Source of the DNA: an uncultured bacterium
GTDB lineage: Bacteria; Oederibacteriota; PGYV01; CAWJRG01
Assembly: GCA_963845185.1 (NCBI GenBank)
Contig: CAWJRG010000009.1
Coordinates: forward strand, 736,001-800,000
DNA length: 64,000 nt
Direction: 5' to 3'
The notes under the pieces are model-generated. The model did no database searches, had not been told where the DNA came from, and saw nothing but the letters and a program-made list of their open reading frames with translations. How positions within the stretch are numbered: the stretch's first letter is position 1; each line of letters starts with the position of its first letter. Positions 1 through 64,000 of this stretch are shown here, piece by piece. The position numbers and the translations under genes were made by a program.

Positions 1-1589
1 CGCAACTGATTATCAATACGTCGACTTTCATGCCTTTCAGTGCCTATTACATGAAGACCACCAAGATCCTTTACTCCGTTACCAAGCACAATATCTGTCC
101 CGCGGCCAGCCATATTGGTTGCTACTGTTACTGCACTTTTCTGCCCTGCAAGTGCGATTATTTCTGCTTCCCTCTCATGGTTTTTCGCGTTTAATAGCTC
201 ATGAGGTATGCCTCTTTTTTCAAGTATTGTACTAAGACGTTCGTTTTTCTCAATTGATGTTGTGCCTACAAGTGCTGGTTGACCTCTCTTATAGCAATCA
301 ATTATATCTTCGGCAATTGCCTTGAATTTGCCTTTTTCAGTCTTATAAACAACATCAGGATTATCCATGCGTATCATAGGTTTATTTGTGGGTATTACTA
401 AGACATCAAGTTTATATATATGCCAGAATTCTTCAGCTTCAGTTTCTGCCGTTCCGGTCATGCCAGATAATTTCTTATACATCCTGAAATAATTTTGTAA
501 AGTAATTGTGGCCAGCGTTTGGTTTTCACGTTCGATTTTAACTCGTTCTTTTGCCTCAACTGCTTGATGAAGTCCATCAGACCACCTGCGCCCAGGCATC
601 AACCGACCAGTAAACTCGTCAACTATAATTACTTTTCCTTCTTTGACAATATAGTCCTTATCGCGTTTAAACAATGTATGAGCTTTAAGCGCTTGATCAA
701 CATGATGTATTATTTCAATGTTCTGGGGTTCATAAAGATTTTGTTTGCCTAATAATTTTTCCGCTTTAGCGACGCCTGCCTCAGTAAGAGTGGATGTATG
801 GGCTTTTTCGTCAATCTGGTAATCGGTATTAGGCATAAATTTTGGTATTATTCTGTCTATGCTATAATACAATTCTGTTGATTCCTCTGCGGGGCCTGAA
901 ATAATAAGAGGTGTCCGTGCTTCATCGATTAATATGCTGTCAACTTCATCAACTATAGCATAATTCAATTCACGTTGAACTCTTTCTTGTGGATAAACAG
1001 CCATGTTATCCCTTAAATAATCAAATCCAAATTCATTATTTGTCCCGTAAGTTATATCACATGCGTAAGCCTTCTGACGTTCTTCGGTTGAAAATTCATT
1101 TTTTATGCATCCTACCGTAAGTCCGAGAAAATTATAAATGTTACCCATGCCCTTAAAATTACCCTTACCCATGCTGTCTCGTTCGGCAAGATAATCATTA
1201 ACAGTTACAACGTGTACGCCTTTACCGGCAAGGGCATTTAAATATACAGGAAGTGTCGCAACAAGCGTTTTCCCTTCGCCAGTTTTCATCTCTGCTATTT
1301 TCCCGTGATGAAGTACCATGCCTCCCATTAATTGCACATCAAAATGCCTTAAGCCAAGAGTTCTTTTACTTGCTTCGCGGACAACAGCAAAAGCTTCCGG
1401 AAGAAGATCTTCCAAAGTTTCGCCGTTTTTATAACGGTTTTTTAAAATTTCGGTTTGATTTTTCAAATCACCATCAGATAATTTTTTAAGTTCTTCTTCA
1501 AGCAAGTTTATTTGCTCAACTACAGGCAGCATTTTTTTCATTTCCCTTTCATTTCTTGTTCCCAAAACTTTTTTAATAAAATCAAGCAT
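1..1589 (-). CDS. secA: Preprotein translocase ATPase SecA (5' part; runs off window start)
   Basis: Manual translation gives [19 protein letters not shown]..., [86 protein letters not shown] upstream. Missing from the ORF track because it is truncated. Confidence 0.97.
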
Positions 1590-1687
1590 TAGTATTTACT
1601 CCTTTAAGAATTGAAAAATTTCTCTAATGATAACATAATTAGAGCGTTTTTCAATAATGATGTTTGTAAGTTCGTATTGTTTGTTTT

Positions 1688-2374
1688 TTAGTATAATATA
1701 TTCTTATAATAAATAACCATCAATGCAAGATCTGCCATGAAATGACTTATTATTGGTGCGTATATATTGCTATTTATATGCCTCAAATAGCACCAAATTA
1801 CACTTACAACAAATAGAACCGGCATAAATATCAAAGCTATCCTAAACGAAAAAATAATCCTTATCGTAACGAAATGATATTGTATAAAAAAGAAGGAAAT
1901 AACAACTGATGAAGACGGTATTCTTATCTTTTTCCCGTACTGATAATACAAATAACCACGCCAAAATAATTCCTCCACTACAGAATTGAAAAGAATGAAA
2001 TAAATAGCCAGTAGGAAAAAATATTTCTTAGGAAAGCCGACGACGTTAAAAACCATATTTAAATGCAATTTATTAAGTAATTGCGATTTTAAATATGAAA
2101 ACAAAAAAATTATAGTACCAAAATAAATAATCCCCAATAAAACCCCTGATATTATGCTCCGTCTATCAATTCTGCCAAGACCTAAGATTTCGTGCATCGA
2201 CGACGTTCCTTTTCGGTAAAAAAAATAATAATCCAATGACGGTATTAAAAGGCAAATAATAATATGATAAAGAACAAATGTAAAAATCATATTTTTCATC
2301 ATTGAAAATCCCAAATATACAAAAACAAGCGGTAAAAAACTGATTATTATTGTACGAACGGAAATATTTTTCAT
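1688..2374 (-). CDS. CPBP/Abi-family (CAAX protease-like) intramembrane metalloprotease
   Basis: Multi-TM protein with EELFWRG, FxxxH and SHFMAD motifs. Confidence 0.85.
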   Translation of the reverse strand: MKNISVRTIIISFLPLVFVYLGFSMMKNMIFTFVLYHIIICLLIPSLDYYFFYRKGTSSMHEILGLGRIDRRSIISGVLLGIIYFGTIIFLFSYLKSQLLNKLHLNMVFNVVGFPKKYFFLLAIYFILFNSVVEELFWRGYLYYQYGKKIRIPSSSVVISFFFIQYHFVTIRIIFSFRIALIFMPVLFVVSVIWCYLRHINSNIYAPIISHFMADLALMVIYYKNILY

Positions 2375-2380
2375 AAAAAA

Positions 2381-2920
2381 TCAATATTTTTTTTCTTTTA
2401 TTAAATTGCCGTTTTCATCAAATTCTTTTATTGATTTTAGTTTGCCATGAACGTAAACCTCCTCTATACCCAACCCTCCGGATTCATAATATCTACGCAG
2501 AATACCATCAAGTTCACCTTGCTTATACATAGCGTATGATTCCAGTTTTCCATCAGGATAATATAGTTTGAAGATACCATCCCTAGAACCTTTTTTATAA
2601 ATTCCCTCAAGTTTTACATCGCCAGACTCGAAATACTGAGTATAAATACCGTCTAACAAAGTATCTCTAAATGTTCCTGTTTCTTCAAGCATACCTGATT
2701 CGAAATAAAGTTTATAGTAACCATCAAGCTCACCATTTTTGTATGAAATTTCTGACTGAATTTTATCCGAGATATAATATTCTTTAACTACGCCATTTAT
2801 TGTACGACCTTCTTTTTTTATTGTACCATCATCATTATATATCCATTTTGCTATTTCACTACCATCTTGAAAATAGAATTTTTGTATGTTTCCGTTAATC
2901 TTCGCTATTATTTCTTCCAT
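2381..2920 (-). CDS. MORN-variant repeat protein (YwqK-like)
   Basis: Repeated G-x-Y-x-x-Y-x-x-S/D-G-x-L units (DGYYKLYFESG, DGIYTQYFESG, DGIFKLYYPDG). Start moved to MEEIIAK after AGAGG. Confidence 0.8.
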   Translation of the reverse strand: MEEIIAKINGNIQKFYFQDGSEIAKWIYNDDGTIKKEGRTINGVVKEYYISDKIQSEISYKNGELDGYYKLYFESGMLEETGTFRDTLLDGIYTQYFESGDVKLEGIYKKGSRDGIFKLYYPDGKLESYAMYKQGELDGILRRYYESGGLGIEEVYVHGKLKSIKEFDENGNLIKEKKY

Positions 2921-3014
2921 TTTTTCCTCTTTTTGTTTATTCTTTTTATTCTTTAATAATATATCATATGAAAATTTAAAAATCAAAACAAATTTCCAAT
3001 CTGAAAAATTTAAA

Positions 3015-5645
3015 TTACTTAAGCTTGTCCTTTAATTCCTTTAATTTGAGAAGCGCATCTACAGGAGCTATCGAATCTATATTGGTTTTTTCTAGTTCAA
3101 ATACAATCTGACTATTTATTGAAAAATCAAACAAGTTATCCTGCTCTATATTTTTATCAAAACCGGCTATTTTTGATTTTCCATCTTTTGTATAATTTGC
3201 CTCTTCAAGGTTTTTCAATATTTTATTGGCGCTATTTATAACTAATTCGGGTAGTCCTGCAAGTTTAGCAACATGTATTCCATAACTTTTGTCTGTACTT
3301 CCTTTGATAATCTTGCGTAAAAAAATTATCTTTTCACCCCATTCTTTTACCTGTATATTATAATTTTTTGCTCCTTTAAGTACATCGGAAAGTTCAGTTA
3401 ATTCATAGTAATGCGTAGCAAAAAGCGTTTTTGCCCTTATTTGATTATGAATATATTCAGTAATAGCCCATGCAATTGATATTCCGTCAAAAGTACTTGT
3501 CCCCCTTCCCACTTCATCTAAAAGTACAAGGGATTTTGTGGTAGCATTGTTTAAAATATTAGCCGTCTCTATCATTTCAACCATAAAGGTTGACTGACCG
3601 CGCGCTAGGTAATCTGCTGCACCGACGCGTGTAAAAATTTTATCAATTATACCTATTTTTGCATTTTTTGCAGGTACAAAAGAACCGATTTGTGCCATTA
3701 TTACTATCAAAGCCACTTGTCTCATATAAGTTGATTTTCCTGCCATATTAGGGCCGGTTATTATCATTACAAGATTTTCATTATTGTCTAAATTTGTATC
3801 GTTTGATATGAATTCATTATAACCCAGGTTTTTTTCAACTACAGGATGCCTGCCTTCTTCAATGTGCATAATATCAGTCATATTAACTTCTGGTTTTTCA
3901 TAATTATTGTTTATTGCAGCCATTGCAAGAGAAACCAGACAATCAAGTACAGCTATTTTTTTTGCTAACTCTTGGATATCTTCAATATATTTTGAAATTT
4001 TTTCTCTTATATCTATAAATATTTTATACTCCATTTCTTTAATCTTGTCCTGAGCTCCCAGAATCATACTTTCATATTCTTTTAATTCTGGCATTATAAA
4101 TCTTTCTCCGTTAACAAGCGTTTGTTTCCTTATATAATCTTGAGGTACACTTTTTAAGTTTGCCTTGCTTACTTCTAAAAAATAACCAAATATTGATGTA
4201 TAACCAACTTTAAGAGAGGAAATGCCTGTCCTTTTTCTTTCCCTTTCCTGCAAAGAAGCTATCCATATCTTCCCATTTTCGTTAATATCCCTTAGCTTTT
4301 TAAGCTCTTCGCTGTATGCCGGTTTAATTATTTCTCCTTCTTTTATTGATATGGAAGGTTCTTCCATTATTGCTAAATCAATTAATTCATAAATCGTATT
4401 AATATTGGGATTTAAAAATGAAAATTTATCTTTTAATAAAGCCGCTCCGGATGTTTTAATATATTCATCAAGTTCTTTTACGGCTGCTATTGTCATTTTG
4501 AGAGCTATCATATCCCTCGCATTTACAGATTGGCTTCCAAGTTTACCTCCAATTCTTTCAATATCATTAATTTTTTTTAATAATTCCCTGATATTTTCTC
4601 TTATATCTGAAAAATCTAAGTGAAATTGAATTATGTCCTGCCTTTCCTTTATTTTTTTTATGTTGGTCAGAGGAAATTTAACCCATTTTTTAAGTTCCCT
4701 ACTGCCCATAGCCGTTTCGGTATAATCAAGGACATCATATAAGGTGCTGTATTTAGGGCCCTTTATATTCGATTCAACAATTTCAAGATTGCGTAAGCTT
4801 ACTGAGTCAATGTGCAATATTTCAGAAGTTTCGTAACGGCTAATTTTGTTAATATGAAAAAGCAGAGTTTTTTGAGTTTCGTATAGATAATTCATAAGTG
4901 CACCAGCAGCGCATATAACAATATCTTTTTTCTCCAAACCAAAGCCATCCATGTTCATTACTCGAAAATGTTCGACCAATTTATCATGGGCAACATCCAC
5001 TTGATAATTCCAATCGCTGTAGAAATTTACAAAAATACTGTGTTCGCTGTTTTTAAACCTTTCAATTAGATTTTTTTGGTAGTCTTTATTTTCATTGAAA
5101 GATTCAGGCATTATAATTTCAGAGGGTTGTATTTTTTCTATTTCGTCAATAATTTTGTCGAAATTTTTATTATAATCAAATTCTTCAATGTAAAACTCAC
5201 CAGTCGATATGTCAACAAATGCAATAGCGGCAATACTTTTTTCAATATAAATAGATAAAAGATAATTATTTGATTTTTTATCAAGTCCTGCCTCATCTAA
5301 AATTGTTCCTGGAGTTATAATCTTAATTATTTCCCTTTTTACTATCCCTTTCGCCAATTTTGGATCTTCAACTTGTTCGCAAACAGCCACTTTATAGCCG
5401 TTATTTATCAACTTAAGAATATATGCATTTGCTGCATGAAATGGGATTCCGCACATTGGCATTTTTATTTGCCTGCCTTCTCCCACACTTCTTGCCGTAA
5501 GCGCAATTTGTAATATTCCCGAAGCTATTTTAGCATCTTCACCAAACATTTCATAAAAATCGCCTAATCTAAAGAATAAAATTGCGTCCTTGTATTTTTT
5601 TTTCATTTCTAAATATTGTGTCATCATTGGAGTTAAATCGGACAT
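3015..5645 (-). CDS. mutS: DNA mismatch repair protein MutS
   Basis: TPMMTQY, FRLGDFYEMF, TGPNMAGKSTYMRQ, STFMVEM, DEVGRGTST, FATHY, SYGIHVA. Confidence 0.98.
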   Translation of the reverse strand: MSDLTPMMTQYLEMKKKYKDAILFFRLGDFYEMFGEDAKIASGILQIALTARSVGEGRQIKMPMCGIPFHAANAYILKLINNGYKVAVCEQVEDPKLAKGIVKREIIKIITPGTILDEAGLDKKSNNYLLSIYIEKSIAAIAFVDISTGEFYIEEFDYNKNFDKIIDEIEKIQPSEIIMPESFNENKDYQKNLIERFKNSEHSIFVNFYSDWNYQVDVAHDKLVEHFRVMNMDGFGLEKKDIVICAAGALMNYLYETQKTLLFHINKISRYETSEILHIDSVSLRNLEIVESNIKGPKYSTLYDVLDYTETAMGSRELKKWVKFPLTNIKKIKERQDIIQFHLDFSDIRENIRELLKKINDIERIGGKLGSQSVNARDMIALKMTIAAVKELDEYIKTSGAALLKDKFSFLNPNINTIYELIDLAIMEEPSISIKEGEIIKPAYSEELKKLRDINENGKIWIASLQERERKRTGISSLKVGYTSIFGYFLEVSKANLKSVPQDYIRKQTLVNGERFIMPELKEYESMILGAQDKIKEMEYKIFIDIREKISKYIEDIQELAKKIAVLDCLVSLAMAAINNNYEKPEVNMTDIMHIEEGRHPVVEKNLGYNEFISNDTNLDNNENLVMIITGPNMAGKSTYMRQVALIVIMAQIGSFVPAKNAKIGIIDKIFTRVGAADYLARGQSTFMVEMIETANILNNATTKSLVLLDEVGRGTSTFDGISIAWAITEYIHNQIRAKTLFATHYYELTELSDVLKGAKNYNIQVKEWGEKIIFLRKIIKGSTDKSYGIHVAKLAGLPELVINSANKILKNLEEANYTKDGKSKIAGFDKNIEQDNLFDFSINSQIVFELEKTNIDSIAPVDALLKLKELKDKLK

Positions 5646-5654
5646 TTCATCACC

Positions 5655-5683
5655 AAAAAAAAACACGGACTGGAAAGTCCGTG
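5655..5683 (-). terminator. Intrinsic terminator between the TPR gene and mutS
   Basis: Minus strand CACGGACT-TTCC-AGTCCGTG, a perfect 8-bp stem, followed by T9. Confidence 0.8.
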
Positions 5684-5706
5684 AAGTATAATTTTTTTTT
5701 AATATT

Positions 5707-6615
5707 CTATTCTTCCTTCTGTTTAATCTTTGCCAACCTTTTATCTATTATCCTTATTTTCTCATCTGCATATGTTCGCCATAATGAATCAGAAAAAGTG
5801 TCGATTAATGTACTAAAACTTTCCTTGGCAAGTTCATAATCCCCATCTTTATACTGGGCTATAGCAAGGCCTATTAAAGCTTCCTCAACAAACAAAGATC
5901 TACTTTTTATCATATTTTGAAATAAATCTTCAGCGGCTTTATTATCACCACTATCGATAAGATTTATGCCCTTATACAACGATGCCAGAGTAGAGAAATA
6001 CTTGTTTTCATCATTTTTAATTACCATATCATAATATTCTGCAGCTTTATTAAAGTTTCTTTTTGAGTGGTATATATGCCCGCAGTATATGGCAGACCAA
6101 TTATAAAACCATACATCGTTTATATAATTCTGCAAAATTTCATTATAACTTGATAGGGCTTTATCATAATCTCCTTTACCTTTATAAAGGGAAGCAATGT
6201 TAAATAACGCCATGACTTTATACTGCCCGCGTGGATATTTTTTTAAATATAAATTATAGGCGTTTATTGCTCTGTCATAATTATTTTTAAGCATAAAAAT
6301 TCTACCAATTTCAAAAAACGCTTCTTCTGCCTGTGGATTTTTTTTAAATTCTTTGATTATTGATGTATATTCCTCAACGGCTTTTTCAGTTTGCTCTTTT
6401 TTTTGGTAAATTTTCGCGCTTAATAAGGCGGATTGCAAAGCCCAGTCACTATCTGGATATACCTGTTTTAAATTGTTGCATATCTTTAAGGCCTCTTCGT
6501 ATTTGCCAATTTGAAAATATTTTTCTGCCTGTACTATGGGGTCTTCTGCAAATAAATGTAAGGTAATAAATAAAAAAAATATAATTAGAAAAAACGATCT
6601 ATTGTTCTTCTTCAT
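5707..6615 (-). CDS. Exported tetratricopeptide-repeat protein (BamD/CpoB-like repeats)
   Basis: Signal peptide; tandem TPR helices (A..EY..II..F..NP.AEEA.F.IG). Confidence 0.8.
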   Translation of the reverse strand: MKKNNRSFFLIIFFLFITLHLFAEDPIVQAEKYFQIGKYEEALKICNNLKQVYPDSDWALQSALLSAKIYQKKEQTEKAVEEYTSIIKEFKKNPQAEEAFFEIGRIFMLKNNYDRAINAYNLYLKKYPRGQYKVMALFNIASLYKGKGDYDKALSSYNEILQNYINDVWFYNWSAIYCGHIYHSKRNFNKAAEYYDMVIKNDENKYFSTLASLYKGINLIDSGDNKAAEDLFQNMIKSRSLFVEEALIGLAIAQYKDGDYELAKESFSTLIDTFSDSLWRTYADEKIRIIDKRLAKIKQKEE

Positions 6616-7591
6616 AAACTTTGCGATTAATCTCTTCGAGATTCTTTAAACTGTTAATTTTTTCTTCTGCCTCGTGCACGTAATTTTCCTTACTATAATA
6701 TTGGAACATTACCCTGCTGTAAGCTTCTTTAGCCTCTGCTATGTCACCAGCCAGTTTATATGTATCACCTATGTCAATCGCGGCACGGGGCGCCCATTCT
6801 GTATTTGCAAATTTATACTCAATGAGTGTATATTCCTTTACTGCGCTTTTGAACCTATTTGTTTGAGCGAGTATTGAAGCCAGTTGAAATCTTGCATTTA
6901 TTTCATCCTGCGAATTTGGAAAATACTTAACTATATTCCTAAAAATATTCTCAGCTCTTTTAAAATTCCTAGTGCGTATATATATAATCGCCATACTTGT
7001 ATATGCACGGATTGCATTTTTGGAATCTTGGTTTTTTCTTATTATATCCTTATATATTTCTATTGCATAATTCCATTTTTGAAGATTCGAATAACAATTA
7101 GCTAAACGATAATACGCTTCATCAGATACTTCACCTTTTGGTTTTTCTGCTAAAACTTTCTGAAATGTTATGATAGCTTTGTCGTAATTTCCGTTATATT
7201 GATAAGCATTAGCAAGAAAATATTTTATATTATAAAGCTGCTTTGAGGTGGGATAATTCTGAATAGTTCTTTCCCATATTTCTATTGCACCAGCATAATC
7301 TTCCAAATCGTAATATTTTTTACCTTCCTTAAACAAATCACCAACTTCTTTTTCAATCGTTTCTTGTGATTTTTCTTTTGCTTCCACAGATATGCCTGAT
7401 TTCATTATGTCTTCCTGTTTTGCCTGCGGTGTTGGTTCTGTTGTTGGTACTACACCGGAATTCATTTCATTTTCATTTACAACGATTCTATTCTCATTGC
7501 CAGGTATATTCGTATCCTGGGAAAATAATGGCAGGCTTAACAAGCATAAAAATATTATCAAATAATATAATATAAAATAAGATTTTTTCAT
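6599..7591 (-). CDS. Exported tetratricopeptide-repeat protein
   Basis: Signal peptide, low-complexity linker, TPR repeats; overlaps the start of the downstream TPR gene. Confidence 0.8.
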   Translation of the reverse strand: MKKSYFILYYLIIFLCLLSLPLFSQDTNIPGNENRIVVNENEMNSGVVPTTEPTPQAKQEDIMKSGISVEAKEKSQETIEKEVGDLFKEGKKYYDLEDYAGAIEIWERTIQNYPTSKQLYNIKYFLANAYQYNGNYDKAIITFQKVLAEKPKGEVSDEAYYRLANCYSNLQKWNYAIEIYKDIIRKNQDSKNAIRAYTSMAIIYIRTRNFKRAENIFRNIVKYFPNSQDEINARFQLASILAQTNRFKSAVKEYTLIEYKFANTEWAPRAAIDIGDTYKLAGDIAEAKEAYSRVMFQYYSKENYVHEAEEKINSLKNLEEINRKVYEEEQ

Positions 7592-7666
7592 TATTTTCTC
7601 TCCTTTTTTACATACATTTTCTTTATTTTTTCTTACATTATCATATTATTTTTGCTTTGTCAATAA

Positions 7667-8242
7667 TCATAAATTTTTAAAAAAAGTGCCTGCTGAAATG
7701 AAATGTTGATTCCAATAAGGCTTATAAAGCGAATCTGTTTGAACACATTTTGTGGCTGAAGGTGAGTGTATGAATTTCCCGTTTCCTATGTATATACCGA
7801 CGTGTGTAGGCCATTGCGCATATGTGCCAAAAAACAGCAAATCGCCTTTCCGAGCCAAACTAAAAGGAATTATCTTTGCTGTCATGTATTGCTCATATAC
7901 AGTCCTTGGTATTTTTATGCCTGCTTTCATATAAGAATAATGTGTTAATCCTGAACAATCAATCCCTTCCCCGTTAGGGTCATCGCTTGACCAGTACGAT
8001 ATGCCAATCAAACTTTTTGCTATAGAGATAATCACCTGCCTTTTAATTAATGTTTTACTAATATTTTTGGATTTCGCATGTGAAAATGATACAATACTAA
8101 TATCTTTTTTTATACAAGAATACATTTTTTTAAGTTTTTCTTTTGGCAAGTAATTCTCCTCTTCATGACAAAAAATCAAATTTGAAAATAGTAGAGTTAA
8201 TAAAATACTTAAAATTTTAAAGGATTTCATAAATATATTCAC
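7667..8242 (-). CDS. NlpC/P60 (C40) cell-wall peptidase
   Basis: GIDCSGL, IPRT, GDLLFF, HVGIYIGNGKFIHSPS. Confidence 0.92.
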   Translation of the reverse strand: MNIFMKSFKILSILLTLLFSNLIFCHEEENYLPKEKLKKMYSCIKKDISIVSFSHAKSKNISKTLIKRQVIISIAKSLIGISYWSSDDPNGEGIDCSGLTHYSYMKAGIKIPRTVYEQYMTAKIIPFSLARKGDLLFFGTYAQWPTHVGIYIGNGKFIHSPSATKCVQTDSLYKPYWNQHFISAGTFFKNL

Positions 8243-8324
8243 CTCACAGCTTCGTATTATTTGTAATTCATCAGATTGTATTTTGGTTGATAAAATATTA
8301 TTTGTAAAATTCCATAATAAATAA

Positions 8325-8783
8325 TCAAAAAAAAGTTCCTACGCTGAAATAATGTTTTTGCCAATAAGGATTGTCTATGCTTACTATTTGGATTCTTTTG
8401 CCCTGGGATGGCGAATGAATGAATTTATTATCGCCTAAGTATATACCTACGTGAGACGCACCCGAACCGTTTGTTGAAAAAAATATCAAGTCGGCAGGTT
8501 TGATTTCAGATAAACTTATTTTTCTAGAATAATTATATTGATTTTGTGAAGTCCTTGGTATTCTTATGCCTGCTTCCCTGTAGGCATATTGTGTCAAGCC
8601 AGAACAATCAAATCCCCATGAAGGATCTTGTTTGCCATATTTGTATTGTTTGTTTAGCATGTTTTTAGCAATTCTAATTATAAGCAATCTCTGATTTGAA
8701 TTTGTGCTTTTTAAAGAAGCGCATGAAGGTAAAATAAGAATATAAATAATAAATGCTGTTATAATTTTAAATATGATTTTCAT
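8325..8783 (-). CDS. NlpC/P60 (C40) lipoprotein
   Basis: Lipobox LPSC; GFDCSGL, IPRTS, HVGIYLGDNKFIHSPS. Confidence 0.92.
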   Translation of the reverse strand: MKIIFKIITAFIIYILILPSCASLKSTNSNQRLLIIRIAKNMLNKQYKYGKQDPSWGFDCSGLTQYAYREAGIRIPRTSQNQYNYSRKISLSEIKPADLIFFSTNGSGASHVGIYLGDNKFIHSPSQGKRIQIVSIDNPYWQKHYFSVGTFF

Positions 8784-9445
8784 TTTATAGCTCTTAACAT
8801 TTTTTTGCTTTTTATATCGTCGTCTATTATATACATTATATAAGTATCTATTAGGTAATTTATTTCATTAATGGGTGCATCTTTTACCGTCATATTCTCT
8901 ATTGTTTCTGTATTTTCTAAAATATGCGAAAAATAATCTCTTATTTCCTTTTTTGTTTTACTTTCGGAAAGAAATATTTTGTTATCGGTAATATTAAAGC
9001 CAGCATGTTTTAAAAGTTTTAACTTAAAAAATGATTCGATAAATCCGTCGTTTGCGTAGTCTACTGAATCAATGTGCCGTAATATTTGTTTTGTAAGAAC
9101 AAAAAGTTCTTCAGCAGGAGATTCAGCCGGTAGAAATTTATCCAGAAGTTCAGCTATAAGATATGCCAGATATATCTTTTCAAGTGATGCACGGATATTT
9201 TCATATGCACAAAACTGGGATGCCTGGATTAATCTGAAATATTTTGTGGTTTCTTTTTTGCGCATCAAATAATAATGATTTAGAGAAAAAAGTTCAAGAA
9301 CTGGTTTTAATCTGCTTGTCAGTTTTTTTGTGCTTTTTGATAGTATAAAAGTTTTACCAATCTGCTCGGTAAATAATACAGTTATATTGTCATTTTCGTT
9401 TACGGTATAGTTATTCAAAACTATACCGTCGGTTTTAATCTCCAT
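8780..9445 (-). CDS. recO: DNA repair protein RecO
   Basis: N-terminal OB fold (TDGIVL...ENDNITVLFTEQIGK), FKLKLLKHAGF; C-terminal Zn finger absent. Confidence 0.85.
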   Translation of the reverse strand: MEIKTDGIVLNNYTVNENDNITVLFTEQIGKTFILSKSTKKLTSRLKPVLELFSLNHYYLMRKKETTKYFRLIQASQFCAYENIRASLEKIYLAYLIAELLDKFLPAESPAEELFVLTKQILRHIDSVDYANDGFIESFFKLKLLKHAGFNITDNKIFLSESKTKKEIRDYFSHILENTETIENMTVKDAPINEINYLIDTYIMYIIDDDIKSKKMLRAIK

Positions 9446-9535
9446 CGGTTTTAATAAAAATTTCTAAAAAAAGAATAGTTGTAAAATCAAAATTGTATAT
9501 ATGTAGTATTATATTCATTTAGTAGCTTATTTAAA

Positions 9536-9964
9536 TTAATAATAACCTTCCCCAATATTGAATCCACCTTCGCCACCTGCCAGTAAAGTTAAAACAACGC
9601 TGATAATTATCAGTATGAGAAGCACTACCAAGCCGATTCCCATTATTATCAGGCAGTTCTTTCCGAACTTTTTAGCAAGTTCATCCTTTTGCGAGAAATA
9701 AATCAAACCAATAATAAAACCTGCTATTGGGCTAAAAAAGGAAATGATATAAGCAATATATTTTATTAAACCTTCAGGTGCATAAAAATACACAGATTTG
9801 ACAACAGAAGCAAATTGTACTTTAGGGATACAATTTCCGCAATAATTTTTATCATTTGTTTTTTTTACAGTTTCTTCGGTCAGCAATGTACCGCAATTTA
9901 AGCACGCCGCTACATATTTGGGTGTGTTTCTTTGAACAATACTTTTTCGCGGAATTTTTTTCAT
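9536..9964 (-). CDS. Hypothetical membrane protein with N-terminal CxxC-CxxC zinc ribbon
   Basis: CLNC...CGNC followed by two TM helices; GAGG RBS. Confidence 0.7.
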   Translation of the reverse strand: MKKIPRKSIVQRNTPKYVAACLNCGTLLTEETVKKTNDKNYCGNCIPKVQFASVVKSVYFYAPEGLIKYIAYIISFFSPIAGFIIGLIYFSQKDELAKKFGKNCLIIMGIGLVVLLILIIISVVLTLLAGGEGGFNIGEGYY

Positions 9965-9973
9965 AATAACACC

Positions 9974-10474
9974 TCATTTTAAAATTTTTTCAATATTTAA
10001 CAGTCTGACTTTCCATTTCATACCTGAAGCAAAACCGCCGAGCTCTCCTCCACTTTTTATAATCCTGTGGCATGGTAATATCACTGGAAATGGATTACTA
10101 TGAAGAGCCCTTCCAACTGCTCTTGCTTTACTGTCATTGCCCAGTTGCCTCGCTACCCATTTATATGTTTTTAGTTCGCCATAAGGTATCTTTTTAAGTA
10201 CAGCAAGGACACTCTGAGTGAAAGTTGAAATACCGTTCATGTATAACTTAATACCTGAAAAATCAACTTTCTTCCCTCTGAAATAATTCTCTAACATGCA
10301 CTTTACGCCGTAAATATGTTCCAGCGATTCCTCTTCTGGTTTTTTATAAGCCTTTTTTATTTTTTTAATTAATTTTCCTATGCTTTCTTCTGGCATAAAA
10401 ACGCGCCTCAAGCCTTTATTATCGTATATAAAAGCTCCAGGCCCGAAATTTGTTGAATATATTGAAAAATTCAT
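9974..10474 (-). CDS. ogt: Methylated-DNA-protein-cysteine S-methyltransferase
   Basis: IPYG, ARAVG, active-site PCHR motif. Confidence 0.93.
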   Translation of the reverse strand: MNFSIYSTNFGPGAFIYDNKGLRRVFMPEESIGKLIKKIKKAYKKPEEESLEHIYGVKCMLENYFRGKKVDFSGIKLYMNGISTFTQSVLAVLKKIPYGELKTYKWVARQLGNDSKARAVGRALHSNPFPVILPCHRIIKSGGELGGFASGMKWKVRLLNIEKILK

Positions 10475-10506
10475 ATTATTTTACCGTATGTTATTTTACA
10501 ATGAAA

Positions 10507-11073
10507 TTAAAAATTTACTTTCGGAACTTCTTTAGCCTTTTCTTCAGCCTTAAAATAAACATCCTTGACTTTAAAACCAGTCATTCCAGCTATTATATTA
10601 CCAGGAAAGCTCCTTACAGTAGTATTATATTCCTGCACTATCTCGTTATACCTTTTTCTTTCAACTGCTATTCTGTTTTCCGTGCCAGCAAGTTCATCCA
10701 TTAATTTTTCAAAAGACTCATTTGCTTTCAACTGGGGGTAATTTTCAGATATTGCAAGTAGCCTTGAAATCGCACCGTCAAGTTGGGAATACGCGTTTAC
10801 TTTTTCATTAATGGATTTTGCGCCGGCAAGCTTTGCCCTTGCATCAGCTACATCGTCAAATACCGCTTTTTCGTGTTTTGCGTAACCTTTTACTGTATTT
10901 ACCAGGTTGGGAATAAGGTCATTCCTTCTCTGCAATACATTTTCAACCTGAGCCCACGATCCGGTTATTGCGGTGTCGAGAGCCACAAGGCGGTTGTAGG
11001 AAGACCCAATCATACCGCCTATGATTAAAGCCAAAATCACAATTGCCAATAAAACTTTCATACCGGTTTTCAT
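10507..11073 (-). CDS. lemA: LemA family protein
   Basis: N-terminal TM, QRRNDLIPNLV, ENYPQLKA, TENRIAVERKRYN. Confidence 0.95.
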   Translation of the reverse strand: MKTGMKVLLAIVILALIIGGMIGSSYNRLVALDTAITGSWAQVENVLQRRNDLIPNLVNTVKGYAKHEKAVFDDVADARAKLAGAKSINEKVNAYSQLDGAISRLLAISENYPQLKANESFEKLMDELAGTENRIAVERKRYNEIVQEYNTTVRSFPGNIIAGMTGFKVKDVYFKAEEKAKEVPKVNF

Positions 11074-11104
11074 TTTTTCCTCCTTTTCACTAAGCTTTCT
11101 GACT

Positions 11105-11815
11105 TTACCTTTTCTTGAATTTATCCAAATAATCCGTTACTTTTTCAATGTCATTTATGTAAGAATGAAACATATTATCAATTTCATTATTTTTAATCTT
11201 ATTCACCCCATCTTTTAAAGCTAATATATCAAAAAATACCTGCGTATTCAAGCTTATCTTTTTTGAAAGAGCAGCAATTATTTCCGCCTTTTTTAACGGG
11301 GGCTGTATCTTAAAATACCTGAGAATACCCTTAAATATTGCTATGAAAGTTGAGACGGAACCCCGCATTAGCTCCTTAACCTTTCGGGCATTGCCTCCTG
11401 TGATTATAAACGATTGCCTTAAACGTATGATTTTACTTTTTAATTCCCTTTCAATTTCAAGCCTAAGGTTTCCTGTGGCTATTTTCATATTCTTAAAAAC
11501 ATCTTCGCCATAAACTACAAAATGGTTTTCTTTAATATCAAGAAATTCTATTGGGAAAACGTCGTTTGATTTTATAATGCTGTGCCTGTCAAATATAAGA
11601 GGAATTGGCTGGCCGTGTCTGCACCATTTTTTTACGGGATTTTCCATATTTTTTAGGCATTCCGGGCTGAAATAGCCTACAACTATAAGTGTATTATAAT
11701 CCGAGGTTTTATAAAATTCGCCTGTAGCTGCAGAACCGTAAACTATAAACGATTTTAAATTATCTCCGAGAACATTTTTTAGATCTTTTGCGAAGCTAGT
11801 TAAAAATTTGTCCAT
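11105..11815 (-). CDS. Pol-beta-like nucleotidyltransferase-fold protein
   Basis: YGSAATG...SDYN motif, DVFPIEFLDI; lies between lemA and a TPM gene. Confidence 0.75.
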   Translation of the reverse strand: MDKFLTSFAKDLKNVLGDNLKSFIVYGSAATGEFYKTSDYNTLIVVGYFSPECLKNMENPVKKWCRHGQPIPLIFDRHSIIKSNDVFPIEFLDIKENHFVVYGEDVFKNMKIATGNLRLEIERELKSKIIRLRQSFIITGGNARKVKELMRGSVSTFIAIFKGILRYFKIQPPLKKAEIIAALSKKISLNTQVFFDILALKDGVNKIKNNEIDNMFHSYINDIEKVTDYLDKFKKR

Positions 11816-11856
11816 ATATTACCTCCATAAACTTAAAATACAAAATTTAATATTCT

Positions 11857-12606
11857 TTACCAGCCTCCTGATGCTCCTCCACCGCCGCTTGAGCCTCCGC
11901 CAAATCCTCCACCAAACCCAGAGCCTCCAAAACCACCGCCAAAACCACTGCTTCCGCCGCGGCCCGGCATTAAGAAAAATAATAAAAGCCACGGATTTCT
12001 TATTATTATCGGCAGTACAAAAACAATAAAAATTATAATCCAGAATATATCAGAACCTTTTAGCTTATAGTTTAGCTGTTGATTTTCCGTATAAATACCA
12101 TAGTTGCCGGAAAGCGATATGCCTTTTTCACCGGCTATTGCGATTGCAATTGAATAAACTCCCGCTAATATGCCATTTGAAAAATCCTGTTTTTTAAAAT
12201 ACGGCACAATATCGTTTCTTATTATATCACCGGCCTTGCCGTCAGGGATAATGCCTTCGATTCCGTAGCCTGTTTCAATTCTAATTTTCTTGTCCTCATA
12301 AGCAACGAGCAACATTACTCCGTTATCTTTGCCCTTCTCGCCCACGCGCCATTTTGCGAAAAGTCTATTTGTAAAGTCATCTAGGTCATCGCCTTCAAGC
12401 GATTTTATTGTAACAACAGCAATTTCAGCACCCGTCTTACTTTTTAATTCCGTAATTAAAGCTGTTAATTTCTCTCGGGTTGATTCATCTACAATACCTG
12501 CATAGTCATTTACCCAACCAGATGGCTGATAAGCATTCTCGTTAATACCGTAAACTGCAGTTGCGCAGCATGCCATCAAGGTTAGAATTAGTATATATTT
12601 TTTCAT
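11857..12606 (-). CDS. TPM domain protein (YgcG-like)
   Basis: VNDYAGI, EIAVVTI, WRVGEKGKDNGV, RIETGYGIEG, TM helix, Gly-rich tail ending GGGGASGGW. Confidence 0.93.
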   Translation of the reverse strand: MKKYILILTLMACCATAVYGINENAYQPSGWVNDYAGIVDESTREKLTALITELKSKTGAEIAVVTIKSLEGDDLDDFTNRLFAKWRVGEKGKDNGVMLLVAYEDKKIRIETGYGIEGIIPDGKAGDIIRNDIVPYFKKQDFSNGILAGVYSIAIAIAGEKGISLSGNYGIYTENQQLNYKLKGSDIFWIIIFIVFVLPIIIRNPWLLLFFLMPGRGGSSGFGGGFGGSGFGGGFGGGSSGGGGASGGW

Positions 12607-12654
12607 TTCAAATTTATCTTGAAGGTTTTGAATTTTGTATTGCGAAAAAAATGA

Positions 12655-14253
12655 TCATAGCGAATATGCAGTCCAGTCAATATCCGGGAATATATTATCT
12701 TTCCATTCAATTTCAGAGATATAGGATTCATCAAAATTATTATTTTTCAGCATGTCGTACAGTTTATTAAACCTGAATATATGAACTTTTGTCCTTTTTA
12801 CTGCGTATTCAACCATTGTCTGGGTTTTCATTATGAAAGCCCAGTCACTGCTCTGGGCAAGCAGTACTTCCCTTGCAGCCTGTTTTAAAGCCCGTTCCTG
12901 ATTCCCAGAAAGCGGTTTGTATCTAAATGCATAAGCAAGCTCCATCATTTTCTCGTAGATTTTGTGCAGGTGCTTATAAACCCAGTCATTATTGCCGTTC
13001 AGCCAGAATTCGGCATAACCTTTATACCCCCAGCTTGAAAAAGAAGGAGTCAGAACCTGATTGCGCGGATATTTTTCCAAATATTCCGAAAGAGTAATAG
13101 TTTTAACGGTGTTCTGGTCGTAAAAAATTTTGCGCATTAAAAAATTTATAAAATCAGGGCCTTCATACCACCAGTGTCCGAAAAGCTCTGCGTCATAAGG
13201 AGCTACTATTATTGGCTCTCTTTTCATAATCCTGAATAGATGCTCAACTTGTTTTTCCCTGTTAAACATGAAGTTGCCGGCATGCTCAGCTGCTTTATCA
13301 AGGGCCTTCGACGGGTCATATACGTCTTTGAAAGAAATATCGCCTCTGCCGGTTATTCTGTAATATTTTATGCCGGTATTGATTCGTATGCCGCTTTCAT
13401 GGATATAGGGCTTTATATAATTATAATCAAGGTCAAATCCTATGTCCCTGTAAAATTCCCTGTAAGCAAAATCTCCAGGATAACCTTCTTTTGCGCTCCA
13501 GACCTGTTTTGATGATTCCATGTCCCTACCGAAAGCAGCAACTCCGGACCTGCAATAGACAGGCGCAAATACACCATATTTTGGCCGAGGCGTGCCGTAA
13601 AGTATGCCGTGCGTGTCAACTATAAAATACCTTATACCCCATTTTCTCAAAAGCTCGTCATCGCCAGGATTATACCCAGCTTCAGGCAGCCATATACCTT
13701 TTGGCCTTCTGCCAATATATTTTATGTGATTATCAACGGCAATCTTTATTTGAGCATTGACTGGTTCCCTGTAAATGGAAAGCGGTAAAAATCCGTGCGT
13801 AGCACCGCAGGTTATTATCTCGAGTTTGCCTGCGTCTTGGACCTGCTTAAACCCTTCAACCAGATCGCGATGGTATTTTTCCTCAAATATATATCGTGCT
13901 TTATAAAATTTTTCCCTATACATGACGGCTACTCTGTTGAATGCCGGCTCAAACTTTGTCCTTATTACTTCTTTTTCCACAAGCTCGATTAGTTTGTTGA
14001 TATGTCTGGAATATCTTTCCTGAAGGAGCGGATCTTTTAGCATGGCTATTAATGGCGGTGTCAATGACATCGTTATTCTGAAGTCAACGCCGTCTTCAAT
14101 GAGTTTATTAAAAACATCGAGAAACGGTATATATGTTTCTGTTATTGCCTCGAAAAACCAGGTTTCCTCAAGGGCATCATTGTATTCAGGATGTCTGACA
14201 AAAGGCAGGTGTGCATGAAGTATTAGGGCTAAATATCCCGAGGGTTCGCTCAT
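12655..14253 (-). CDS. GH57 1,4-alpha-glucan branching enzyme (DUF1957)
   Basis: LHAHLPFV, ETYIP, GIWLPE, PYDAELFGHWWYEG, AQSSDW. Confidence 0.93.
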   Translation of the reverse strand: MSEPSGYLALILHAHLPFVRHPEYNDALEETWFFEAITETYIPFLDVFNKLIEDGVDFRITMSLTPPLIAMLKDPLLQERYSRHINKLIELVEKEVIRTKFEPAFNRVAVMYREKFYKARYIFEEKYHRDLVEGFKQVQDAGKLEIITCGATHGFLPLSIYREPVNAQIKIAVDNHIKYIGRRPKGIWLPEAGYNPGDDELLRKWGIRYFIVDTHGILYGTPRPKYGVFAPVYCRSGVAAFGRDMESSKQVWSAKEGYPGDFAYREFYRDIGFDLDYNYIKPYIHESGIRINTGIKYYRITGRGDISFKDVYDPSKALDKAAEHAGNFMFNREKQVEHLFRIMKREPIIVAPYDAELFGHWWYEGPDFINFLMRKIFYDQNTVKTITLSEYLEKYPRNQVLTPSFSSWGYKGYAEFWLNGNNDWVYKHLHKIYEKMMELAYAFRYKPLSGNQERALKQAAREVLLAQSSDWAFIMKTQTMVEYAVKRTKVHIFRFNKLYDMLKNNNFDESYISEIEWKDNIFPDIDWTAYSL

Positions 14254-14262
14254 AAATATTTC

Positions 14263-15321
14263 TTATTCGGTCTTTCTTTCCACAGTTATTTTAATAGTTA
14301 TGTTATCTTTTTTATCTTGTGATGTCGCGTTCACCGGCAGGTCTATTTTACCTGTTGGCAGATGGAATCTGAGGTTAAATGTACCGTCTTCGCTAAGCTT
14401 TACTGGTTCATTTTTTATTGTCAAAGAAGCATTTTTTTCGGTTGCTCCATATAAAATAAGCTCGGTATCAGCTATAAGAAAGAATCCTTTTCCTTCCGGT
14501 TTATATGCAGGACTGCTAAAACTGCTGACATTTTCAGATGAAAGGTTAAATTCAAGCCTCCCTTTTTCAGAAGCACCAAGTGGTCTGCCCCCACCCGACA
14601 TCCTAAATATTTCGTCAAAATCTTCATCAACAACCATCCATTCCTCGTCCAAAACATTTGAAACTTTATCGCGCGGTGTGTTTACTACATTTGACCGCGC
14701 TATCATTATAAAATGACCGTCCGAAGTTTTCAATCCTATATCGACAATATATGTGCGTCCGGATTCCCAGACATTTACATACCAGTTATTGGCGCCTCCT
14801 GTTATTGTTATATCTTGAAATTTATGCGCGTTTCTCCCGTTAAAGATTATGTCAGTTATATCATATACCCTTAAAGTAAGCTCGGCGTGTCCCCACTCCG
14901 GTTTTAATTCCTTACTTTTGGCTGCTATTAATTCACCCGAAATATCCCAAAAAGCGTAACACCAGTAAGGATCCCTCACGAGTAAAATTATTTTGTTATC
15001 GTAATATCTTTCCTGTATTTGGTCTTCTGTAGGTTTTGGCTTATATTCTTCCTTAACCGGTTCCGGTTTTGATTTTTTTTCCTCATCCTTCATTTGTGCA
15101 GGGTAATATTTTGTTGCTTCTATTTTTGATTCCTCGGCCATTGGTTGTATTTTATGAGTGGTTAGGCCTTTTTTAGCTTTTATTTTAACAGATTTAACAG
15201 TTTTTGCTTTTGCTTCAGTAACTTTTTTTTCTTTAACTACTATTTTTTTGGCAACTGGTTTATCTTCCGAAACCTTGGAATACTTACTCCTTCCCCTTTT
15301 TTTAGGATCTTTATCTGCCAT
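14263..15321 (-). CDS. DUF4912 domain protein
   Basis: LLVRDPYWCYAFWDI, LRVYDIT, ARSNVVNTPR, ADTELILYGATE; Lys-rich N-terminus. Confidence 0.88.
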   Translation of the reverse strand: MADKDPKKRGRSKYSKVSEDKPVAKKIVVKEKKVTEAKAKTVKSVKIKAKKGLTTHKIQPMAEESKIEATKYYPAQMKDEEKKSKPEPVKEEYKPKPTEDQIQERYYDNKIILLVRDPYWCYAFWDISGELIAAKSKELKPEWGHAELTLRVYDITDIIFNGRNAHKFQDITITGGANNWYVNVWESGRTYIVDIGLKTSDGHFIMIARSNVVNTPRDKVSNVLDEEWMVVDEDFDEIFRMSGGGRPLGASEKGRLEFNLSSENVSSFSSPAYKPEGKGFFLIADTELILYGATEKNASLTIKNEPVKLSEDGTFNLRFHLPTGKIDLPVNATSQDKKDNITIKITVERKTE

Positions 15322-15437
15322 AGCATTACTTCCTTTCTTTTTATTTTATATTATGAAACTTAAATGTTAAGACAAAATAAACTTTAAATTAATTTTTGAA
15401 AATACCCTCTTAATTATCAGGTAAAATTATTTTATTT

Positions 15438-15728
15438 TCAGGCTGATGGTGCTATGCCAAGCAGGATTTCAATTAAATCTTTACCTGGTTTAAATTTTAC
15501 AACTTTTTTGGCTGGAACTTCCACCTTTTCGCCTGTTTTAGGATTCCTCGCAAGCCTTGCTTTTCTTTCTTTTACTGAAAAGGATCCCAATCCTGTAACT
15601 GAAACTTTTTTGCCTTCTTTTAAAGATTCCTGAGTAATTTTCACAAAACTATCCAATACTTTTTCAATATCTTTCTTTGGCAGGGATATATTTTCACCAA
15701 TTTTGTCAACAATTTCTATTTTTGTCAT
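15438..15728 (-). CDS. hup: HU family DNA-binding protein
   Basis: MTKIEIV, GLGSF, ARNPKTGE, KFKPGK. Confidence 0.93.
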   Translation of the reverse strand: MTKIEIVDKIGENISLPKKDIEKVLDSFVKITQESLKEGKKVSVTGLGSFSVKERKARLARNPKTGEKVEVPAKKVVKFKPGKDLIEILLGIAPSA

Positions 15729-15766
15729 CGGTTCTAAAACCTCCTTCCATTTGATTTTGTTGTATT

Positions 15767-15795
15767 AATGTACCAATAAACGCCAAAAAAGTCAA
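15767..15795 (-). promoter_or_regulatory. Putative sigma70 promoter of the HU gene
   Basis: TTGACT-N17-TACATT upstream of AAGGAGG. Confidence 0.6.
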
Positions 15796-15859
15796 GGTTA
15801 TTTATGATTTTACATTGAATATTAAATGAATATTCAAATAATTTCGCATAGTGAAAATT

Positions 15860-16351
15860 CTATTCCAAGGGCTTATTAAATTTTTTTCTTAATTTTTGCG
15901 CAACATAAGCAGGTACAAATTTATTTATATTTCCATGATGAAATGCTATTTCTTTAACAGATGACGAGGATATATAAAGATATGATTCATCCGGCAACAT
16001 ATAAATCATCTCGACGTCGTTATAAAGCTTTTTATTGCTCAATGCAAGCTGAAATTCATATTCAAAATCAGAAAGGGCACGCAACCCCCTTATTACTATT
16101 CGACGTCCTGTTTTTCTCAGAAAATCCACAAGTAAACCCTTATAACTCATTACTTTAACAAAATTCATTGTTTTCGTGGCTTGTCTTGCCATATCAATCC
16201 TTTCGTCCCACGAAAACAGAGGTTGTTTTAACTCGCCTTTTGCCACTGCGACTATAACTTCATCAAACATTTTTCCTGCTCGTTTAATAACATCAAGATG
16301 ACCATTTGTTATCGGGTCAAAAGTACCAGGGTAAACAGCTTTATTTTTCAT
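15860..16351 (-). CDS. coaD: Phosphopantetheine adenylyltransferase
   Basis: YPGTFDPITNGH, RGLRALSDFEYE, ISSSSVKE. Confidence 0.97.
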   Translation of the reverse strand: MKNKAVYPGTFDPITNGHLDVIKRAGKMFDEVIVAVAKGELKQPLFSWDERIDMARQATKTMNFVKVMSYKGLLVDFLRKTGRRIVIRGLRALSDFEYEFQLALSNKKLYNDVEMIYMLPDESYLYISSSSVKEIAFHHGNINKFVPAYVAQKLRKKFNKPLE

Positions 16352-16388
16352 TAATATCACCTTCGGTTAAAATTTCCTTAGGGCTAAG

Positions 16389-17240
16389 TTATCCCTGCTG
16401 CAAGCCTTTCTGGTAAATATATGCCTCGTAAGTATTTTGCATGAGCATTGCCCTTGTCATTGGACCTACCCCTCCGGGCACCGGAGTTATAAAAGAAGCT
16501 TTTGTTTTTACAGCCTCAAAATCGACATCACCTTTTAATTTCCCATCTTCATCCTTATTTGTGCCCACGTCAATGACTATAGCTCCATTTTTCACCATAT
16601 TTTCCTTGACAAACTTATATTTGCCTACGGCTGCTACTAGGATATCTGCCTGAGCCGTTATCTGTTCAATATTTTTTGTTTTAGAATGGCATACGGTCAC
16701 CGTGACGTTTTTTTGCATTAAAAGTATGGCCATAGGTTTGCCTACAATGTTGCTTCTGCCGATAACAACAGCATTCTTTCCTTCCATTTTTTCGCCTGTA
16801 GATTCAATCAGCATCATTATCCCTTTTGGTGTGCATGGTATAAAAAAAGGGTTGCCTGAAAACAACTTGCCTGCATTAAAATAAGTAATGCCGTCCACAT
16901 CCTTTACAGGATTGATTGAATTTATAACGACATCAGTATTTAAGTGTTTGGGCAAAGGCAGTTGGACAAGCAGCCCGTTAATTTTGTCATTTTCGTTCAA
17001 TGTGTCTATTAAATTAAGCAGATCGCTCTGGCTTGTTGATTCAGGAAGCTTGTGCACTTCCGAATAAAACCCGATTTCGCCGCTGTCTTTTTCTTTTAGT
17101 CCTACATAAATTTTTGAAGCTGGATCTTCTCCAACAAGTATGACAGCAAGTCCGGGTTTTTCCTTAAGCCCTGATACTTTTCCTGAAATCTCCTGTTTTA
17201 CTTTTGCAGCTATCGCTTTTCCGTCAAGTATTTGTGCCAT
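16389..17240 (-). CDS. folD: Methylenetetrahydrofolate dehydrogenase/cyclohydrolase
   Basis: LVQLPLP, KDVDG, PCTPKG, GRSNIVGKP, TPVPGGVGPMT. Confidence 0.97.
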   Translation of the reverse strand: MAQILDGKAIAAKVKQEISGKVSGLKEKPGLAVILVGEDPASKIYVGLKEKDSGEIGFYSEVHKLPESTSQSDLLNLIDTLNENDKINGLLVQLPLPKHLNTDVVINSINPVKDVDGITYFNAGKLFSGNPFFIPCTPKGIMMLIESTGEKMEGKNAVVIGRSNIVGKPMAILLMQKNVTVTVCHSKTKNIEQITAQADILVAAVGKYKFVKENMVKNGAIVIDVGTNKDEDGKLKGDVDFEAVKTKASFITPVPGGVGPMTRAMLMQNTYEAYIYQKGLQQG

Positions 17241-17333
17241 ATGTATTCTCCTATAACATAAAAAGCAAATATTTCAAGTATTTTTATATTGAGAATCCAA
17301 CCTCAGCTTTAGTGATTGCTGCTTTTGCTTTCG

Positions 17334-19211
17334 CTAAAGTATTTCCAATACAGCCTTTTTAATGCCTGTACTTGTCAGGCCGCACTCTTTCCTGAGTTCT
17401 TCCATTGTGCCATGTTCTATAAACCTGTCTGGTACGCCAAGTATTCTGATATTTATGTCCTTTATGTTGCTTTTTTCGGCCAGCTCAATGACGCTCTGAC
17501 CAAAACCGCCTTCTATGGCTCCTTCTTCTATGGTTACAAGCTTTTTTGTCTTTCTTATTGATTTCAGTATTGCGGTTTTATCCATCGGCTTTGCAAACCG
17601 CGCGTCAATTATTTCGATTTTAATTTTATTTTCTTTTTCTAATTCATCCGCTGCTTTTATGACGTATGGCAAAAGCGCTCCCAAGTTTACTACCGTAATA
17701 TCCCTGCCTTTTTTTATAAGTCTTGATTTGCCTATTTTTGCAGCTAAAGGATTTTTTTCCTTTTTAAAATCCCATGCCCTTCCACGCGGAAACCTTATGG
17801 CTACAGGTCCTTTCCTATAGTCCGCTGCAAACAGCAAAGCTTTTCTCAGCTCATTTTCGTCTGAAGGCGCCATAACGACCATATTAGGCACCATTTTCAT
17901 AAATACAATGTCAAAAATACCATGGTGCGTAGGTCCGTCTTCGCCAACAAGTCCCGCCCTGTCCATTGCGAATATAACAGGAAGCTTCTGCAGGGCCACG
18001 TCATGTATTATCTGGTCAATGCCCCGCTGGAGAAAAGTGGAATAAATCGCCACAACCGGCTGCATGCCTGAAACAGCCATCCCGGCTGCAAAAGTGACCG
18101 CGTGTTCTTCTGCTATGCCGACGTCGAAAAATCTTTCCGGGAAAAGGTCCTTAAATTTGGATAAATCCGTGCCTTCAACCATGGCCGCAACTATTGCAGT
18201 TATTTTTTTGTTTCTGCGGGCTATTTTTACAAGAGTTTCCGAAAAAACATTTGAATAAGTAAATTCAGATTCTTTTTTTAAAGGCTTTCCTGTTTTTATA
18301 TCAAACGGACATATTCCGTGAAAAAAAACTGGGTTTTTTTCAGCAGGCCCATAACCTTTGCCCTTTTTTGTTATGACATGAATTAATTTTGGGCCTTTTA
18401 CATCCCTTATCCTGTTCAGTGTGTTCGTCAGCAATCTTATGTTATGTCCATTTATGGGTCCGAAATAACGCAGCCCGAGTTCCTCGAATATCATGCCCGG
18501 CGACAATACGCCCCTGATGGCTTCCTCTGTGTGTTTTATGATACTGGCTGTCGGAGAACCAAAGACCGGGATATGGTCAAGTATTGATTTTACCCATATT
18601 TTTAAATTAATATAAAGTTTCCCTGACACTATGCGGTTAAAATACTCGGATATAGCGCCGACCGTACGGGAAATGGACATTTCATTGTCTATGACAACTA
18701 TCAGGATGTTTGTCTTGTCATGGCCGATATTGTTTATCGCCTCAAGCGACATGCCGCTTGCAAAGGAAGCGTCGCCTACCACTGCAACGACGTTATATTT
18801 TCCTTTTGCGATGTCCCTGGCTTTTGCTATGCCCATTGCAGCTGATATTGCCGTTGAAGCATGGCCTGCCCCAAAAACGTCAAATTTGCTTTCATGTATT
18901 TTTAAAAATCCTGAAACCCCGCCGCGCTGCCTTAATTTCTGGAACTTCTTCTGCCTGCCAGTGAGTATTTTATGTGCGTAAGCCTGATGCCCCACATCCC
19001 AGATTATTTTATCCGACGGCTGGTTAAAAACCTTGCCAATCGATAGTGTAACCTCTACTGCGCCCAGAGACAATGCAAGATGGCCGCCGGTCTTTGATAC
19101 CACATTGACCATGTAATCCCTTATTTCCGCAGCCAATATGTCTAATTCTTTGACAGAAAGACTTTTTAAGTCGGAAATTTTTTTGATTTTTTTAAGAAAC
19201 CGGTAATACAT
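17334..19211 (-). CDS. dxs: 1-deoxy-D-xylulose-5-phosphate synthase
   Basis: GGHLA, WDVGHQAYAHK, GDAS...N, DVGIAEEH, DRAGLVGEDGPTH. Confidence 0.97.
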   Translation of the reverse strand: MYYRFLKKIKKISDLKSLSVKELDILAAEIRDYMVNVVSKTGGHLALSLGAVEVTLSIGKVFNQPSDKIIWDVGHQAYAHKILTGRQKKFQKLRQRGGVSGFLKIHESKFDVFGAGHASTAISAAMGIAKARDIAKGKYNVVAVVGDASFASGMSLEAINNIGHDKTNILIVVIDNEMSISRTVGAISEYFNRIVSGKLYINLKIWVKSILDHIPVFGSPTASIIKHTEEAIRGVLSPGMIFEELGLRYFGPINGHNIRLLTNTLNRIRDVKGPKLIHVITKKGKGYGPAEKNPVFFHGICPFDIKTGKPLKKESEFTYSNVFSETLVKIARRNKKITAIVAAMVEGTDLSKFKDLFPERFFDVGIAEEHAVTFAAGMAVSGMQPVVAIYSTFLQRGIDQIIHDVALQKLPVIFAMDRAGLVGEDGPTHHGIFDIVFMKMVPNMVVMAPSDENELRKALLFAADYRKGPVAIRFPRGRAWDFKKEKNPLAAKIGKSRLIKKGRDITVVNLGALLPYVIKAADELEKENKIKIEIIDARFAKPMDKTAILKSIRKTKKLVTIEEGAIEGGFGQSVIELAEKSNIKDINIRILGVPDRFIEHGTMEELRKECGLTSTGIKKAVLEIL

Positions 19212-19224
19212 TATGCAAATACCA

Positions 19225-19701
19225 TTAATACATCACAATTGCGGATAAAATCCCGAGTAAAATGCCTGCCGCCGCTTCAATTGGCGTATGGCCAAGCAAT
19301 TCTTTCAGCCGGTCAGGGAAATTTTCATTTTTATCATACATTTCGTCCATCATTTTATTCAGCAGGCTTGCCTGCTTGCCAGCGGCCCTCCTGACTCCTA
19401 CGGCGTCTGTTATTACGATAACTGTAAAGGCGAGCGTTACAAGATAAATCGGAGAATCCCAGCCGCAGTAAAGGCCGATATTTGTGGAAAGCGCCGAGAC
19501 AAAAGCAGTATGCGATGAGGGCATGCCTCCTGTTCCGACCAAAAGCCTGAAGTCTATCTTTTTGTGGTGCACAAAATGCAGGAAGACCTTTAAAGTCTGC
19601 GCAAAAGCCCATGCAATAAATGTTGTGATAAAAATTTTATTGACTACACTTGTCTTGATTATTATTCCCATTTCCGCAAAAGCGTCTTTGAACAAAATCA
19701 T
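19225..19701 (-). CDS. Divergent PAP2 family protein (DUF212)
   Basis: GGMPSSH, DAVGVRRAAG.QA, LKELLGHTP.E. Confidence 0.93.
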   Translation of the reverse strand: MILFKDAFAEMGIIIKTSVVNKIFITTFIAWAFAQTLKVFLHFVHHKKIDFRLLVGTGGMPSSHTAFVSALSTNIGLYCGWDSPIYLVTLAFTVIVITDAVGVRRAAGKQASLLNKMMDEMYDKNENFPDRLKELLGHTPIEAAAGILLGILSAIVMY

Positions 19702-19793
19702 TTATTTGTCTCCTTAGCTCCGTTCAGCATTTAATAATTCTTTATTTAACATTTCACAACACCGATTAAAGAATCCCAAATTCCACATCTGAC

Positions 19794-19822
19794 ATATTAA
19801 CAATGATTTGATTTTTTTTCAA
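19794..19822 (-). promoter_or_regulatory. Putative sigma70 promoter for DUF212-dxs
   Basis: TTGAAA-N17-TAATAT. Confidence 0.45.
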
Positions 19823-19970
19823 CAGGAATGATAGACAGGCGGGTATTTTAAATCATATTTTATCATTTGTTTAATAGCAAAATTCCCCAATAGCTCTTGA
19901 AATTTAGTGTTCTGTAATAGCGGGCCGAGGCTAAAAAATCAGGTTAACAATCCAGCTGAAATAAATTAAA

Positions 19971-20606
19971 CTACTGTAAAACAGTTGCATTAAAAGCTGC
20001 CGAAGAAGTAGTAGTTGTAGCACTGCAGCTTATAACAGAATTCTGCAATTCAATAGGCAAATTGGTTTTGTTCACGACAAAATAATCAATTATTTCAGCA
20101 ATTGCATTGCACCACGGCCCTCCGCTGCAATATGTTGGACTGTATGTATTTAAAACATTCAAATTAACTGTATTGCAATCGGTTGTTATATTATTTAATG
20201 ACCATACCGGCTCATAGCAAGCTCCCATTATTGAAATTCCTATTACCATTTTTGCATTAAAATCTACAGAAACAGGAGTAGGTGTCGGAGATCCGGCAGG
20301 AGCAAATCCTGCGTAATTTGCAAGATAAGCTGTTTGTGATTTAATAATATAGTTTCCTCCCCAAGTTAAAGAAGACGGATAGCTCAAGCTGCTGAAACTT
20401 TCATTTCCTGGAGTGCACGGATAAATTGCAGGAGTCGGTGTATTTGTTACGTTATTTTGAACCTGCGCAGTTGCTGTAATATTAGGCGTATTGGCAAGTA
20501 TTGGCGTTGCTGTCGGTAAAGCAGAAACCGGTGAAGGTTTATTGCAGGATAATAAAAATAGCACAAAAATTACAAGAACAACTGTAAATAATGTGATTTT
20601 TTTCAT
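19971..20606 (-). CDS. Lipoprotein with Pro/Thr linker and a weakly PrcB-C-like domain
   Basis: Lipobox LLSC, PTATP linkers, VDFNAKMVIGI segment, several Cys; AGGAGG RBS. Confidence 0.7.
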   Translation of the reverse strand: MKKITLFTVVLVIFVLFLLSCNKPSPVSALPTATPILANTPNITATAQVQNNVTNTPTPAIYPCTPGNESFSSLSYPSSLTWGGNYIIKSQTAYLANYAGFAPAGSPTPTPVSVDFNAKMVIGISIMGACYEPVWSLNNITTDCNTVNLNVLNTYSPTYCSGGPWCNAIAEIIDYFVVNKTNLPIELQNSVISCSATTTTSSAAFNATVLQ

Positions 20607-20746
20607 TTGTAATTCCTCCTTGATGTAAAATTTTGTTAATATATATTAATTATATACTATATTTGACAAATTATCCATTAAAAAGTTCCGAGGAATCTTA
20701 TACTAGAAAATCCCCTACTTCACAAATTAGAATCTATGCTACAAGA

Positions 20747-21062
20747 CTACTTCAGCACAATAAACACTCCCGGCTTGCTTTTTATTTTCCTGCCTGTGCT
20801 GTCTTCGGCTATAAGAATATAATAATACAATCCGCTGGCAAAGTTTCCCAGTTCGCCTTGAGAAAAGCTCACGTTATAATTCCCTGTTATAGAAGTGGCG
20901 GGCCACGTCTTGTCTTTTACCAGCCTGAAACCTGCCGTGTAAATTTTTATGCTCACTGATTGGGGCTGCTGAGTCATATCCATGTGCACGTAAAGCGCGT
21001 CTTTGCCCGCAATTGCGGGATTTGGATAAATAAGGACATTGTTTACTGTAAACCCAGTATTT
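20747..21062 (-). repeat. C-terminal sorting-domain DNA repeat, copy 1 of 3
   Basis: Long identical tracts shared with 32838-33140 and 37104-37405 (e.g. ggcttgcttttta, cagcctgaaa, tttggataaa, atatccatgtgcacgtaaagcg). Confidence 0.9.
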
Positions 21063-22318
21063 ACGGTCACGGTTTGTGTGCTGGTTGGCGAACATATTGG
21101 GGTCGCAGTTGATGTGGGTGTAATTGTCGGTGAAGGGCCTATTATTTCATAAAGATGAACGTCATATGCCTGGAAGCTGTCGGAAAACGAACCTCCTGTC
21201 AGTTGCACTTGCCTGCTTTCGCCAAGCACATTCACGCTGTTATCCGGGAGCGGTACAGTGAATGTCCCTGTCGTAGTGTTGCCTCTCATTGCCGCAGCAA
21301 ATATATAAGTAATGCCGCCTTTCTGTTTTACCATTGTGTCTATTGGCACCGTGGTATCACTTGAACTGTCAACCACAAGATTTTTGACTGTATTGGTATT
21401 TAAAACCGGCGCAAGCGCAAGTACCTGCTGGTTGATTGCGGAAACTGCAGCCAGCATCACAGGATCGTCCAGCAATGCCTGGTCGTCCTCTGTCGGATAA
21501 AAGCTATGGCAGAAATAACCAAAACCTGCTGCGCCGTGAATAAGCGCCATCCATACTTCGGACCTGACCTGGCTGGTTGTAGGCTTGGCAACTGAAGTAG
21601 AGTCAATAAGCGTGGTTTCTATCCAGCACCAGACCGGCTTTGTGTCGCCTGTCCAGCTTCTTAAATTGTCAATTCCCTGCGGCACGTACCATAACGGGTA
21701 ACCGCTATTTACCGGATAAATATCAAATGAAATAATATCTCCTCCCTGGCTGTATTGGGCGTACATTGCTGTGTCCCCTGTGCAGGTGCCGCGGCCGTAA
21801 TAGCCTGTATTTGAAGCGCCCTGGCCAAAGCCAAGGTAAACAGGCCTTGTAGGGTCATTTGCGGTCCATGTATTGTAATTCTGCACAATAATACTCGGGT
21901 CAATGCATGGAAGATACCCGCCGCTGCCGTCTGGCTGGGCATTATCAGGCTCATCCGGCTGTATCCAGCCCATTATGGTCTTGTTGGTTAGATTTGCCAG
22001 TCCTACAGCGTTCTGGTCGCAAAGAACAGGCATGCCTGCGGCTGCCAGCGTAGTAAGGTCGGTTTGAGCAGGACCGTTCCAGATGCCTATAAAAAGCGTG
22101 ATGCCTGCGTTTTTATAGCCAGTTGCTGTTGACGGGTCCTGCAGCCAGGCTGCGATTGGAAAATAATTTGGGTCAGATGGGATGCCATTGGACCATTTTG
22201 AGTAATATGCAGGGATATTATCCATAGAGTAAATTGGCATTATGAAAACCGCAAAAGCAGCAGCCATAAACGCCGCAGTTATAAATATCCTGCCTGAATT
22301 TTTTCTTATGGTTTTCAT
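20747..22318 (-). CDS. Secreted putative glycoside hydrolase with Pro/Thr linker and T9SS-like C-terminal domain
   Basis: Signal peptide; GWIQPDEPDN, SFDIYPV and WIET suggest a clan GH-A-like barrel; C-terminal NNVLIYPNP...SGLYYYIL...GVFIVLK; start uncertain. Confidence 0.75.
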   Translation of the reverse strand: MKTIRKNSGRIFITAAFMAAAFAVFIMPIYSMDNIPAYYSKWSNGIPSDPNYFPIAAWLQDPSTATGYKNAGITLFIGIWNGPAQTDLTTLAAAGMPVLCDQNAVGLANLTNKTIMGWIQPDEPDNAQPDGSGGYLPCIDPSIIVQNYNTWTANDPTRPVYLGFGQGASNTGYYGRGTCTGDTAMYAQYSQGGDIISFDIYPVNSGYPLWYVPQGIDNLRSWTGDTKPVWCWIETTLIDSTSVAKPTTSQVRSEVWMALIHGAAGFGYFCHSFYPTEDDQALLDDPVMLAAVSAINQQVLALAPVLNTNTVKNLVVDSSSDTTVPIDTMVKQKGGITYIFAAAMRGNTTTGTFTVPLPDNSVNVLGESRQVQLTGGSFSDSFQAYDVHLYEIIGPSPTITPTSTATPICSPTSTQTVTVNTGFTVNNVLIYPNPAIAGKDALYVHMDMTQQPQSVSIKIYTAGFRLVKDKTWPATSITGNYNVSFSQGELGNFASGLYYYILIAEDSTGRKIKSKPGVFIVLK

Positions 22319-22390
22319 GATTAATATCATCTCCACTAACATTTTTTACCACATAAAAAATCAGAGCACAGGATGTTATCTTGTCTTGCT

Positions 22391-25300
22391 TTACCTGCTC
22401 CACCCGACCGATACAGGCTCAACTTTTGCGGCATCGTTTACAGAGCCATCGTATGTATAAACAATCTTAGCATGGGGGTTGGTATTTATATAATTTTGGC
22501 TTTGCATGTATTGCGCGGCGGTCGGGAAATCGCCGGTAATGTAAAAATTTGTAAATTCTTTATTTCCGTTGCCGAAATACATGACATCATAATCATTATC
22601 CGTCACACCTTCTCCTGTTGGGTACCGTGGAAATGCGCCTGCTCCGCTGAGATGATAAGGCTCAAGATATATACGCACCATAGTGTCTTCGTGGGGCCTT
22701 AGTATGGGGCATGTCTGGCCTATTACCGGCGCAAATACATCGTAAATCGCCGTGTCATTTTTGGCATAGTCCAAAGTATAGCCGTTTAATCCGTACTCAA
22801 AATGATTAATGTAGTCAAGCGAGGTTGTAAGTGCCGCGTCAGAACCGACAGCATAAGGGTTGGGGCTGGTATAAAATATCCCTGCCAGCGGGTCATAGCT
22901 GTTGGCGTACATGTTATTGTAATTAAACTCAAATGTGACTTCCAGATCAAAAGTTCCTGCCACTGTATATTCGTTGGAGTCATTGGATAATTCTACGTCC
23001 ACATAAGCGGGCCTGTAGATATAATCAGGGTCGAGTTTTAAAAACGGGGCGCCTACAGGATTTGGCGCTCCACGGTTTGCCGAATTGACTATCTGCTGTG
23101 CAAGGCCCTTTGAACCCTGGACAACTTTGTTTACAGCGTCTTCAGTCATCTGGTCGGCAGGAACTCCTGCTTCTGTCATGGCTGTTTCAGCAATATAATC
23201 AATGCTCATGCTGGATAAGTCGTCAAAATTCGGTATTGACGGCGGCAGCCCAACCACAACCAGGCCGTAATTGACCATGCCTTCCAGTATGGTTTGGAAA
23301 GCACCTTTTAGCGAATCAATCGGGCACAGGTCAACAACAAAATTTATCAAATCGCTTTTTAAGTCAGAATAAGCAGCGCTTATTGTATCCACCAGTTGAT
23401 CCGCTATACTCCACAGGTCCTTAAAAAAGTCGACAACATCGTCCCAAAGTTCCTCATACCATGATTTGTTTTCAGGCACAGGCGGCGGGAAATATACTTT
23501 TGTCCCTATGTTCAGAACCTTTGGAATTTCTATCTGCTCATACTGCTGTTTGTTTGTGATACCAATGCTTTGATAATATACCATGGTGCCAATATCAGAG
23601 GTGTCATATGGATACAGAATTACCTGCGTATCCACGTTTTGATAGGAGCATGTTATTTCGTCGGCAGTTGGCATCCTGTAGACAATATAGTGGCTGAAGC
23701 TGTCCTGTGCCTGCCATTGTATTGGAGTGTAGGCTTTTATTTTTATAGTCGGCAGCGACTTGCCTATTATCTGCAATACCGGCGTAGGCGTGACATAAAA
23801 TGTAAAATTTGAAGTCCCATAACCGTATTGGATTATCACAGTATTGGTAATTTCCTCGTCAATATAACCGGGCATGCTTGAATTTTTTATTATAAGCCCG
23901 CGCGCGTAATATGTTATGTACTGGTTGTTTTGCATTTCAGAAACCTGCTTGGCGAAAGTGCCAAACGCGGCAAACAACGAGGACGGGTACTGGCCAATGG
24001 GAAAACCAGACGGCGCGCCTGACTTGTCCACGGGCAGATTCTGGACTTCCTCATACAGCAAACCGCTTGAGCCCGGCGTGTCATTATCCGTGGTAAATGG
24101 CTTGTCTGAAATCTGTAGCACTATCTCAGCTTCTGTGTTGTCTGCCCCGTGAAAATAAAATACCCTCGGGTCAGCGTTGTTGTGCGGATCCATAGAAATA
24201 CTGTCGCGCTTTGAGGGCGGGTCCTGGAACTCACCGTGATATTCTCCTAAATTGCTTCGGCCCGGCGTCCACAGCTCATATGTTGTGGATATTTTACCTG
24301 CTGAAGCCTGATTTACCAGTTGTTTGCCGTAGATTACCGCTATTCCTTTAGCCGGGTCTCCGATTGGTTTTCCCGTAGCGTCTACAGGCACTGCCCTTAC
24401 ATAATAGCATTTATGATTTTTTCTGAAGTGCTCAGGGGTTACAGTGCCTGTCTTTTTAAGAAGAGCGGTATTCACTATTGAAGTTTTCAAGATTAAAGGG
24501 TCAGAAAAATCCACTGAAAATTCTTTTGCTGTCGCAGGCACCTTGCCTGTTTTTAAGAGCCCTGCCGGATTTTTCCAGGTTTTTACACCGCCGCTGAACT
24601 GCACATCAGCGACCTGCCAAACAACATTTGCTGCCTTTGGGGCGTTTTTCAGGTTAAAGGTAAACCATTTCTTTTTATCGCCTTTTTCGTCGATAAAAGA
24701 TCCGAAAGTTGCGCTGGTATAAATTGATTTATTCACCGGTATTTTTATTATGGCAGGCTTTGGCAGAGATTTTGCCGTAGCTGTCGGGCCTCCGGGAGAA
24801 ATTATTTTTTCTACAGAAAGCGGCTTTTCCTCCGGCTTGCCGGCGCCTGCCGCGGCAAAAAGCTGAATGCGGGAATCATACTTTGGGAGAAAATAATTGT
24901 TATCCTTTGCGCCCTTGTAATATTTTGTCAATTCGCTGTCTTTTTTAAACTGCATTTTTTTATAGCGCAAAGTTTTCTTTCTGCCGGGAGGCGAAGCTTT
25001 TTTTGTTTGCTCGGAAGTATATACAACTATGCCTGCGCCGAAAAATGGCCCTGATATGTCCGCTGTTTTCTCATTGAACACTTTTTTGGGAATAGAATTA
25101 AATGTTTCGTTAAAAGGCGCCACATTAGGGTATTTGACGAGGAATTCCCCTTCCCTGTACCCTCCATAAAGTGACAATCCAAAAATGTCATTAAATAAGT
25201 ATTGAAGCCCCAGCTTCAGGTTGCCCCCAAAACTATAATCAGGCGAGTTGAAAAAATATTTTGAGCCTGAAAATTCCTTAAAGCTTATGCCAAGATCGGT

Positions 25301-25792
25301 AATTTCAGTCTGCCCGGCCGGGGTTTGGTTTGGGTAAATGTGATAGTACATCCCCATCTGGAAAAAAAATCCTGCGTCAGCGCCGGCAAATAAAGACAGG
25401 CCCGACGCTAGTTTGAGGTAATAATCCGCGCCAAACCCTGCGTAACCAGCCGGTATATTCAGATTGCTGTAGGCAAAATTCACATTGTCAGCCTGGTATG
25501 TGGTCTTCATTCCCGGGTTTAGATATGAACCTGTAAGCTTCAGGTCAAATGCATCGCATAAAAAATATTTAAGTGAAGCGGAGATATCATAAAGATTATT
25601 TTCATAACTCGGGGTTGCCTGTATTGGGTGCAAGACCGTCAGGTCTGCAATATAAGAAGTTGCAAAAGTATCGTTAAAATCCTTGGGGTTAATAAGACCT
25701 ATGCCGCCGTTGATTTCAAATCCGATTTTTGAATAGACAAGCGAAAAAAGGAAAACAAGAAATAAGGCTGCGATTAACAATTTTTTATTCAT
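22391..25792 (-). CDS. Large exported protein: N-terminal outer-membrane beta-barrel-like domain plus uncharacterised C-terminal region
   Basis: Signal peptide; amphipathic strands (GYAGFGADYY, FGGNLKLGLQY, SGPFFGAGIVVY); Lys-rich linker; acidic helical segment with GLPPSIPNFDDL. Confidence 0.7.
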   Translation of the reverse strand: MNKKLLIAALFLVFLFSLVYSKIGFEINGGIGLINPKDFNDTFATSYIADLTVLHPIQATPSYENNLYDISASLKYFLCDAFDLKLTGSYLNPGMKTTYQADNVNFAYSNLNIPAGYAGFGADYYLKLASGLSLFAGADAGFFFQMGMYYHIYPNQTPAGQTEITDLGISFKEFSGSKYFFNSPDYSFGGNLKLGLQYLFNDIFGLSLYGGYREGEFLVKYPNVAPFNETFNSIPKKVFNEKTADISGPFFGAGIVVYTSEQTKKASPPGRKKTLRYKKMQFKKDSELTKYYKGAKDNNYFLPKYDSRIQLFAAAGAGKPEEKPLSVEKIISPGGPTATAKSLPKPAIIKIPVNKSIYTSATFGSFIDEKGDKKKWFTFNLKNAPKAANVVWQVADVQFSGGVKTWKNPAGLLKTGKVPATAKEFSVDFSDPLILKTSIVNTALLKKTGTVTPEHFRKNHKCYYVRAVPVDATGKPIGDPAKGIAVIYGKQLVNQASAGKISTTYELWTPGRSNLGEYHGEFQDPPSKRDSISMDPHNNADPRVFYFHGADNTEAEIVLQISDKPFTTDNDTPGSSGLLYEEVQNLPVDKSGAPSGFPIGQYPSSLFAAFGTFAKQVSEMQNNQYITYYARGLIIKNSSMPGYIDEEITNTVIIQYGYGTSNFTFYVTPTPVLQIIGKSLPTIKIKAYTPIQWQAQDSFSHYIVYRMPTADEITCSYQNVDTQVILYPYDTSDIGTMVYYQSIGITNKQQYEQIEIPKVLNIGTKVYFPPPVPENKSWYEELWDDVVDFFKDLWSIADQLVDTISAAYSDLKSDLINFVVDLCPIDSLKGAFQTILEGMVNYGLVVVGLPPSIPNFDDLSSMSIDYIAETAMTEAGVPADQMTEDAVNKVVQGSKGLAQQIVNSANRGAPNPVGAPFLKLDPDYIYRPAYVDVELSNDSNEYTVAGTFDLEVTFEFNYNNMYANSYDPLAGIFYTSPNPYAVGSDAALTTSLDYINHFEYGLNGYTLDYAKNDTAIYDVFAPVIGQTCPILRPHEDTMVRIYLEPYHLSGAGAFPRYPTGEGVTDNDYDVMYFGNGNKEFTNFYITGDFPTAAQYMQSQNYINTNPHAKIVYTYDGSVNDAAKVEPVSVGWSR

Positions 25793-25936
25793 GATATCAA
25801 TTCCCTCCTCTTTGATGATTTGGAAAGCTTAAGTCAATAAATATATTATAACATATAAAAATATTATTTCACTCAAAAGATAAATTCTTCCCTGTTAAAT
25901 ACTCCTTTCACTTCTTCTCCTTTTGGGGGAAAAATA

Positions 25937-27060
25937 TTATTTTCTTCTTAATAATGGTTTTCTTATTATTATGGCTTTATCAGGGCATATTTCCTGGCAT
26001 ATAAAACAGCTTATGCATTTATTGTAATCGCAGTCAATGCGCTTTTTTTCATTGTTATAGACGATAGCATCCACAGGGCAGGATTTCACGCACTTCAGGC
26101 AGGCAGTGCATTTTTCTTTTATGTAAATCTGTTTTGGGGATAAAGGTCCTTAGCAAAATTTTTCAAGAAGTTCGGGAAAAACGCTGCCGATCCGCTTCCC
26201 TCTGCGACAGGCTTGAACTTCTTTCCCCTGACATTTTCTATTTTCTCGCCGAGTATGTTTACTTCAGGAGCCCTGCCATTGTTAAGGAATTTTTTATACA
26301 CAAGGTTTGTCCAGACTTTTTCCGGGTCAAGCCCTGCTATCTGCGGCATTACATGGTCTATGGCAAAACCGTCCTGGCCCATTACAATAACGCCTGTGTT
26401 AATCGGGTCCCCGCCTCCGGGGCCGTTGCCTTCCATGCCGATAATCCCGTCCACAATGTTCATGATTGGCGGTTTTGCCCTGTAAAGGTCAACCAGCATC
26501 TTGGCAAACAGCATTTTTTCCCTGCCCGCGCGTAAATGATAACCTGCTTTGCTGGTGCCGGGTATGATGCCGAACATGTTCTTGATTGCGAGCGTCATAT
26601 ACATGAGCCCGTGGGTCTTGAATTTAGGCAGGTTGATTATCTTGTCGACTTTGTTAATAATGCCGTCCACTTTAAAGGTCTTGTAGTTCAGCGCGTTTTC
26701 ATTCCTGATTTCTTCCTCTTCTTTAAATTCAACAATAGTTACATTCTCTTCCTTTGCCACCTGTTCATAGCCGCATTTTTTCGCGCCTCCAACGAATGAC
26801 CCAAAACCCGGGCTGTCGCCAACCATGATATTTGAAGTTTTATCCTTTAATATCCGGATGACAGCTTTCAATACTACAGGATGGGTTATTATTGCTTTTT
26901 CAGGCACTGACGGCGAAAGGCAGTTCACTTTCAAAAGTACTTTTTCATCCTTGCCGATGAATTTATCCAGGCCGCCGAGCATGTCAAACCCTTCTTTTAT
27001 TGCTGCTTTAACTTTTTCAAGGTCGTACTCTGTACACTTTTTTATAACGATATTTTCCAT
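25937..27060 (-). CDS. DUF362 protein with C-terminal 2x[4Fe-4S] ferredoxin domain (one frameshift near 26143)
   Basis: LLKVN, THP, GDSPG, INLPKFKTH, DGIIGMEGNGP. Adding one T at GAC CTT T(T)A restores CTACLKCVKSCP...CISCFICQEICP, ending at TAA 25937. Confidence 0.85.
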
Positions 27061-27138
27061 AAAGCTCCTTTTTATTAGAAATTGAATTTTAAAATTTAGG
27101 CATGTCTGATAATAAAACGAATATATTTTTAGGTTGTT

Positions 27139-27894
27139 TTACCACCGGCTATTCATTTGCTGGAAGCTCTTATCCAAATCCGCCCGCGACATTTTTGTCC
27201 ATTGCTCTGTCATGCCGTAAGTAATTTCAAACGTATCAGTTTCCAGTCCTTTCATGACGCCATCCACAAATACTTTCGGCTCAAGGTTTGCCTTATAACC
27301 GCCTCTCTGCGCCCTTCCTTCAGGGTTCAATTCCGTATCCACTCCCGGAGGGATAATCTCAAATACTTTTATCCCGGTATCTTTCAACTGTTGCCTGAGG
27401 CACATGGAAAAGACGTGCAATCCTGCCTTGGTCGCGCTGTATATAGGCATCTTGGCTGCAAACACAAACCCGAGCCCTGATGAGACATTAATAATAGCCG
27501 CCTCTTTCTTGCCGGTTAAATGCGGGATAAAAAGTCCTGACAGGATAATTGGCGCTTCCAGATTAATCCTGATTTCGTTTTGCCCTGCCATGAAGTTTTC
27601 TATGCCTTTTTTAAAGTCAATATCGCGCTGGATTCCTGCGTTATTCACCAGTATGTTCAGGTTGCCGAACTTGCCTGTTGCCCACTCAACAAGGGATGCG
27701 CGGTCCGCCTCCGACGATATATCGCAAACTTTTATATGCAGTTCAGGATGTATTTTTTGCGCCTCAAACAGCCTATCTTCCCTGCGGCCGCATATAAGAA
27801 CTGTATTTCCAGCATTTAAAAAATATTCTGCCATGGCAAGCCCAATACCCATTGACCCGCCTGTGATTAAAATAGTATTTCCTGACATTTTCAT
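27139..27894 (-). CDS. Short-chain dehydrogenase/reductase (DltE-like)
   Basis: TGGSMGIG, NNAGIQ, NVSSG, YSATK. Confidence 0.93.
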   Translation of the reverse strand: MKMSGNTILITGGSMGIGLAMAEYFLNAGNTVLICGRREDRLFEAQKIHPELHIKVCDISSEADRASLVEWATGKFGNLNILVNNAGIQRDIDFKKGIENFMAGQNEIRINLEAPIILSGLFIPHLTGKKEAAIINVSSGLGFVFAAKMPIYSATKAGLHVFSMCLRQQLKDTGIKVFEIIPPGVDTELNPEGRAQRGGYKANLEPKVFVDGVMKGLETDTFEITYGMTEQWTKMSRADLDKSFQQMNSRW

Positions 27895-27927
27895 AATAGT
27901 AAACCTCCTTAAGGTTATTGTTTTTAT

Positions 27928-28412
27928 TTATCTTTTTTCAGGATATCCGACTGTCTGTCCAAAAAGCGCGCGCTGATTAGGCCTTAATTTTAACTTTTCT
28001 GAAAGCCCTGCCTTGTCGCAATTGTGGAACCACGTAGCCAGGCCCTGTGAAGCAGCGAACAAATATACATTTCCTGCAATCAGGCCGGTATCAACGTAAT
28101 AATATGCCTTTTGTATATCCGGGTCATGCAGCCCTGGTTCCTGAAATCCTGCCTTGCTGAACCTGCTGTTATTCCCGGAATCCCAAAAGGGCCTTTCTTG
28201 CGGTTAACCTCTCAGGCGGCCCAGAGAAGGTTTGACAGCATCTGCGGTGAAATCTTTTTATCACCGATTTCCCGTGTTGTCTTTCTTTCCTTAAGTGCCG
28301 CAAGCATTGGCTTGCTTTTGTCGATCGTGGGTTTCAAAAGCGCAATAGCATGCATTCCTTTGCCGGCATTACAAGGAGTTGTTTTTAAAATTTTCTTGTT
28401 TTTGGGCATCAT
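27928..28412 (-). pseudogene. Nitroreductase-family (SagB/ThcOx-like) pseudogene
   Basis: 5' part ALKERKTTRE...LSNLLWAA*EVNRKKGPFG contains an in-frame TGA. 3' part, in another frame, reads VDTGLIAGNVYLFAASQGL...GQTVGYP. The middle of the domain is missing. Confidence 0.85.
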
Positions 28413-28472
28413 TTTTTACACCTCATGAATTTTTTGGAATTTATAAAAATATACTGATAAATAATATTTTAT

Positions 28473-29465
28473 TTATGGATGGAATTTTTCAATTCTGTCA
28501 TTCCCATTGTCCACAACATAAACGTTCCCAATGCTGTCCACTGTTATTCCGAAAGGATTATAAAAATATCCGTTGCCGTTCCCGGCATTTCCCCATTGCG
28601 TTAAATATGCCCCTGTACCTACAAATTCCTGGATTAAATTATTATTTGTGTCCGCAACATATACGTTCCCGCTGCTGTCTAATGCTATTCCCCATGGGCC
28701 GTTAAACAACCCGTTCCCTGCTCCGGAACTACCCCATTGCGTTATATATGCGCCTGCATTGCTGAATTTTTGAACCCTGTTATTCTGCGTGTCCGTGACA
28801 TAAACATTCCCGCTGCTGTCTACAGCCACTCCCCATGGCTTATTAAACAGCGACGGGCCGTTTCCGCTATTGCCCCATTGTATTAAATATGTGCCTGTAT
28901 TGCTGAATTTTTGGATGTTGTTGTTATTAAAATCTACGACAAACACATTCCCTGTAGCGTCTGCTGCTATTCCAACAGGCCAGTTAAACTGCCCATTGGT
29001 GCTTCCTTGAGAACCCCATTTTGTTATATATGCGCCTGTACTGCTGAATACCTGGACCCTGTAATTATATGTATCTGTAACATAAACGTTACCGGTGCTG
29101 TCCAATGCTATTCCTTCAGGGTTATTAAACTGCCCGTTGAGATTTCCCTGGCTGCCCCATTGCGCCATAAATGTCCCTGTCATGCTGAATTTTTGAACCC
29201 TGTTATTGTTTGTGTCGCAGACATATACATTACCGCCGTTGTCTACTGCTATTCCATACGGCGAAAGAAACTGGCCATTGCCAAAGCCCTGGCTGCCCCA
29301 TTGTGTTATGTACATTGCGGTCATGGTTGCTGTTTGATGCGCCTGGGCTGTTGCTGTAGCATTAGGGGCTGATGTATCTGCAGGTGAGGATTTATTGCAC
29401 CCTGAAACAACAGAAATAGTTATAAATAAAGCAAAAAGAAATAATGGGATTAAAAATTTTTTCAT
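28473..29465 (-). CDS. NHL-repeat six-bladed beta-propeller lipoprotein
   Basis: Lipobox VSGC; six 47-aa repeats QWG..G.GNG.F..P.GIA.DS.GNVYV.D..NNR.Q.F. Confidence 0.92.
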   Translation of the reverse strand: MKKFLIPLFLFALFITISVVSGCNKSSPADTSAPNATATAQAHQTATMTAMYITQWGSQGFGNGQFLSPYGIAVDNGGNVYVCDTNNNRVQKFSMTGTFMAQWGSQGNLNGQFNNPEGIALDSTGNVYVTDTYNYRVQVFSSTGAYITKWGSQGSTNGQFNWPVGIAADATGNVFVVDFNNNNIQKFSNTGTYLIQWGNSGNGPSLFNKPWGVAVDSSGNVYVTDTQNNRVQKFSNAGAYITQWGSSGAGNGLFNGPWGIALDSSGNVYVADTNNNLIQEFVGTGAYLTQWGNAGNGNGYFYNPFGITVDSIGNVYVVDNGNDRIEKFHP

Positions 29466-29625
29466 GTAAGCCTTTCAGTTAAAATTAGCATACTACAATT
29501 ATAATTTCATGAAGGCATTTCGTCAAGGACAAAAAATTTTAGAGTAAATTTATCTTTATTTCTTTTACTTGTTTTACTTTTAAAACCGGAACAAATTGCG
29601 CATTAAAACCTTGGCAGGCAATGGA

Positions 29626-30456
29626 CTATCCCCAACTAGCAACATATTCCCATCCTTCTTTACCTTGAATCCCGCCTCCAAGTTTCCATACCCCTTTTAC
29701 CCCTGCCTCTTCAGCAGCAACGTCAAAATTGCATATTCCTATGCCTATGTCCATGAGCTGGAGGTCTTCTAAGGGCGCGCGCCGGTAATTCGGCGTGCGT
29801 TCGAGGAATATATGCAGCCTGTCCTTGTCCTTTATTACCCTCCACGGCTGTTTATTAGACGCGGACGGAGCCAGGCGCAAAGCTTCCAAGGGAATCTTTA
29901 GGCTGCCCGCAGAATCCTCTGCTAGTGGTATGCTGGGATCCCCATTAAAGTATATTTCCTTCCATGGTTTCCTTTTATCTGCCGATACAAAAAGCCTTGT
30001 GCTTATATCAGCAGCGTGTTTATTTTTTGCAGCGTACCCCAAAGCGGATATCGCAGCTACAACCTCCCCCGGTTTTGCGTTTATTTTTTCCAGGAAACCA
30101 GCCCTGCTGAAGTTCCCGCCAATCCAGCATGTTCCCAGGCCGAGTGATGTTGCAGCGAGTATGTTCTTTTCCATTAAATAGCCGAAATCCAGCACTGCAG
30201 CAGGAGAACTTTTTATGACGCCTGCGATAAAATACTTTGGCCCTATTATATTGCCGTAACTGGCCAGTTTTTTTAACTCATCCTGGCCTGCGCCGGTCAG
30301 GTCAATGATTTCAAACCTTACATTTGTGCCGAAAGGCCCGGTACTATTTGACCCGATAAACGAAACAAGCATTTCTTTGACTTCGGGTGCAATAGGATTG
30401 TCTGTATAAGTCCTGATGGATTTTCTTTTTCTGATATCTTCGAATGTTATTTTCAT
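29626..30456 (-). CDS. Nitroreductase family protein (two-domain)
   Basis: IRKRKSIRTY, LGLGTCWIGG, LAPSASNKQPW, DIGIGICNF. Confidence 0.88.
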   Translation of the reverse strand: MKITFEDIRKRKSIRTYTDNPIAPEVKEMLVSFIGSNSTGPFGTNVRFEIIDLTGAGQDELKKLASYGNIIGPKYFIAGVIKSSPAAVLDFGYLMEKNILAATSLGLGTCWIGGNFSRAGFLEKINAKPGEVVAAISALGYAAKNKHAADISTRLFVSADKRKPWKEIYFNGDPSIPLAEDSAGSLKIPLEALRLAPSASNKQPWRVIKDKDRLHIFLERTPNYRRAPLEDLQLMDIGIGICNFDVAAEEAGVKGVWKLGGGIQGKEGWEYVASWG

Positions 30457-30488
30457 TGATTCCTTTAGGTTTAAGTATTCAGAACCGT

Positions 30489-31049
30489 TTACCCGATCTT
30501 CTCGAACTCGTCCCATTTCCTGATATCTTCAGTTTCTCCATTGGCTAGATATTCGTAACTCGTTAAAGTATTCGGCAGCCCCAGGATATCGGAAAATGAC
30601 GCCAGCAGTTCAGTCGTAAAAACCATGTTTTTTACATTTTCAGGCTCAAGTAGTTCTTCTAAGCTGTTGATTTGCTCGCTGCTGAAAAGGCCTGAAAAAA
30701 CTACGGGATTTCCTTTTACCTTTTCTTTTTCATCTTCAGATACTTCGCCAAAATAGTCAGGATTGGAATTGTACTTGTCGATCAACCTGCCGTCTTTATG
30801 AAATGAATATATAAAAATGTCGTCGTCATGGACTATCAATTGGAGCATCTCGTTTTTAATTTCACCTGCCATTTCTTCCGATATTGTTTCATCCTGGCCA
30901 TGGTTATCCGGATATACTCCTACCCAGCCGTCAATTGCTGGTGAAATATAGAATTTCGTCCCGATTGATTTATTGATTTTCGTAAGGGTTTCTTTAATCT
31001 CACCCTTATACTGCGACTTTATAAGTATTGCTCCATAAAAAGCTCCCAT
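30489..31049 (-). CDS. Hypothetical protein
   Basis: 186-aa ORF with AGGAG RBS; acidic; motifs GWVGVYP, HDDD, YNSNPDYF. Confidence 0.7.
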   Translation of the reverse strand: MGAFYGAILIKSQYKGEIKETLTKINKSIGTKFYISPAIDGWVGVYPDNHGQDETISEEMAGEIKNEMLQLIVHDDDIFIYSFHKDGRLIDKYNSNPDYFGEVSEDEKEKVKGNPVVFSGLFSSEQINSLEELLEPENVKNMVFTTELLASFSDILGLPNTLTSYEYLANGETEDIRKWDEFEKIG

Positions 31050-31115
31050 ATGTTTCTCCTCTTTTGCCTCATTGTAAAAGCTTCAGAATAACTTAAAACA
31101 AGCTGTAATTCTATT

Positions 31116-32180
31116 TTATTTCTTTTTGTTTTTTTCTTCCTTTATAATTTTTGCGATATTTTTATGCCCCTGCGCTGTTGCGAAATTAATTGCTTCATCA
31201 AAACCATTCGCGCCTTTTTCAAGCATCAGCTTTACAACCTCAACATGCCCTTCGCCTGCTGCCCAGCGCATGGCGCTGTTATAATTATTCGCGCCTTTAT
31301 CAAGCATCAGCTTTACAATCTCAATATGGCCTGACGTGGCTGCAGCACTCATTGTGTCATTGTAATTATTCGCGCCTTTTTCAAGCATAAACTTCACGAC
31401 CTCAATATGCCCTTTGCCTGCCGCAGACCTCATAGCGTCATTATAATTTTTGGCGCCTTTATCAAGCATAAGTCTCATTATATCAACATGCCCTCCGCCC
31501 GCAGCTGAGTCCATGGCGCTGTCAAAATTATTAGCGCCTTTTTCCAGCATAAGTTTCACAATATCAATATGGCCTGCTTCGGCAGCGCTTGTCATTGCCG
31601 TGTTATAACTCCTGGCGCCTTTTTCCAGCATAAGCTTCACAATCCCGGTATGGCCACCGCCTGCGGCTGATTCCATGGCCCTGTCATAATCTTTCGCGCC
31701 TTTATCAAGCATAAGCTTCATTATCTCAATATATCCCCCGCCTGCAGCTGTTCCCAATGCCCTGTTATAATCTTTCGCGCCTTTTTCCAGCATAAGATTT
31801 ACTATATTTACCTGCCCCGTACCGGCAGCTGATTCCATGGCCCTGTTATAATCATCCGCTCCTTTTCCAAGCAAAAGCTTCACAACCTCAATATGTCCGC
31901 TGTAAGCCGCAGACCTCATAGCTCCGTTAAAATCACCGGCGCCCTTTTTAATCATTATTTTTATAATCTCAATCTGGCCTTTTTCAGCCGCAGACCTCAT
32001 CGCGTCATCATAATCCCTCGCACCTTTTTCAAGCATGAGGTTTACAACATCTATCCGGCCGCTGTAAGCTGCCCATGCCATGGCAAGCTCAAAATCAAGG
32101 GCGCCTTCCAAAACAGCCTGCTTTATTTTTTCCATGTCGCCTGTTTTTGCCGCGTCAACCAGTTTTTCGTCAGGTGTCAT
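31116..32180 (-). CDS. Ankyrin-like repeat protein with 27-aa repeats
   Basis: About 11 internal repeats Y/F-N-x-AM-xx-AA-xx-GH-xx-IVKLML-E/D-KGA plus caps (81-bp period); AGGAGG RBS. Confidence 0.9.
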   Translation of the reverse strand: MTPDEKLVDAAKTGDMEKIKQAVLEGALDFELAMAWAAYSGRIDVVNLMLEKGARDYDDAMRSAAEKGQIEIIKIMIKKGAGDFNGAMRSAAYSGHIEVVKLLLGKGADDYNRAMESAAGTGQVNIVNLMLEKGAKDYNRALGTAAGGGYIEIMKLMLDKGAKDYDRAMESAAGGGHTGIVKLMLEKGARSYNTAMTSAAEAGHIDIVKLMLEKGANNFDSAMDSAAGGGHVDIMRLMLDKGAKNYNDAMRSAAGKGHIEVVKFMLEKGANNYNDTMSAAATSGHIEIVKLMLDKGANNYNSAMRWAAGEGHVEVVKLMLEKGANGFDEAINFATAQGHKNIAKIIKEEKNKKK

Positions 32181-32244
32181 TTTTTCCTCCTGCCCAGATT
32201 AGAAAAATAATGCAAATTATCAATCCTCAGTTTCGCATTGTTAT

Positions 32245-32697
32245 CTAAGGATTAAAAACCTTTGTTGTTTTTTCATTCAAATATAAAATACATTTATGGC
32301 TGTGTTTTTTTTCGTTAAACTCCTTAAACTCTATTTTTATATTCCCGTAAACCTCATATACAGCTTGTATCCAGATATCTTCTCCCAATACCCTTAATTT
32401 ATTCGCTTCCAGTTTTAATTTCTCGGCTTTTAAGCCTTCCTGGTTGGCGTTAAAAGTTATTTCATTGCTTTTTAAAGCAATATATTCCCCTTTTATCTGC
32501 TGCCTGAAATCATTTACGCTGACATTCTTTTCGCCGCTATATGCTTTTTTATGCAGCTCAATTCCCTCATTATGCATCCTGTTGCTTTCTTCCGTAACAG
32601 CCTTGCTGTCGTCAAAAATTTTTTTGGCTTCAGCAATTAGTTTCATACGCAATTTCCATATCGATTCCAGGCTTACTCCTTCTTTTTTGCCGAACAT
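32245..32697 (-). CDS. Hypothetical helical/coiled-coil protein
   Basis: 150-aa ORF with AAGGAGG RBS and its own promoter. Confidence 0.7.
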   Translation of the reverse strand: MFGKKEGVSLESIWKLRMKLIAEAKKIFDDSKAVTEESNRMHNEGIELHKKAYSGEKNVSVNDFRQQIKGEYIALKSNEITFNANQEGLKAEKLKLEANKLRVLGEDIWIQAVYEVYGNIKIEFKEFNEKKHSHKCILYLNEKTTKVFNP

Positions 32698-32725
32698 AAC
32701 TGCCTCCTTTTTTTATTTGCCTATG

Positions 32726-32753
32726 ATTATACCCTATTTGTTTTTGCAGTCAA
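32726..32753 (-). promoter_or_regulatory. Putative sigma70 promoter
   Basis: TTGACT-N16-TATAAT. Confidence 0.65.
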
Positions 32754-32837
32754 ATGTAAAATCCCCCATAAGGCGGCACCTTAGGATCAAGTGTTTCTTA
32801 AAATCAACCTTATAAATCCATATTGATATATGGCAGC

Positions 32838-33140
32838 CTATCTCAATACAATAAACACGCCCGGCTTGCTTTTTAACTGCTTTCCCTTGTTGTCTTTTGC
32901 TGTCAAAATATAATAGTATATTCCTCTGGCGAGTTTTCCAAGTTCTCCTTCAGAGAAGCATACGGTATAACGGCCGGTTATGGCAGAAGCGGGCCATGTT
33001 TTGTCTTTTATCAGCCTGAAAGCTTCTGTATAAATTTTCACGCTTACTGATTGCGGCTGCTGTGTTAAATCCAGATTAAAATAAAGCACATCCTTGCCTG
33101 CTTTCATCGGGTTTGGATAAACAAGGACATTATTTATTGC
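32838..33140 (-). repeat. C-terminal sorting-domain DNA repeat, copy 2 of 3
   Basis: High identity to 20747-21062 and 37104-37405. Confidence 0.9.
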
Positions 33141-34808
33141 AAACACAGGGATTGGGGTCGGATTCGGAGTCGGTGTCCAGGGTATGAAAGTCGAATACTG
33201 GTATGCGCCTACGTCCCAGTTGCCCTGCCCTGCTCCGGGCCGTGTATTGCCGTTAATATCCGTTCCCATACCGGGCAGGTTAAACCCTGCGTCGTACATA
33301 TTCTGGCCATTGCCGATGAGCCAGGACCCTAAAACCGGCATTCCATTGGCATCCACTACTGCGGTAAGCGTGGCAGGATTGGCGGCCGAATCCGTGTCGC
33401 AATTGCATGCTGCCTGCCATGCAGGGAAACTTGCGGTGTCGACGCCGAACCCCCAAAATGGATTATAAGAACTCTGGTAATCGCCGTAATACTCATGGTC
33501 GGGAAGCAGGGTATAAGTGTCAGTGGCGTTTCCGTTTATCAGCGTGTCTTCGCCGCTCCATAAATTGTTCCTGACAACCAATCCTGCAGAGTTTACTCCT
33601 CCAGGGCCTGTGCCGCCCATGCTAAGGGCATTGCCTATGTCAACAATACCGGGCCCTACCAGCGTGTTGTTGAAAACCACACCTGGCCCGGTGCAGACTA
33701 TTTCCACGTTTGCACCGCTGTCAATGTCTGAATTGGTAAAGTAATTTCCGTAAATAAAGGCATTCGGGCTGCCGAATAGTGAAGTCCATGGCGTCCTGCC
33801 GGTATTGTTATACCCGCCCTCAAGAAAAATCCAGGCAGTGCAGTTATTGCCCTGATAGCCGCCGAACCTGTTGTTGTAAATATAGAGCCCGGTAAAAGAA
33901 CCCCAGAATGATGCCCCCTCGTCCTCTGCAGAGTTCCACGCGTGGATGCCGTCGTGGTGGTATGTGTTGGCTGCGCCGGAATCCCAGTTCATCATGTCAT
34001 GGAAGTAGTTGTCGTGGATGTAGTCGTTTGTGGCCGTGCAAGTCAACTCGCTGGACACTATAATGCCGTGGTCCATGTTGTAAAACTCGTTATGGTCAAT
34101 GTTGTTGTTTGTGTCGCCGAAGTTATAAGTATGCATCAGCACCCAGTGGATGTCGTGAAAAACATTATTATCCACCCTCCAGTTGCTTCCGCTAATTGAT
34201 ATGCCGTCGCCGACCGAACCTGACGTGTCGCAGCCGGTTGCCGCCTCGCACTGGGTGTGCACATAAAAATTAGCGATTGTGAGGTTTTTGATTTCGCAGT
34301 TGTTGCAATTCCCGGCAAGAATTGCAATGCTTGACTGCTGGTAGGAACAATTGCCGTCCGGGCAAGTTGCGCCCGGTGAGCCGTTAAGAGTATTCTGAAT
34401 AAGTCCTTTTATGCTGCCTCCATCCAGGATGACATATGATTGGTTCATCATTACCACGGCTGCCTCGTTGTAATTGTTGTTTGGAAAATATGGTGATTGA
34501 AGAACCGCGCCCGGTTCAAACAAAATGGTTATTGGGTTTGCAGCAGTGCCGCTGGCTTGGACAATTATGCCGGTTGTATTTGCAGGAATATTAAACACGC
34601 CGCACAAATGTACTGTTGTTCCGGGCCCGATTTGGCCAGCGTTCGTTCCCCAGTTGCCGGCATTGTTTAGCCAGGCCAATGAATGGGCATCAGTGCAGTC
34701 GGCTCCGGTATCAGAGCCTGAAGTGTTTTGCGTGATGTAAATGTCTGCCGCAAACAAAGGATATGAAAGCCCAAGGATGAAGAGAAAAAAGATAAGTACT
34801 CGTTTCAT
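32838..34808 (-). CDS. Secreted right-handed beta-helix protein with T9SS-like C-terminal domain
   Basis: Signal peptide MKRVLIFF; Asn-rich beta-helix repeats (IHDNYFHD, YHHDGIH, IYNNRF); WDVGAYQY; PTPTP linker; NNVLVYPNP...GVFIVLR. Confidence 0.8.
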   Translation of the reverse strand: MKRVLIFFLFILGLSYPLFAADIYITQNTSGSDTGADCTDAHSLAWLNNAGNWGTNAGQIGPGTTVHLCGVFNIPANTTGIIVQASGTAANPITILFEPGAVLQSPYFPNNNYNEAAVVMMNQSYVILDGGSIKGLIQNTLNGSPGATCPDGNCSYQQSSIAILAGNCNNCEIKNLTIANFYVHTQCEAATGCDTSGSVGDGISISGSNWRVDNNVFHDIHWVLMHTYNFGDTNNNIDHNEFYNMDHGIIVSSELTCTATNDYIHDNYFHDMMNWDSGAANTYHHDGIHAWNSAEDEGASFWGSFTGLYIYNNRFGGYQGNNCTAWIFLEGGYNNTGRTPWTSLFGSPNAFIYGNYFTNSDIDSGANVEIVCTGPGVVFNNTLVGPGIVDIGNALSMGGTGPGGVNSAGLVVRNNLWSGEDTLINGNATDTYTLLPDHEYYGDYQSSYNPFWGFGVDTASFPAWQAACNCDTDSAANPATLTAVVDANGMPVLGSWLIGNGQNMYDAGFNLPGMGTDINGNTRPGAGQGNWDVGAYQYSTFIPWTPTPNPTPIPVFAINNVLVYPNPMKAGKDVLYFNLDLTQQPQSVSVKIYTEAFRLIKDKTWPASAITGRYTVCFSEGELGKLARGIYYYILTAKDNKGKQLKSKPGVFIVLR

Positions 34809-36904
34809 TTCACCACCGCCATCTTTCCCCATGATTTTTGATGTTCCTTACTATCTATCGCCTCTATGCTGTAGATAAATATCCCGCTTGCAACTCCCTT
34901 GCCTGTTTTATTATTTGTATCCCAGTAAATGCTGTTCATGTCCGGCTGGCCTTGTTGCGTAAATTCCCTTACAACCTCCCCGCTTATTGTGTATATTTTT
35001 ACGTTCACTTGCGCCTCATCGCACAACTGGTAAATTATATTCGTGCCGTTTGAACAAGGGTTTGGCGAGTTTTTGTATAACTTCAAACAAAGCGGCACTT
35101 GAGGCGTAGGTATTATTGTTACACTGCATGTTATGCTTGCTGTAGGTGTCGGTGTAACTGTTAGCGTAATAATAGCGCTGGGTGTCATTGTTTCCGTATT
35201 TGTAAATGTTGGTAAAATAGTGGGCGTTGTCGTTTCTGTATTTGTAAGTGTCGGCGATGGACCCGGATTAATAATACTATTAACCATATTTGATTCATAT
35301 GGTCCCAGGCCGTTAGCATAAATAATTGCTTGATTGGTAATCGTTGTTCCTGTCGGGCAGCTTGGATTCACTTGCACCATAAAACTATAACTTAAAATTG
35401 TATTGGCAACAACATCGCCTATATTCCATATTAATAAATTACCATTAAGTATGGGCGAATCTGTTGCGGAGCCGGATATATATTGGGCACAGGCAGGAAT
35501 TGTATCAGCAAGCACGACTCCGGTCTTTGTGGAACTTGATCCCATAGAATTAATATTTAAAAAATATTGTAAAATGTCGCCCTGATAGGTTATTTTTTTA
35601 TCGACAGTTTTGCAAAGGGTTAGGTCGGGTCCAAATGCCCATATCCCGCCGCTGTCAAGGCTGATCAACAAATAGTTATCGAATATTATCGGCGAATTAA
35701 AATCAAAGCCCTGCGAATCTCCCCCTGTTATTTGATATTGCCACAGTATTGTGCCGGCGTCCGCATTTCCCGCACCTGATATTGCGAATATTTTTTTCGA
35801 ATCTCCTACTGCCACAAAAACAATATTATTCCCCGATATTGCCGGCGAAGATATTATCCTATTTGCGCTTGTTGTAAATACAGGAAACCCCGCCATTGGA
35901 TTCCCTGTATTCATATCAAAAGCATAAAGCTCTGAGGTTCCGTCCAATGCATAAACAACATTATTAGCGGCAGCTATTCCTCCATAGTTATTATAAGAGC
36001 CACCCGATGTTCCTGCATTGACTGGAAATCCGGTTAACGGGAGCCCTGTAGAAATATCATAAACGTATATTTTCAGGTCGGTTAAATTTGAATCGTGCGC
36101 GTAAACAAATATTTCGTTATTATAAACCACGGGCCTGGTAAAAATATAATCAGAGGAATAAGCCGGGACGTTTATCGGAAAATTAGCAAGTACATTGCCG
36201 TTTATGTCATAGCCGTAAATCTCCGTGGTTGCCGTGTCGTAATAAAAAATCCTGTAATTATCCGCGCAAAGGCCCGGCATGGAAGTATAGTTGGAACTCG
36301 TTGTAGTAAAACTTACAGGGAAACCGGATTTTATTGCCCCGGTATTCTTGTCATAAACCCAGATGCCGTGGGTCCAGGGAGGCCCGTATCCGCATTGAAT
36401 ATAAACGTAAAGGTCGTCAACTACCAGGCTATTGAAACTCGGGGGACGCAGAGAAGCCATGCTTACCAACGCATTTGATGTCCATAGTACAGAACCAGTT
36501 CCAATATCAATGCATTTAACATACGCATTACTACCGCCCATATCCAGGACATATAATCTGTTATCACTTGCCGCAGGCGTTGATTCTCCTATATTGACGA
36601 AATTATAAGTCTGAACCTGCTGTCCGGAGAATAAATCGTAACCCAGTATAGGCCCTGATTTTCCCTGATAAACCGTACCTGCTATTCCTATAAGGCCGTT
36701 TTCTTCAACCGTAGAATCCGGGGAAGCCCATTTTAATGCCAATGGTACTGTTATATTATCTGTGTTAAACCCGGTATTTTCCGGATCCTCCCTGTAATTT
36801 GGCCAGTCATTGGCATATATTTTATGAGGAATTATTAGAAAAATAGCAAATAATGCCGTTAGTCCTATAACTTTAAATCTTGAATTTCGAATTATAAATT
36901 TCAT
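34805..36904 (-). CDS. Secreted PQQ/BamB-like beta-propeller + DUF11-like domain + Pro/Thr linker + FlgD/T9SS-like C-terminal domain
   Basis: DWPNYRED..NTG, repeated GFPV and SSP motifs, L.KTVDK...GDILQY...DTIP, NSPNP...IYTISGEVV...WD...SGIFIY...GKMAVVK. Confidence 0.8.
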   Translation of the reverse strand: MKFIIRNSRFKVIGLTALFAIFLIIPHKIYANDWPNYREDPENTGFNTDNITVPLALKWASPDSTVEENGLIGIAGTVYQGKSGPILGYDLFSGQQVQTYNFVNIGESTPAASDNRLYVLDMGGSNAYVKCIDIGTGSVLWTSNALVSMASLRPPSFNSLVVDDLYVYIQCGYGPPWTHGIWVYDKNTGAIKSGFPVSFTTTSSNYTSMPGLCADNYRIFYYDTATTEIYGYDINGNVLANFPINVPAYSSDYIFTRPVVYNNEIFVYAHDSNLTDLKIYVYDISTGLPLTGFPVNAGTSGGSYNNYGGIAAANNVVYALDGTSELYAFDMNTGNPMAGFPVFTTSANRIISSPAISGNNIVFVAVGDSKKIFAISGAGNADAGTILWQYQITGGDSQGFDFNSPIIFDNYLLISLDSGGIWAFGPDLTLCKTVDKKITYQGDILQYFLNINSMGSSSTKTGVVLADTIPACAQYISGSATDSPILNGNLLIWNIGDVVANTILSYSFMVQVNPSCPTGTTITNQAIIYANGLGPYESNMVNSIINPGPSPTLTNTETTTPTILPTFTNTETMTPSAIITLTVTPTPTASITCSVTIIPTPQVPLCLKLYKNSPNPCSNGTNIIYQLCDEAQVNVKIYTISGEVVREFTQQGQPDMNSIYWDTNNKTGKGVASGIFIYSIEAIDSKEHQKSWGKMAVVK

Positions 36905-36984
36905 TTTACTACCGCCACGCCCGTAAAACAAACTTGAGTTTTTGGCTCATAGAAAAGTGGAGGATTTAAAACGTACCTAACCAT
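36901..36984 (-). CDS. 27-aa leader ORF MVRYVLNPPLFYEPKTQVCFTGVAVVK, coupled to the next gene
   Basis: AAGGAGG RBS; ATG at 36984; its TGA overlaps the ATG of the downstream gene (ATGA). Confidence 0.5.
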   Translation of the reverse strand: MVRYVLNPPLFYEPKTQVCFTGVAVVK

Positions 36985-37103
36985 TCTTTTTAACCTCCTT
37001 TCTAGTTTTAATTATACATCTTCCTCTCTTCAAAATCAAATTTTATAATTCAGCCCCCAAAACCCCTATTTTTTAAATCAGCCTTACTAATCTATTCTAA
37101 AGC

Positions 37104-37405
37104 TTACTTCAGCAAAATAAATACGCCAGGCTTGCTTTTTATTTGCCTGCCTGAACTGTCTTCTGCTGTCAAAATATAATAATATAATCCGCTTGCATAA
37201 TTAGCCAGTTCATTTATGGGAATATTCACTTCATAATTTCCTGTTATAGAAGAAGCAGCCCATGTTTTTTCTTTTATCAGCCTGAAAGACGCAGTGTAAA
37301 TTTTCATGCTTACGGATTGTGGCTGCTGTGTCATATCCATGTGCACGTAAAGCGACTCTTTCCCCGCTATTGCGGGATTTGGATAAACAAGGACGTTGTT
37401 TATTA
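37104..37405 (-). repeat. C-terminal sorting-domain DNA repeat, copy 3 of 3
   Basis: High identity to copies 1 and 2. Confidence 0.9.
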
Positions 37406-38918
37406 CAAGCCCATTGTTTTCTTTCGTAGTTTGGGTGCTGGTCGGCGAATATTGCGGCGTTGCAGTAAATGTCGCAGTGATTGTTGCGGTTTTGGTCACA
37501 GTAAATGTTTCCGTATATGTCGCTGTTTTTGTTATTGTAGGCGTATTTGTTTCAGTCGGCGGCGTGCCTGTCATGGTCGCGGTGACTGTCGGAGAAACAG
37601 AAAAAGTTGGAGTATTAGTGAACGTGGGTGTAGCAGATAATACAGCCCCGGGTGTGTTAGTGGGGCTGTAATATTCATAAGCGCCTGCATCCAGATCGCT
37701 TGTGCGCGCTGTTTCTGTCAGGTTATTGACGTATTCAAATACAGGCACTGCTGAATACTGGGTACCGGTTCCGTCATAATATACCTGCGACTGGGCGTCG
37801 ATATTCAGGCATGATGAACCAGCTGTCAAATGAAAATCAAATCCAGCGTAGTTTACAAAACCCGGGTTTGCCGCGTTTGTCATATTTATAAATCCCGAAG
37901 GTATTGCAGCGCCGGCCTGCACCCAGTTGTTTGTGCCTGTAACTATGCCGGGTCCACCGCCTATTATATTATTGGAATTGTAAAAAATATTGTTAGCCGC
38001 ATAAATTGTAACACTAATGGCGCTCGGGTTGATAAAATTTATTGTGCTGGCTCCGGCAATGCACGTGTTGTTGACAAGATAAAGAGTGCCGGTGTGCACG
38101 TTGCCCATGTCCTGTCCGAAATCAATGAACTTGCTGTCATTGCCCGTGCGGCTCGGGCTGCTGACCACTATGTTCCCGACCATAACCGCGTTGCTGTTTG
38201 GAATGTCGGTCACGCCTGCCTGGTCCACGAACCCGACCTCGCCCTCGTTTGAGTCGGCGATATAGTTGTAAAAAAGTTGCTCGTAATGGCCACGGGACTT
38301 GAAATTCTGGCCGTACAGCGCGTCATGTATGTAGCAGAACTGTATTGTGCTTTGATAACCGTCAAGGTAAAAATTATGGCTGTAGCCGTTGTACAAAGCA
38401 GTGCCGTTATAAGCCACTTCGCAGGAATCAACAAGCGTGCTGCCGTTCCCGTCAGACATCATGCCCATGTCGCAGTAAGTAATCCTACAGCCTTTTATTG
38501 TGATATTGTCCCCGCCTGTAACCCTTATACCGGCGCCGTTGTTCCCGTTTGTAGCGTTCTGGAAAGCAATATTTTCAACCATATAATTACTGCCGTTGAA
38601 CTGGAAAAGCGCCCTCGGCACCGACCCTGCACCGCTCACGTCAACTCCTGTGCCGTCTATTATTGGCATTGGGCTGCCCATGCCTATTAAAGTTATCGGG
38701 TTTGCTACAGTGCCGCTTTCTGTCCATTTTATGGCTTCGTTGAAGTACGGCGCCGGGGTATAATATATTTCCACGATATCCCCGGGTGAAAGCGGCCTTG
38801 GAAGGGATGAAATGGTTGTGTATGTTTGTCCCGGCCCCACCTGATATACTGTTGCCATGGAAGCAAAAGGCATCATCACAATGAAAAAAACAAAGGTGAT
38901 TACTTTTATACGGCTCAT
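37104..38918 (-). CDS. Secreted right-handed beta-helix (polysaccharide lyase-like) protein with Thr/Pro linker and T9SS-like C-terminal domain
   Basis: YQVGPG, NGAGIR, SHNFY, NFKSR, DAGAYEY, long T/P linker, NNVLVYPNP...GVFILLK. Confidence 0.8.
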   Translation of the reverse strand: MSRIKVITFVFFIVMMPFASMATVYQVGPGQTYTTISSLPRPLSPGDIVEIYYTPAPYFNEAIKWTESGTVANPITLIGMGSPMPIIDGTGVDVSGAGSVPRALFQFNGSNYMVENIAFQNATNGNNGAGIRVTGGDNITIKGCRITYCDMGMMSDGNGSTLVDSCEVAYNGTALYNGYSHNFYLDGYQSTIQFCYIHDALYGQNFKSRGHYEQLFYNYIADSNEGEVGFVDQAGVTDIPNSNAVMVGNIVVSSPSRTGNDSKFIDFGQDMGNVHTGTLYLVNNTCIAGASTINFINPSAISVTIYAANNIFYNSNNIIGGGPGIVTGTNNWVQAGAAIPSGFINMTNAANPGFVNYAGFDFHLTAGSSCLNIDAQSQVYYDGTGTQYSAVPVFEYVNNLTETARTSDLDAGAYEYYSPTNTPGAVLSATPTFTNTPTFSVSPTVTATMTGTPPTETNTPTITKTATYTETFTVTKTATITATFTATPQYSPTSTQTTKENNGLVINNVLVYPNPAIAGKESLYVHMDMTQQPQSVSMKIYTASFRLIKEKTWAASSITGNYEVNIPINELANYASGLYYYILTAEDSSGRQIKSKPGVFILLK

Positions 38919-39026
38919 GCCTTCACCCCGCTTTAAGTATTCAGGACTTTTTCAAATAATCAAAATTCCCTGCTTCTTAAATAACTATTTTATCCCAAAA
39001 GCGCGGAACTTCAACAGAAAAGAATA

Positions 39027-42000
39027 TTAATGTACTACGAATATAGTGCCTGTTTTTAATATATTGTTGGAACCTGACTCAATCACATAATAATACACCC
39101 CGGACGATACCGGGCTGTTGAATAAATTCCTGCCTTTCCAGTAAACAACAGGCGTTTGTGACGTCATCGAAATTACCAGTTCCCCTGATATTGTATAAAT
39201 GGATATGTTCGCGCCGATTGGCAAGTTGACGATTTTTAGCGCCCCTTCAATTGCTTTGTTGGGATTATAGGGATTGGGATAAACAATAATATCACCGATT
39301 GGATAAGGAGTAGTTGTTGCCGTAATTGTAGGCGTCAGTGTCGCTAGCACTTGCGTCAATGTCGATGTCACTGTTCTTGTAACTGTATATGTCAGCGTTA
39401 GCGTCGGCGTTAATGAAGCAGTAGGTGTAAAGGTTGATGTAGCAGTTATGGTTGGTGTAATTGAAGGCGTTGCCGACAAAGTCGGCGTGGGGCTTGCGCA
39501 CGCGCCGAATTCCTGGATTCTGTTATTATTTGTGTCCGCAACATACACATTACCACTGCTGGATACTGCTATCCCAGAAGGACCGTTAAACTGCCCGTTG
39601 CCGCTTCCACCGCTGCCCCAGCGTGTTATGTATGTTCCTGTACTGCTGAATTCATCGATTCTGTTACTATTCCATTCTGTGACATAAACATTTCCGCTGC
39701 TGTCTATTGCTGCGTCTTGAGTAATGGAAAATTGCCCGGGATTAGTGCCTTCACTGCCCAACCGGGTGATGTATGTGCCTATACTGTTAAACTCCTGAAC
39801 TCTGTAATTCCCATAATCCGTAACATACACGTTGCCGCTGCTGTCTATTGCTATTCCGTCAGGGCCGCTAAACTGCCCGTTACCGCTTCCTGCTGTACCC
39901 CATTGTGTGATATATGTGCCTGTATTGTTGAATTCTTCTATTCTATTATTAACATAGTCAGCAACATACACGTCTCCACTGCCGTCCACAGCCACCCCTT
40001 GAGGGTCATTAAACTGCCCGTTACCGCTTCCGGCAGTGCCCCATTGTGTGATATATGCCCCTGTATTATTAAATACTTCTATTCTGTCATTAACCAGGTC
40101 TGAAACATATACGTTCCCGCTGCTGTCTACTGCTACTCCAACAGGGCCGTCAAACTGCCCGTTACCGCTTCCAGTGCCACCCCATTGAGTTATATATGTC
40201 CCTGTACTGCTGAATTTTTCTATTCTATTATTACCTTCGTCTGCAACATACACGTTTCCGCTGCTGTCTATTGCTAAGAAAGCAGGATACTTGAACTGCC
40301 CGTTACCGCTTCCACTGCTGCCCCATGCCGTGATAAAACAGGGCGTCGGCCCGGATGTTAAAGTGGCAGTATATGTCAGCGTAATCGTGAAAGTGTTTGT
40401 AGGCGACAATATGGGTGTTGAAGTGCATGTCTGTGTCTGCGTAAGCGTCAAAGACAAAGTCTGCGTTGGGCTTACGCACGCGCCGAATTCCTGGATGTTA
40501 TTATTGTCTGAGTCTGAAACATACACATCCCCGCTGCTGTTTACTGCCAATCCAAAAGGCCATTTAAACTGCCCGGGCCCGGTTCCGTAACTGCCCCACT
40601 GTGTTATATATGTGCCTGTACTGCTGAATTCCTGGATTCTTATATTGCTGACATCTGCAGCATAAACGTTTCCACTGCTGTCTATTGCTATTCCTGCAGG
40701 GCCATAATAAAACTGGCCTTCGCCGCTGCCATTGCTGCCCCACTGTGTTATATATGCTCCTGTACTGCTGAATTCCTGGATCCTGCTGTTATTCGGGTCT
40801 GAAATATACACATCCCCGCTGCTGTTTACTGCTATTCCCCACGGGCCTATGAACTGCCCGTTGCCGCTCCCATTACTGCCCCATTGTATTATATATGCTC
40901 CTGTGCTGCTGAATTCCTGTATCCTGTTATTTCCGTTGTCAACAACAAACACATTACCGCTGCTGTCTACTGCTATTCCAAAAGGGCTATTAAACTGGCC
41001 GTTGCCGGTTCCAGTAACTCCCCATTGTGTTATATATGTGCCTATGCTGCTGAATTCCTGAATCCTGTTGTTATTCGCGTCTGAAACATACACGTCTCCG
41101 CTGCTGTTTACTGCTACTGCAACCGGATAATTAAACTGGCCGTTGCTGGTTCCAGAAAATCCCCACTGTGTTATATATGTTCCTGTACTGCTGAATTCTT
41201 CAATTCTGTTATTATAGCTGTCTGCGACATACACGTTTCCGCTGCTTTCTGCTGCTGCTCCTTCAGGATTATTAAACTGGCTGTTGCCGTTTCCACTGCT
41301 GCCCCACACCGTGATAAAACAAGGCGTGGGCCCTGGAATTATGGTTGCGGTATAGGTTGGAGTTGTTGTCATCGTATTTGTTTGCGTAGCAGTTCCAGTT
41401 ATGGTTTTTGTTATTGAAGGCGATACTATTGGCGTCTGCGTATTTGGGGTAAATACTATCCAGCATGATATATTAACTTGTGGTGATAATACTATCGGGC
41501 ATATAGCAGAACTATCGGGCGATGATTCTACCTGGAATGTCGCAAAAAGCAAATGGCATTGTGTATTGGTTGGAGCAGTCGCGCCAGGTCCTCCATTGCT
41601 TTTGTCCCCGTATGTTACTATTATCTGGCCTGCGTTCGCAGTAAGGCCGCTGGCTTCAACTATTATTTCGTTTCCGCTTACGCTTGAGCCTACTAGAACC
41701 CCGCCAGTGACAGTTATTGAAAAATATCCGGGGTCAGTAGCTGTTGTGCTCGGCGGGCTCCAAACAGGAGGGATAGTTATTATTAAAGTTCCGTACCCGG
41801 TCCCCGTGGCCCACGCGATCGGGCCTGCGGTATAAGTAAAAATAAGCGTGTTTCCAGTGCTTCCAGAACGGACCAATGCCGGATTTACAGACGCACTTCC
41901 CTCACCGATACAAGACGTCGGCGTCACGCTAGGCGTATTGGTTATAGTCATGGTTGGCGTTATTGTCGGAGTTATTGAAAAAGTCGGCGTGGATGTAGGC

Positions 42001-43247
42001 GTTGTTGTCGGGCTGCATATCAGGCATTCTGTGAGTGTTATTGTAACAGTCGGGGTAATGGTCGGGGTATTGCAAGAACTCAAGCATGTTATTCCCTGTA
42101 CCTGGCGTATAACCTGATTGTGGTTGTCGCATATAAGCAAATTTCCAAAATTATCAATCCCTACTCCGGAAGGCCAGCTTAACTGCGCACTGACTGCCGG
42201 GCCGTTATCACCGCTATAACCTGCAGTGCCCGTAGTGTCTGCAATTGTGGTTATATTTCCATACGCATCCACTTTCCTTATACGGTTGTCATCCGCGGTT
42301 GCAATGAAAAATTCATTACTGCAACTTCCGATTACGCTAAGCGGGTACTCAAGACTTGCGGAAGACGCAGGCCCTCCGTCGCCGAAATAAGCATCACTGC
42401 CGTTGCCTGCAAGGGTTGTAATTATACCTGTTACTGCGTCAACCCTGCAAACCCGGAAACCATTCATAGAAACTGGAAAATAAACATTATCACTGCCATC
42501 AACCCATACATCTTCTGTCCATCCAAGGGCTGTGTCAACTGCATCCCCGCCATCCCCGCTATATCCTGCACTACCATTGCCAGCCACGGTGTAGATTGTT
42601 CCGTCAGTATCAACCATGCGTATCCTGAGATTGTTGCGGTCGGCAATATACAATTGGCCCGAACAACTCATAAAAACCCCGTGAGGGTTCTGCAGTTCGG
42701 CTGAAATTGCCGGAATATCATCGCCGTTATACCCGCCAACATTAGGGATGCCAGCCACTGTTGATATAATGCCTGTAACGGCATCGACTTTGCGTACGCA
42801 ATGGTTTTGACAATCCGCAATATATAAATTGTTGTTGGCATCAAGGCACACACCAGTGGGCGTATATAGTTCCGCGGATACCGCAGGCCCGCCATCACCG
42901 CTATATCCTTGCGTTCCGTTACCTGCAACTGTTGTAATATTATTACTGCCTGCGATTATTTCCCTGATGCGGTTATTGTAGCTGTCGCTGAAATATATGT
43001 TATTTGCGCTGTCTACAGCAATGTAATACGGATAATAAAGTCTGGCTGATACAGCCGGACCGCCGTCACCGCTGTATCCCAGTGTGCCTGTGCCGGCTAT
43101 GGTCGTGATATCTCCGGTCGCAGCTGATAGGGTTGAAAATAATGCAAATAATAAAACAGTCAAATACGCAAGCTTATTTATTTTATAACGGCAATAAAAA
43201 AAATATGCCCCGCATTGAGTTTGTATTATATGCCCTTTTGGATTCAT
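39027..43247 (-). CDS. Large secreted protein with three NHL beta-propellers, Thr/Pro linkers and T9SS-like C-terminal domain
   Basis: N-terminal AGNG..GYSGDGGPA repeats, two further 6x47-aa NHL modules, IVYPNP...IYTISGELV...SGVYYY. Confidence 0.9.
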   Translation of the reverse strand: MNPKGHIIQTQCGAYFFYCRYKINKLAYLTVLLFALFSTLSAATGDITTIAGTGTLGYSGDGGPAVSARLYYPYYIAVDSANNIYFSDSYNNRIREIIAGSNNITTVAGNGTQGYSGDGGPAVSAELYTPTGVCLDANNNLYIADCQNHCVRKVDAVTGIISTVAGIPNVGGYNGDDIPAISAELQNPHGVFMSCSGQLYIADRNNLRIRMVDTDGTIYTVAGNGSAGYSGDGGDAVDTALGWTEDVWVDGSDNVYFPVSMNGFRVCRVDAVTGIITTLAGNGSDAYFGDGGPASSASLEYPLSVIGSCSNEFFIATADDNRIRKVDAYGNITTIADTTGTAGYSGDNGPAVSAQLSWPSGVGIDNFGNLLICDNHNQVIRQVQGITCLSSCNTPTITPTVTITLTECLICSPTTTPTSTPTFSITPTITPTMTITNTPSVTPTSCIGEGSASVNPALVRSGSTGNTLIFTYTAGPIAWATGTGYGTLIITIPPVWSPPSTTATDPGYFSITVTGGVLVGSSVSGNEIIVEASGLTANAGQIIVTYGDKSNGGPGATAPTNTQCHLLFATFQVESSPDSSAICPIVLSPQVNISCWIVFTPNTQTPIVSPSITKTITGTATQTNTMTTTPTYTATIIPGPTPCFITVWGSSGNGNSQFNNPEGAAAESSGNVYVADSYNNRIEEFSSTGTYITQWGFSGTSNGQFNYPVAVAVNSSGDVYVSDANNNRIQEFSSIGTYITQWGVTGTGNGQFNSPFGIAVDSSGNVFVVDNGNNRIQEFSSTGAYIIQWGSNGSGNGQFIGPWGIAVNSSGDVYISDPNNSRIQEFSSTGAYITQWGSNGSGEGQFYYGPAGIAIDSSGNVYAADVSNIRIQEFSSTGTYITQWGSYGTGPGQFKWPFGLAVNSSGDVYVSDSDNNNIQEFGACVSPTQTLSLTLTQTQTCTSTPILSPTNTFTITLTYTATLTSGPTPCFITAWGSSGSGNGQFKYPAFLAIDSSGNVYVADEGNNRIEKFSSTGTYITQWGGTGSGNGQFDGPVGVAVDSSGNVYVSDLVNDRIEVFNNTGAYITQWGTAGSGNGQFNDPQGVAVDGSGDVYVADYVNNRIEEFNNTGTYITQWGTAGSGNGQFSGPDGIAIDSSGNVYVTDYGNYRVQEFNSIGTYITRLGSEGTNPGQFSITQDAAIDSSGNVYVTEWNSNRIDEFSSTGTYITRWGSGGSGNGQFNGPSGIAVSSSGNVYVADTNNNRIQEFGACASPTPTLSATPSITPTITATSTFTPTASLTPTLTLTYTVTRTVTSTLTQVLATLTPTITATTTPYPIGDIIVYPNPYNPNKAIEGALKIVNLPIGANISIYTISGELVISMTSQTPVVYWKGRNLFNSPVSSGVYYYVIESGSNNILKTGTIFVVH
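39490..41335 (-). repeat. Tandem ~141-bp NHL repeats in two duplicated ~980-bp modules
   Basis: Recurrent gctgctgtctattgct, cctgtactgctgaatt and aactgcccgtt tracts; same unit as 28473-29320. Confidence 0.9.
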
Positions 43248-43425
43248 TTTTCTCCCTTAAATTAAGGAATCTTTCAAACTATAAATTCGATAAATTAGAC
43301 AATAATTTCATGCCATAGTTCCGGTACCTTTTGGATTATTTTATCACACGGAGGGTTTCAACAGGTAAAAAAAGATTTAATTTTATTGTGGATTTTAACC
43401 ATTGATTTTAAAAATGTATGTAATA

Positions 43426-44313
43426 TTAATATGCCCGGCTCACAAAAAATCCTGCGAGTTGAGTTAGTTGTTTTGTGTCTTTTTTTGCTTTGGCGAGTAT
43501 TTTTACTGCTTCAGATACCAGTTTTTCTGCAAGCACGCGCGACTTGGCAATGCCATATAATTGCGGATAAGTAACCTTGCCTGCTTTTGCGTCCTTTTTA
43601 GTCTTCTTTCCCAGCTCTTTTTCATCGCCAGCAACATCGAGGATGTCATCAGCTATCTGAAACGCGAGGCCTATTTTATCGCCGAACTCCCTGAAAAACC
43701 CTGATATTTTTCTGTTTGCTCCTGCCAGTATGACGCCAGCCATAATTGACGCCGTAATTAGCGCGCCTGTTTTATGCGAATGAAGGTAATTTAATGTTTT
43801 TTTGGATACATTTTTGTTCTCGCTGGTTATATCGACAACCTGCCCGCCTATCATGCCAACGGCGCCGGCGGCTTTTGCTATTTCAGAAGCTGCCTTTATT
43901 ATGTTTTCCTTTTTTATTTTTTTATTTTCAGCAGCAGACATCATCAGCTCAAATGCTTTTGTAAGAAGCGCGTCACCGCTGAGTATTGCCACTGCTTCGT
44001 TGAATTTTTTATGTGAAGTGAGCTTCCCCCTGCGGAAATCATCATTGTCCATTGCGGGCAAATCGTCATGGATGAGCGAATACGTATGAATCATCTCAAT
44101 CGCAGCGGCAAAAGGCATGGCATCCCCGTATTTAAGGCCGCATGCTTTTGCAGAAAGCAGGCAAAGTGCGGGCCTTATCCGCTTGCCGCCCGCAAAAAGG
44201 CTGTAGCGCATGGCCCTGTAGATTATGGCCGGATATGCGGCCTTTGGCAGGCTTTTATCAAGCGCCCGGTTTACCTGCTTTGCCAGTTTTTCAAGCATTA
44301 ATTCCGTTTCCAA
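43426..44313 (-). CDS. ispA: Farnesyl/geranylgeranyl diphosphate synthase
   Basis: GGKRIRP, SLIHDDLPAMD, KTG, FQIADDILD. Confidence 0.95.
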   Translation of the reverse strand: METELMLEKLAKQVNRALDKSLPKAAYPAIIYRAMRYSLFAGGKRIRPALCLLSAKACGLKYGDAMPFAAAIEMIHTYSLIHDDLPAMDNDDFRRGKLTSHKKFNEAVAILSGDALLTKAFELMMSAAENKKIKKENIIKAASEIAKAAGAVGMIGGQVVDITSENKNVSKKTLNYLHSHKTGALITASIMAGVILAGANRKISGFFREFGDKIGLAFQIADDILDVAGDEKELGKKTKKDAKAGKVTYPQLYGIAKSRVLAEKLVSEAVKILAKAKKDTKQLTQLAGFFVSRAY

Positions 44314-44330
44314 ATTGTTTCCCCTTTGGT

Positions 44331-44636
44331 TTAAAAAGGCAACTCGCTATCGTCTTCTTTTTCGGTCTTTTCTTCAGGGTCTTCTTCTTTATCTTTCCCG
44401 CTGCCTTCCGGCTCAAACGGCTCTGTCTCAAGGCCGCCCTTAACTTTTTTTTTCAAAACATCGATTTTTAGTTTGGTTTCTTTCAGGATTTCCCTACATT
44501 TTCCTACCAAAGCCATGCCTTTTTCATAGTCGCTAATGGCGTCTTCCAAATCAATCTCGCCTGATTCCAGTTTTTCGACTATGCTTTCGAGTTCTTTTAA
44601 ATAAGACTCAAAATTCTTTCCTTTTTCTTTTTTCAT
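44331..44636 (-). CDS. xseB: Exodeoxyribonuclease VII small subunit
   Basis: FE..L.ELE.IV.KLESG.I.LE.AI..YE.G; acidic tail; lies between xseA and ispA. Confidence 0.93.
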
Positions 44637-44637
44637 T

Positions 44638-45845
44638 TTATTCCACCTCTTTTTCAATTACCGTGGCTTTTAAAGCGCCTTTAAACAATCTGGCCTTAAT
44701 TTTTTCCCGGGTTTTACCTGTCTGGAATCTTTTAATATTGATTTGTCTTCATTGTAAACGACAGCATAACCCTTTTTCAGGATATTCAGTGGATTGAGTA
44801 TTGCCAGTTTCTCTTTTAATGTTTTTATGGTGTCCCCGGTAAATTTTATTTTATCCGCAATAAGCCTGTCAAAGTCCATTCCCACATCATCCAGTTTCTG
44901 CACGTACTCGTTATATAAATCAAAAGGCATTTTAAAAGCATGGCTTTTAGCAAGGCCCTGCAGTTTTTCCTCATATCGCAGGACTATATTATCAAGAGTA
45001 TTTTCCAGCCTTTTCCTGTAAGAGACTATATTTTCATAAAGTTCATGTGAATCCGGTACAACAAGCTCGGCAGCTGCCGAAGGCGTAGGCGCGCGCATGT
45101 CAGCCACAAAATCAGCTATTGTGAAGTCTATCTGGTGGCCTATGGCTGAAATTACAGGTATTTTGGATTCGTAAATGGCATAAGCAAGCTTTTCGTCGTT
45201 AAATGCCCATAAATCCTCAATAGAACCGCCGCCACGGGCCAGTATTATAATGTCAGCAGCGCTTATTTCGTTCATATCCTTAAGCGCGCCTATTATCTGT
45301 TCAGGCGCTTCCTCTCCCTGCACAAGCACCGGATATATGAGTATTTCCACGTTCCTGTAACGCCTGTCAATTATGTTTAAAATGTCCCTTAAAGCAGCAC
45401 CGGTTTGGCTGGTTATAATGCCTATTTTGTCCGGGAAAGCCGGTATTGGCTTTTTATGTTCATCCAAGAATAAGCCTTCAGATTCAAGTTTCTTTTTAAG
45501 CTTTTCGAACTGGACTAAAAGGTCGCCAATGCCCAATAGCTCTATTTCTTCAGCTATTATCTGGTATTCGCTTCTTTGGCCGTATATTGACAATTGGCCA
45601 AATATCTTGATTTTTTGGCCCTCTTTGAGTTCAAATCCTAGTTTTCTATGGCTAGCCCTAAAAAAGGCTATTTTTACCTGGTTATATTCGTCTTTAAGGG
45701 TAAAATAAACATGGCCTGAACCTGGTATTCTCAGATTTGATATTTCACCTTGAATCCAGATAATGCCTACATTATCCTCCAGTAACCCTTTAATTATTGT
45801 TGTTATTTCCGAAACAGAATAGATTTTTCCGTTTTCTTTTAGCAT
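44638..45845 (-). CDS. xseA: Exodeoxyribonuclease VII large subunit (apparent frameshift near 44700-44711)
   Basis: [45 protein letters not shown]. One added base gives the C-terminus [23 protein letters not shown], stopping just before the xseB ATG. Confidence 0.93.
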
Positions 45846-45903
45846 TGCTTTAGCCTTCTTCTTTGTCCGGACATAAGGTAGGAACCTCGTCAAAAGCTAT
45901 GTA

Positions 45904-46890
45904 TTATAACTTTCTCAAATATTCAGCACTTTCTTCAGGCAAAGTATTATTAATATAAAACCCGCTACCCCACTCAAAACCTGCAGAACTCTTAATTCTG
46001 GGTAATATCTCCATATGCCAGTGAAAATGGTCGAGATTAGCCGATTTTAGGGGTGCTGTATGTATCATATAGTTATAGGCAGGGTAATTTAGGGCCTTAT
46101 TAAGCCTGAAAATAGCGTCTTTCAGAATATAAGCCAGGTCATTTGATTCCTTATCGTCAATGTCTAAAAAATGGCTTTTATGCTGCTTTGGCAATATGCA
46201 CATTTCAAACGGCGACCTTGACGCAAAAGGCGTTATACAAAGGAAGTATTCAGACTCTTTTACCACACGGTCTTTCATCTGAATTTCGCTGTCTATAATG
46301 TCACAGTAAACGCACCGTTTTTTAAAATCGTAATATTGCTTTGCCGAATCGATTTTCTCAATAATCCTTTTCGGTATGACGGGCAATGCCATAAGCTGGG
46401 AATGCAGATGGGTCAGGTGCCCGCCTGCCCTTGCTCCCCTGTTTTTAAATATAAATATGTATTCAAGCCTGGTGTCGTTTTTCAGGTCAATAAACCTGGA
46501 TTTGTAGGTTTTAATAACGTCGTTTATCTGGCTGGGTTCAAGCTTATCCATGTCAACATTATGCAAAGGAGTCTCAATAATGACTTCGTTTGCGCCTGTG
46601 CCGGATATCACGTCAAATATCCCTAAACCTTTTTTGGTCAGGGGTGTTTCCACTTTTAAATACGGGTTGTTATTCGGGATGACGCGGATTTTCCATTTGT
46701 TTTCCTTGTCCTTTATTTCAGAAATGGAAAAGGTTGTTTTCCCTTCATTACCCGGGCAAAATGGGCATGATACATCCTGTTCAGGCAGGTTGTTTTTTGA
46801 AAATTCAGAATCTGTCAGGGGTACAAAATTTTTATCGTCTAAAGTTATTACCCATCTGTTTATTACAGGGTCTTTCCTGAGTTCGGACAT
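45904..46890 (-). CDS. galT: Galactose-1-phosphate uridylyltransferase-like protein (GalT/HIT family)
   Basis: MSELRKDP, CPFCPGNE, EVIIETP.H, HLHSQ, HWHMEILPR, AGFEWGSG. Confidence 0.85.
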   Translation of the reverse strand: MSELRKDPVINRWVITLDDKNFVPLTDSEFSKNNLPEQDVSCPFCPGNEGKTTFSISEIKDKENKWKIRVIPNNNPYLKVETPLTKKGLGIFDVISGTGANEVIIETPLHNVDMDKLEPSQINDVIKTYKSRFIDLKNDTRLEYIFIFKNRGARAGGHLTHLHSQLMALPVIPKRIIEKIDSAKQYYDFKKRCVYCDIIDSEIQMKDRVVKESEYFLCITPFASRSPFEMCILPKQHKSHFLDIDDKESNDLAYILKDAIFRLNKALNYPAYNYMIHTAPLKSANLDHFHWHMEILPRIKSSAGFEWGSGFYINNTLPEESAEYLRKL

Positions 46891-47265
46891 TTATTTCTTT
46901 TCTTCTGGCTGTTGGTCTGCCAGCTTATCAACCCTTGAAGCCACATGGGACCTTTTCATGTTTAAAAGCGTGCTTTCCCCGCTTTTAATCCTGATGATAT
47001 CCTCGGATTCCACAATTTTATCAATTATGCCGACTATTCCTCCGCTTGTTATTATCTTATCCCCGGGTTTCAAAGTCTTTAGCATTTCCTGATGTTTCTT
47101 CTGCTCTTTCCTCTGCGGTACGATAAACATGAAATAGAACAAAACAAAAATCAGTATTAAGGGCAAAAACGACATAAACATAGAAGCCGGGTCCGACGGC
47201 CCTGAAGCAGGTGCGCCGGCTGCAGGCGCTGCTGCTGCGGCATAAAGATTTTCTTCGAATAACAT
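46891..47265 (-). CDS. yajC: Preprotein translocase subunit YajC
   Basis: FYFMFIVPQRK, LKPGDKIITSGGIVG; follows tgt. Confidence 0.95.
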   Translation of the reverse strand: MLFEENLYAAAAAPAAGAPASGPSDPASMFMSFLPLILIFVLFYFMFIVPQRKEQKKHQEMLKTLKPGDKIITSGGIVGIIDKIVESEDIIRIKSGESTLLNMKRSHVASRVDKLADQQPEEKK

Positions 47266-47298
47266 GGTTAAACCTCCTGGTTTAAATTTTCATTGTTA

Positions 47299-47320
47299 TC
47301 TCCCCGCCTTTTGGGGGAGA
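47299..47320. other. GC-rich hairpin between tgt and yajC
   Basis: TCTCCCC...GGGGAGA stem without a clear U-tract. Confidence 0.4.
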
Positions 47321-47335
47321 GAGTATTCGCTGATA

Positions 47336-49505
<2,170 letters not shown>

Positions 49506-49603
49506 TTTTTCTCCTTTTTTAATTCCTATATGCGAAATTATAATTGTTTTATTGTGATGCTGCCGTTTGAACTTTTTTTTGTTTATTTATGCACCTGTGT
49601 TTT

Positions 49604-50395
49604 TTATGGCTGTTTCTGATTAAACCCCATACTCTGCGATATTTTTTCAGCAGTTGCTTTTACCTGTTTTGCGTATTCAGGTGTCTTCTGGTCATTCATC
49701 CTCAGAGCCGGCGCTGTTATGCCTACGCATGCGATAACCCTGCCTCTGTAATTTTTCACCGGCGCGGCTATCCCTACAAGGTCGTTTGAATACTCCTGAT
49801 TGTCTACGGCATAACCCTGCTGTTTTGCTTCGTTTATTGCTTCTTTCAACTTTTCAGCAGTGTCTATTGTGTAAGGAGTGAATGGTTCAAACTTGATAAA
49901 TTTCATTACCTCATCTAGCCTGTCATCAGGCAAATTGGCCAGCCAGATTTTTCCGGATGCCGAACAGTGAAGCGGAACTCTTTCGCCGACGTTTGACTTG
50001 ACCCCTACCTTTTCAAGCGTTTCGAGTACATCCACATAAAGCACTTTGTTCTGATCCACTATCGCGAGCTGCACAGTCTCGCCAGAGGACCTCCAGAGCT
50101 GCCTTAAATAGGGCATGGCGTGCTGCCTGATATCAAGCTTTGACAGTACGGCATTGCCGAGTTCAAATAACTTCATGCCAAGACGGTATTTTGAAGTTTC
50201 AATATCCTGCTCAACATATTTCCTGAGCATTAAAGTGGTCAAGAGCCTGTGTACCGTGCTTTTATGCAGGTGAAGCTCCTTGCTCAGTGTCGTAACGCCT
50301 ACTCCTGTCTTGTATTCGCTTAAACTTTCAACTATATCGAGAGTCCTTTCTACTGATTGTACCGTGGTTTCATATACCTGTTTTCTTCTCATCAT
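49604..50395 (-). CDS. IclR family transcriptional regulator
   Basis: VQSVER.L.I, LHKSTVHRLL, PLHCSASGK, IAAPV. Confidence 0.95.
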   Translation of the reverse strand: MMRRKQVYETTVQSVERTLDIVESLSEYKTGVGVTTLSKELHLHKSTVHRLLTTLMLRKYVEQDIETSKYRLGMKLFELGNAVLSKLDIRQHAMPYLRQLWRSSGETVQLAIVDQNKVLYVDVLETLEKVGVKSNVGERVPLHCSASGKIWLANLPDDRLDEVMKFIKFEPFTPYTIDTAEKLKEAINEAKQQGYAVDNQEYSNDLVGIAAPVKNYRGRVIACVGITAPALRMNDQKTPEYAKQVKATAEKISQSMGFNQKQP

Positions 50396-50482
50396 TTCCT
50401 CCTGCTGTTTTTATTCCCCTGTTATTTATAATATGGGTTTTGGCCGTTATTATTTGTATAAACCGGCTGGCCTTTGCCGTAT

Positions 50483-52417
50483 TTATTTCCATTCGCTTGC
50501 TTTTATTCTTATCGTTACCCTCCTGTTTTTCTGCCTGCCCTCATCGGTATCATTTGAAGCAACAGGCATCGTATCCCCTTTCCCTATAGCAGTAAACATA
50601 TTTTCCTGCATTCCAAAAAGATCGACAAAAAATTTGACTACAGCCTCTGCCCTTGCCTGGGATAAAGCAAGGTTATTCGGGTATATGCTGCGTTTTATCG
50701 GCATATTATCAGTATGGCCTTCCACTATCACCGATGCGTTTTTATGGGTGTTTATCTGATCCGCTATCTTTTTTATGTCCTGATATACACTTATTTTAAC
50801 GTCTGCCTTGCCTGTATCAAATAAAGTATCTGCCGATAAAGTTATTACAATTTCCCTTAGTAACACATGAACGTACTGCGGCACGGTATGCGCCCAGTTA
50901 CCGACCGTATCAGCTGCATAAAAAGTATATGTATAAACTTTGCCCGGGTCAATATACGCGCCCTTGTCGTTTGTGCCATCCCACACAACAGGAGAAGGCG
51001 GATCCCCTGCTCCGCTGAATCTTTTTACCACCTTGCCTTTATCATCCCCTATAATCAATTGCCATGAGCCTATATTGTGCAAGTCTGTGGCTGTTGGTTT
51101 AAATGATACGGGTACAACAATGGCGCCTATTTGATTTGGTTTAAGTATTTTGGGCTCTGCATCTATACTAACTTTCGGTGGAGTGTTGTCAACCTCCACG
51201 CTTATCTCGTTTGAGTCTGATTTTGTCCCGTTTTTATAAATAGCCTGTGCTTTTATATTATAAACACCATCCGGTACAACTTTTCCTAAACTATTGTATC
51301 CGTTCCAGTATAATCTTTGGGATGCATCCTTAAATACAAGGCTTTTAATAGCAACGCCAACTGAATCGGAAATATTCAGGATTATTTGTTTTACCTTTGC
51401 GGGCGATGCAATATCAGGAACAATGAAAGTGAAATCCTTATATTTATCGCCATTGGGAGAAAATACAGCTGGATTTGCTGCTATATTAAAAGGCGGAGTG
51501 CCGAATTGATAAGTCAAAGTTATCCTGTTGGTTAAACCAAGGTCTGCATTATAAGGCACAAAAGCATAATCAATCAAAAGAGAGTTTAAAATCAATCCTG
51601 CCCCAAAAGTCGGTTGTTGGATAGTCCCTAATTTGTAACCAAGCCTGAAAGCTAAAACATTAAAGGCGGTATATGACGCGCCAAATGAATAATTAAGGTT
51701 ATTGTCCGAAGCTGCCTGCACATTACCTTCAAGTGTAAAATTATTTGCGCTGTAACCCAGTCCTATTTTCATATTTATTGGTTGGCTGAAAGCCTGTGAA
51801 ACAAAAGTTTCCTGCGGCCCTATGTCGTTAAAAACAAGCCCTGCTGACAAGCCGTTTAGAAACGGTAAATCATATATAAGTCCGAAGTCAAAAAGAAAGG
51901 AAAATGTGGAACCCGTTGCATTCTGGTTGTCAATTGTATAATTAAGTATTTTCAGGTTTGCGCCAAGAAATAGATCATCAAAAAATTGTTTAGAATAAGT
52001 TAATATTCCATAAACGCTGTAAGGAGAAAAAGTATAAAGCGATGTGTACAATGTTGTTGGGTTAGCAATAGTTTTTGTTAATGAATCCATATGAAGCCAA
52101 TTTATGGTGGCGGCAATTGTTCCAAAAGGAAAAATCATGGAGTATTCAATATTCTCGTATTCCACCTGTTGAAACCATTCAATGTGAGTTAACGAAATTT
52201 CTGATGATAGTGATTTTGAAAGGCCCGCTGGGTTATATTCTATTGAATCTATATCATTCGCTAGTGCAATATATGTTTCACCCAAACCGCTTGGCTTTGC
52301 AGGAACAAGGATTTTTAAAAAATTATTTGCAGTTGTGCCGATTTGTTCTGCAGAAGGAAATATATTTCCTTCTGTCAATAAAACAATGAAAAGTAAAAAT
52401 AATATTTTCTTTTTCAT
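50483..52417 (-). CDS. PorV/PorQ-like beta-barrel fused to FlgD-type Ig domains and an OmpA C-terminal domain
   Basis: FLKI...A...GLGE.Y.A.A.D...I.YNPAGL N-terminus, DYAFVPY..LG, FSPNGD, WNG/WDG, LFDTGKA, EGHTDN, LSQARA, NRRV. Confidence 0.85.
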   Translation of the reverse strand: MKKKILFLLFIVLLTEGNIFPSAEQIGTTANNFLKILVPAKPSGLGETYIALANDIDSIEYNPAGLSKSLSSEISLTHIEWFQQVEYENIEYSMIFPFGTIAATINWLHMDSLTKTIANPTTLYTSLYTFSPYSVYGILTYSKQFFDDLFLGANLKILNYTIDNQNATGSTFSFLFDFGLIYDLPFLNGLSAGLVFNDIGPQETFVSQAFSQPINMKIGLGYSANNFTLEGNVQAASDNNLNYSFGASYTAFNVLAFRLGYKLGTIQQPTFGAGLILNSLLIDYAFVPYNADLGLTNRITLTYQFGTPPFNIAANPAVFSPNGDKYKDFTFIVPDIASPAKVKQIILNISDSVGVAIKSLVFKDASQRLYWNGYNSLGKVVPDGVYNIKAQAIYKNGTKSDSNEISVEVDNTPPKVSIDAEPKILKPNQIGAIVVPVSFKPTATDLHNIGSWQLIIGDDKGKVVKRFSGAGDPPSPVVWDGTNDKGAYIDPGKVYTYTFYAADTVGNWAHTVPQYVHVLLREIVITLSADTLFDTGKADVKISVYQDIKKIADQINTHKNASVIVEGHTDNMPIKRSIYPNNLALSQARAEAVVKFFVDLFGMQENMFTAIGKGDTMPVASNDTDEGRQKNRRVTIRIKASEWK

Positions 52418-52597
52418 CGCAAACCTTTCCGTCTTATGAAATAAGTATTTTGATTATTATTATTTTGTCAAATAATTATAATTTTGTCAATAAAAAATAA
52501 AATAATATTTAATATCATATGCCAAAATAGTTTGAAAAATAAAACATTTTAAAGAATCTAAAGTAAATATATCGGTTAATGAATTTTGTATAGAATA

Positions 52598-52626
52598 TTG
52601 ACATAAAAGAAATTTAATGATATTTT
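52598..52626 (+). promoter_or_regulatory. Putative sigma70 promoter of the CBM9-like gene
   Basis: TTGACA-N17-TATTTT with TG extension. Confidence 0.6.
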
Positions 52627-52662
52627 AACATTTAAATTACGCTAAAATAAAATGAGGTTAAT

Positions 52663-53376
52663 ATGCGAAAATTTTTTATAATATTTTTTATATTTGTATA
52701 CTCTTTTATGACTGCAACAATAAAAAATAATGAAACAGCGAAAGAACGACCTTTACTCGAACCAAGGCCTATTCCTAATATTCAGATAGATGGAGAATTA
52801 AAGGAATCCATAAGTACTCCGCCGATAATATTGGCCAAAGCTGAAAAAATTTTCAAACACGGATTTATATCAAACGCCAAAGACACTCCTTCAGCTGAAA
52901 TATATCTCGGTTATGACTCAACCGGCCTTTATTTTTTCGCCAATGTAGATTGTTATTTACCAAAAACCAATAATAAAAAAGATGCTTCAATATCCGACTG
53001 TAACTGCATTGAATTCTTTCTTTCGTCTGATCCAAACGCAAACCCAAATAGGACCGATTATGGTGCCAAAGACTTTCATGTCGGTGTAAAAGCTGCAAAA
53101 GATGCTGCCACATGGAACTGGCAGTATAAAGCGCCGCTTGTAAACCCGGAAATATTTTATAAAGAAAAACCTGGTGGATACATTATGGAGGGCAGAATCC
53201 CATGGTCAAATTTTGATATTGGCTGTCTGTGTAAAATAAACGGCCGGGAAGTCGGATTTGATATGGCCATAGACTTTGTTGCAAACAGTATATTTGAAGG
53301 AAAATCTCAGATAAGATGGTTTGGCGACGAAAGCATTAACAAAAACCCATCAAAATGGGGTAGAATTGTTTATTGA
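52663..53376 (+). CDS. Exported CBM9/DOMON-like sugar-binding protein
   Basis: Signal peptide; IQIDGELKE, YD..GLYF...V, IEFFL, GYIMEGRIPW, GFD, WG; the only credible plus-strand gene. Confidence 0.75.
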   Translation: MRKFFIIFFIFVYSFMTATIKNNETAKERPLLEPRPIPNIQIDGELKESISTPPIILAKAEKIFKHGFISNAKDTPSAEIYLGYDSTGLYFFANVDCYLPKTNNKKDASISDCNCIEFFLSSDPNANPNRTDYGAKDFHVGVKAAKDAATWNWQYKAPLVNPEIFYKEKPGGYIMEGRIPWSNFDIGCLCKINGREVGFDMAIDFVANSIFEGKSQIRWFGDESINKNPSKWGRIVY

Positions 53377-53741
53377 TTAGTTTTCATTATTTTTTCTTGT
53401 ATAAAATTATCTAAAAAATCTATATCCCCTTCCCGTACAGCCAGAAAGCTCAGGCCTGTTTCATAATTACCGTCGATTTCCTTGTCGTTTGACCATCTTA
53501 CTTCACAAAAAGCCTTAATAATTTTATCACTTTTATCAATTAAAATTTCAACTCTTATTACTTTTCCAGGTTCTACTTTATTCGGCATTACAAGACATAT
53601 ACCGCCTTTTGATAAATTCCTCGTTTTTCCCTTATAAAAAGTCGATTGAATATTTTCAATATCGCCCATTAAAACTTTATACTTTGTTGATGCTTCATAG
53701 TTAATCCTTGGATAGGCTCTTCGCTCAATGCCTTGTTCCAT
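53370..53741 (-). CDS. Single-domain PilZ protein
   Basis: RRAYPR (RxxxR) and NLSKGG (D/NxSxxG) c-di-GMP motifs. Confidence 0.92.
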   Translation of the reverse strand: MEQGIERRAYPRINYEASTKYKVLMGDIENIQSTFYKGKTRNLSKGGICLVMPNKVEPGKVIRVEILIDKSDKIIKAFCEVRWSNDKEIDGNYETGLSFLAVREGDIDFLDNFIQEKIMKTNQ

Positions 53742-53783
53742 CGTAATATCTCCTTTAAAAAATTATTTAATTGAAATAATAAA

Positions 53784-53799
53784 AGCAATTCCTGTGCCA
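53784..53799 (-). promoter_or_regulatory. Sigma54 -24/-12 promoter of the PilZ gene
   Basis: Minus strand TGGCACAGGAATTGCT matches TGGCAC-N5-TTGCW exactly. Confidence 0.85.
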
Positions 53800-53850
53800 C
53801 GCAGTTATTGCTTAAAATAAAGAGATTTTTATTTGAATTAAATTCTTATA

Positions 53851-53895
53851 TGTGCCGCAAGGAACATTAAAAAAACAGCAGTGCCGAAAAGCACA
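53851..53895. promoter_or_regulatory. Two tandem putative enhancer-binding-protein sites
   Basis: TGTGCCGCAAGGAACA (TGT-N10-ACA) and AGTGCCGAAAAGCACA, 29 bp apart, upstream of the sigma54 site. Confidence 0.6.
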
Positions 53896-53963
53896 TCAAA
53901 AAATCTATATCCAATATAATCCGGAAAGTTTAGTCGTAACTATAAATAATACTGTTTAATATA

Positions 53964-55712
53964 TCATTTTATACGTTTGTGTTTTGTAATGATTTTTTTG
54001 GCATAAGATAAGACCGTTTCGGGCTTTATTTCATAAAGGCATTTATAATGCCCAAATTTGCATACTTTTTCAAAACACGGAGAACAATCAATACCACTTC
54101 CAAAAATATAAGCATTTTTAGACAAAGGACCAGTCCATTTTGCGGATGTTGAACCAAATATTGCAATTAACGGAATATGAAAAGCATCTGCTATATGCAT
54201 AAGTCCTGAATCATTGCCTATAAATAAATCCATATTTTTAATGAGCCCGCAAACCTGGCCCAGCGTGGTCTTTCCCCGCAAGTCAAAAATGCCATTGTCC
54301 TGCGGAATTTTCAACGTGAATTTTTTATCTTTTTCAGAGCCAACAATGTAAATCCTTATTTTATTATTTAATTTCACAAGGTTTTTGATCAATTCCACAT
54401 AATTTTCAAGCGGCCACATTTTTGCCGGGCCGTATGCTGCAAAAGGTGCTATTATAATATTATATGAGGAGTTCATAACGCAGAACTTTTTGCTGGTTTC
54501 TTTTTCATTTAAGGAATTAATTTGAATTAGTTGTTTTAATATTTTAAAGTCAAACCTATTGCTTATTTCATAAAAAATTCTTTTATATTCTTCTGCAATA
54601 TGTAACTTATCATGTTTCTTATCGCGACAATATCTCCGGTTTAAAAATAGTCCATCTTCGCAAAAACCTGCTAGGATACTGACGCCTCCAAACCACAAAA
54701 TAAAACCCGAAGATAAGGAAGGAGTAAGGCTAATTCCTGTTTTAATTTTTTCTTTTCGTATTCTTAAAATAATTTTAAAAGAATCAATAAATGATTTCTT
54801 ATTGAAAATAATCAACTCGTCCACAAAATGGTTGTTATTATATAATTCAGCTACCGATTCATCGGCAAGTACGTAAATCTTTTTATATAATTTTTTTGCC
54901 TCTTCCAAAAATGCTGTAGCTATGACTGCATCTCCAAGCCAATTTGGCATGCGTACTATTAATTTGTCCACCAGTGCAGGTGATTTTCTTTTTTCAAACA
55001 TTTTTGCAAACTTTGCATATTCTGAAAAACTGCTGTATATAGAAAGAATAAAACCCTGCAGCCCGTCGAGAAAACCAAGTTTAAAAAAATACATTCTTAA
55101 AAATTTAAATAGAGGGGAAAAAATAATTCTAGCCAACAAAAATTTTTTTTGTTTTTCTTCAGCTTGCAAAGATGTGTACCTGTTCATTTTTTTAAAATAC
55201 GTGAAGCTGTCAAGGTAGGAATTATGTGTAATAGGCTTGTTTATTTTACCTGTTATACCGTTGACTTTTATGCTTTCGTGCACGGGTTTCTCGTCAAAAG
55301 CACCTTTATTTTTTTTAAAAAGCCTTAACTGATAATCATTTCCCCAGCCGCAGTGTTTTATTTTTCTTCCCAAAAAAATAGTTTCCCGCTTTATGTAATA
55401 TCCGTCGAAAGTATTCTTCCCTTTTATTGTCATGAGTATCTTGTCTTTAAGTTCCGGGGATACTTCCTCGTCTGCATCGATGCTCAGCAACCAGTCATAT
55501 TTTGTTTTTGACATTGCATAGTTTTTTATTTGGGAAAAATCCCTGAATTTCATGAAAAATATTTTTTTTGTATATTTTTTTGCTATCCCTACCGTGTTAT
55601 CCGTACTGTTTGAATCAATCATAACTATTTCATCTGCAAATGAAAGGCTTTTAAGGCATTTATTTATATTTTTTTCTTCGTTATAAGTTACTACAGTTGC
55701 CGAGATTTTCAT
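53964..55712 (-). CDS. Fused GT2 (WaaE/KdtX-like) and GT9 heptosyltransferase II (WaaF-like)
   Basis: N-terminal DSNSTD, IDADE, VHE; C-terminal RMPNWLGDAV, YGPAKMWP, NDSGLMH, CSPCF. Confidence 0.88.
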   Translation of the reverse strand: MKISATVVTYNEEKNINKCLKSLSFADEIVMIDSNSTDNTVGIAKKYTKKIFFMKFRDFSQIKNYAMSKTKYDWLLSIDADEEVSPELKDKILMTIKGKNTFDGYYIKRETIFLGRKIKHCGWGNDYQLRLFKKNKGAFDEKPVHESIKVNGITGKINKPITHNSYLDSFTYFKKMNRYTSLQAEEKQKKFLLARIIFSPLFKFLRMYFFKLGFLDGLQGFILSIYSSFSEYAKFAKMFEKRKSPALVDKLIVRMPNWLGDAVIATAFLEEAKKLYKKIYVLADESVAELYNNNHFVDELIIFNKKSFIDSFKIILRIRKEKIKTGISLTPSLSSGFILWFGGVSILAGFCEDGLFLNRRYCRDKKHDKLHIAEEYKRIFYEISNRFDFKILKQLIQINSLNEKETSKKFCVMNSSYNIIIAPFAAYGPAKMWPLENYVELIKNLVKLNNKIRIYIVGSEKDKKFTLKIPQDNGIFDLRGKTTLGQVCGLIKNMDLFIGNDSGLMHIADAFHIPLIAIFGSTSAKWTGPLSKNAYIFGSGIDCSPCFEKVCKFGHYKCLYEIKPETVLSYAKKIITKHKRIK

Positions 55713-55716
55713 GAAT

Positions 55717-56751
55717 CTATTTGCATAAAATTTTATTTACTGTATCAAGAACAGCGCTTACCGTTACTGAATCCGCTTTTTTATCGATTGCCAGGAGCAC
55801 TTCGTTGTTATGACCCGAAGGTTTGTTGATTTCCGGGTCGGTTTCGCCCCATATAACTATGGTATTTGTGAATGGCGAAAATATGTGCATGAAGTCTGTT
55901 TCATTGCATATAAAGCAGGTAAAAAACTGGGACAGCGCAGCCAAACGCATATAATCATTGTTTTCTGCCGCGATGCACTGTTTTTTTGTTATGTGCATGA
56001 ACTCATTCAAAGCGTCCGCTTCGTATTTATGTGAAACGACTATTATTTTAGCCTGGTATTTTTCAATCAGGTTTTTAGCCAGCATGGAAAATTTATTCAA
56101 AGACCATCTCTTTTTCTGGTCTTTTAAAGTCGGATGCAGGCCAATTATTGTGTCTTTTTCCGTAATGTTATTTTTCTTTAAAAATTCTTTCGCATAGACT
56201 TTGTCGCTGTCCGACAGGGTTATTTTCGGGGTAAAATCATATGAATTTGCTCCTATAAACCGAACCAGGTTGAGATATTTTAATATTTTATGCTGATGCG
56301 GGCTTATGCTGTGAAGCGACAAATTATAAAGTTTATTGTAAAAATCCCGCTTTTCCTGGAAATAACCGACTTTTGCGAGCGACCTGTTTAAAACTGCAGC
56401 CAATACAGGCACGCGGGATGTATCGTTAAAATTTAATATTACATTGTATCGGCTCGTCATAAGTTTAAAGATAGTTTTAATATAAACTAACGGATTGATT
56501 GTTTTGATCTCGAGTATTTTATCGATGTACTTGCATGCCATAGCGAACTTTTTAATCCTTGGGGTTGTAAGTACGGTTATCTCCGACTCTTTAGGCATGG
56601 CTTCTTTCAAAGCCGCGATAGCCGGGGTTGAAAGTATAAATTCCTCTACATGAAAAGGCGTTATTATTAAAACAGAAGAAACCTCTTTCGGGTTTATCTG
56701 CTTAGCGGAAACTATTTTTTTATTTTCACGTTTCTTTAATTGATTTTCAAT
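55717..56751 (-). CDS. Divergent GT9-family protein, probable ATT start
   Basis: Frame is open 47 codons upstream of the tracked TTG and contains the GT9 N-terminus VLIITPF.VEEFILSTPAIAALK; also KRWS and NETDFMHI. Confidence 0.75.
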   Translation of the reverse strand: MENQLKKRENKKIVSAKQINPKEVSSVLIITPFHVEEFILSTPAIAALKEAMPKESEITVLTTPRIKKFAMACKYIDKILEIKTINPLVYIKTIFKLMTSRYNVILNFNDTSRVPVLAAVLNRSLAKVGYFQEKRDFYNKLYNLSLHSISPHQHKILKYLNLVRFIGANSYDFTPKITLSDSDKVYAKEFLKKNNITEKDTIIGLHPTLKDQKKRWSLNKFSMLAKNLIEKYQAKIIVVSHKYEADALNEFMHITKKQCIAAENNDYMRLAALSQFFTCFICNETDFMHIFSPFTNTIVIWGETDPEINKPSGHNNEVLLAIDKKADSVTVSAVLDTVNKILCK

Positions 56752-56772
56752 TTGCGTTCACCTATTATTTGA

Positions 56773-57735
56773 TTATTTTTTCAAAATTCTCCGTGCTCTT
56801 ACGGCAACATCCCGCGCGTTTATACTCTTCATGCATACAAATTCACCAGTTGGACAGGTATTGCCTCCATGCAGATGGCATGGCCTGCAACTCAGGTCTT
56901 TTTCAAATACGTCATAACCATTTTCTGTAATAAAGCCAAAGCTTTGCACAGTCGGCCCAAGAAAAACTATGGCAGGTACGTTAAAATGCCGTGCCAAATG
57001 CGCGGCTGCCGTGTCATTGCCGATAAATAATCCGGTTTTTTTTATCAAATTTATAAGCTCTAAAAAATCCGTTTTTCCAACCAAATTCTTTATATTTTGG
57101 CCTTTAATATATAATATTTTATCGGAATTTTCAACCTCATCTTTTAAACCAGTTATTGTTATTTTAAATCTTCCCTGTTTTTTAAGTTCATTGACCAGCT
57201 CAAAAAAATACGGCCATCTTTTAAGTTTCCATTTTGCTCCTATATGCATCAATATTGATTTTTCCCGCCTCGTCCTAAGTATTTTTGCAGTCTGTGGCTT
57301 TAAATTTAATGTGTGTTTTATCGCACTTAAATATTTTGCCGAAACTGTTTGCCTTTCGTCCAAAAACCACTTAAAAAGAACGGTCAGGCGTCTTTTAATG
57401 ATGTCTTTCTTATAAATAGTCCGTTTTTTTGTTTTTATCAAGGCTGCCAAAAGCCTGGATTTAACATTATTTTGTAAATCAAAAACATAATCAAAATTTT
57501 CAGCGCTTAAAAGCTTTGCTTTTTCTAGTATTATTGCCAAGTCTTTAAAAAACCTTCCACGAAATTTTGTCAGAAATATGCGGTCTATCGGCATTAACCC
57601 CTGCAAATCCGAATATTCTTCTTTTGAAAGAAAGCATATTTTGGCATCCCTGTATGAGGCTTTTATTGCTTTTACAGCTTCTGCCGCCAGTATTATGTCA
57701 CCTGCAGAAGAAAACCTGATTAACAATATTTTCAT
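56773..57735 (-). CDS. GT9-family heptosyltransferase-like protein
   Basis: ILLIRFSSAGDII, DLQ, KRWP, GNDTAAAH, CRPC..HG...CP. Confidence 0.9.
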   Translation of the reverse strand: MKILLIRFSSAGDIILAAEAVKAIKASYRDAKICFLSKEEYSDLQGLMPIDRIFLTKFRGRFFKDLAIILEKAKLLSAENFDYVFDLQNNVKSRLLAALIKTKKRTIYKKDIIKRRLTVLFKWFLDERQTVSAKYLSAIKHTLNLKPQTAKILRTRREKSILMHIGAKWKLKRWPYFFELVNELKKQGRFKITITGLKDEVENSDKILYIKGQNIKNLVGKTDFLELINLIKKTGLFIGNDTAAAHLARHFNVPAIVFLGPTVQSFGFITENGYDVFEKDLSCRPCHLHGGNTCPTGEFVCMKSINARDVAVRARRILKK

Positions 57736-58826
57736 TTTTTTATCATATCTTCCAGTTCTTTTACGTTTTTAATCAACATGCCGATTTTTAATGCATAGAA
57801 ATTGTTTTCCTGTATGAATTTCTTATTTATCCTAATTTCATCTTTTTCTGTTGTCACAATGAGGGAAGCGTTGGTTTTTCCGTAAAGCCGCTCTATTGCC
57901 TCGATTTCCTTTCTTTTATACCTGTGGTGGTCGCCAAACCGAAGGCTTACGCTTATGTGAGCATCCATGCTTTTTAAAAGTTTTTCAAAACCATGGGGGT
58001 TTCCCAGGCCGGAAAAAGCAATTACTTTTCTGTTTTTAACAGAACTTACGTTGAACTTTTCACCGGTCGATACATTATAAAAATACTTTGGCATGTACTC
58101 ACTTTCAAATATTTTCATATTTTTGCCGTAGCCGAGCAGTATTTCCTTTATTTTTTCTATTCTAGCCGGGTCATTGCTGAGGTTTGCGTTTGTAATGACT
58201 ATCGCATCCGCATTTTTCAGTGAGGAAACCGGTTCCCTTAAAAATCCCGCAGGAAAGAGCCGGCCGAACCCAAAAGGGTTCATTGCGTTGATAAGTACTA
58301 TCTGGAATGAATTTTTAAGTATTTGCCTTTTCTGAAACGCGTCATCAATAAAAACAATGTCGGGTTTCATGTTTTCAATTCCGTATTCAAGCGCTTTGAT
58401 TTTATTGTTGCCGACGATTACCTTTGCTTTTTCGAGGTTCCTTGCAAGCAAATACGGCTCGTCCCCGGCATTGATTGCCTTTATCAGCATACGCCTGCCG
58501 TCGCTTACTATGTCAATATTTTTTATTTTATGCCTCTTATATCCTTTTGCCACTACGAGCACGTCCTTACCGTCTTTTATGTAGCGTTTTCCCATTTCCT
58601 CCACAAACGGGGTTTTACCGGTTCCTCCCATGGTTATATTCCCTACCGAAATAATATTTACCCTGAATTTCTTGGATTTAAAAATATTGAGCCTGTAAAA
58701 AAGGTTTCTGATAAAAAGGCCGAATCCGTAAAAAAAAGATATTAAATACAAAAAAAGCATTATTAAATTTTCTTTAAAATTTCTTTTTTTCTTTGATATC
58801 AGAGCCATCCATGAATTCTCAATCAT
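57732..58826 (-). CDS. lpxK: Tetraacyldisaccharide 4'-kinase
   Basis: SVGNITMGGTGKTP, GDEP, DDAFQ, PAG.LRE, TTEKD. Confidence 0.95.
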   Translation of the reverse strand: MIENSWMALISKKKRNFKENLIMLFLYLISFFYGFGLFIRNLFYRLNIFKSKKFRVNIISVGNITMGGTGKTPFVEEMGKRYIKDGKDVLVVAKGYKRHKIKNIDIVSDGRRMLIKAINAGDEPYLLARNLEKAKVIVGNNKIKALEYGIENMKPDIVFIDDAFQKRQILKNSFQIVLINAMNPFGFGRLFPAGFLREPVSSLKNADAIVITNANLSNDPARIEKIKEILLGYGKNMKIFESEYMPKYFYNVSTGEKFNVSSVKNRKVIAFSGLGNPHGFEKLLKSMDAHISVSLRFGDHHRYKRKEIEAIERLYGKTNASLIVTTEKDEIRINKKFIQENNFYALKIGMLIKNVKELEDMIKK

Positions 58827-60183
58827 GCGGCACGTCCTCCTTGTCGCAAATAAGCGTTACGTTTTCGGCGTTAAATTTTTTCTTATTCTCGTTTATTATT
58901 TTATAGGTTGAAATAATCCTGTCAACAATCTTTGCGGTCTTTAAAGCCGAGCCTTTAAACCTCTCTACAACCGCCTTGTTTTTATCGCCCATACTTTGCC
59001 TCAACATTTCGTTTTTTAGCAGGATTGACAGCTTTGAAGATATGTCCTCAGGCGTGCTCTCCACCCTGTAAGCCCCGCCGTCGCTTGTTAACCTGTCTGC
59101 CGTATCCTCGAAATTATACATGTATTTGCCCATTATAATCGGCAATCCGTCTGCTGCCGCCTCAATCGGGTTATGCCCACCGTATTTCTTAAATCCGCCG
59201 CCGATTATAGCTATATCGGAAATATCATACAAATAAGGCAGGTCTCCTATTGTGTTTATCAATACTGCTTCATAATTGGTAATGATATTGTAATCCTCAA
59301 CTTCATCCCACAATATATAATTAACCCCGCCTTTTTTTAAAAGGTTTATTATGAATTTTACCCTTTCCATATGCCTTGGAGCAATTATAAGTACATTTTC
59401 ACTGCTTTTTACAGATTTAAAGGCGTCTATTATCAATTTTTCCTCGCCTTTTCTTATGCTGCCCGCTACAATAAATTTTTTCCCTTTTTTGTCCATGTTT
59501 ATCTTTTTCGTGCCAATGCCGGTTATTCCCGCCGAATATTTAGTATTGCTTAATATTGTTATTTTCTCTTCCTTTATGCCAAGGCTCTCCAGGCGTATTT
59601 TCATCTTTTCGCTCTGCATTACAAAAAATACCATCTTGTCCAGGATGTATTTAAAAAACAGTCCGAAAGCATGATACAGTTTAAAACTTTTATTCGACAG
59701 CCTTCCATTGACCATGATGACAGGTATGTTTAATTTTTTGGCATAATATAACAAATTCGGCCAGATTTCCGTCTCCACCACAACTATGCCGAACGGGTTT
59801 GTTTTTTTCAAAAAATTCCAGGTTATCAGGTTTATATCCAGGGGAAAAAGCGCTGTATAGTTAATTTCCAGACCTGTTTCGCTTGTTATCTTCATTTGGC
59901 CATTCAGGCTAGTCGTGGTTGCCATTATATCGTATTCCGGATTTATCTTTTTAATTTCTTTTATTACCGGAATTACAGCCTGGACTTCGCCTACAGACGC
60001 GGCATGAAACCACAGGACCTTTTTGCCGCGTAATTTTTCAATATCCTGATTTTTTATAATCCCCAGCCTCTGGCTTGCTCCGGTTCTCCATTTTTTATTG
60101 AAAACAAAAAATAAAATTATGAATGGCAGAAGTATCATCAAAATAATGTAAATAAGGATGTTGTAAATTAAAATAATAATCAT
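58819..60183 (-). CDS. waaA: Kdo transferase
   Basis: WFHAASVGE, ETEIWPN, NGRLS, APRH.ER, GGHNPIE. Confidence 0.95.
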   Translation of the reverse strand: MIIILIYNILIYIILMILLPFIILFFVFNKKWRTGASQRLGIIKNQDIEKLRGKKVLWFHAASVGEVQAVIPVIKEIKKINPEYDIMATTTSLNGQMKITSETGLEINYTALFPLDINLITWNFLKKTNPFGIVVVETEIWPNLLYYAKKLNIPVIMVNGRLSNKSFKLYHAFGLFFKYILDKMVFFVMQSEKMKIRLESLGIKEEKITILSNTKYSAGITGIGTKKINMDKKGKKFIVAGSIRKGEEKLIIDAFKSVKSSENVLIIAPRHMERVKFIINLLKKGGVNYILWDEVEDYNIITNYEAVLINTIGDLPYLYDISDIAIIGGGFKKYGGHNPIEAAADGLPIIMGKYMYNFEDTADRLTSDGGAYRVESTPEDISSKLSILLKNEMLRQSMGDKNKAVVERFKGSALKTAKIVDRIISTYKIINENKKKFNAENVTLICDKEDVPHD

Positions 60184-61316
60184 TGCCCCAGCTCTTTCAC
60201 TATTGCATTGGCGGTTTTTTTAACCGTACCTTTTTTATAAATCAATGCTTTTAATTTTGCAAAATTCTTCTTCATATTCTTTCTGTATTTCTCCTCTCTT
60301 AATATCTTGACGGCTTCCATGCTTATATTTTCCGGTGTTACATTATTTTGAATGAATTCTTTAACCACCTGTTTGCCCAGTATGATGTTGACCAGCCCTA
60401 TGAAATTAACTGTACTGGCCAGTCTTCTGACTATAATAAAGGAAACCGGGTTTAGCCTGTAAACAAGAAGCTCCGGGATCCCAAGCAGGGCAAGCTCAAG
60501 CGTTATCGTGCCTGATTTGGCAATTGCACAGTCAAGGCTTTTCCGCAGATAAACATCACTCCCGTCAACTATCTTCATATCAGGGCAATCGTTGCGTGAA
60601 ATGATTTCGCGCATGAGCGTCTCGTCAATTGTGCCCGCCTTGAAGATAATAAACTTCACTCCCTTTGCTGTTTCCGATATCCTTTTACAGGCTTTGCATA
60701 TCACTGGTAATAACGATTTTATTTCCCTTGTCCTGCTTCCCGGAAATATGCCTACAATTTTGCCTTCATGCTTTTTCAAGGCTTTTTTTGTCGTTCCCAG
60801 GATGCTTTCCGCAGCCGGATGCCCGAAATACCTCACATTTATGCCTTCTTTTTCAAATATCGTTTTTTCAAACGGCAGAATTACCACGGCAAGGTCCACA
60901 TATTTTTTTATCTGGTAAATTCGTTCATAATGCCATGCCCATACCTGGGGTGTTATGTAATAAATAATTTTTTTTACGCCGGCTTTTTTTGCCGCTTTGA
61001 TTAGTTTTAAATGGAACCCCGGGTAATCCAGCACTATCAGTGCATCTATTTTTTCGTCGCTGATTATATGAACTGCCCTTGAATAAATCCTTAAGATATC
61101 GAAAAGTCTGAAAACAACCTCGATTATGCCCACCAGCGCAAATTTTACAAGGTCTATCCTGACGTCTACCCCGGCTTGTTTCATTTTTTCCCCGCCAAAG
61201 CCGAGTATTTTAACTTTGCCTTTCGTGGATTTATGAATTTCCTTCGCCAGGTTTGCCGCAAAAAAATCCGCGGATTCCTCCCCTGCTGATATTAAGATTT
61301 TTTTCAAAACATGCAC
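60180..61316 (-). CDS. lpxB: Lipid-A-disaccharide synthase
   Basis: SAGEESAD, DYPGF, PQVWAW, ILPFE, GHP, PGSR..E, SGT..LE. Confidence 0.96.
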   Translation of the reverse strand: MHVLKKILISAGEESADFFAANLAKEIHKSTKGKVKILGFGGEKMKQAGVDVRIDLVKFALVGIIEVVFRLFDILRIYSRAVHIISDEKIDALIVLDYPGFHLKLIKAAKKAGVKKIIYYITPQVWAWHYERIYQIKKYVDLAVVILPFEKTIFEKEGINVRYFGHPAAESILGTTKKALKKHEGKIVGIFPGSRTREIKSLLPVICKACKRISETAKGVKFIIFKAGTIDETLMREIISRNDCPDMKIVDGSDVYLRKSLDCAIAKSGTITLELALLGIPELLVYRLNPVSFIIVRRLASTVNFIGLVNIILGKQVVKEFIQNNVTPENISMEAVKILREEKYRKNMKKNFAKLKALIYKKGTVKKTANAIVKELGQ

Positions 61317-61317
61317 C

Positions 61318-62283
61318 TTAAGCCTTGAATTTATTCTTGATCTGTTCTTCTATTTCCAGAACTATTTTCAGCGCCATGTATGCCTGAAAAGGCGTGACTG
61401 CGACCTCTATCTCCCTGTTTATTGCGCTAATAAAGGACTTGAGTTCGCTGGCCAAAGGCTCCTCTTTTGCCATTGGGAACGACTCGATTTCCATTATGTC
61501 GTTCCAGGAAACCGTCCTGTCTGCCGGAAGCCCTTCCTTGATTTTGTAAATTTTTATGCTTTGCCTGACATAATCTATAGATATGTACGCGTTGTTCTCA
61601 AACACCCTGATTTTCCTGAGTTTTTTCGGGCTGACCCTGCTTGCAGTCACGTTTGCCACTGCCCCGTTTTTAAACTCAATCCTTGCGTTTGCCATGTCTA
61701 TATTTTTTGTCAGTATGGGCACCCCTATGGCGTCTATCTTTTTCACGTCAGACTCCACGAGCTGCAGGATTATGTCAATGTCGTGTATCATGAGGTCCAG
61801 TATTACGCTCGTGTCAAGGCTTCTTGCGGTAAAAGGTCCGAGCCTGTTTGCCTCTATGAGCCTTGGGACCTTTTTCATCTGCTGGAGCTTTTTTATTGCC
61901 ACGTTGAACCTTTCTATATGGCCTATCTGGAAAATCAGCTTGTTCTGCTTTTTTTTGAATATTTCCATCAGCTTGTCCGCTTCTTTTATGGTCGCAGTCA
62001 TGGGTTTTTCCAGCAGTACGTGCTTTTCGTATTCGAGCATGTATTTTGCCACGTCATGATGCATTGTAGTGGGCACTGCTATGCTTACAGCGTCAACCTT
62101 GTCGACTATTGTTTTATAATCGGTATAAAGCGGCACTTTGTATTTGTCCGCTATCTCGACTGCCTTAGGCGATACGTCGCATATGCATGTCAGCTCCACG
62201 TTGTCCATGCCCGCGTATATCCTGGCGTGATGCTGTCCCAGGCTGCCTACTCCTATTACGCCCACTCTTAATTTTTTGCCCAT
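61318..62283 (-). CDS. Gfo/Idh/MocA oxidoreductase, probably GnnA-like UDP-GlcNAc 3-dehydrogenase
   Basis: GVGSLG..HAR, EKP, GHIERFN, DLMIHDID, TASRVS; directly upstream of lpxB. Confidence 0.8.
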   Translation of the reverse strand: MGKKLRVGVIGVGSLGQHHARIYAGMDNVELTCICDVSPKAVEIADKYKVPLYTDYKTIVDKVDAVSIAVPTTMHHDVAKYMLEYEKHVLLEKPMTATIKEADKLMEIFKKKQNKLIFQIGHIERFNVAIKKLQQMKKVPRLIEANRLGPFTARSLDTSVILDLMIHDIDIILQLVESDVKKIDAIGVPILTKNIDMANARIEFKNGAVANVTASRVSPKKLRKIRVFENNAYISIDYVRQSIKIYKIKEGLPADRTVSWNDIMEIESFPMAKEEPLASELKSFISAINREIEVAVTPFQAYMALKIVLEIEEQIKNKFKA

Positions 62284-62284
62284 T

Positions 62285-63523
62285 TTACACCTCTTCCAGT
62301 AATTTCAGGTATTTGTCAAAAGTTTTTTGCATGCATTTTATTTTTAACTGCGTGCCCTGTTCAGTCTGCTTTTTATCGAGCACGACAGCTTCAGTATAAA
62401 ACATATTTATGATTTTTTCTTTATTATACGGTATAACCACGTCTTTTTCCATAAATTCTTTCTCAACCAGTCCCTCGATTTTCGCTATAAGCGTATCCAG
62501 GCCGTCCCCGGTCTTTGCGGAAATATGTATGACGTTTTTATTCATTAACAGGGCTTGTTTTGCCTCTTCGCTTAAGAGGTCCACTTTATTGTACACGTCT
62601 ATGATGGTCTTATCTTCATAAGCGCCTATGCTTTTCAGGATGTCATATACGGTTTCTTTTTGCTCTTCGTAATCTTCCCTGCTTATGTCTATAAGATGGA
62701 GTATTATGTCCGCCTCCACCACTTCTTCCATGGTTGCCCTGAACGCTGCTATTAAATAAGGAGGCAGGTTTTTTATGAATCCCACAGTGTCGCTGAAAAG
62801 CACTTTGTATTTGTTCGGCAGGATATACTGTTTAATTTTCGGGTCGAGCGTTGCAAAAAGCTTGTCCTCGCTCAACATGCCCGCATTTGTGAGCCGGTTT
62901 AAAAGCATGGTCTTGCCTGCGTTTGTGTATCCAACAATCGAGACAAGCGGCACAGGAATCTCTTTTCTTCTTTCCCTTTGCTGCGCCCTGATTTCCTTTA
63001 TTTTTTCAAGCTCTTTTTTTATTATTTGTAACCGTTTCTTAATCTTTCTCCTGTCAACTTCAAGTTTTGTTTCTCCGGGCCCTCTTGTCCCTATGCCTCC
63101 TCCAAGCCTCGATAATTCCACGCCGTGGCCTGTCAGCCTGGGCAGCAGATAATTCAGCTGTGCATACTCCACCTGAAGAATGGCCTCTTTTGTATGTGCC
63201 CTCTGCGCAAAAATATCGAGTATAAGCTGCGTCCTGTCAATTATCCTTTTTTCAATTATCTTTTCTATGTTTCTTATCTGCACAGGCTTTAAGTTTGCGT
63301 CAAAAATCGCAAGGTCTATAAAATCCTTGTATTTTTCGGCAATTTCGTGTACTTTTCCCTTGCCGATAAAAAAGACCGGGTCAACGGCCTTTCTTGCCTG
63401 GGTTACGACGCCATAAACTTCAGCGCCTGCCGTGTCTATAAGGCCGTGCATTTCCTCAATATCTGTTTCCAATTGAGCTTTCTGGCTTTGTGAAAATGTC
63501 TTGATTAACAGTGCTTTTTCCAT
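62285..63523 (-). CDS. hflX: Ribosome-splitting GTPase HflX
   Basis: DRTQLILDIFA, GGGIGTRGPGETKLE, GYTNAGKT, LFATLD, DTVGF, NKVD. Confidence 0.97.
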   Translation of the reverse strand: MEKALLIKTFSQSQKAQLETDIEEMHGLIDTAGAEVYGVVTQARKAVDPVFFIGKGKVHEIAEKYKDFIDLAIFDANLKPVQIRNIEKIIEKRIIDRTQLILDIFAQRAHTKEAILQVEYAQLNYLLPRLTGHGVELSRLGGGIGTRGPGETKLEVDRRKIKKRLQIIKKELEKIKEIRAQQRERRKEIPVPLVSIVGYTNAGKTMLLNRLTNAGMLSEDKLFATLDPKIKQYILPNKYKVLFSDTVGFIKNLPPYLIAAFRATMEEVVEADIILHLIDISREDYEEQKETVYDILKSIGAYEDKTIIDVYNKVDLLSEEAKQALLMNKNVIHISAKTGDGLDTLIAKIEGLVEKEFMEKDVVIPYNKEKIINMFYTEAVVLDKKQTEQGTQLKIKCMQKTFDKYLKLLEEV

Positions 63524-63533
63524 ATTGCGGGTA

Positions 63534-63561
63534 ATTATACTCCTGGCACAGTAAAAGTCAA
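63534..63561 (-). promoter_or_regulatory. Putative sigma70 promoter of the hflX-LPS operon
   Basis: TTGACT-N16-TATAAT, 10 nt from the hflX ATG. Confidence 0.65.
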
Positions 63562-63653
63562 TGTTATTGGCTATACTGCTGGGTTATAGAGGGGGCAGAT
63601 ACTAAAGTGCTGTCATTCATCAACTTAATTGGTGGGAATTTTTGCAGAGAAGA

Positions 63654-64000
63654 TTAAACTTTTTTCTTCCATTCCACAGCTATGATCCTCTGGCCGTTCA
63701 TGCCTTTTGATTCATCGCTCGCGAGAAAAACAGCAGGCGGACCCATGATTTCAGGCTTAAGCAGCTTGCTCTTTTTTTCCTTTGGAAACGAGTTAGGTAT
63801 CATTCCTGTTAGTGTCGCACCGCCCGGAAGTAGCACGTTTAAGGTAATGCCTGTGCCTTCCAATTCCTGCGCCCATATAATGCTCATTGACTCCAGCGCT
63901 GCCTTTGAAGGACCGTACGGGGTGAATCCTTTGCGCTTCATGGTTTCATAATTCATGGATATGTTTATGATTCTTCCATGCCCCTGTTTGAGCATGTGAG
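63654..64000 (-). CDS. SDR oxidoreductase (3' part; truncated by window end)
   Basis: GRIINIS, YGPSK, NVLLPGG, FLAS. Confidence 0.85.
   Translation of the reverse strand, partial: HMLKQGHGRIINISMNYETMKRKGFTPYGPSKAALESMSIIWAQELEGTGITLNVLLPGGATLTGMIPNSFPKEKKSKLLKPEIMGPPAVFLASDESKGMNGQRIIAVEWKKKV

What the first reader, a model, noticed from the sequence alone, without database searches (positions are those of the whole stretch)
20747..52417. Candidate type IX-like C-terminal sorting system in a bacterium that does not look like Bacteroidota
Seen: five genes (20747, 32838, 34805, 37104, 39027) share one layout of signal peptide, unrelated cargo domain, Pro/Thr linker and a ~85-100 aa tail. The tail reads Y/SPNP...IYT..G/F..V/I...GxY/FxY and ends in a hydrophobic strand plus K/R/H. 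A PorV/PorQ-like barrel gene sits at 50483-52417. Established: such tails resemble T9SS type A sorting domains, which PorV binds in Bacteroidota, and Bacteroidota mostly lack Shine-Dalgarno sites and TTGACA/TATAAT promoters, both common here. Inference: this lineage uses a reduced or analogous CTD/PorV pathway to export or surface-anchor glycan-active proteins. No porK/L/M/N, sprA or porU was recognised in this window.
Basis: partly seen in the sequence, partly recalled or inferred. Interest (0 to 1): 0.8.

Follow-up and report, generated by a model that had tools for sequence, protein, structure and literature searches.

The report
Motor-less type IX export in Goldbacteria
Five genes in this window end in a type IX-style export tag found on about 155 proteins of an uncultured Goldbacteria genome, which has the pore and 37 carrier-barrel genes of type IX secretion but no detectable motor or tag-cutting enzyme, so it likely displays these proteins on its surface by a stripped-down route that I did not find in print outside the Bacteroidota group.

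Summary
Observation confirmed. The five tails are real: an HMM built from them hits 129 proteins, all at the C-terminus, none reversed; iteration gives 155. The tail's closest solved relative is the PorU sorting domain (TM 0.84). The host is Ca. Goldbacteria, not FCB. The genome has an SprA homologue (profile E 2.5e-102 to 6H3I) and 37 PorV-family genes. 25 of 38 barrel ORFs lie directly behind a tailed gene, against 108 of 2736 other genes. GldL, GldM, GldN, PorU and PorZ were not detected, but no positive control rang. The window barrel is a PorV-Ig-Ig-OmpA fusion without a cargo neighbour; it co-folds with one tail (0.93, best control 0.00; similar solved complexes exist). Best reading: a homologous, reduced T9SS in which uncleaved cargo stays on its barrel. 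The energy source is open: a PorV-linked ExbB-ExbD-ExbD-TonB operon is missing from six SprA-bearing relatives. 'Glycan-active' fits only some cargo. This scan found the same system before, in this genome and others. Within FCB, motor-less gene sets are in print.

The parts
20747..22342 (-). 531-aa cargo: signal-like N-terminus, GH42-like domain (lead only), Thr/Pro linker, tail at about 20750-21049
   Evidence: Atlas 0.96-0.97; PF02449 on 13% of one cluster; no PDB hit
32838..34832 (-). 664-aa cargo: probable beta-helix with a weak choice-of-anchor Q match, short Thr/Pro linker, tail at about 32841-33140
   Evidence: (NF041518 E 0.002, under cut-off); the beta-helix reading is by eye
34805..36931 (-). 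708-aa cargo: PQQ-like propeller, DUF11, Thr/Pro linker, tail at 34808-35098 (TIGR04183 29.6 bits alone, cut-off 23; AF2 seven-strand sandwich)
37104..38918 (-). 604-aa cargo: right-handed beta-helix, long Thr/Pro linker, tail at about 37107-37406
   Evidence: (PF13229 E 7e-7)
39027..43247 (-). 1406-aa cargo: NHL/teneurin-like propellers split by Thr/Pro linkers, tail at about 39030-39302 (TIGR04183 21.6 bits, just under cut-off; PorZ tail E 3e-12)
51500..52354 (-). PorV-family outer-membrane barrel domain (aa 22-306) of the 50483-52417 gene
   Evidence: NF033709 127.6 bits; family profile to PorV 6H3I_F E 3e-36
50912..51493 (-). two FlgD-like Ig spacer domains behind the barrel (internal, weakly tail-like)
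   Evidence: PF13860, 2 stretches; internal iE 2.8e-3
50498..50854 (-). OmpA-like C-terminal domain of the barrel protein, predicted to bind peptidoglycan
   Evidence: (PF00691 E 3e-20)

Best explanation
The five genes are cargo of a reduced type IX-like system in Ca. Goldbacteria, in which the tail likely steers each protein through an SprA-type outer-membrane pore onto a PorV-family barrel that would hold it, uncleaved, at the cell surface. Shown: tail, SprA homologue, 37 barrel genes, cargo-barrel gene pairing, and no detectable GldL/M/N, PorU or PorZ. Predicted: the tail folds as the seven-strand sandwich and docks on the barrel's long loops. Inferred: Sec export to the periplasm; loading into SprA, which needs no energy in Flavobacterium (PMC10994853); no tail cleavage or LPS attachment; many cargo use the barrel encoded right behind them, while orphan cargo such as these five use unpaired barrels. 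The window barrel would be such a shared, wall-tethered anchor, like PorP plus PorE in one chain. For the release step I favour single-use carrier-anchors that leave SprA without a dedicated motor (about 45%), over a Ton-type motor (about 30%) or an unrecognised motor (about 25%); none is tested.
For: Tail: C-terminal in 129 of 129 first-round hits, 0 on reversed proteins; TIGR04183 matches 73 of 82 aligned tails at E<=0.01; best sequence and fold matches are the PorU sorting domain (E 5.6e-9; TM 0.83-0.84), which like PorZ's is a non-cleaved form (PMC11285876, passages). SprA: 2145-aa ORF at G000:C9:181574-188011, four collinear TIGR04189 segments, 183.7 bits against cut-off 200, family profile hits only SprA in the PDB (E 2.5e-102); strong match in 58 of 61 phylum genomes. 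Barrels: 40 matches, 30 over cut-off; present in 61 of 61 genomes with 11-68 candidates each. Pairing: 25 of 38 against 108 of 2736, P 3e-25; in relatives 24 of 60 against 39 of 672; tail and barrel nearest neighbours agree in 12 of 25 pairs (1.06 expected), and 6 of 19 after close duplicates are removed (P 0.003). Complex: score 0.93, best of 3 controls 0.00, runs agree in >=96% of contacts, partner pLDDT >=89; the mark was reached by 116 of 157 solved and 2 of 215 mismatched pairs; PorV-CTD complexes are solved, so this shows likeness rather than binding. Missing parts.
Against: No secretion or anchoring is shown; the organism is uncultured. The absence searches had no positive control: nothing rang over cut-off for GldM, GldN, GldL or GldK in the 14 control genomes, and SprA itself is below its cut-off, so smaller parts may have diverged beyond detection. 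The phylum-wide PorU search scored only 10 candidates per genome. In Flavobacterium, release from SprA needs the motor and SprE/SkpA (PMC10994853), which argues against passive release. The tail is nearly as close to FlgD Ig domains (E 1.5e-8, TM 0.62-0.70), and 25 weaker internal copies exist. Overall tail and barrel distances do not correlate (Mantel rho 0.07, P 0.2), so cognate specificity is not shown. The last ~310 profile positions of the SprA homologue lie outside the SprA match.
Confidence: 0.68

Rival explanations
1. The same SprA/PorV/tail route is energised by an ExbB/ExbD/TonB motor with a ~1000-aa TPR scaffold in place of GldLM and SprE.
For: Operon at G000:C9:130960-144893: large tailed protein, PorV+Ig barrel, TPR, ExbB, ExbD, ExbD, TonB, Ig/OmpA-like protein, with no TonB-dependent receptor. 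TPR-to-Ig/OmpA order kept in 19 of 20 fetched loci and a barrel directly upstream in 18 of 20 (loci picked by TPR match). Its TPR is the best SprE/PorW match in the genome, though only 59 bits against cut-off 250. A related module (TPR, 520-615-aa barrel, ExbB, ExbD, TonB) is in this genome and in 7 of 7 others fetched.
Against: The TPR query finds the first operon in only 39 of 81 genomes. It is beside none of the 19 ExbB hits in six SprA-bearing genomes where every hit was fetched, although a barrel precedes ExbB-ExbD in one of them (L225) and the second module in another (L240). The second module has its own barrel, of a family commonest in Bacteroidota, and is not linked to sprA.
Confidence: 0.2
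2. A near-canonical T9SS whose motor, ring and sortase have diverged beyond profile detection.
For: SprA scores under its cut-off; no positive control rang; five lipoproteins match part of GldK; two C25 peptidases exist. PMC7323717 (passages) raises the same caveat for Bacteroidota lacking parts.
Against: GldM, GldN and GldL give no match even at E<=1 in a 99.4% complete genome; GldM and GldN none in 61 genomes. The GldK matches cover only positions 189-407 (best 45 bits against 350) and sit among unrelated lipoproteins. The C25 proteins score 65 bits or nothing against PorU (cut-off 420) and one has its own tail. No motor-like gene recurs within 10 kb of sprA in 71 loci (neighbours grouped by BLAST and read by eye).
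Confidence: 0.12
3. The tail is an FlgD-like Ig module that binds barrels or the wall after export by another route, and SprA serves only a few proteins.
For: FlgD is the second-best match; similar Ig domains occur inside barrel extensions and in tandem before some tails; one tailed protein looks like a membrane anti-sigma factor (G000:C10:234130-235119).
Against: Strict C-terminal position; Lys near the end in 118 of 157; one SprA homologue in nearly every genome, often followed by a tailed FN3 protein; predicted contacts on long loops on the side opposite the OmpA extension (side inferred from barrel topology).
Confidence: 0.08
4. The host or contig is Bacteroidota/FCB with an ordinary T9SS.
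For: The tail, PorV and SprA families are named from Bacteroidota.
Against: Window MutS is 60-64% identical to named Goldbacteria proteins and 50-53% to Firestonebacteria; no Bacteroidota name among the best 120 hits. Genome contamination 1.7%. The parts are phylum-wide.
Confidence: 0.01

Closest known systems
Type IX secretion system of Bacteroidota: SprA/Sov translocon, PorV carrier, type A CTD cargo (PDB 6H3I, 8GL6; PMC10994853)
   Same: SprA homologue, PorV-family barrels, seven-strand C-terminal tag with a late Lys, N-terminal signal-like peptide; tail predicted to dock on barrel loops.
   Different: Host outside FCB; no GldL/M/N, full GldK, SprE, PorU or PorZ detected; 37 barrel genes instead of one PorV for all type A cargo; SprA homologue starts with FN3 domains.
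Type B CTD cargo with cognate PorP/SprF shuttles (PMC12618676, PMC9143113)
   Same: Barrel gene directly downstream of its cargo gene; orphan cargo also present; cargo proposed to stay bound to the barrel.
   Different: Here the tails are type A-like (TIGR04183 73 of 82, TIGR04131 3 of 82) and the barrels PorV/PorQ-family; PF11751 gives no match over cut-off.
PorP-PorE-PG1035 anchor of Porphyromonas gingivalis (PMC9143113 abstract)
   Same: Barrel plus periplasmic partner holding a tailed protein; PorE binds peptidoglycan (PMC12204202 passages).
   Different: The window protein joins barrel, Ig spacers and OmpA domain in one chain.
Incomplete T9SS gene sets within Bacteroidota (PMC7323717 passages)
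   Same: 'Incertae sedis' members have Sov and PorV without PorK/L/M/N; Sphingobacteriia lack PorQ/U/Z, and cargo was proposed to stay on PorV.
   Different: Those are inside FCB and lack one module each; here both seem missing, across a separate phylum, with barrel expansion.
Agl-Glt core complex of Myxococcus (PMC3169522 passages)
   Same: Tol/Exb-type motor, TonB-like transducer and further envelope proteins in one cluster, as in the operon at G000:C9:130960-144893.
   Different: No PorV barrel or tailed protein appears in the passages read; homology to Glt proteins was not tested.

Membership tests
T9SS type A sorting domain (TIGR04183) | Located at the extreme C-terminus of proteins with a signal peptide | tested here: met
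   129 of 129 first-round hits C-terminal; hydrophobic N-terminal stretch in 114 of 157 against 1264 of 2773 (heuristic only)
T9SS type A sorting domain (TIGR04183) | Seven-strand Ig-like sandwich with a conserved Lys in the last strand | tested here: met
   AF2 pLDDT 95.9, seven strands; TM 0.84 to PorU CTD; Lys at -9..-5 in 118 of 157
T9SS type A sorting domain (TIGR04183) | Score over the curated cut-off | tested here: inconclusive
   1 of 5 window proteins passes (23.2 bits), one is at 21.6, three give no hit; 73 of 82 tails match at E<=0.01
PorV/PorQ family (NF033709) | Score over cut-off and homology to solved PorV | tested here: met
   127.6 bits against 90; profile E 3e-36 to 6H3I_F
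Canonical T9SS | SprA/Sov translocon | tested here: met
   Homologue present; 183.7 bits, just under the 200 cut-off; barrel fold not modelled
Canonical T9SS | GldL/GldM motor | tested here: not met
   No match at E<=1; GldM 0 of 61 genomes; no positive control rang
Canonical T9SS | GldK/GldN ring | tested here: not met
   GldN 0 of 1 and 0 of 61; GldK partial matches only; no positive control rang
Canonical T9SS | SprE/PorW scaffold | tested here: inconclusive
   Only generic TPR matches, best 59 bits against 250
Canonical T9SS | PorU sortase and PorZ attachment complex | tested here: not met
   Both C25 proteins fail PorU; all 48 PorZ matches are to its tail only; phylum search weak
Canonical T9SS | Tail-dependent secretion across the outer membrane | not testable with these tools
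   Needs experiment
Canonical T9SS | Host in the FCB superphylum | tested here: not met
   MutS nearest named hits are Goldbacteria, then Firestonebacteria; single marker, no tree
Type B CTD / PorP-SprF pairs | TIGR04131 tail and PF11751 barrel | tested here: not met
Type B CTD / PorP-SprF pairs | Barrel gene directly downstream of cargo gene | tested here: met
   25 of 38 ORFs; 24 of 60 in relatives; not so for the window barrel

The most novel reading that the evidence does not exclude
A whole non-FCB phylum runs an ancestral-style type IX system of only SprA, tails and dozens of cargo-specific PorV barrels that act as single-use carrier-anchors, with no GldLM motor, ring or sortase; a Ton-type motor is wired to one barrel-adhesin pair as a separate machine. 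The GldKLMN energy chain would then be an add-on of Bacteroidota, not the core of type IX transport.
Probability: 0.4. Interest if true: 0.85.

Novelty: new variant of a known kind. Interest (0 to 1): 0.7.

Why it matters
Recent papers state that T9SS genes are absent outside FCB (PMC11285876, 2024) or that the system is exclusive to Bacteroidota (PMC12618676, 2025), and that cargo release from SprA needs the motor (PMC10994853). A phylum with SprA, dozens of PorV barrels and about 14% of one genome in tailed genes but no detectable motor challenges both points. It makes two questions testable by heterologous expression: what the minimal translocon is, and whether type A-like tails can be cargo-specific. 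It also offers an export route for the cellulose-binding Goldbacteria (PMC7031533, which has no T9SS passage in its main text).

Tried and rejected
The window as one secretion locus: rejected; housekeeping genes lie between cargo and barrel, sprA is about 550 kb away, and orthologues of the barrel sit by iclR in 17 of 19 loci with no tailed gene in 1.5-kb flanks. C25 peptidases as PorU: rejected. GldK-like hits: rejected as partial. The PorV-linked Ton operon as the universal motor: weakened. Deep tail-barrel co-evolution by Mantel test: not significant, although nearest-neighbour agreement is. Sigma-70 promoter excess: not above shuffles. A Bacteroidota positive-control genome was sought through a plasmid search with the SprA homologue: no match, so the control is missing. 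phmmer of three cargo proteins against the PDB: no hits. A fold of the C-terminal 1200 aa of the SprA homologue was queued and had not finished; a strand-periodicity script gave no output. McBride and Zhu 2013 could not be read. Literature searches listed no paper on a T9SS in Goldbacteria, FCPU426, Firestonebacteria or Elusimicrobiota; most subscription papers and all supplements were unseen.
Full report
Observation. The five ORFs and the barrel gene are at the stated places. An HMM from the five tails finds 129 of 2773 genes, each within 20 residues of its C-terminus, and nothing in reversed proteins. Iteration converges on 155 C-terminal hits in 160 proteins; tailed genes fill about 14% of the genome. 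Pfam and NCBIfam see the window tails only weakly: one of five passes TIGR04183. Across 82 aligned tails, 73 match TIGR04183 and 3 match the type B model at E<=0.01. The tail profile ranks PorU first, FlgD next, then PorZ. The AF2 model of the 34805 tail has seven strands and matches PorU best (TM 0.84; FlgD 0.62-0.70).

Host. The window's MutS is 60-64% identical to proteins named Ca. Goldbacteria or Goldiibacteriota and 50-53% to Firestonebacteria. This is one marker without a tree. SprA relatives lie in records titled Goldiibacteriota, FCPU426, Firestonebacteria, Elusimicrobiota and Spirochaetia. Shine-Dalgarno motifs are enriched; promoter-like sites are not.

Pore. G000:C9:181574-188011 encodes a 2145-aa protein with four collinear SprA matches that scores just under the TIGR04189 cut-off; most named homologues are called hypothetical. 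A profile of 49 homologues hits only F. johnsoniae SprA in the PDB (E 2.5e-102). In 61 phylum genomes, 58 have a strong match, 2 have C-terminal fragments and 1 shows only FN3 matches among the listed rows. A tailed FN3 protein follows it in many of the 71 loci.

Barrels. The genome has 40 PorV_fam matches in 38 ORFs, two of which are pieces of one frameshifted gene, so 37 genes. 25 of 38 ORFs have a tailed gene directly upstream on the same strand, against 108 of 2736 other genes. For relatives I took 60 plus-strand hits from the 150 best listed rows; 24 have a tail ending within 450 bases upstream, against 39 of 672 genes near sprA. Related genomes are not independent, so these P values overstate. 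Paired tails and barrels share nearest neighbours more than chance, also after close duplicates are removed, but overall distances do not correlate. This shows that pairs duplicate together, not that binding is specific.

The window barrel. It is a barrel followed by two FlgD-like Ig domains and an OmpA domain. Close homologues occur in 19 of 19 same-order genomes and 29 of 81 in all, beside iclR in 17 of those 19 loci and without a tailed gene in the 1.5-kb flanks. Two of its three closest paralogues in the genome lie behind cargo of the same tail subfamily as 34805. Co-folding of barrel and that tail scored 0.93 against 0.00 for the best of three controls, with >=96% shared contacts and partner pLDDT >=89; 116 of 157 solved and 2 of 215 mismatched pairs reach the mark. 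Solved PorV-tail complexes exist, so the pass shows likeness. Contacts include the loop before the last strand, which by barrel topology faces outward, and the tail's last strand with its Lys.

Missing parts. GldM, GldN and GldL give no match at E<=1 in this 99.4% complete genome; GldM and GldN none in 61 genomes. GldK matches are partial. Neither C25 peptidase is PorU, PorZ matches are tail-only, SprE matches are generic TPR and PorP/SprF stays under cut-off. No control genome rang over cut-off for these families, so the result is 'not detected'.

Energy. Four ExbB/MotA-type loci exist: flagellar, one by TonB-dependent receptors, and two with ~1000-aa TPR proteins. One joins a large tailed protein and a PorV barrel to ExbB-ExbD-ExbD-TonB and an Ig/OmpA protein, in conserved order in 19 of 20 loci (20 of 47 non-own matches were fetched). 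It was found in 39 of 81 genomes and beside none of 19 ExbB hits in six SprA-bearing genomes, so it looks like a dedicated machine. The other module was present in all seven further genomes fetched but has its own barrel.

Mechanism and verdict. The best reading is a homologous but reduced T9SS: Sec export, tail-directed loading into SprA, hand-over to a PorV-family barrel, and retention of uncleaved cargo. Everything after the gene inventory is predicted or inferred. It works like a T9SS with type B-style pairing; it fails membership of the canonical system on motor, ring, attachment complex and host range. I class it as a new variant of a known kind.

Literature seen. PMC10994853: passages and section 7. 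PMC12618676: abstract and introduction. PMC11285876, PMC11205867, PMC5445135, PMC7323717, PMC7031533, PMC8542988, PMC3169522, PMC12204202: passages. PMC9143113: abstract. No supplements were read; they may list T9SS genes in candidate phyla. PMC7323717 shows that motor-less and sortase-less gene sets are already noted inside Bacteroidota, which lowers the novelty of each feature alone.

Earlier scan notes. The scan reported this system in this genome and others. I saw the pairing and the motor operon before reading the matching notes; note e1-9839567 already mentioned pairing, and e1-3403517 gave the lead to PMC3169522. The notes are not counted as support.

Noticed in passing
L200 (G000:C9:130960-144893, +): Eight-gene operon: large tailed protein, PorV+Ig barrel, ~1040-aa TPR, ExbB, two ExbD, TonB, Ig/OmpA protein. 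Four of its genes are split by frameshifts here but whole in relatives, which suggests assembly errors.
   Followed up: yes
L201 (G000:C10:530364-536958, -): Second module: 996-aa TPR, 567-aa barrel of an unnamed family commonest in Bacteroidota, ExbB, ExbD, TonB; present in 7 of 7 other genomes fetched; function unknown.
   Followed up: partly
L015:14048-17458 (G000:C9:188047-191457): FN3-rich tailed protein directly behind sprA, kept there in many relatives; a candidate accessory subunit or plug of the pore.
   Followed up: partly
L007:5131-6120 (G000:C10:234130-235119): 329-aa protein that reads like an anti-sigma factor (by eye) and ends in the export tail, followed by a PorV barrel.
   Followed up: no
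L225 (G004:C1:2700000-2713000): Three tailed genes, a PorV barrel, then ExbB-ExbD and an 882-aa gene: a different barrel-motor arrangement.
   Followed up: no
window 22391-25792 (-): 1133-aa protein with no Pfam or NCBIfam match, directly upstream of cargo 20747; its first ~260 aa read like an outer-membrane barrel by eye.
   Followed up: no
window 19971-20606 and 28473-29465 (-): Lipoprotein-like genes with short Thr/Pro stalks; many similar ones occur across the genome, one NHL propeller like cargo 39027.
   Followed up: no
window 48426-50395 (-): iclR and a GH5 gene follow the barrel gene in most same-order genomes; IclR is 76-83% conserved.
   Followed up: partly
window 5707-7591 (-): Two adjacent TPR proteins with signal-like N-termini (CpoB/BamD-like matches under or near cut-off), next to two NlpC/P60 genes.
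   Followed up: no
G000:C1:58259-69323, C5:287055-318888, C6:13691-23637: Large cargo with several weaker Ig copies in tandem before the final tail.
   Followed up: no
G000 barrels, e.g. C11:33269-35059, C9:388824-390491, C5:773336-775657: Barrels carry varied C-terminal extensions: none, TPR-like, FN3-like, Ig, or Ig plus OmpA-like (read by eye).
   Followed up: partly
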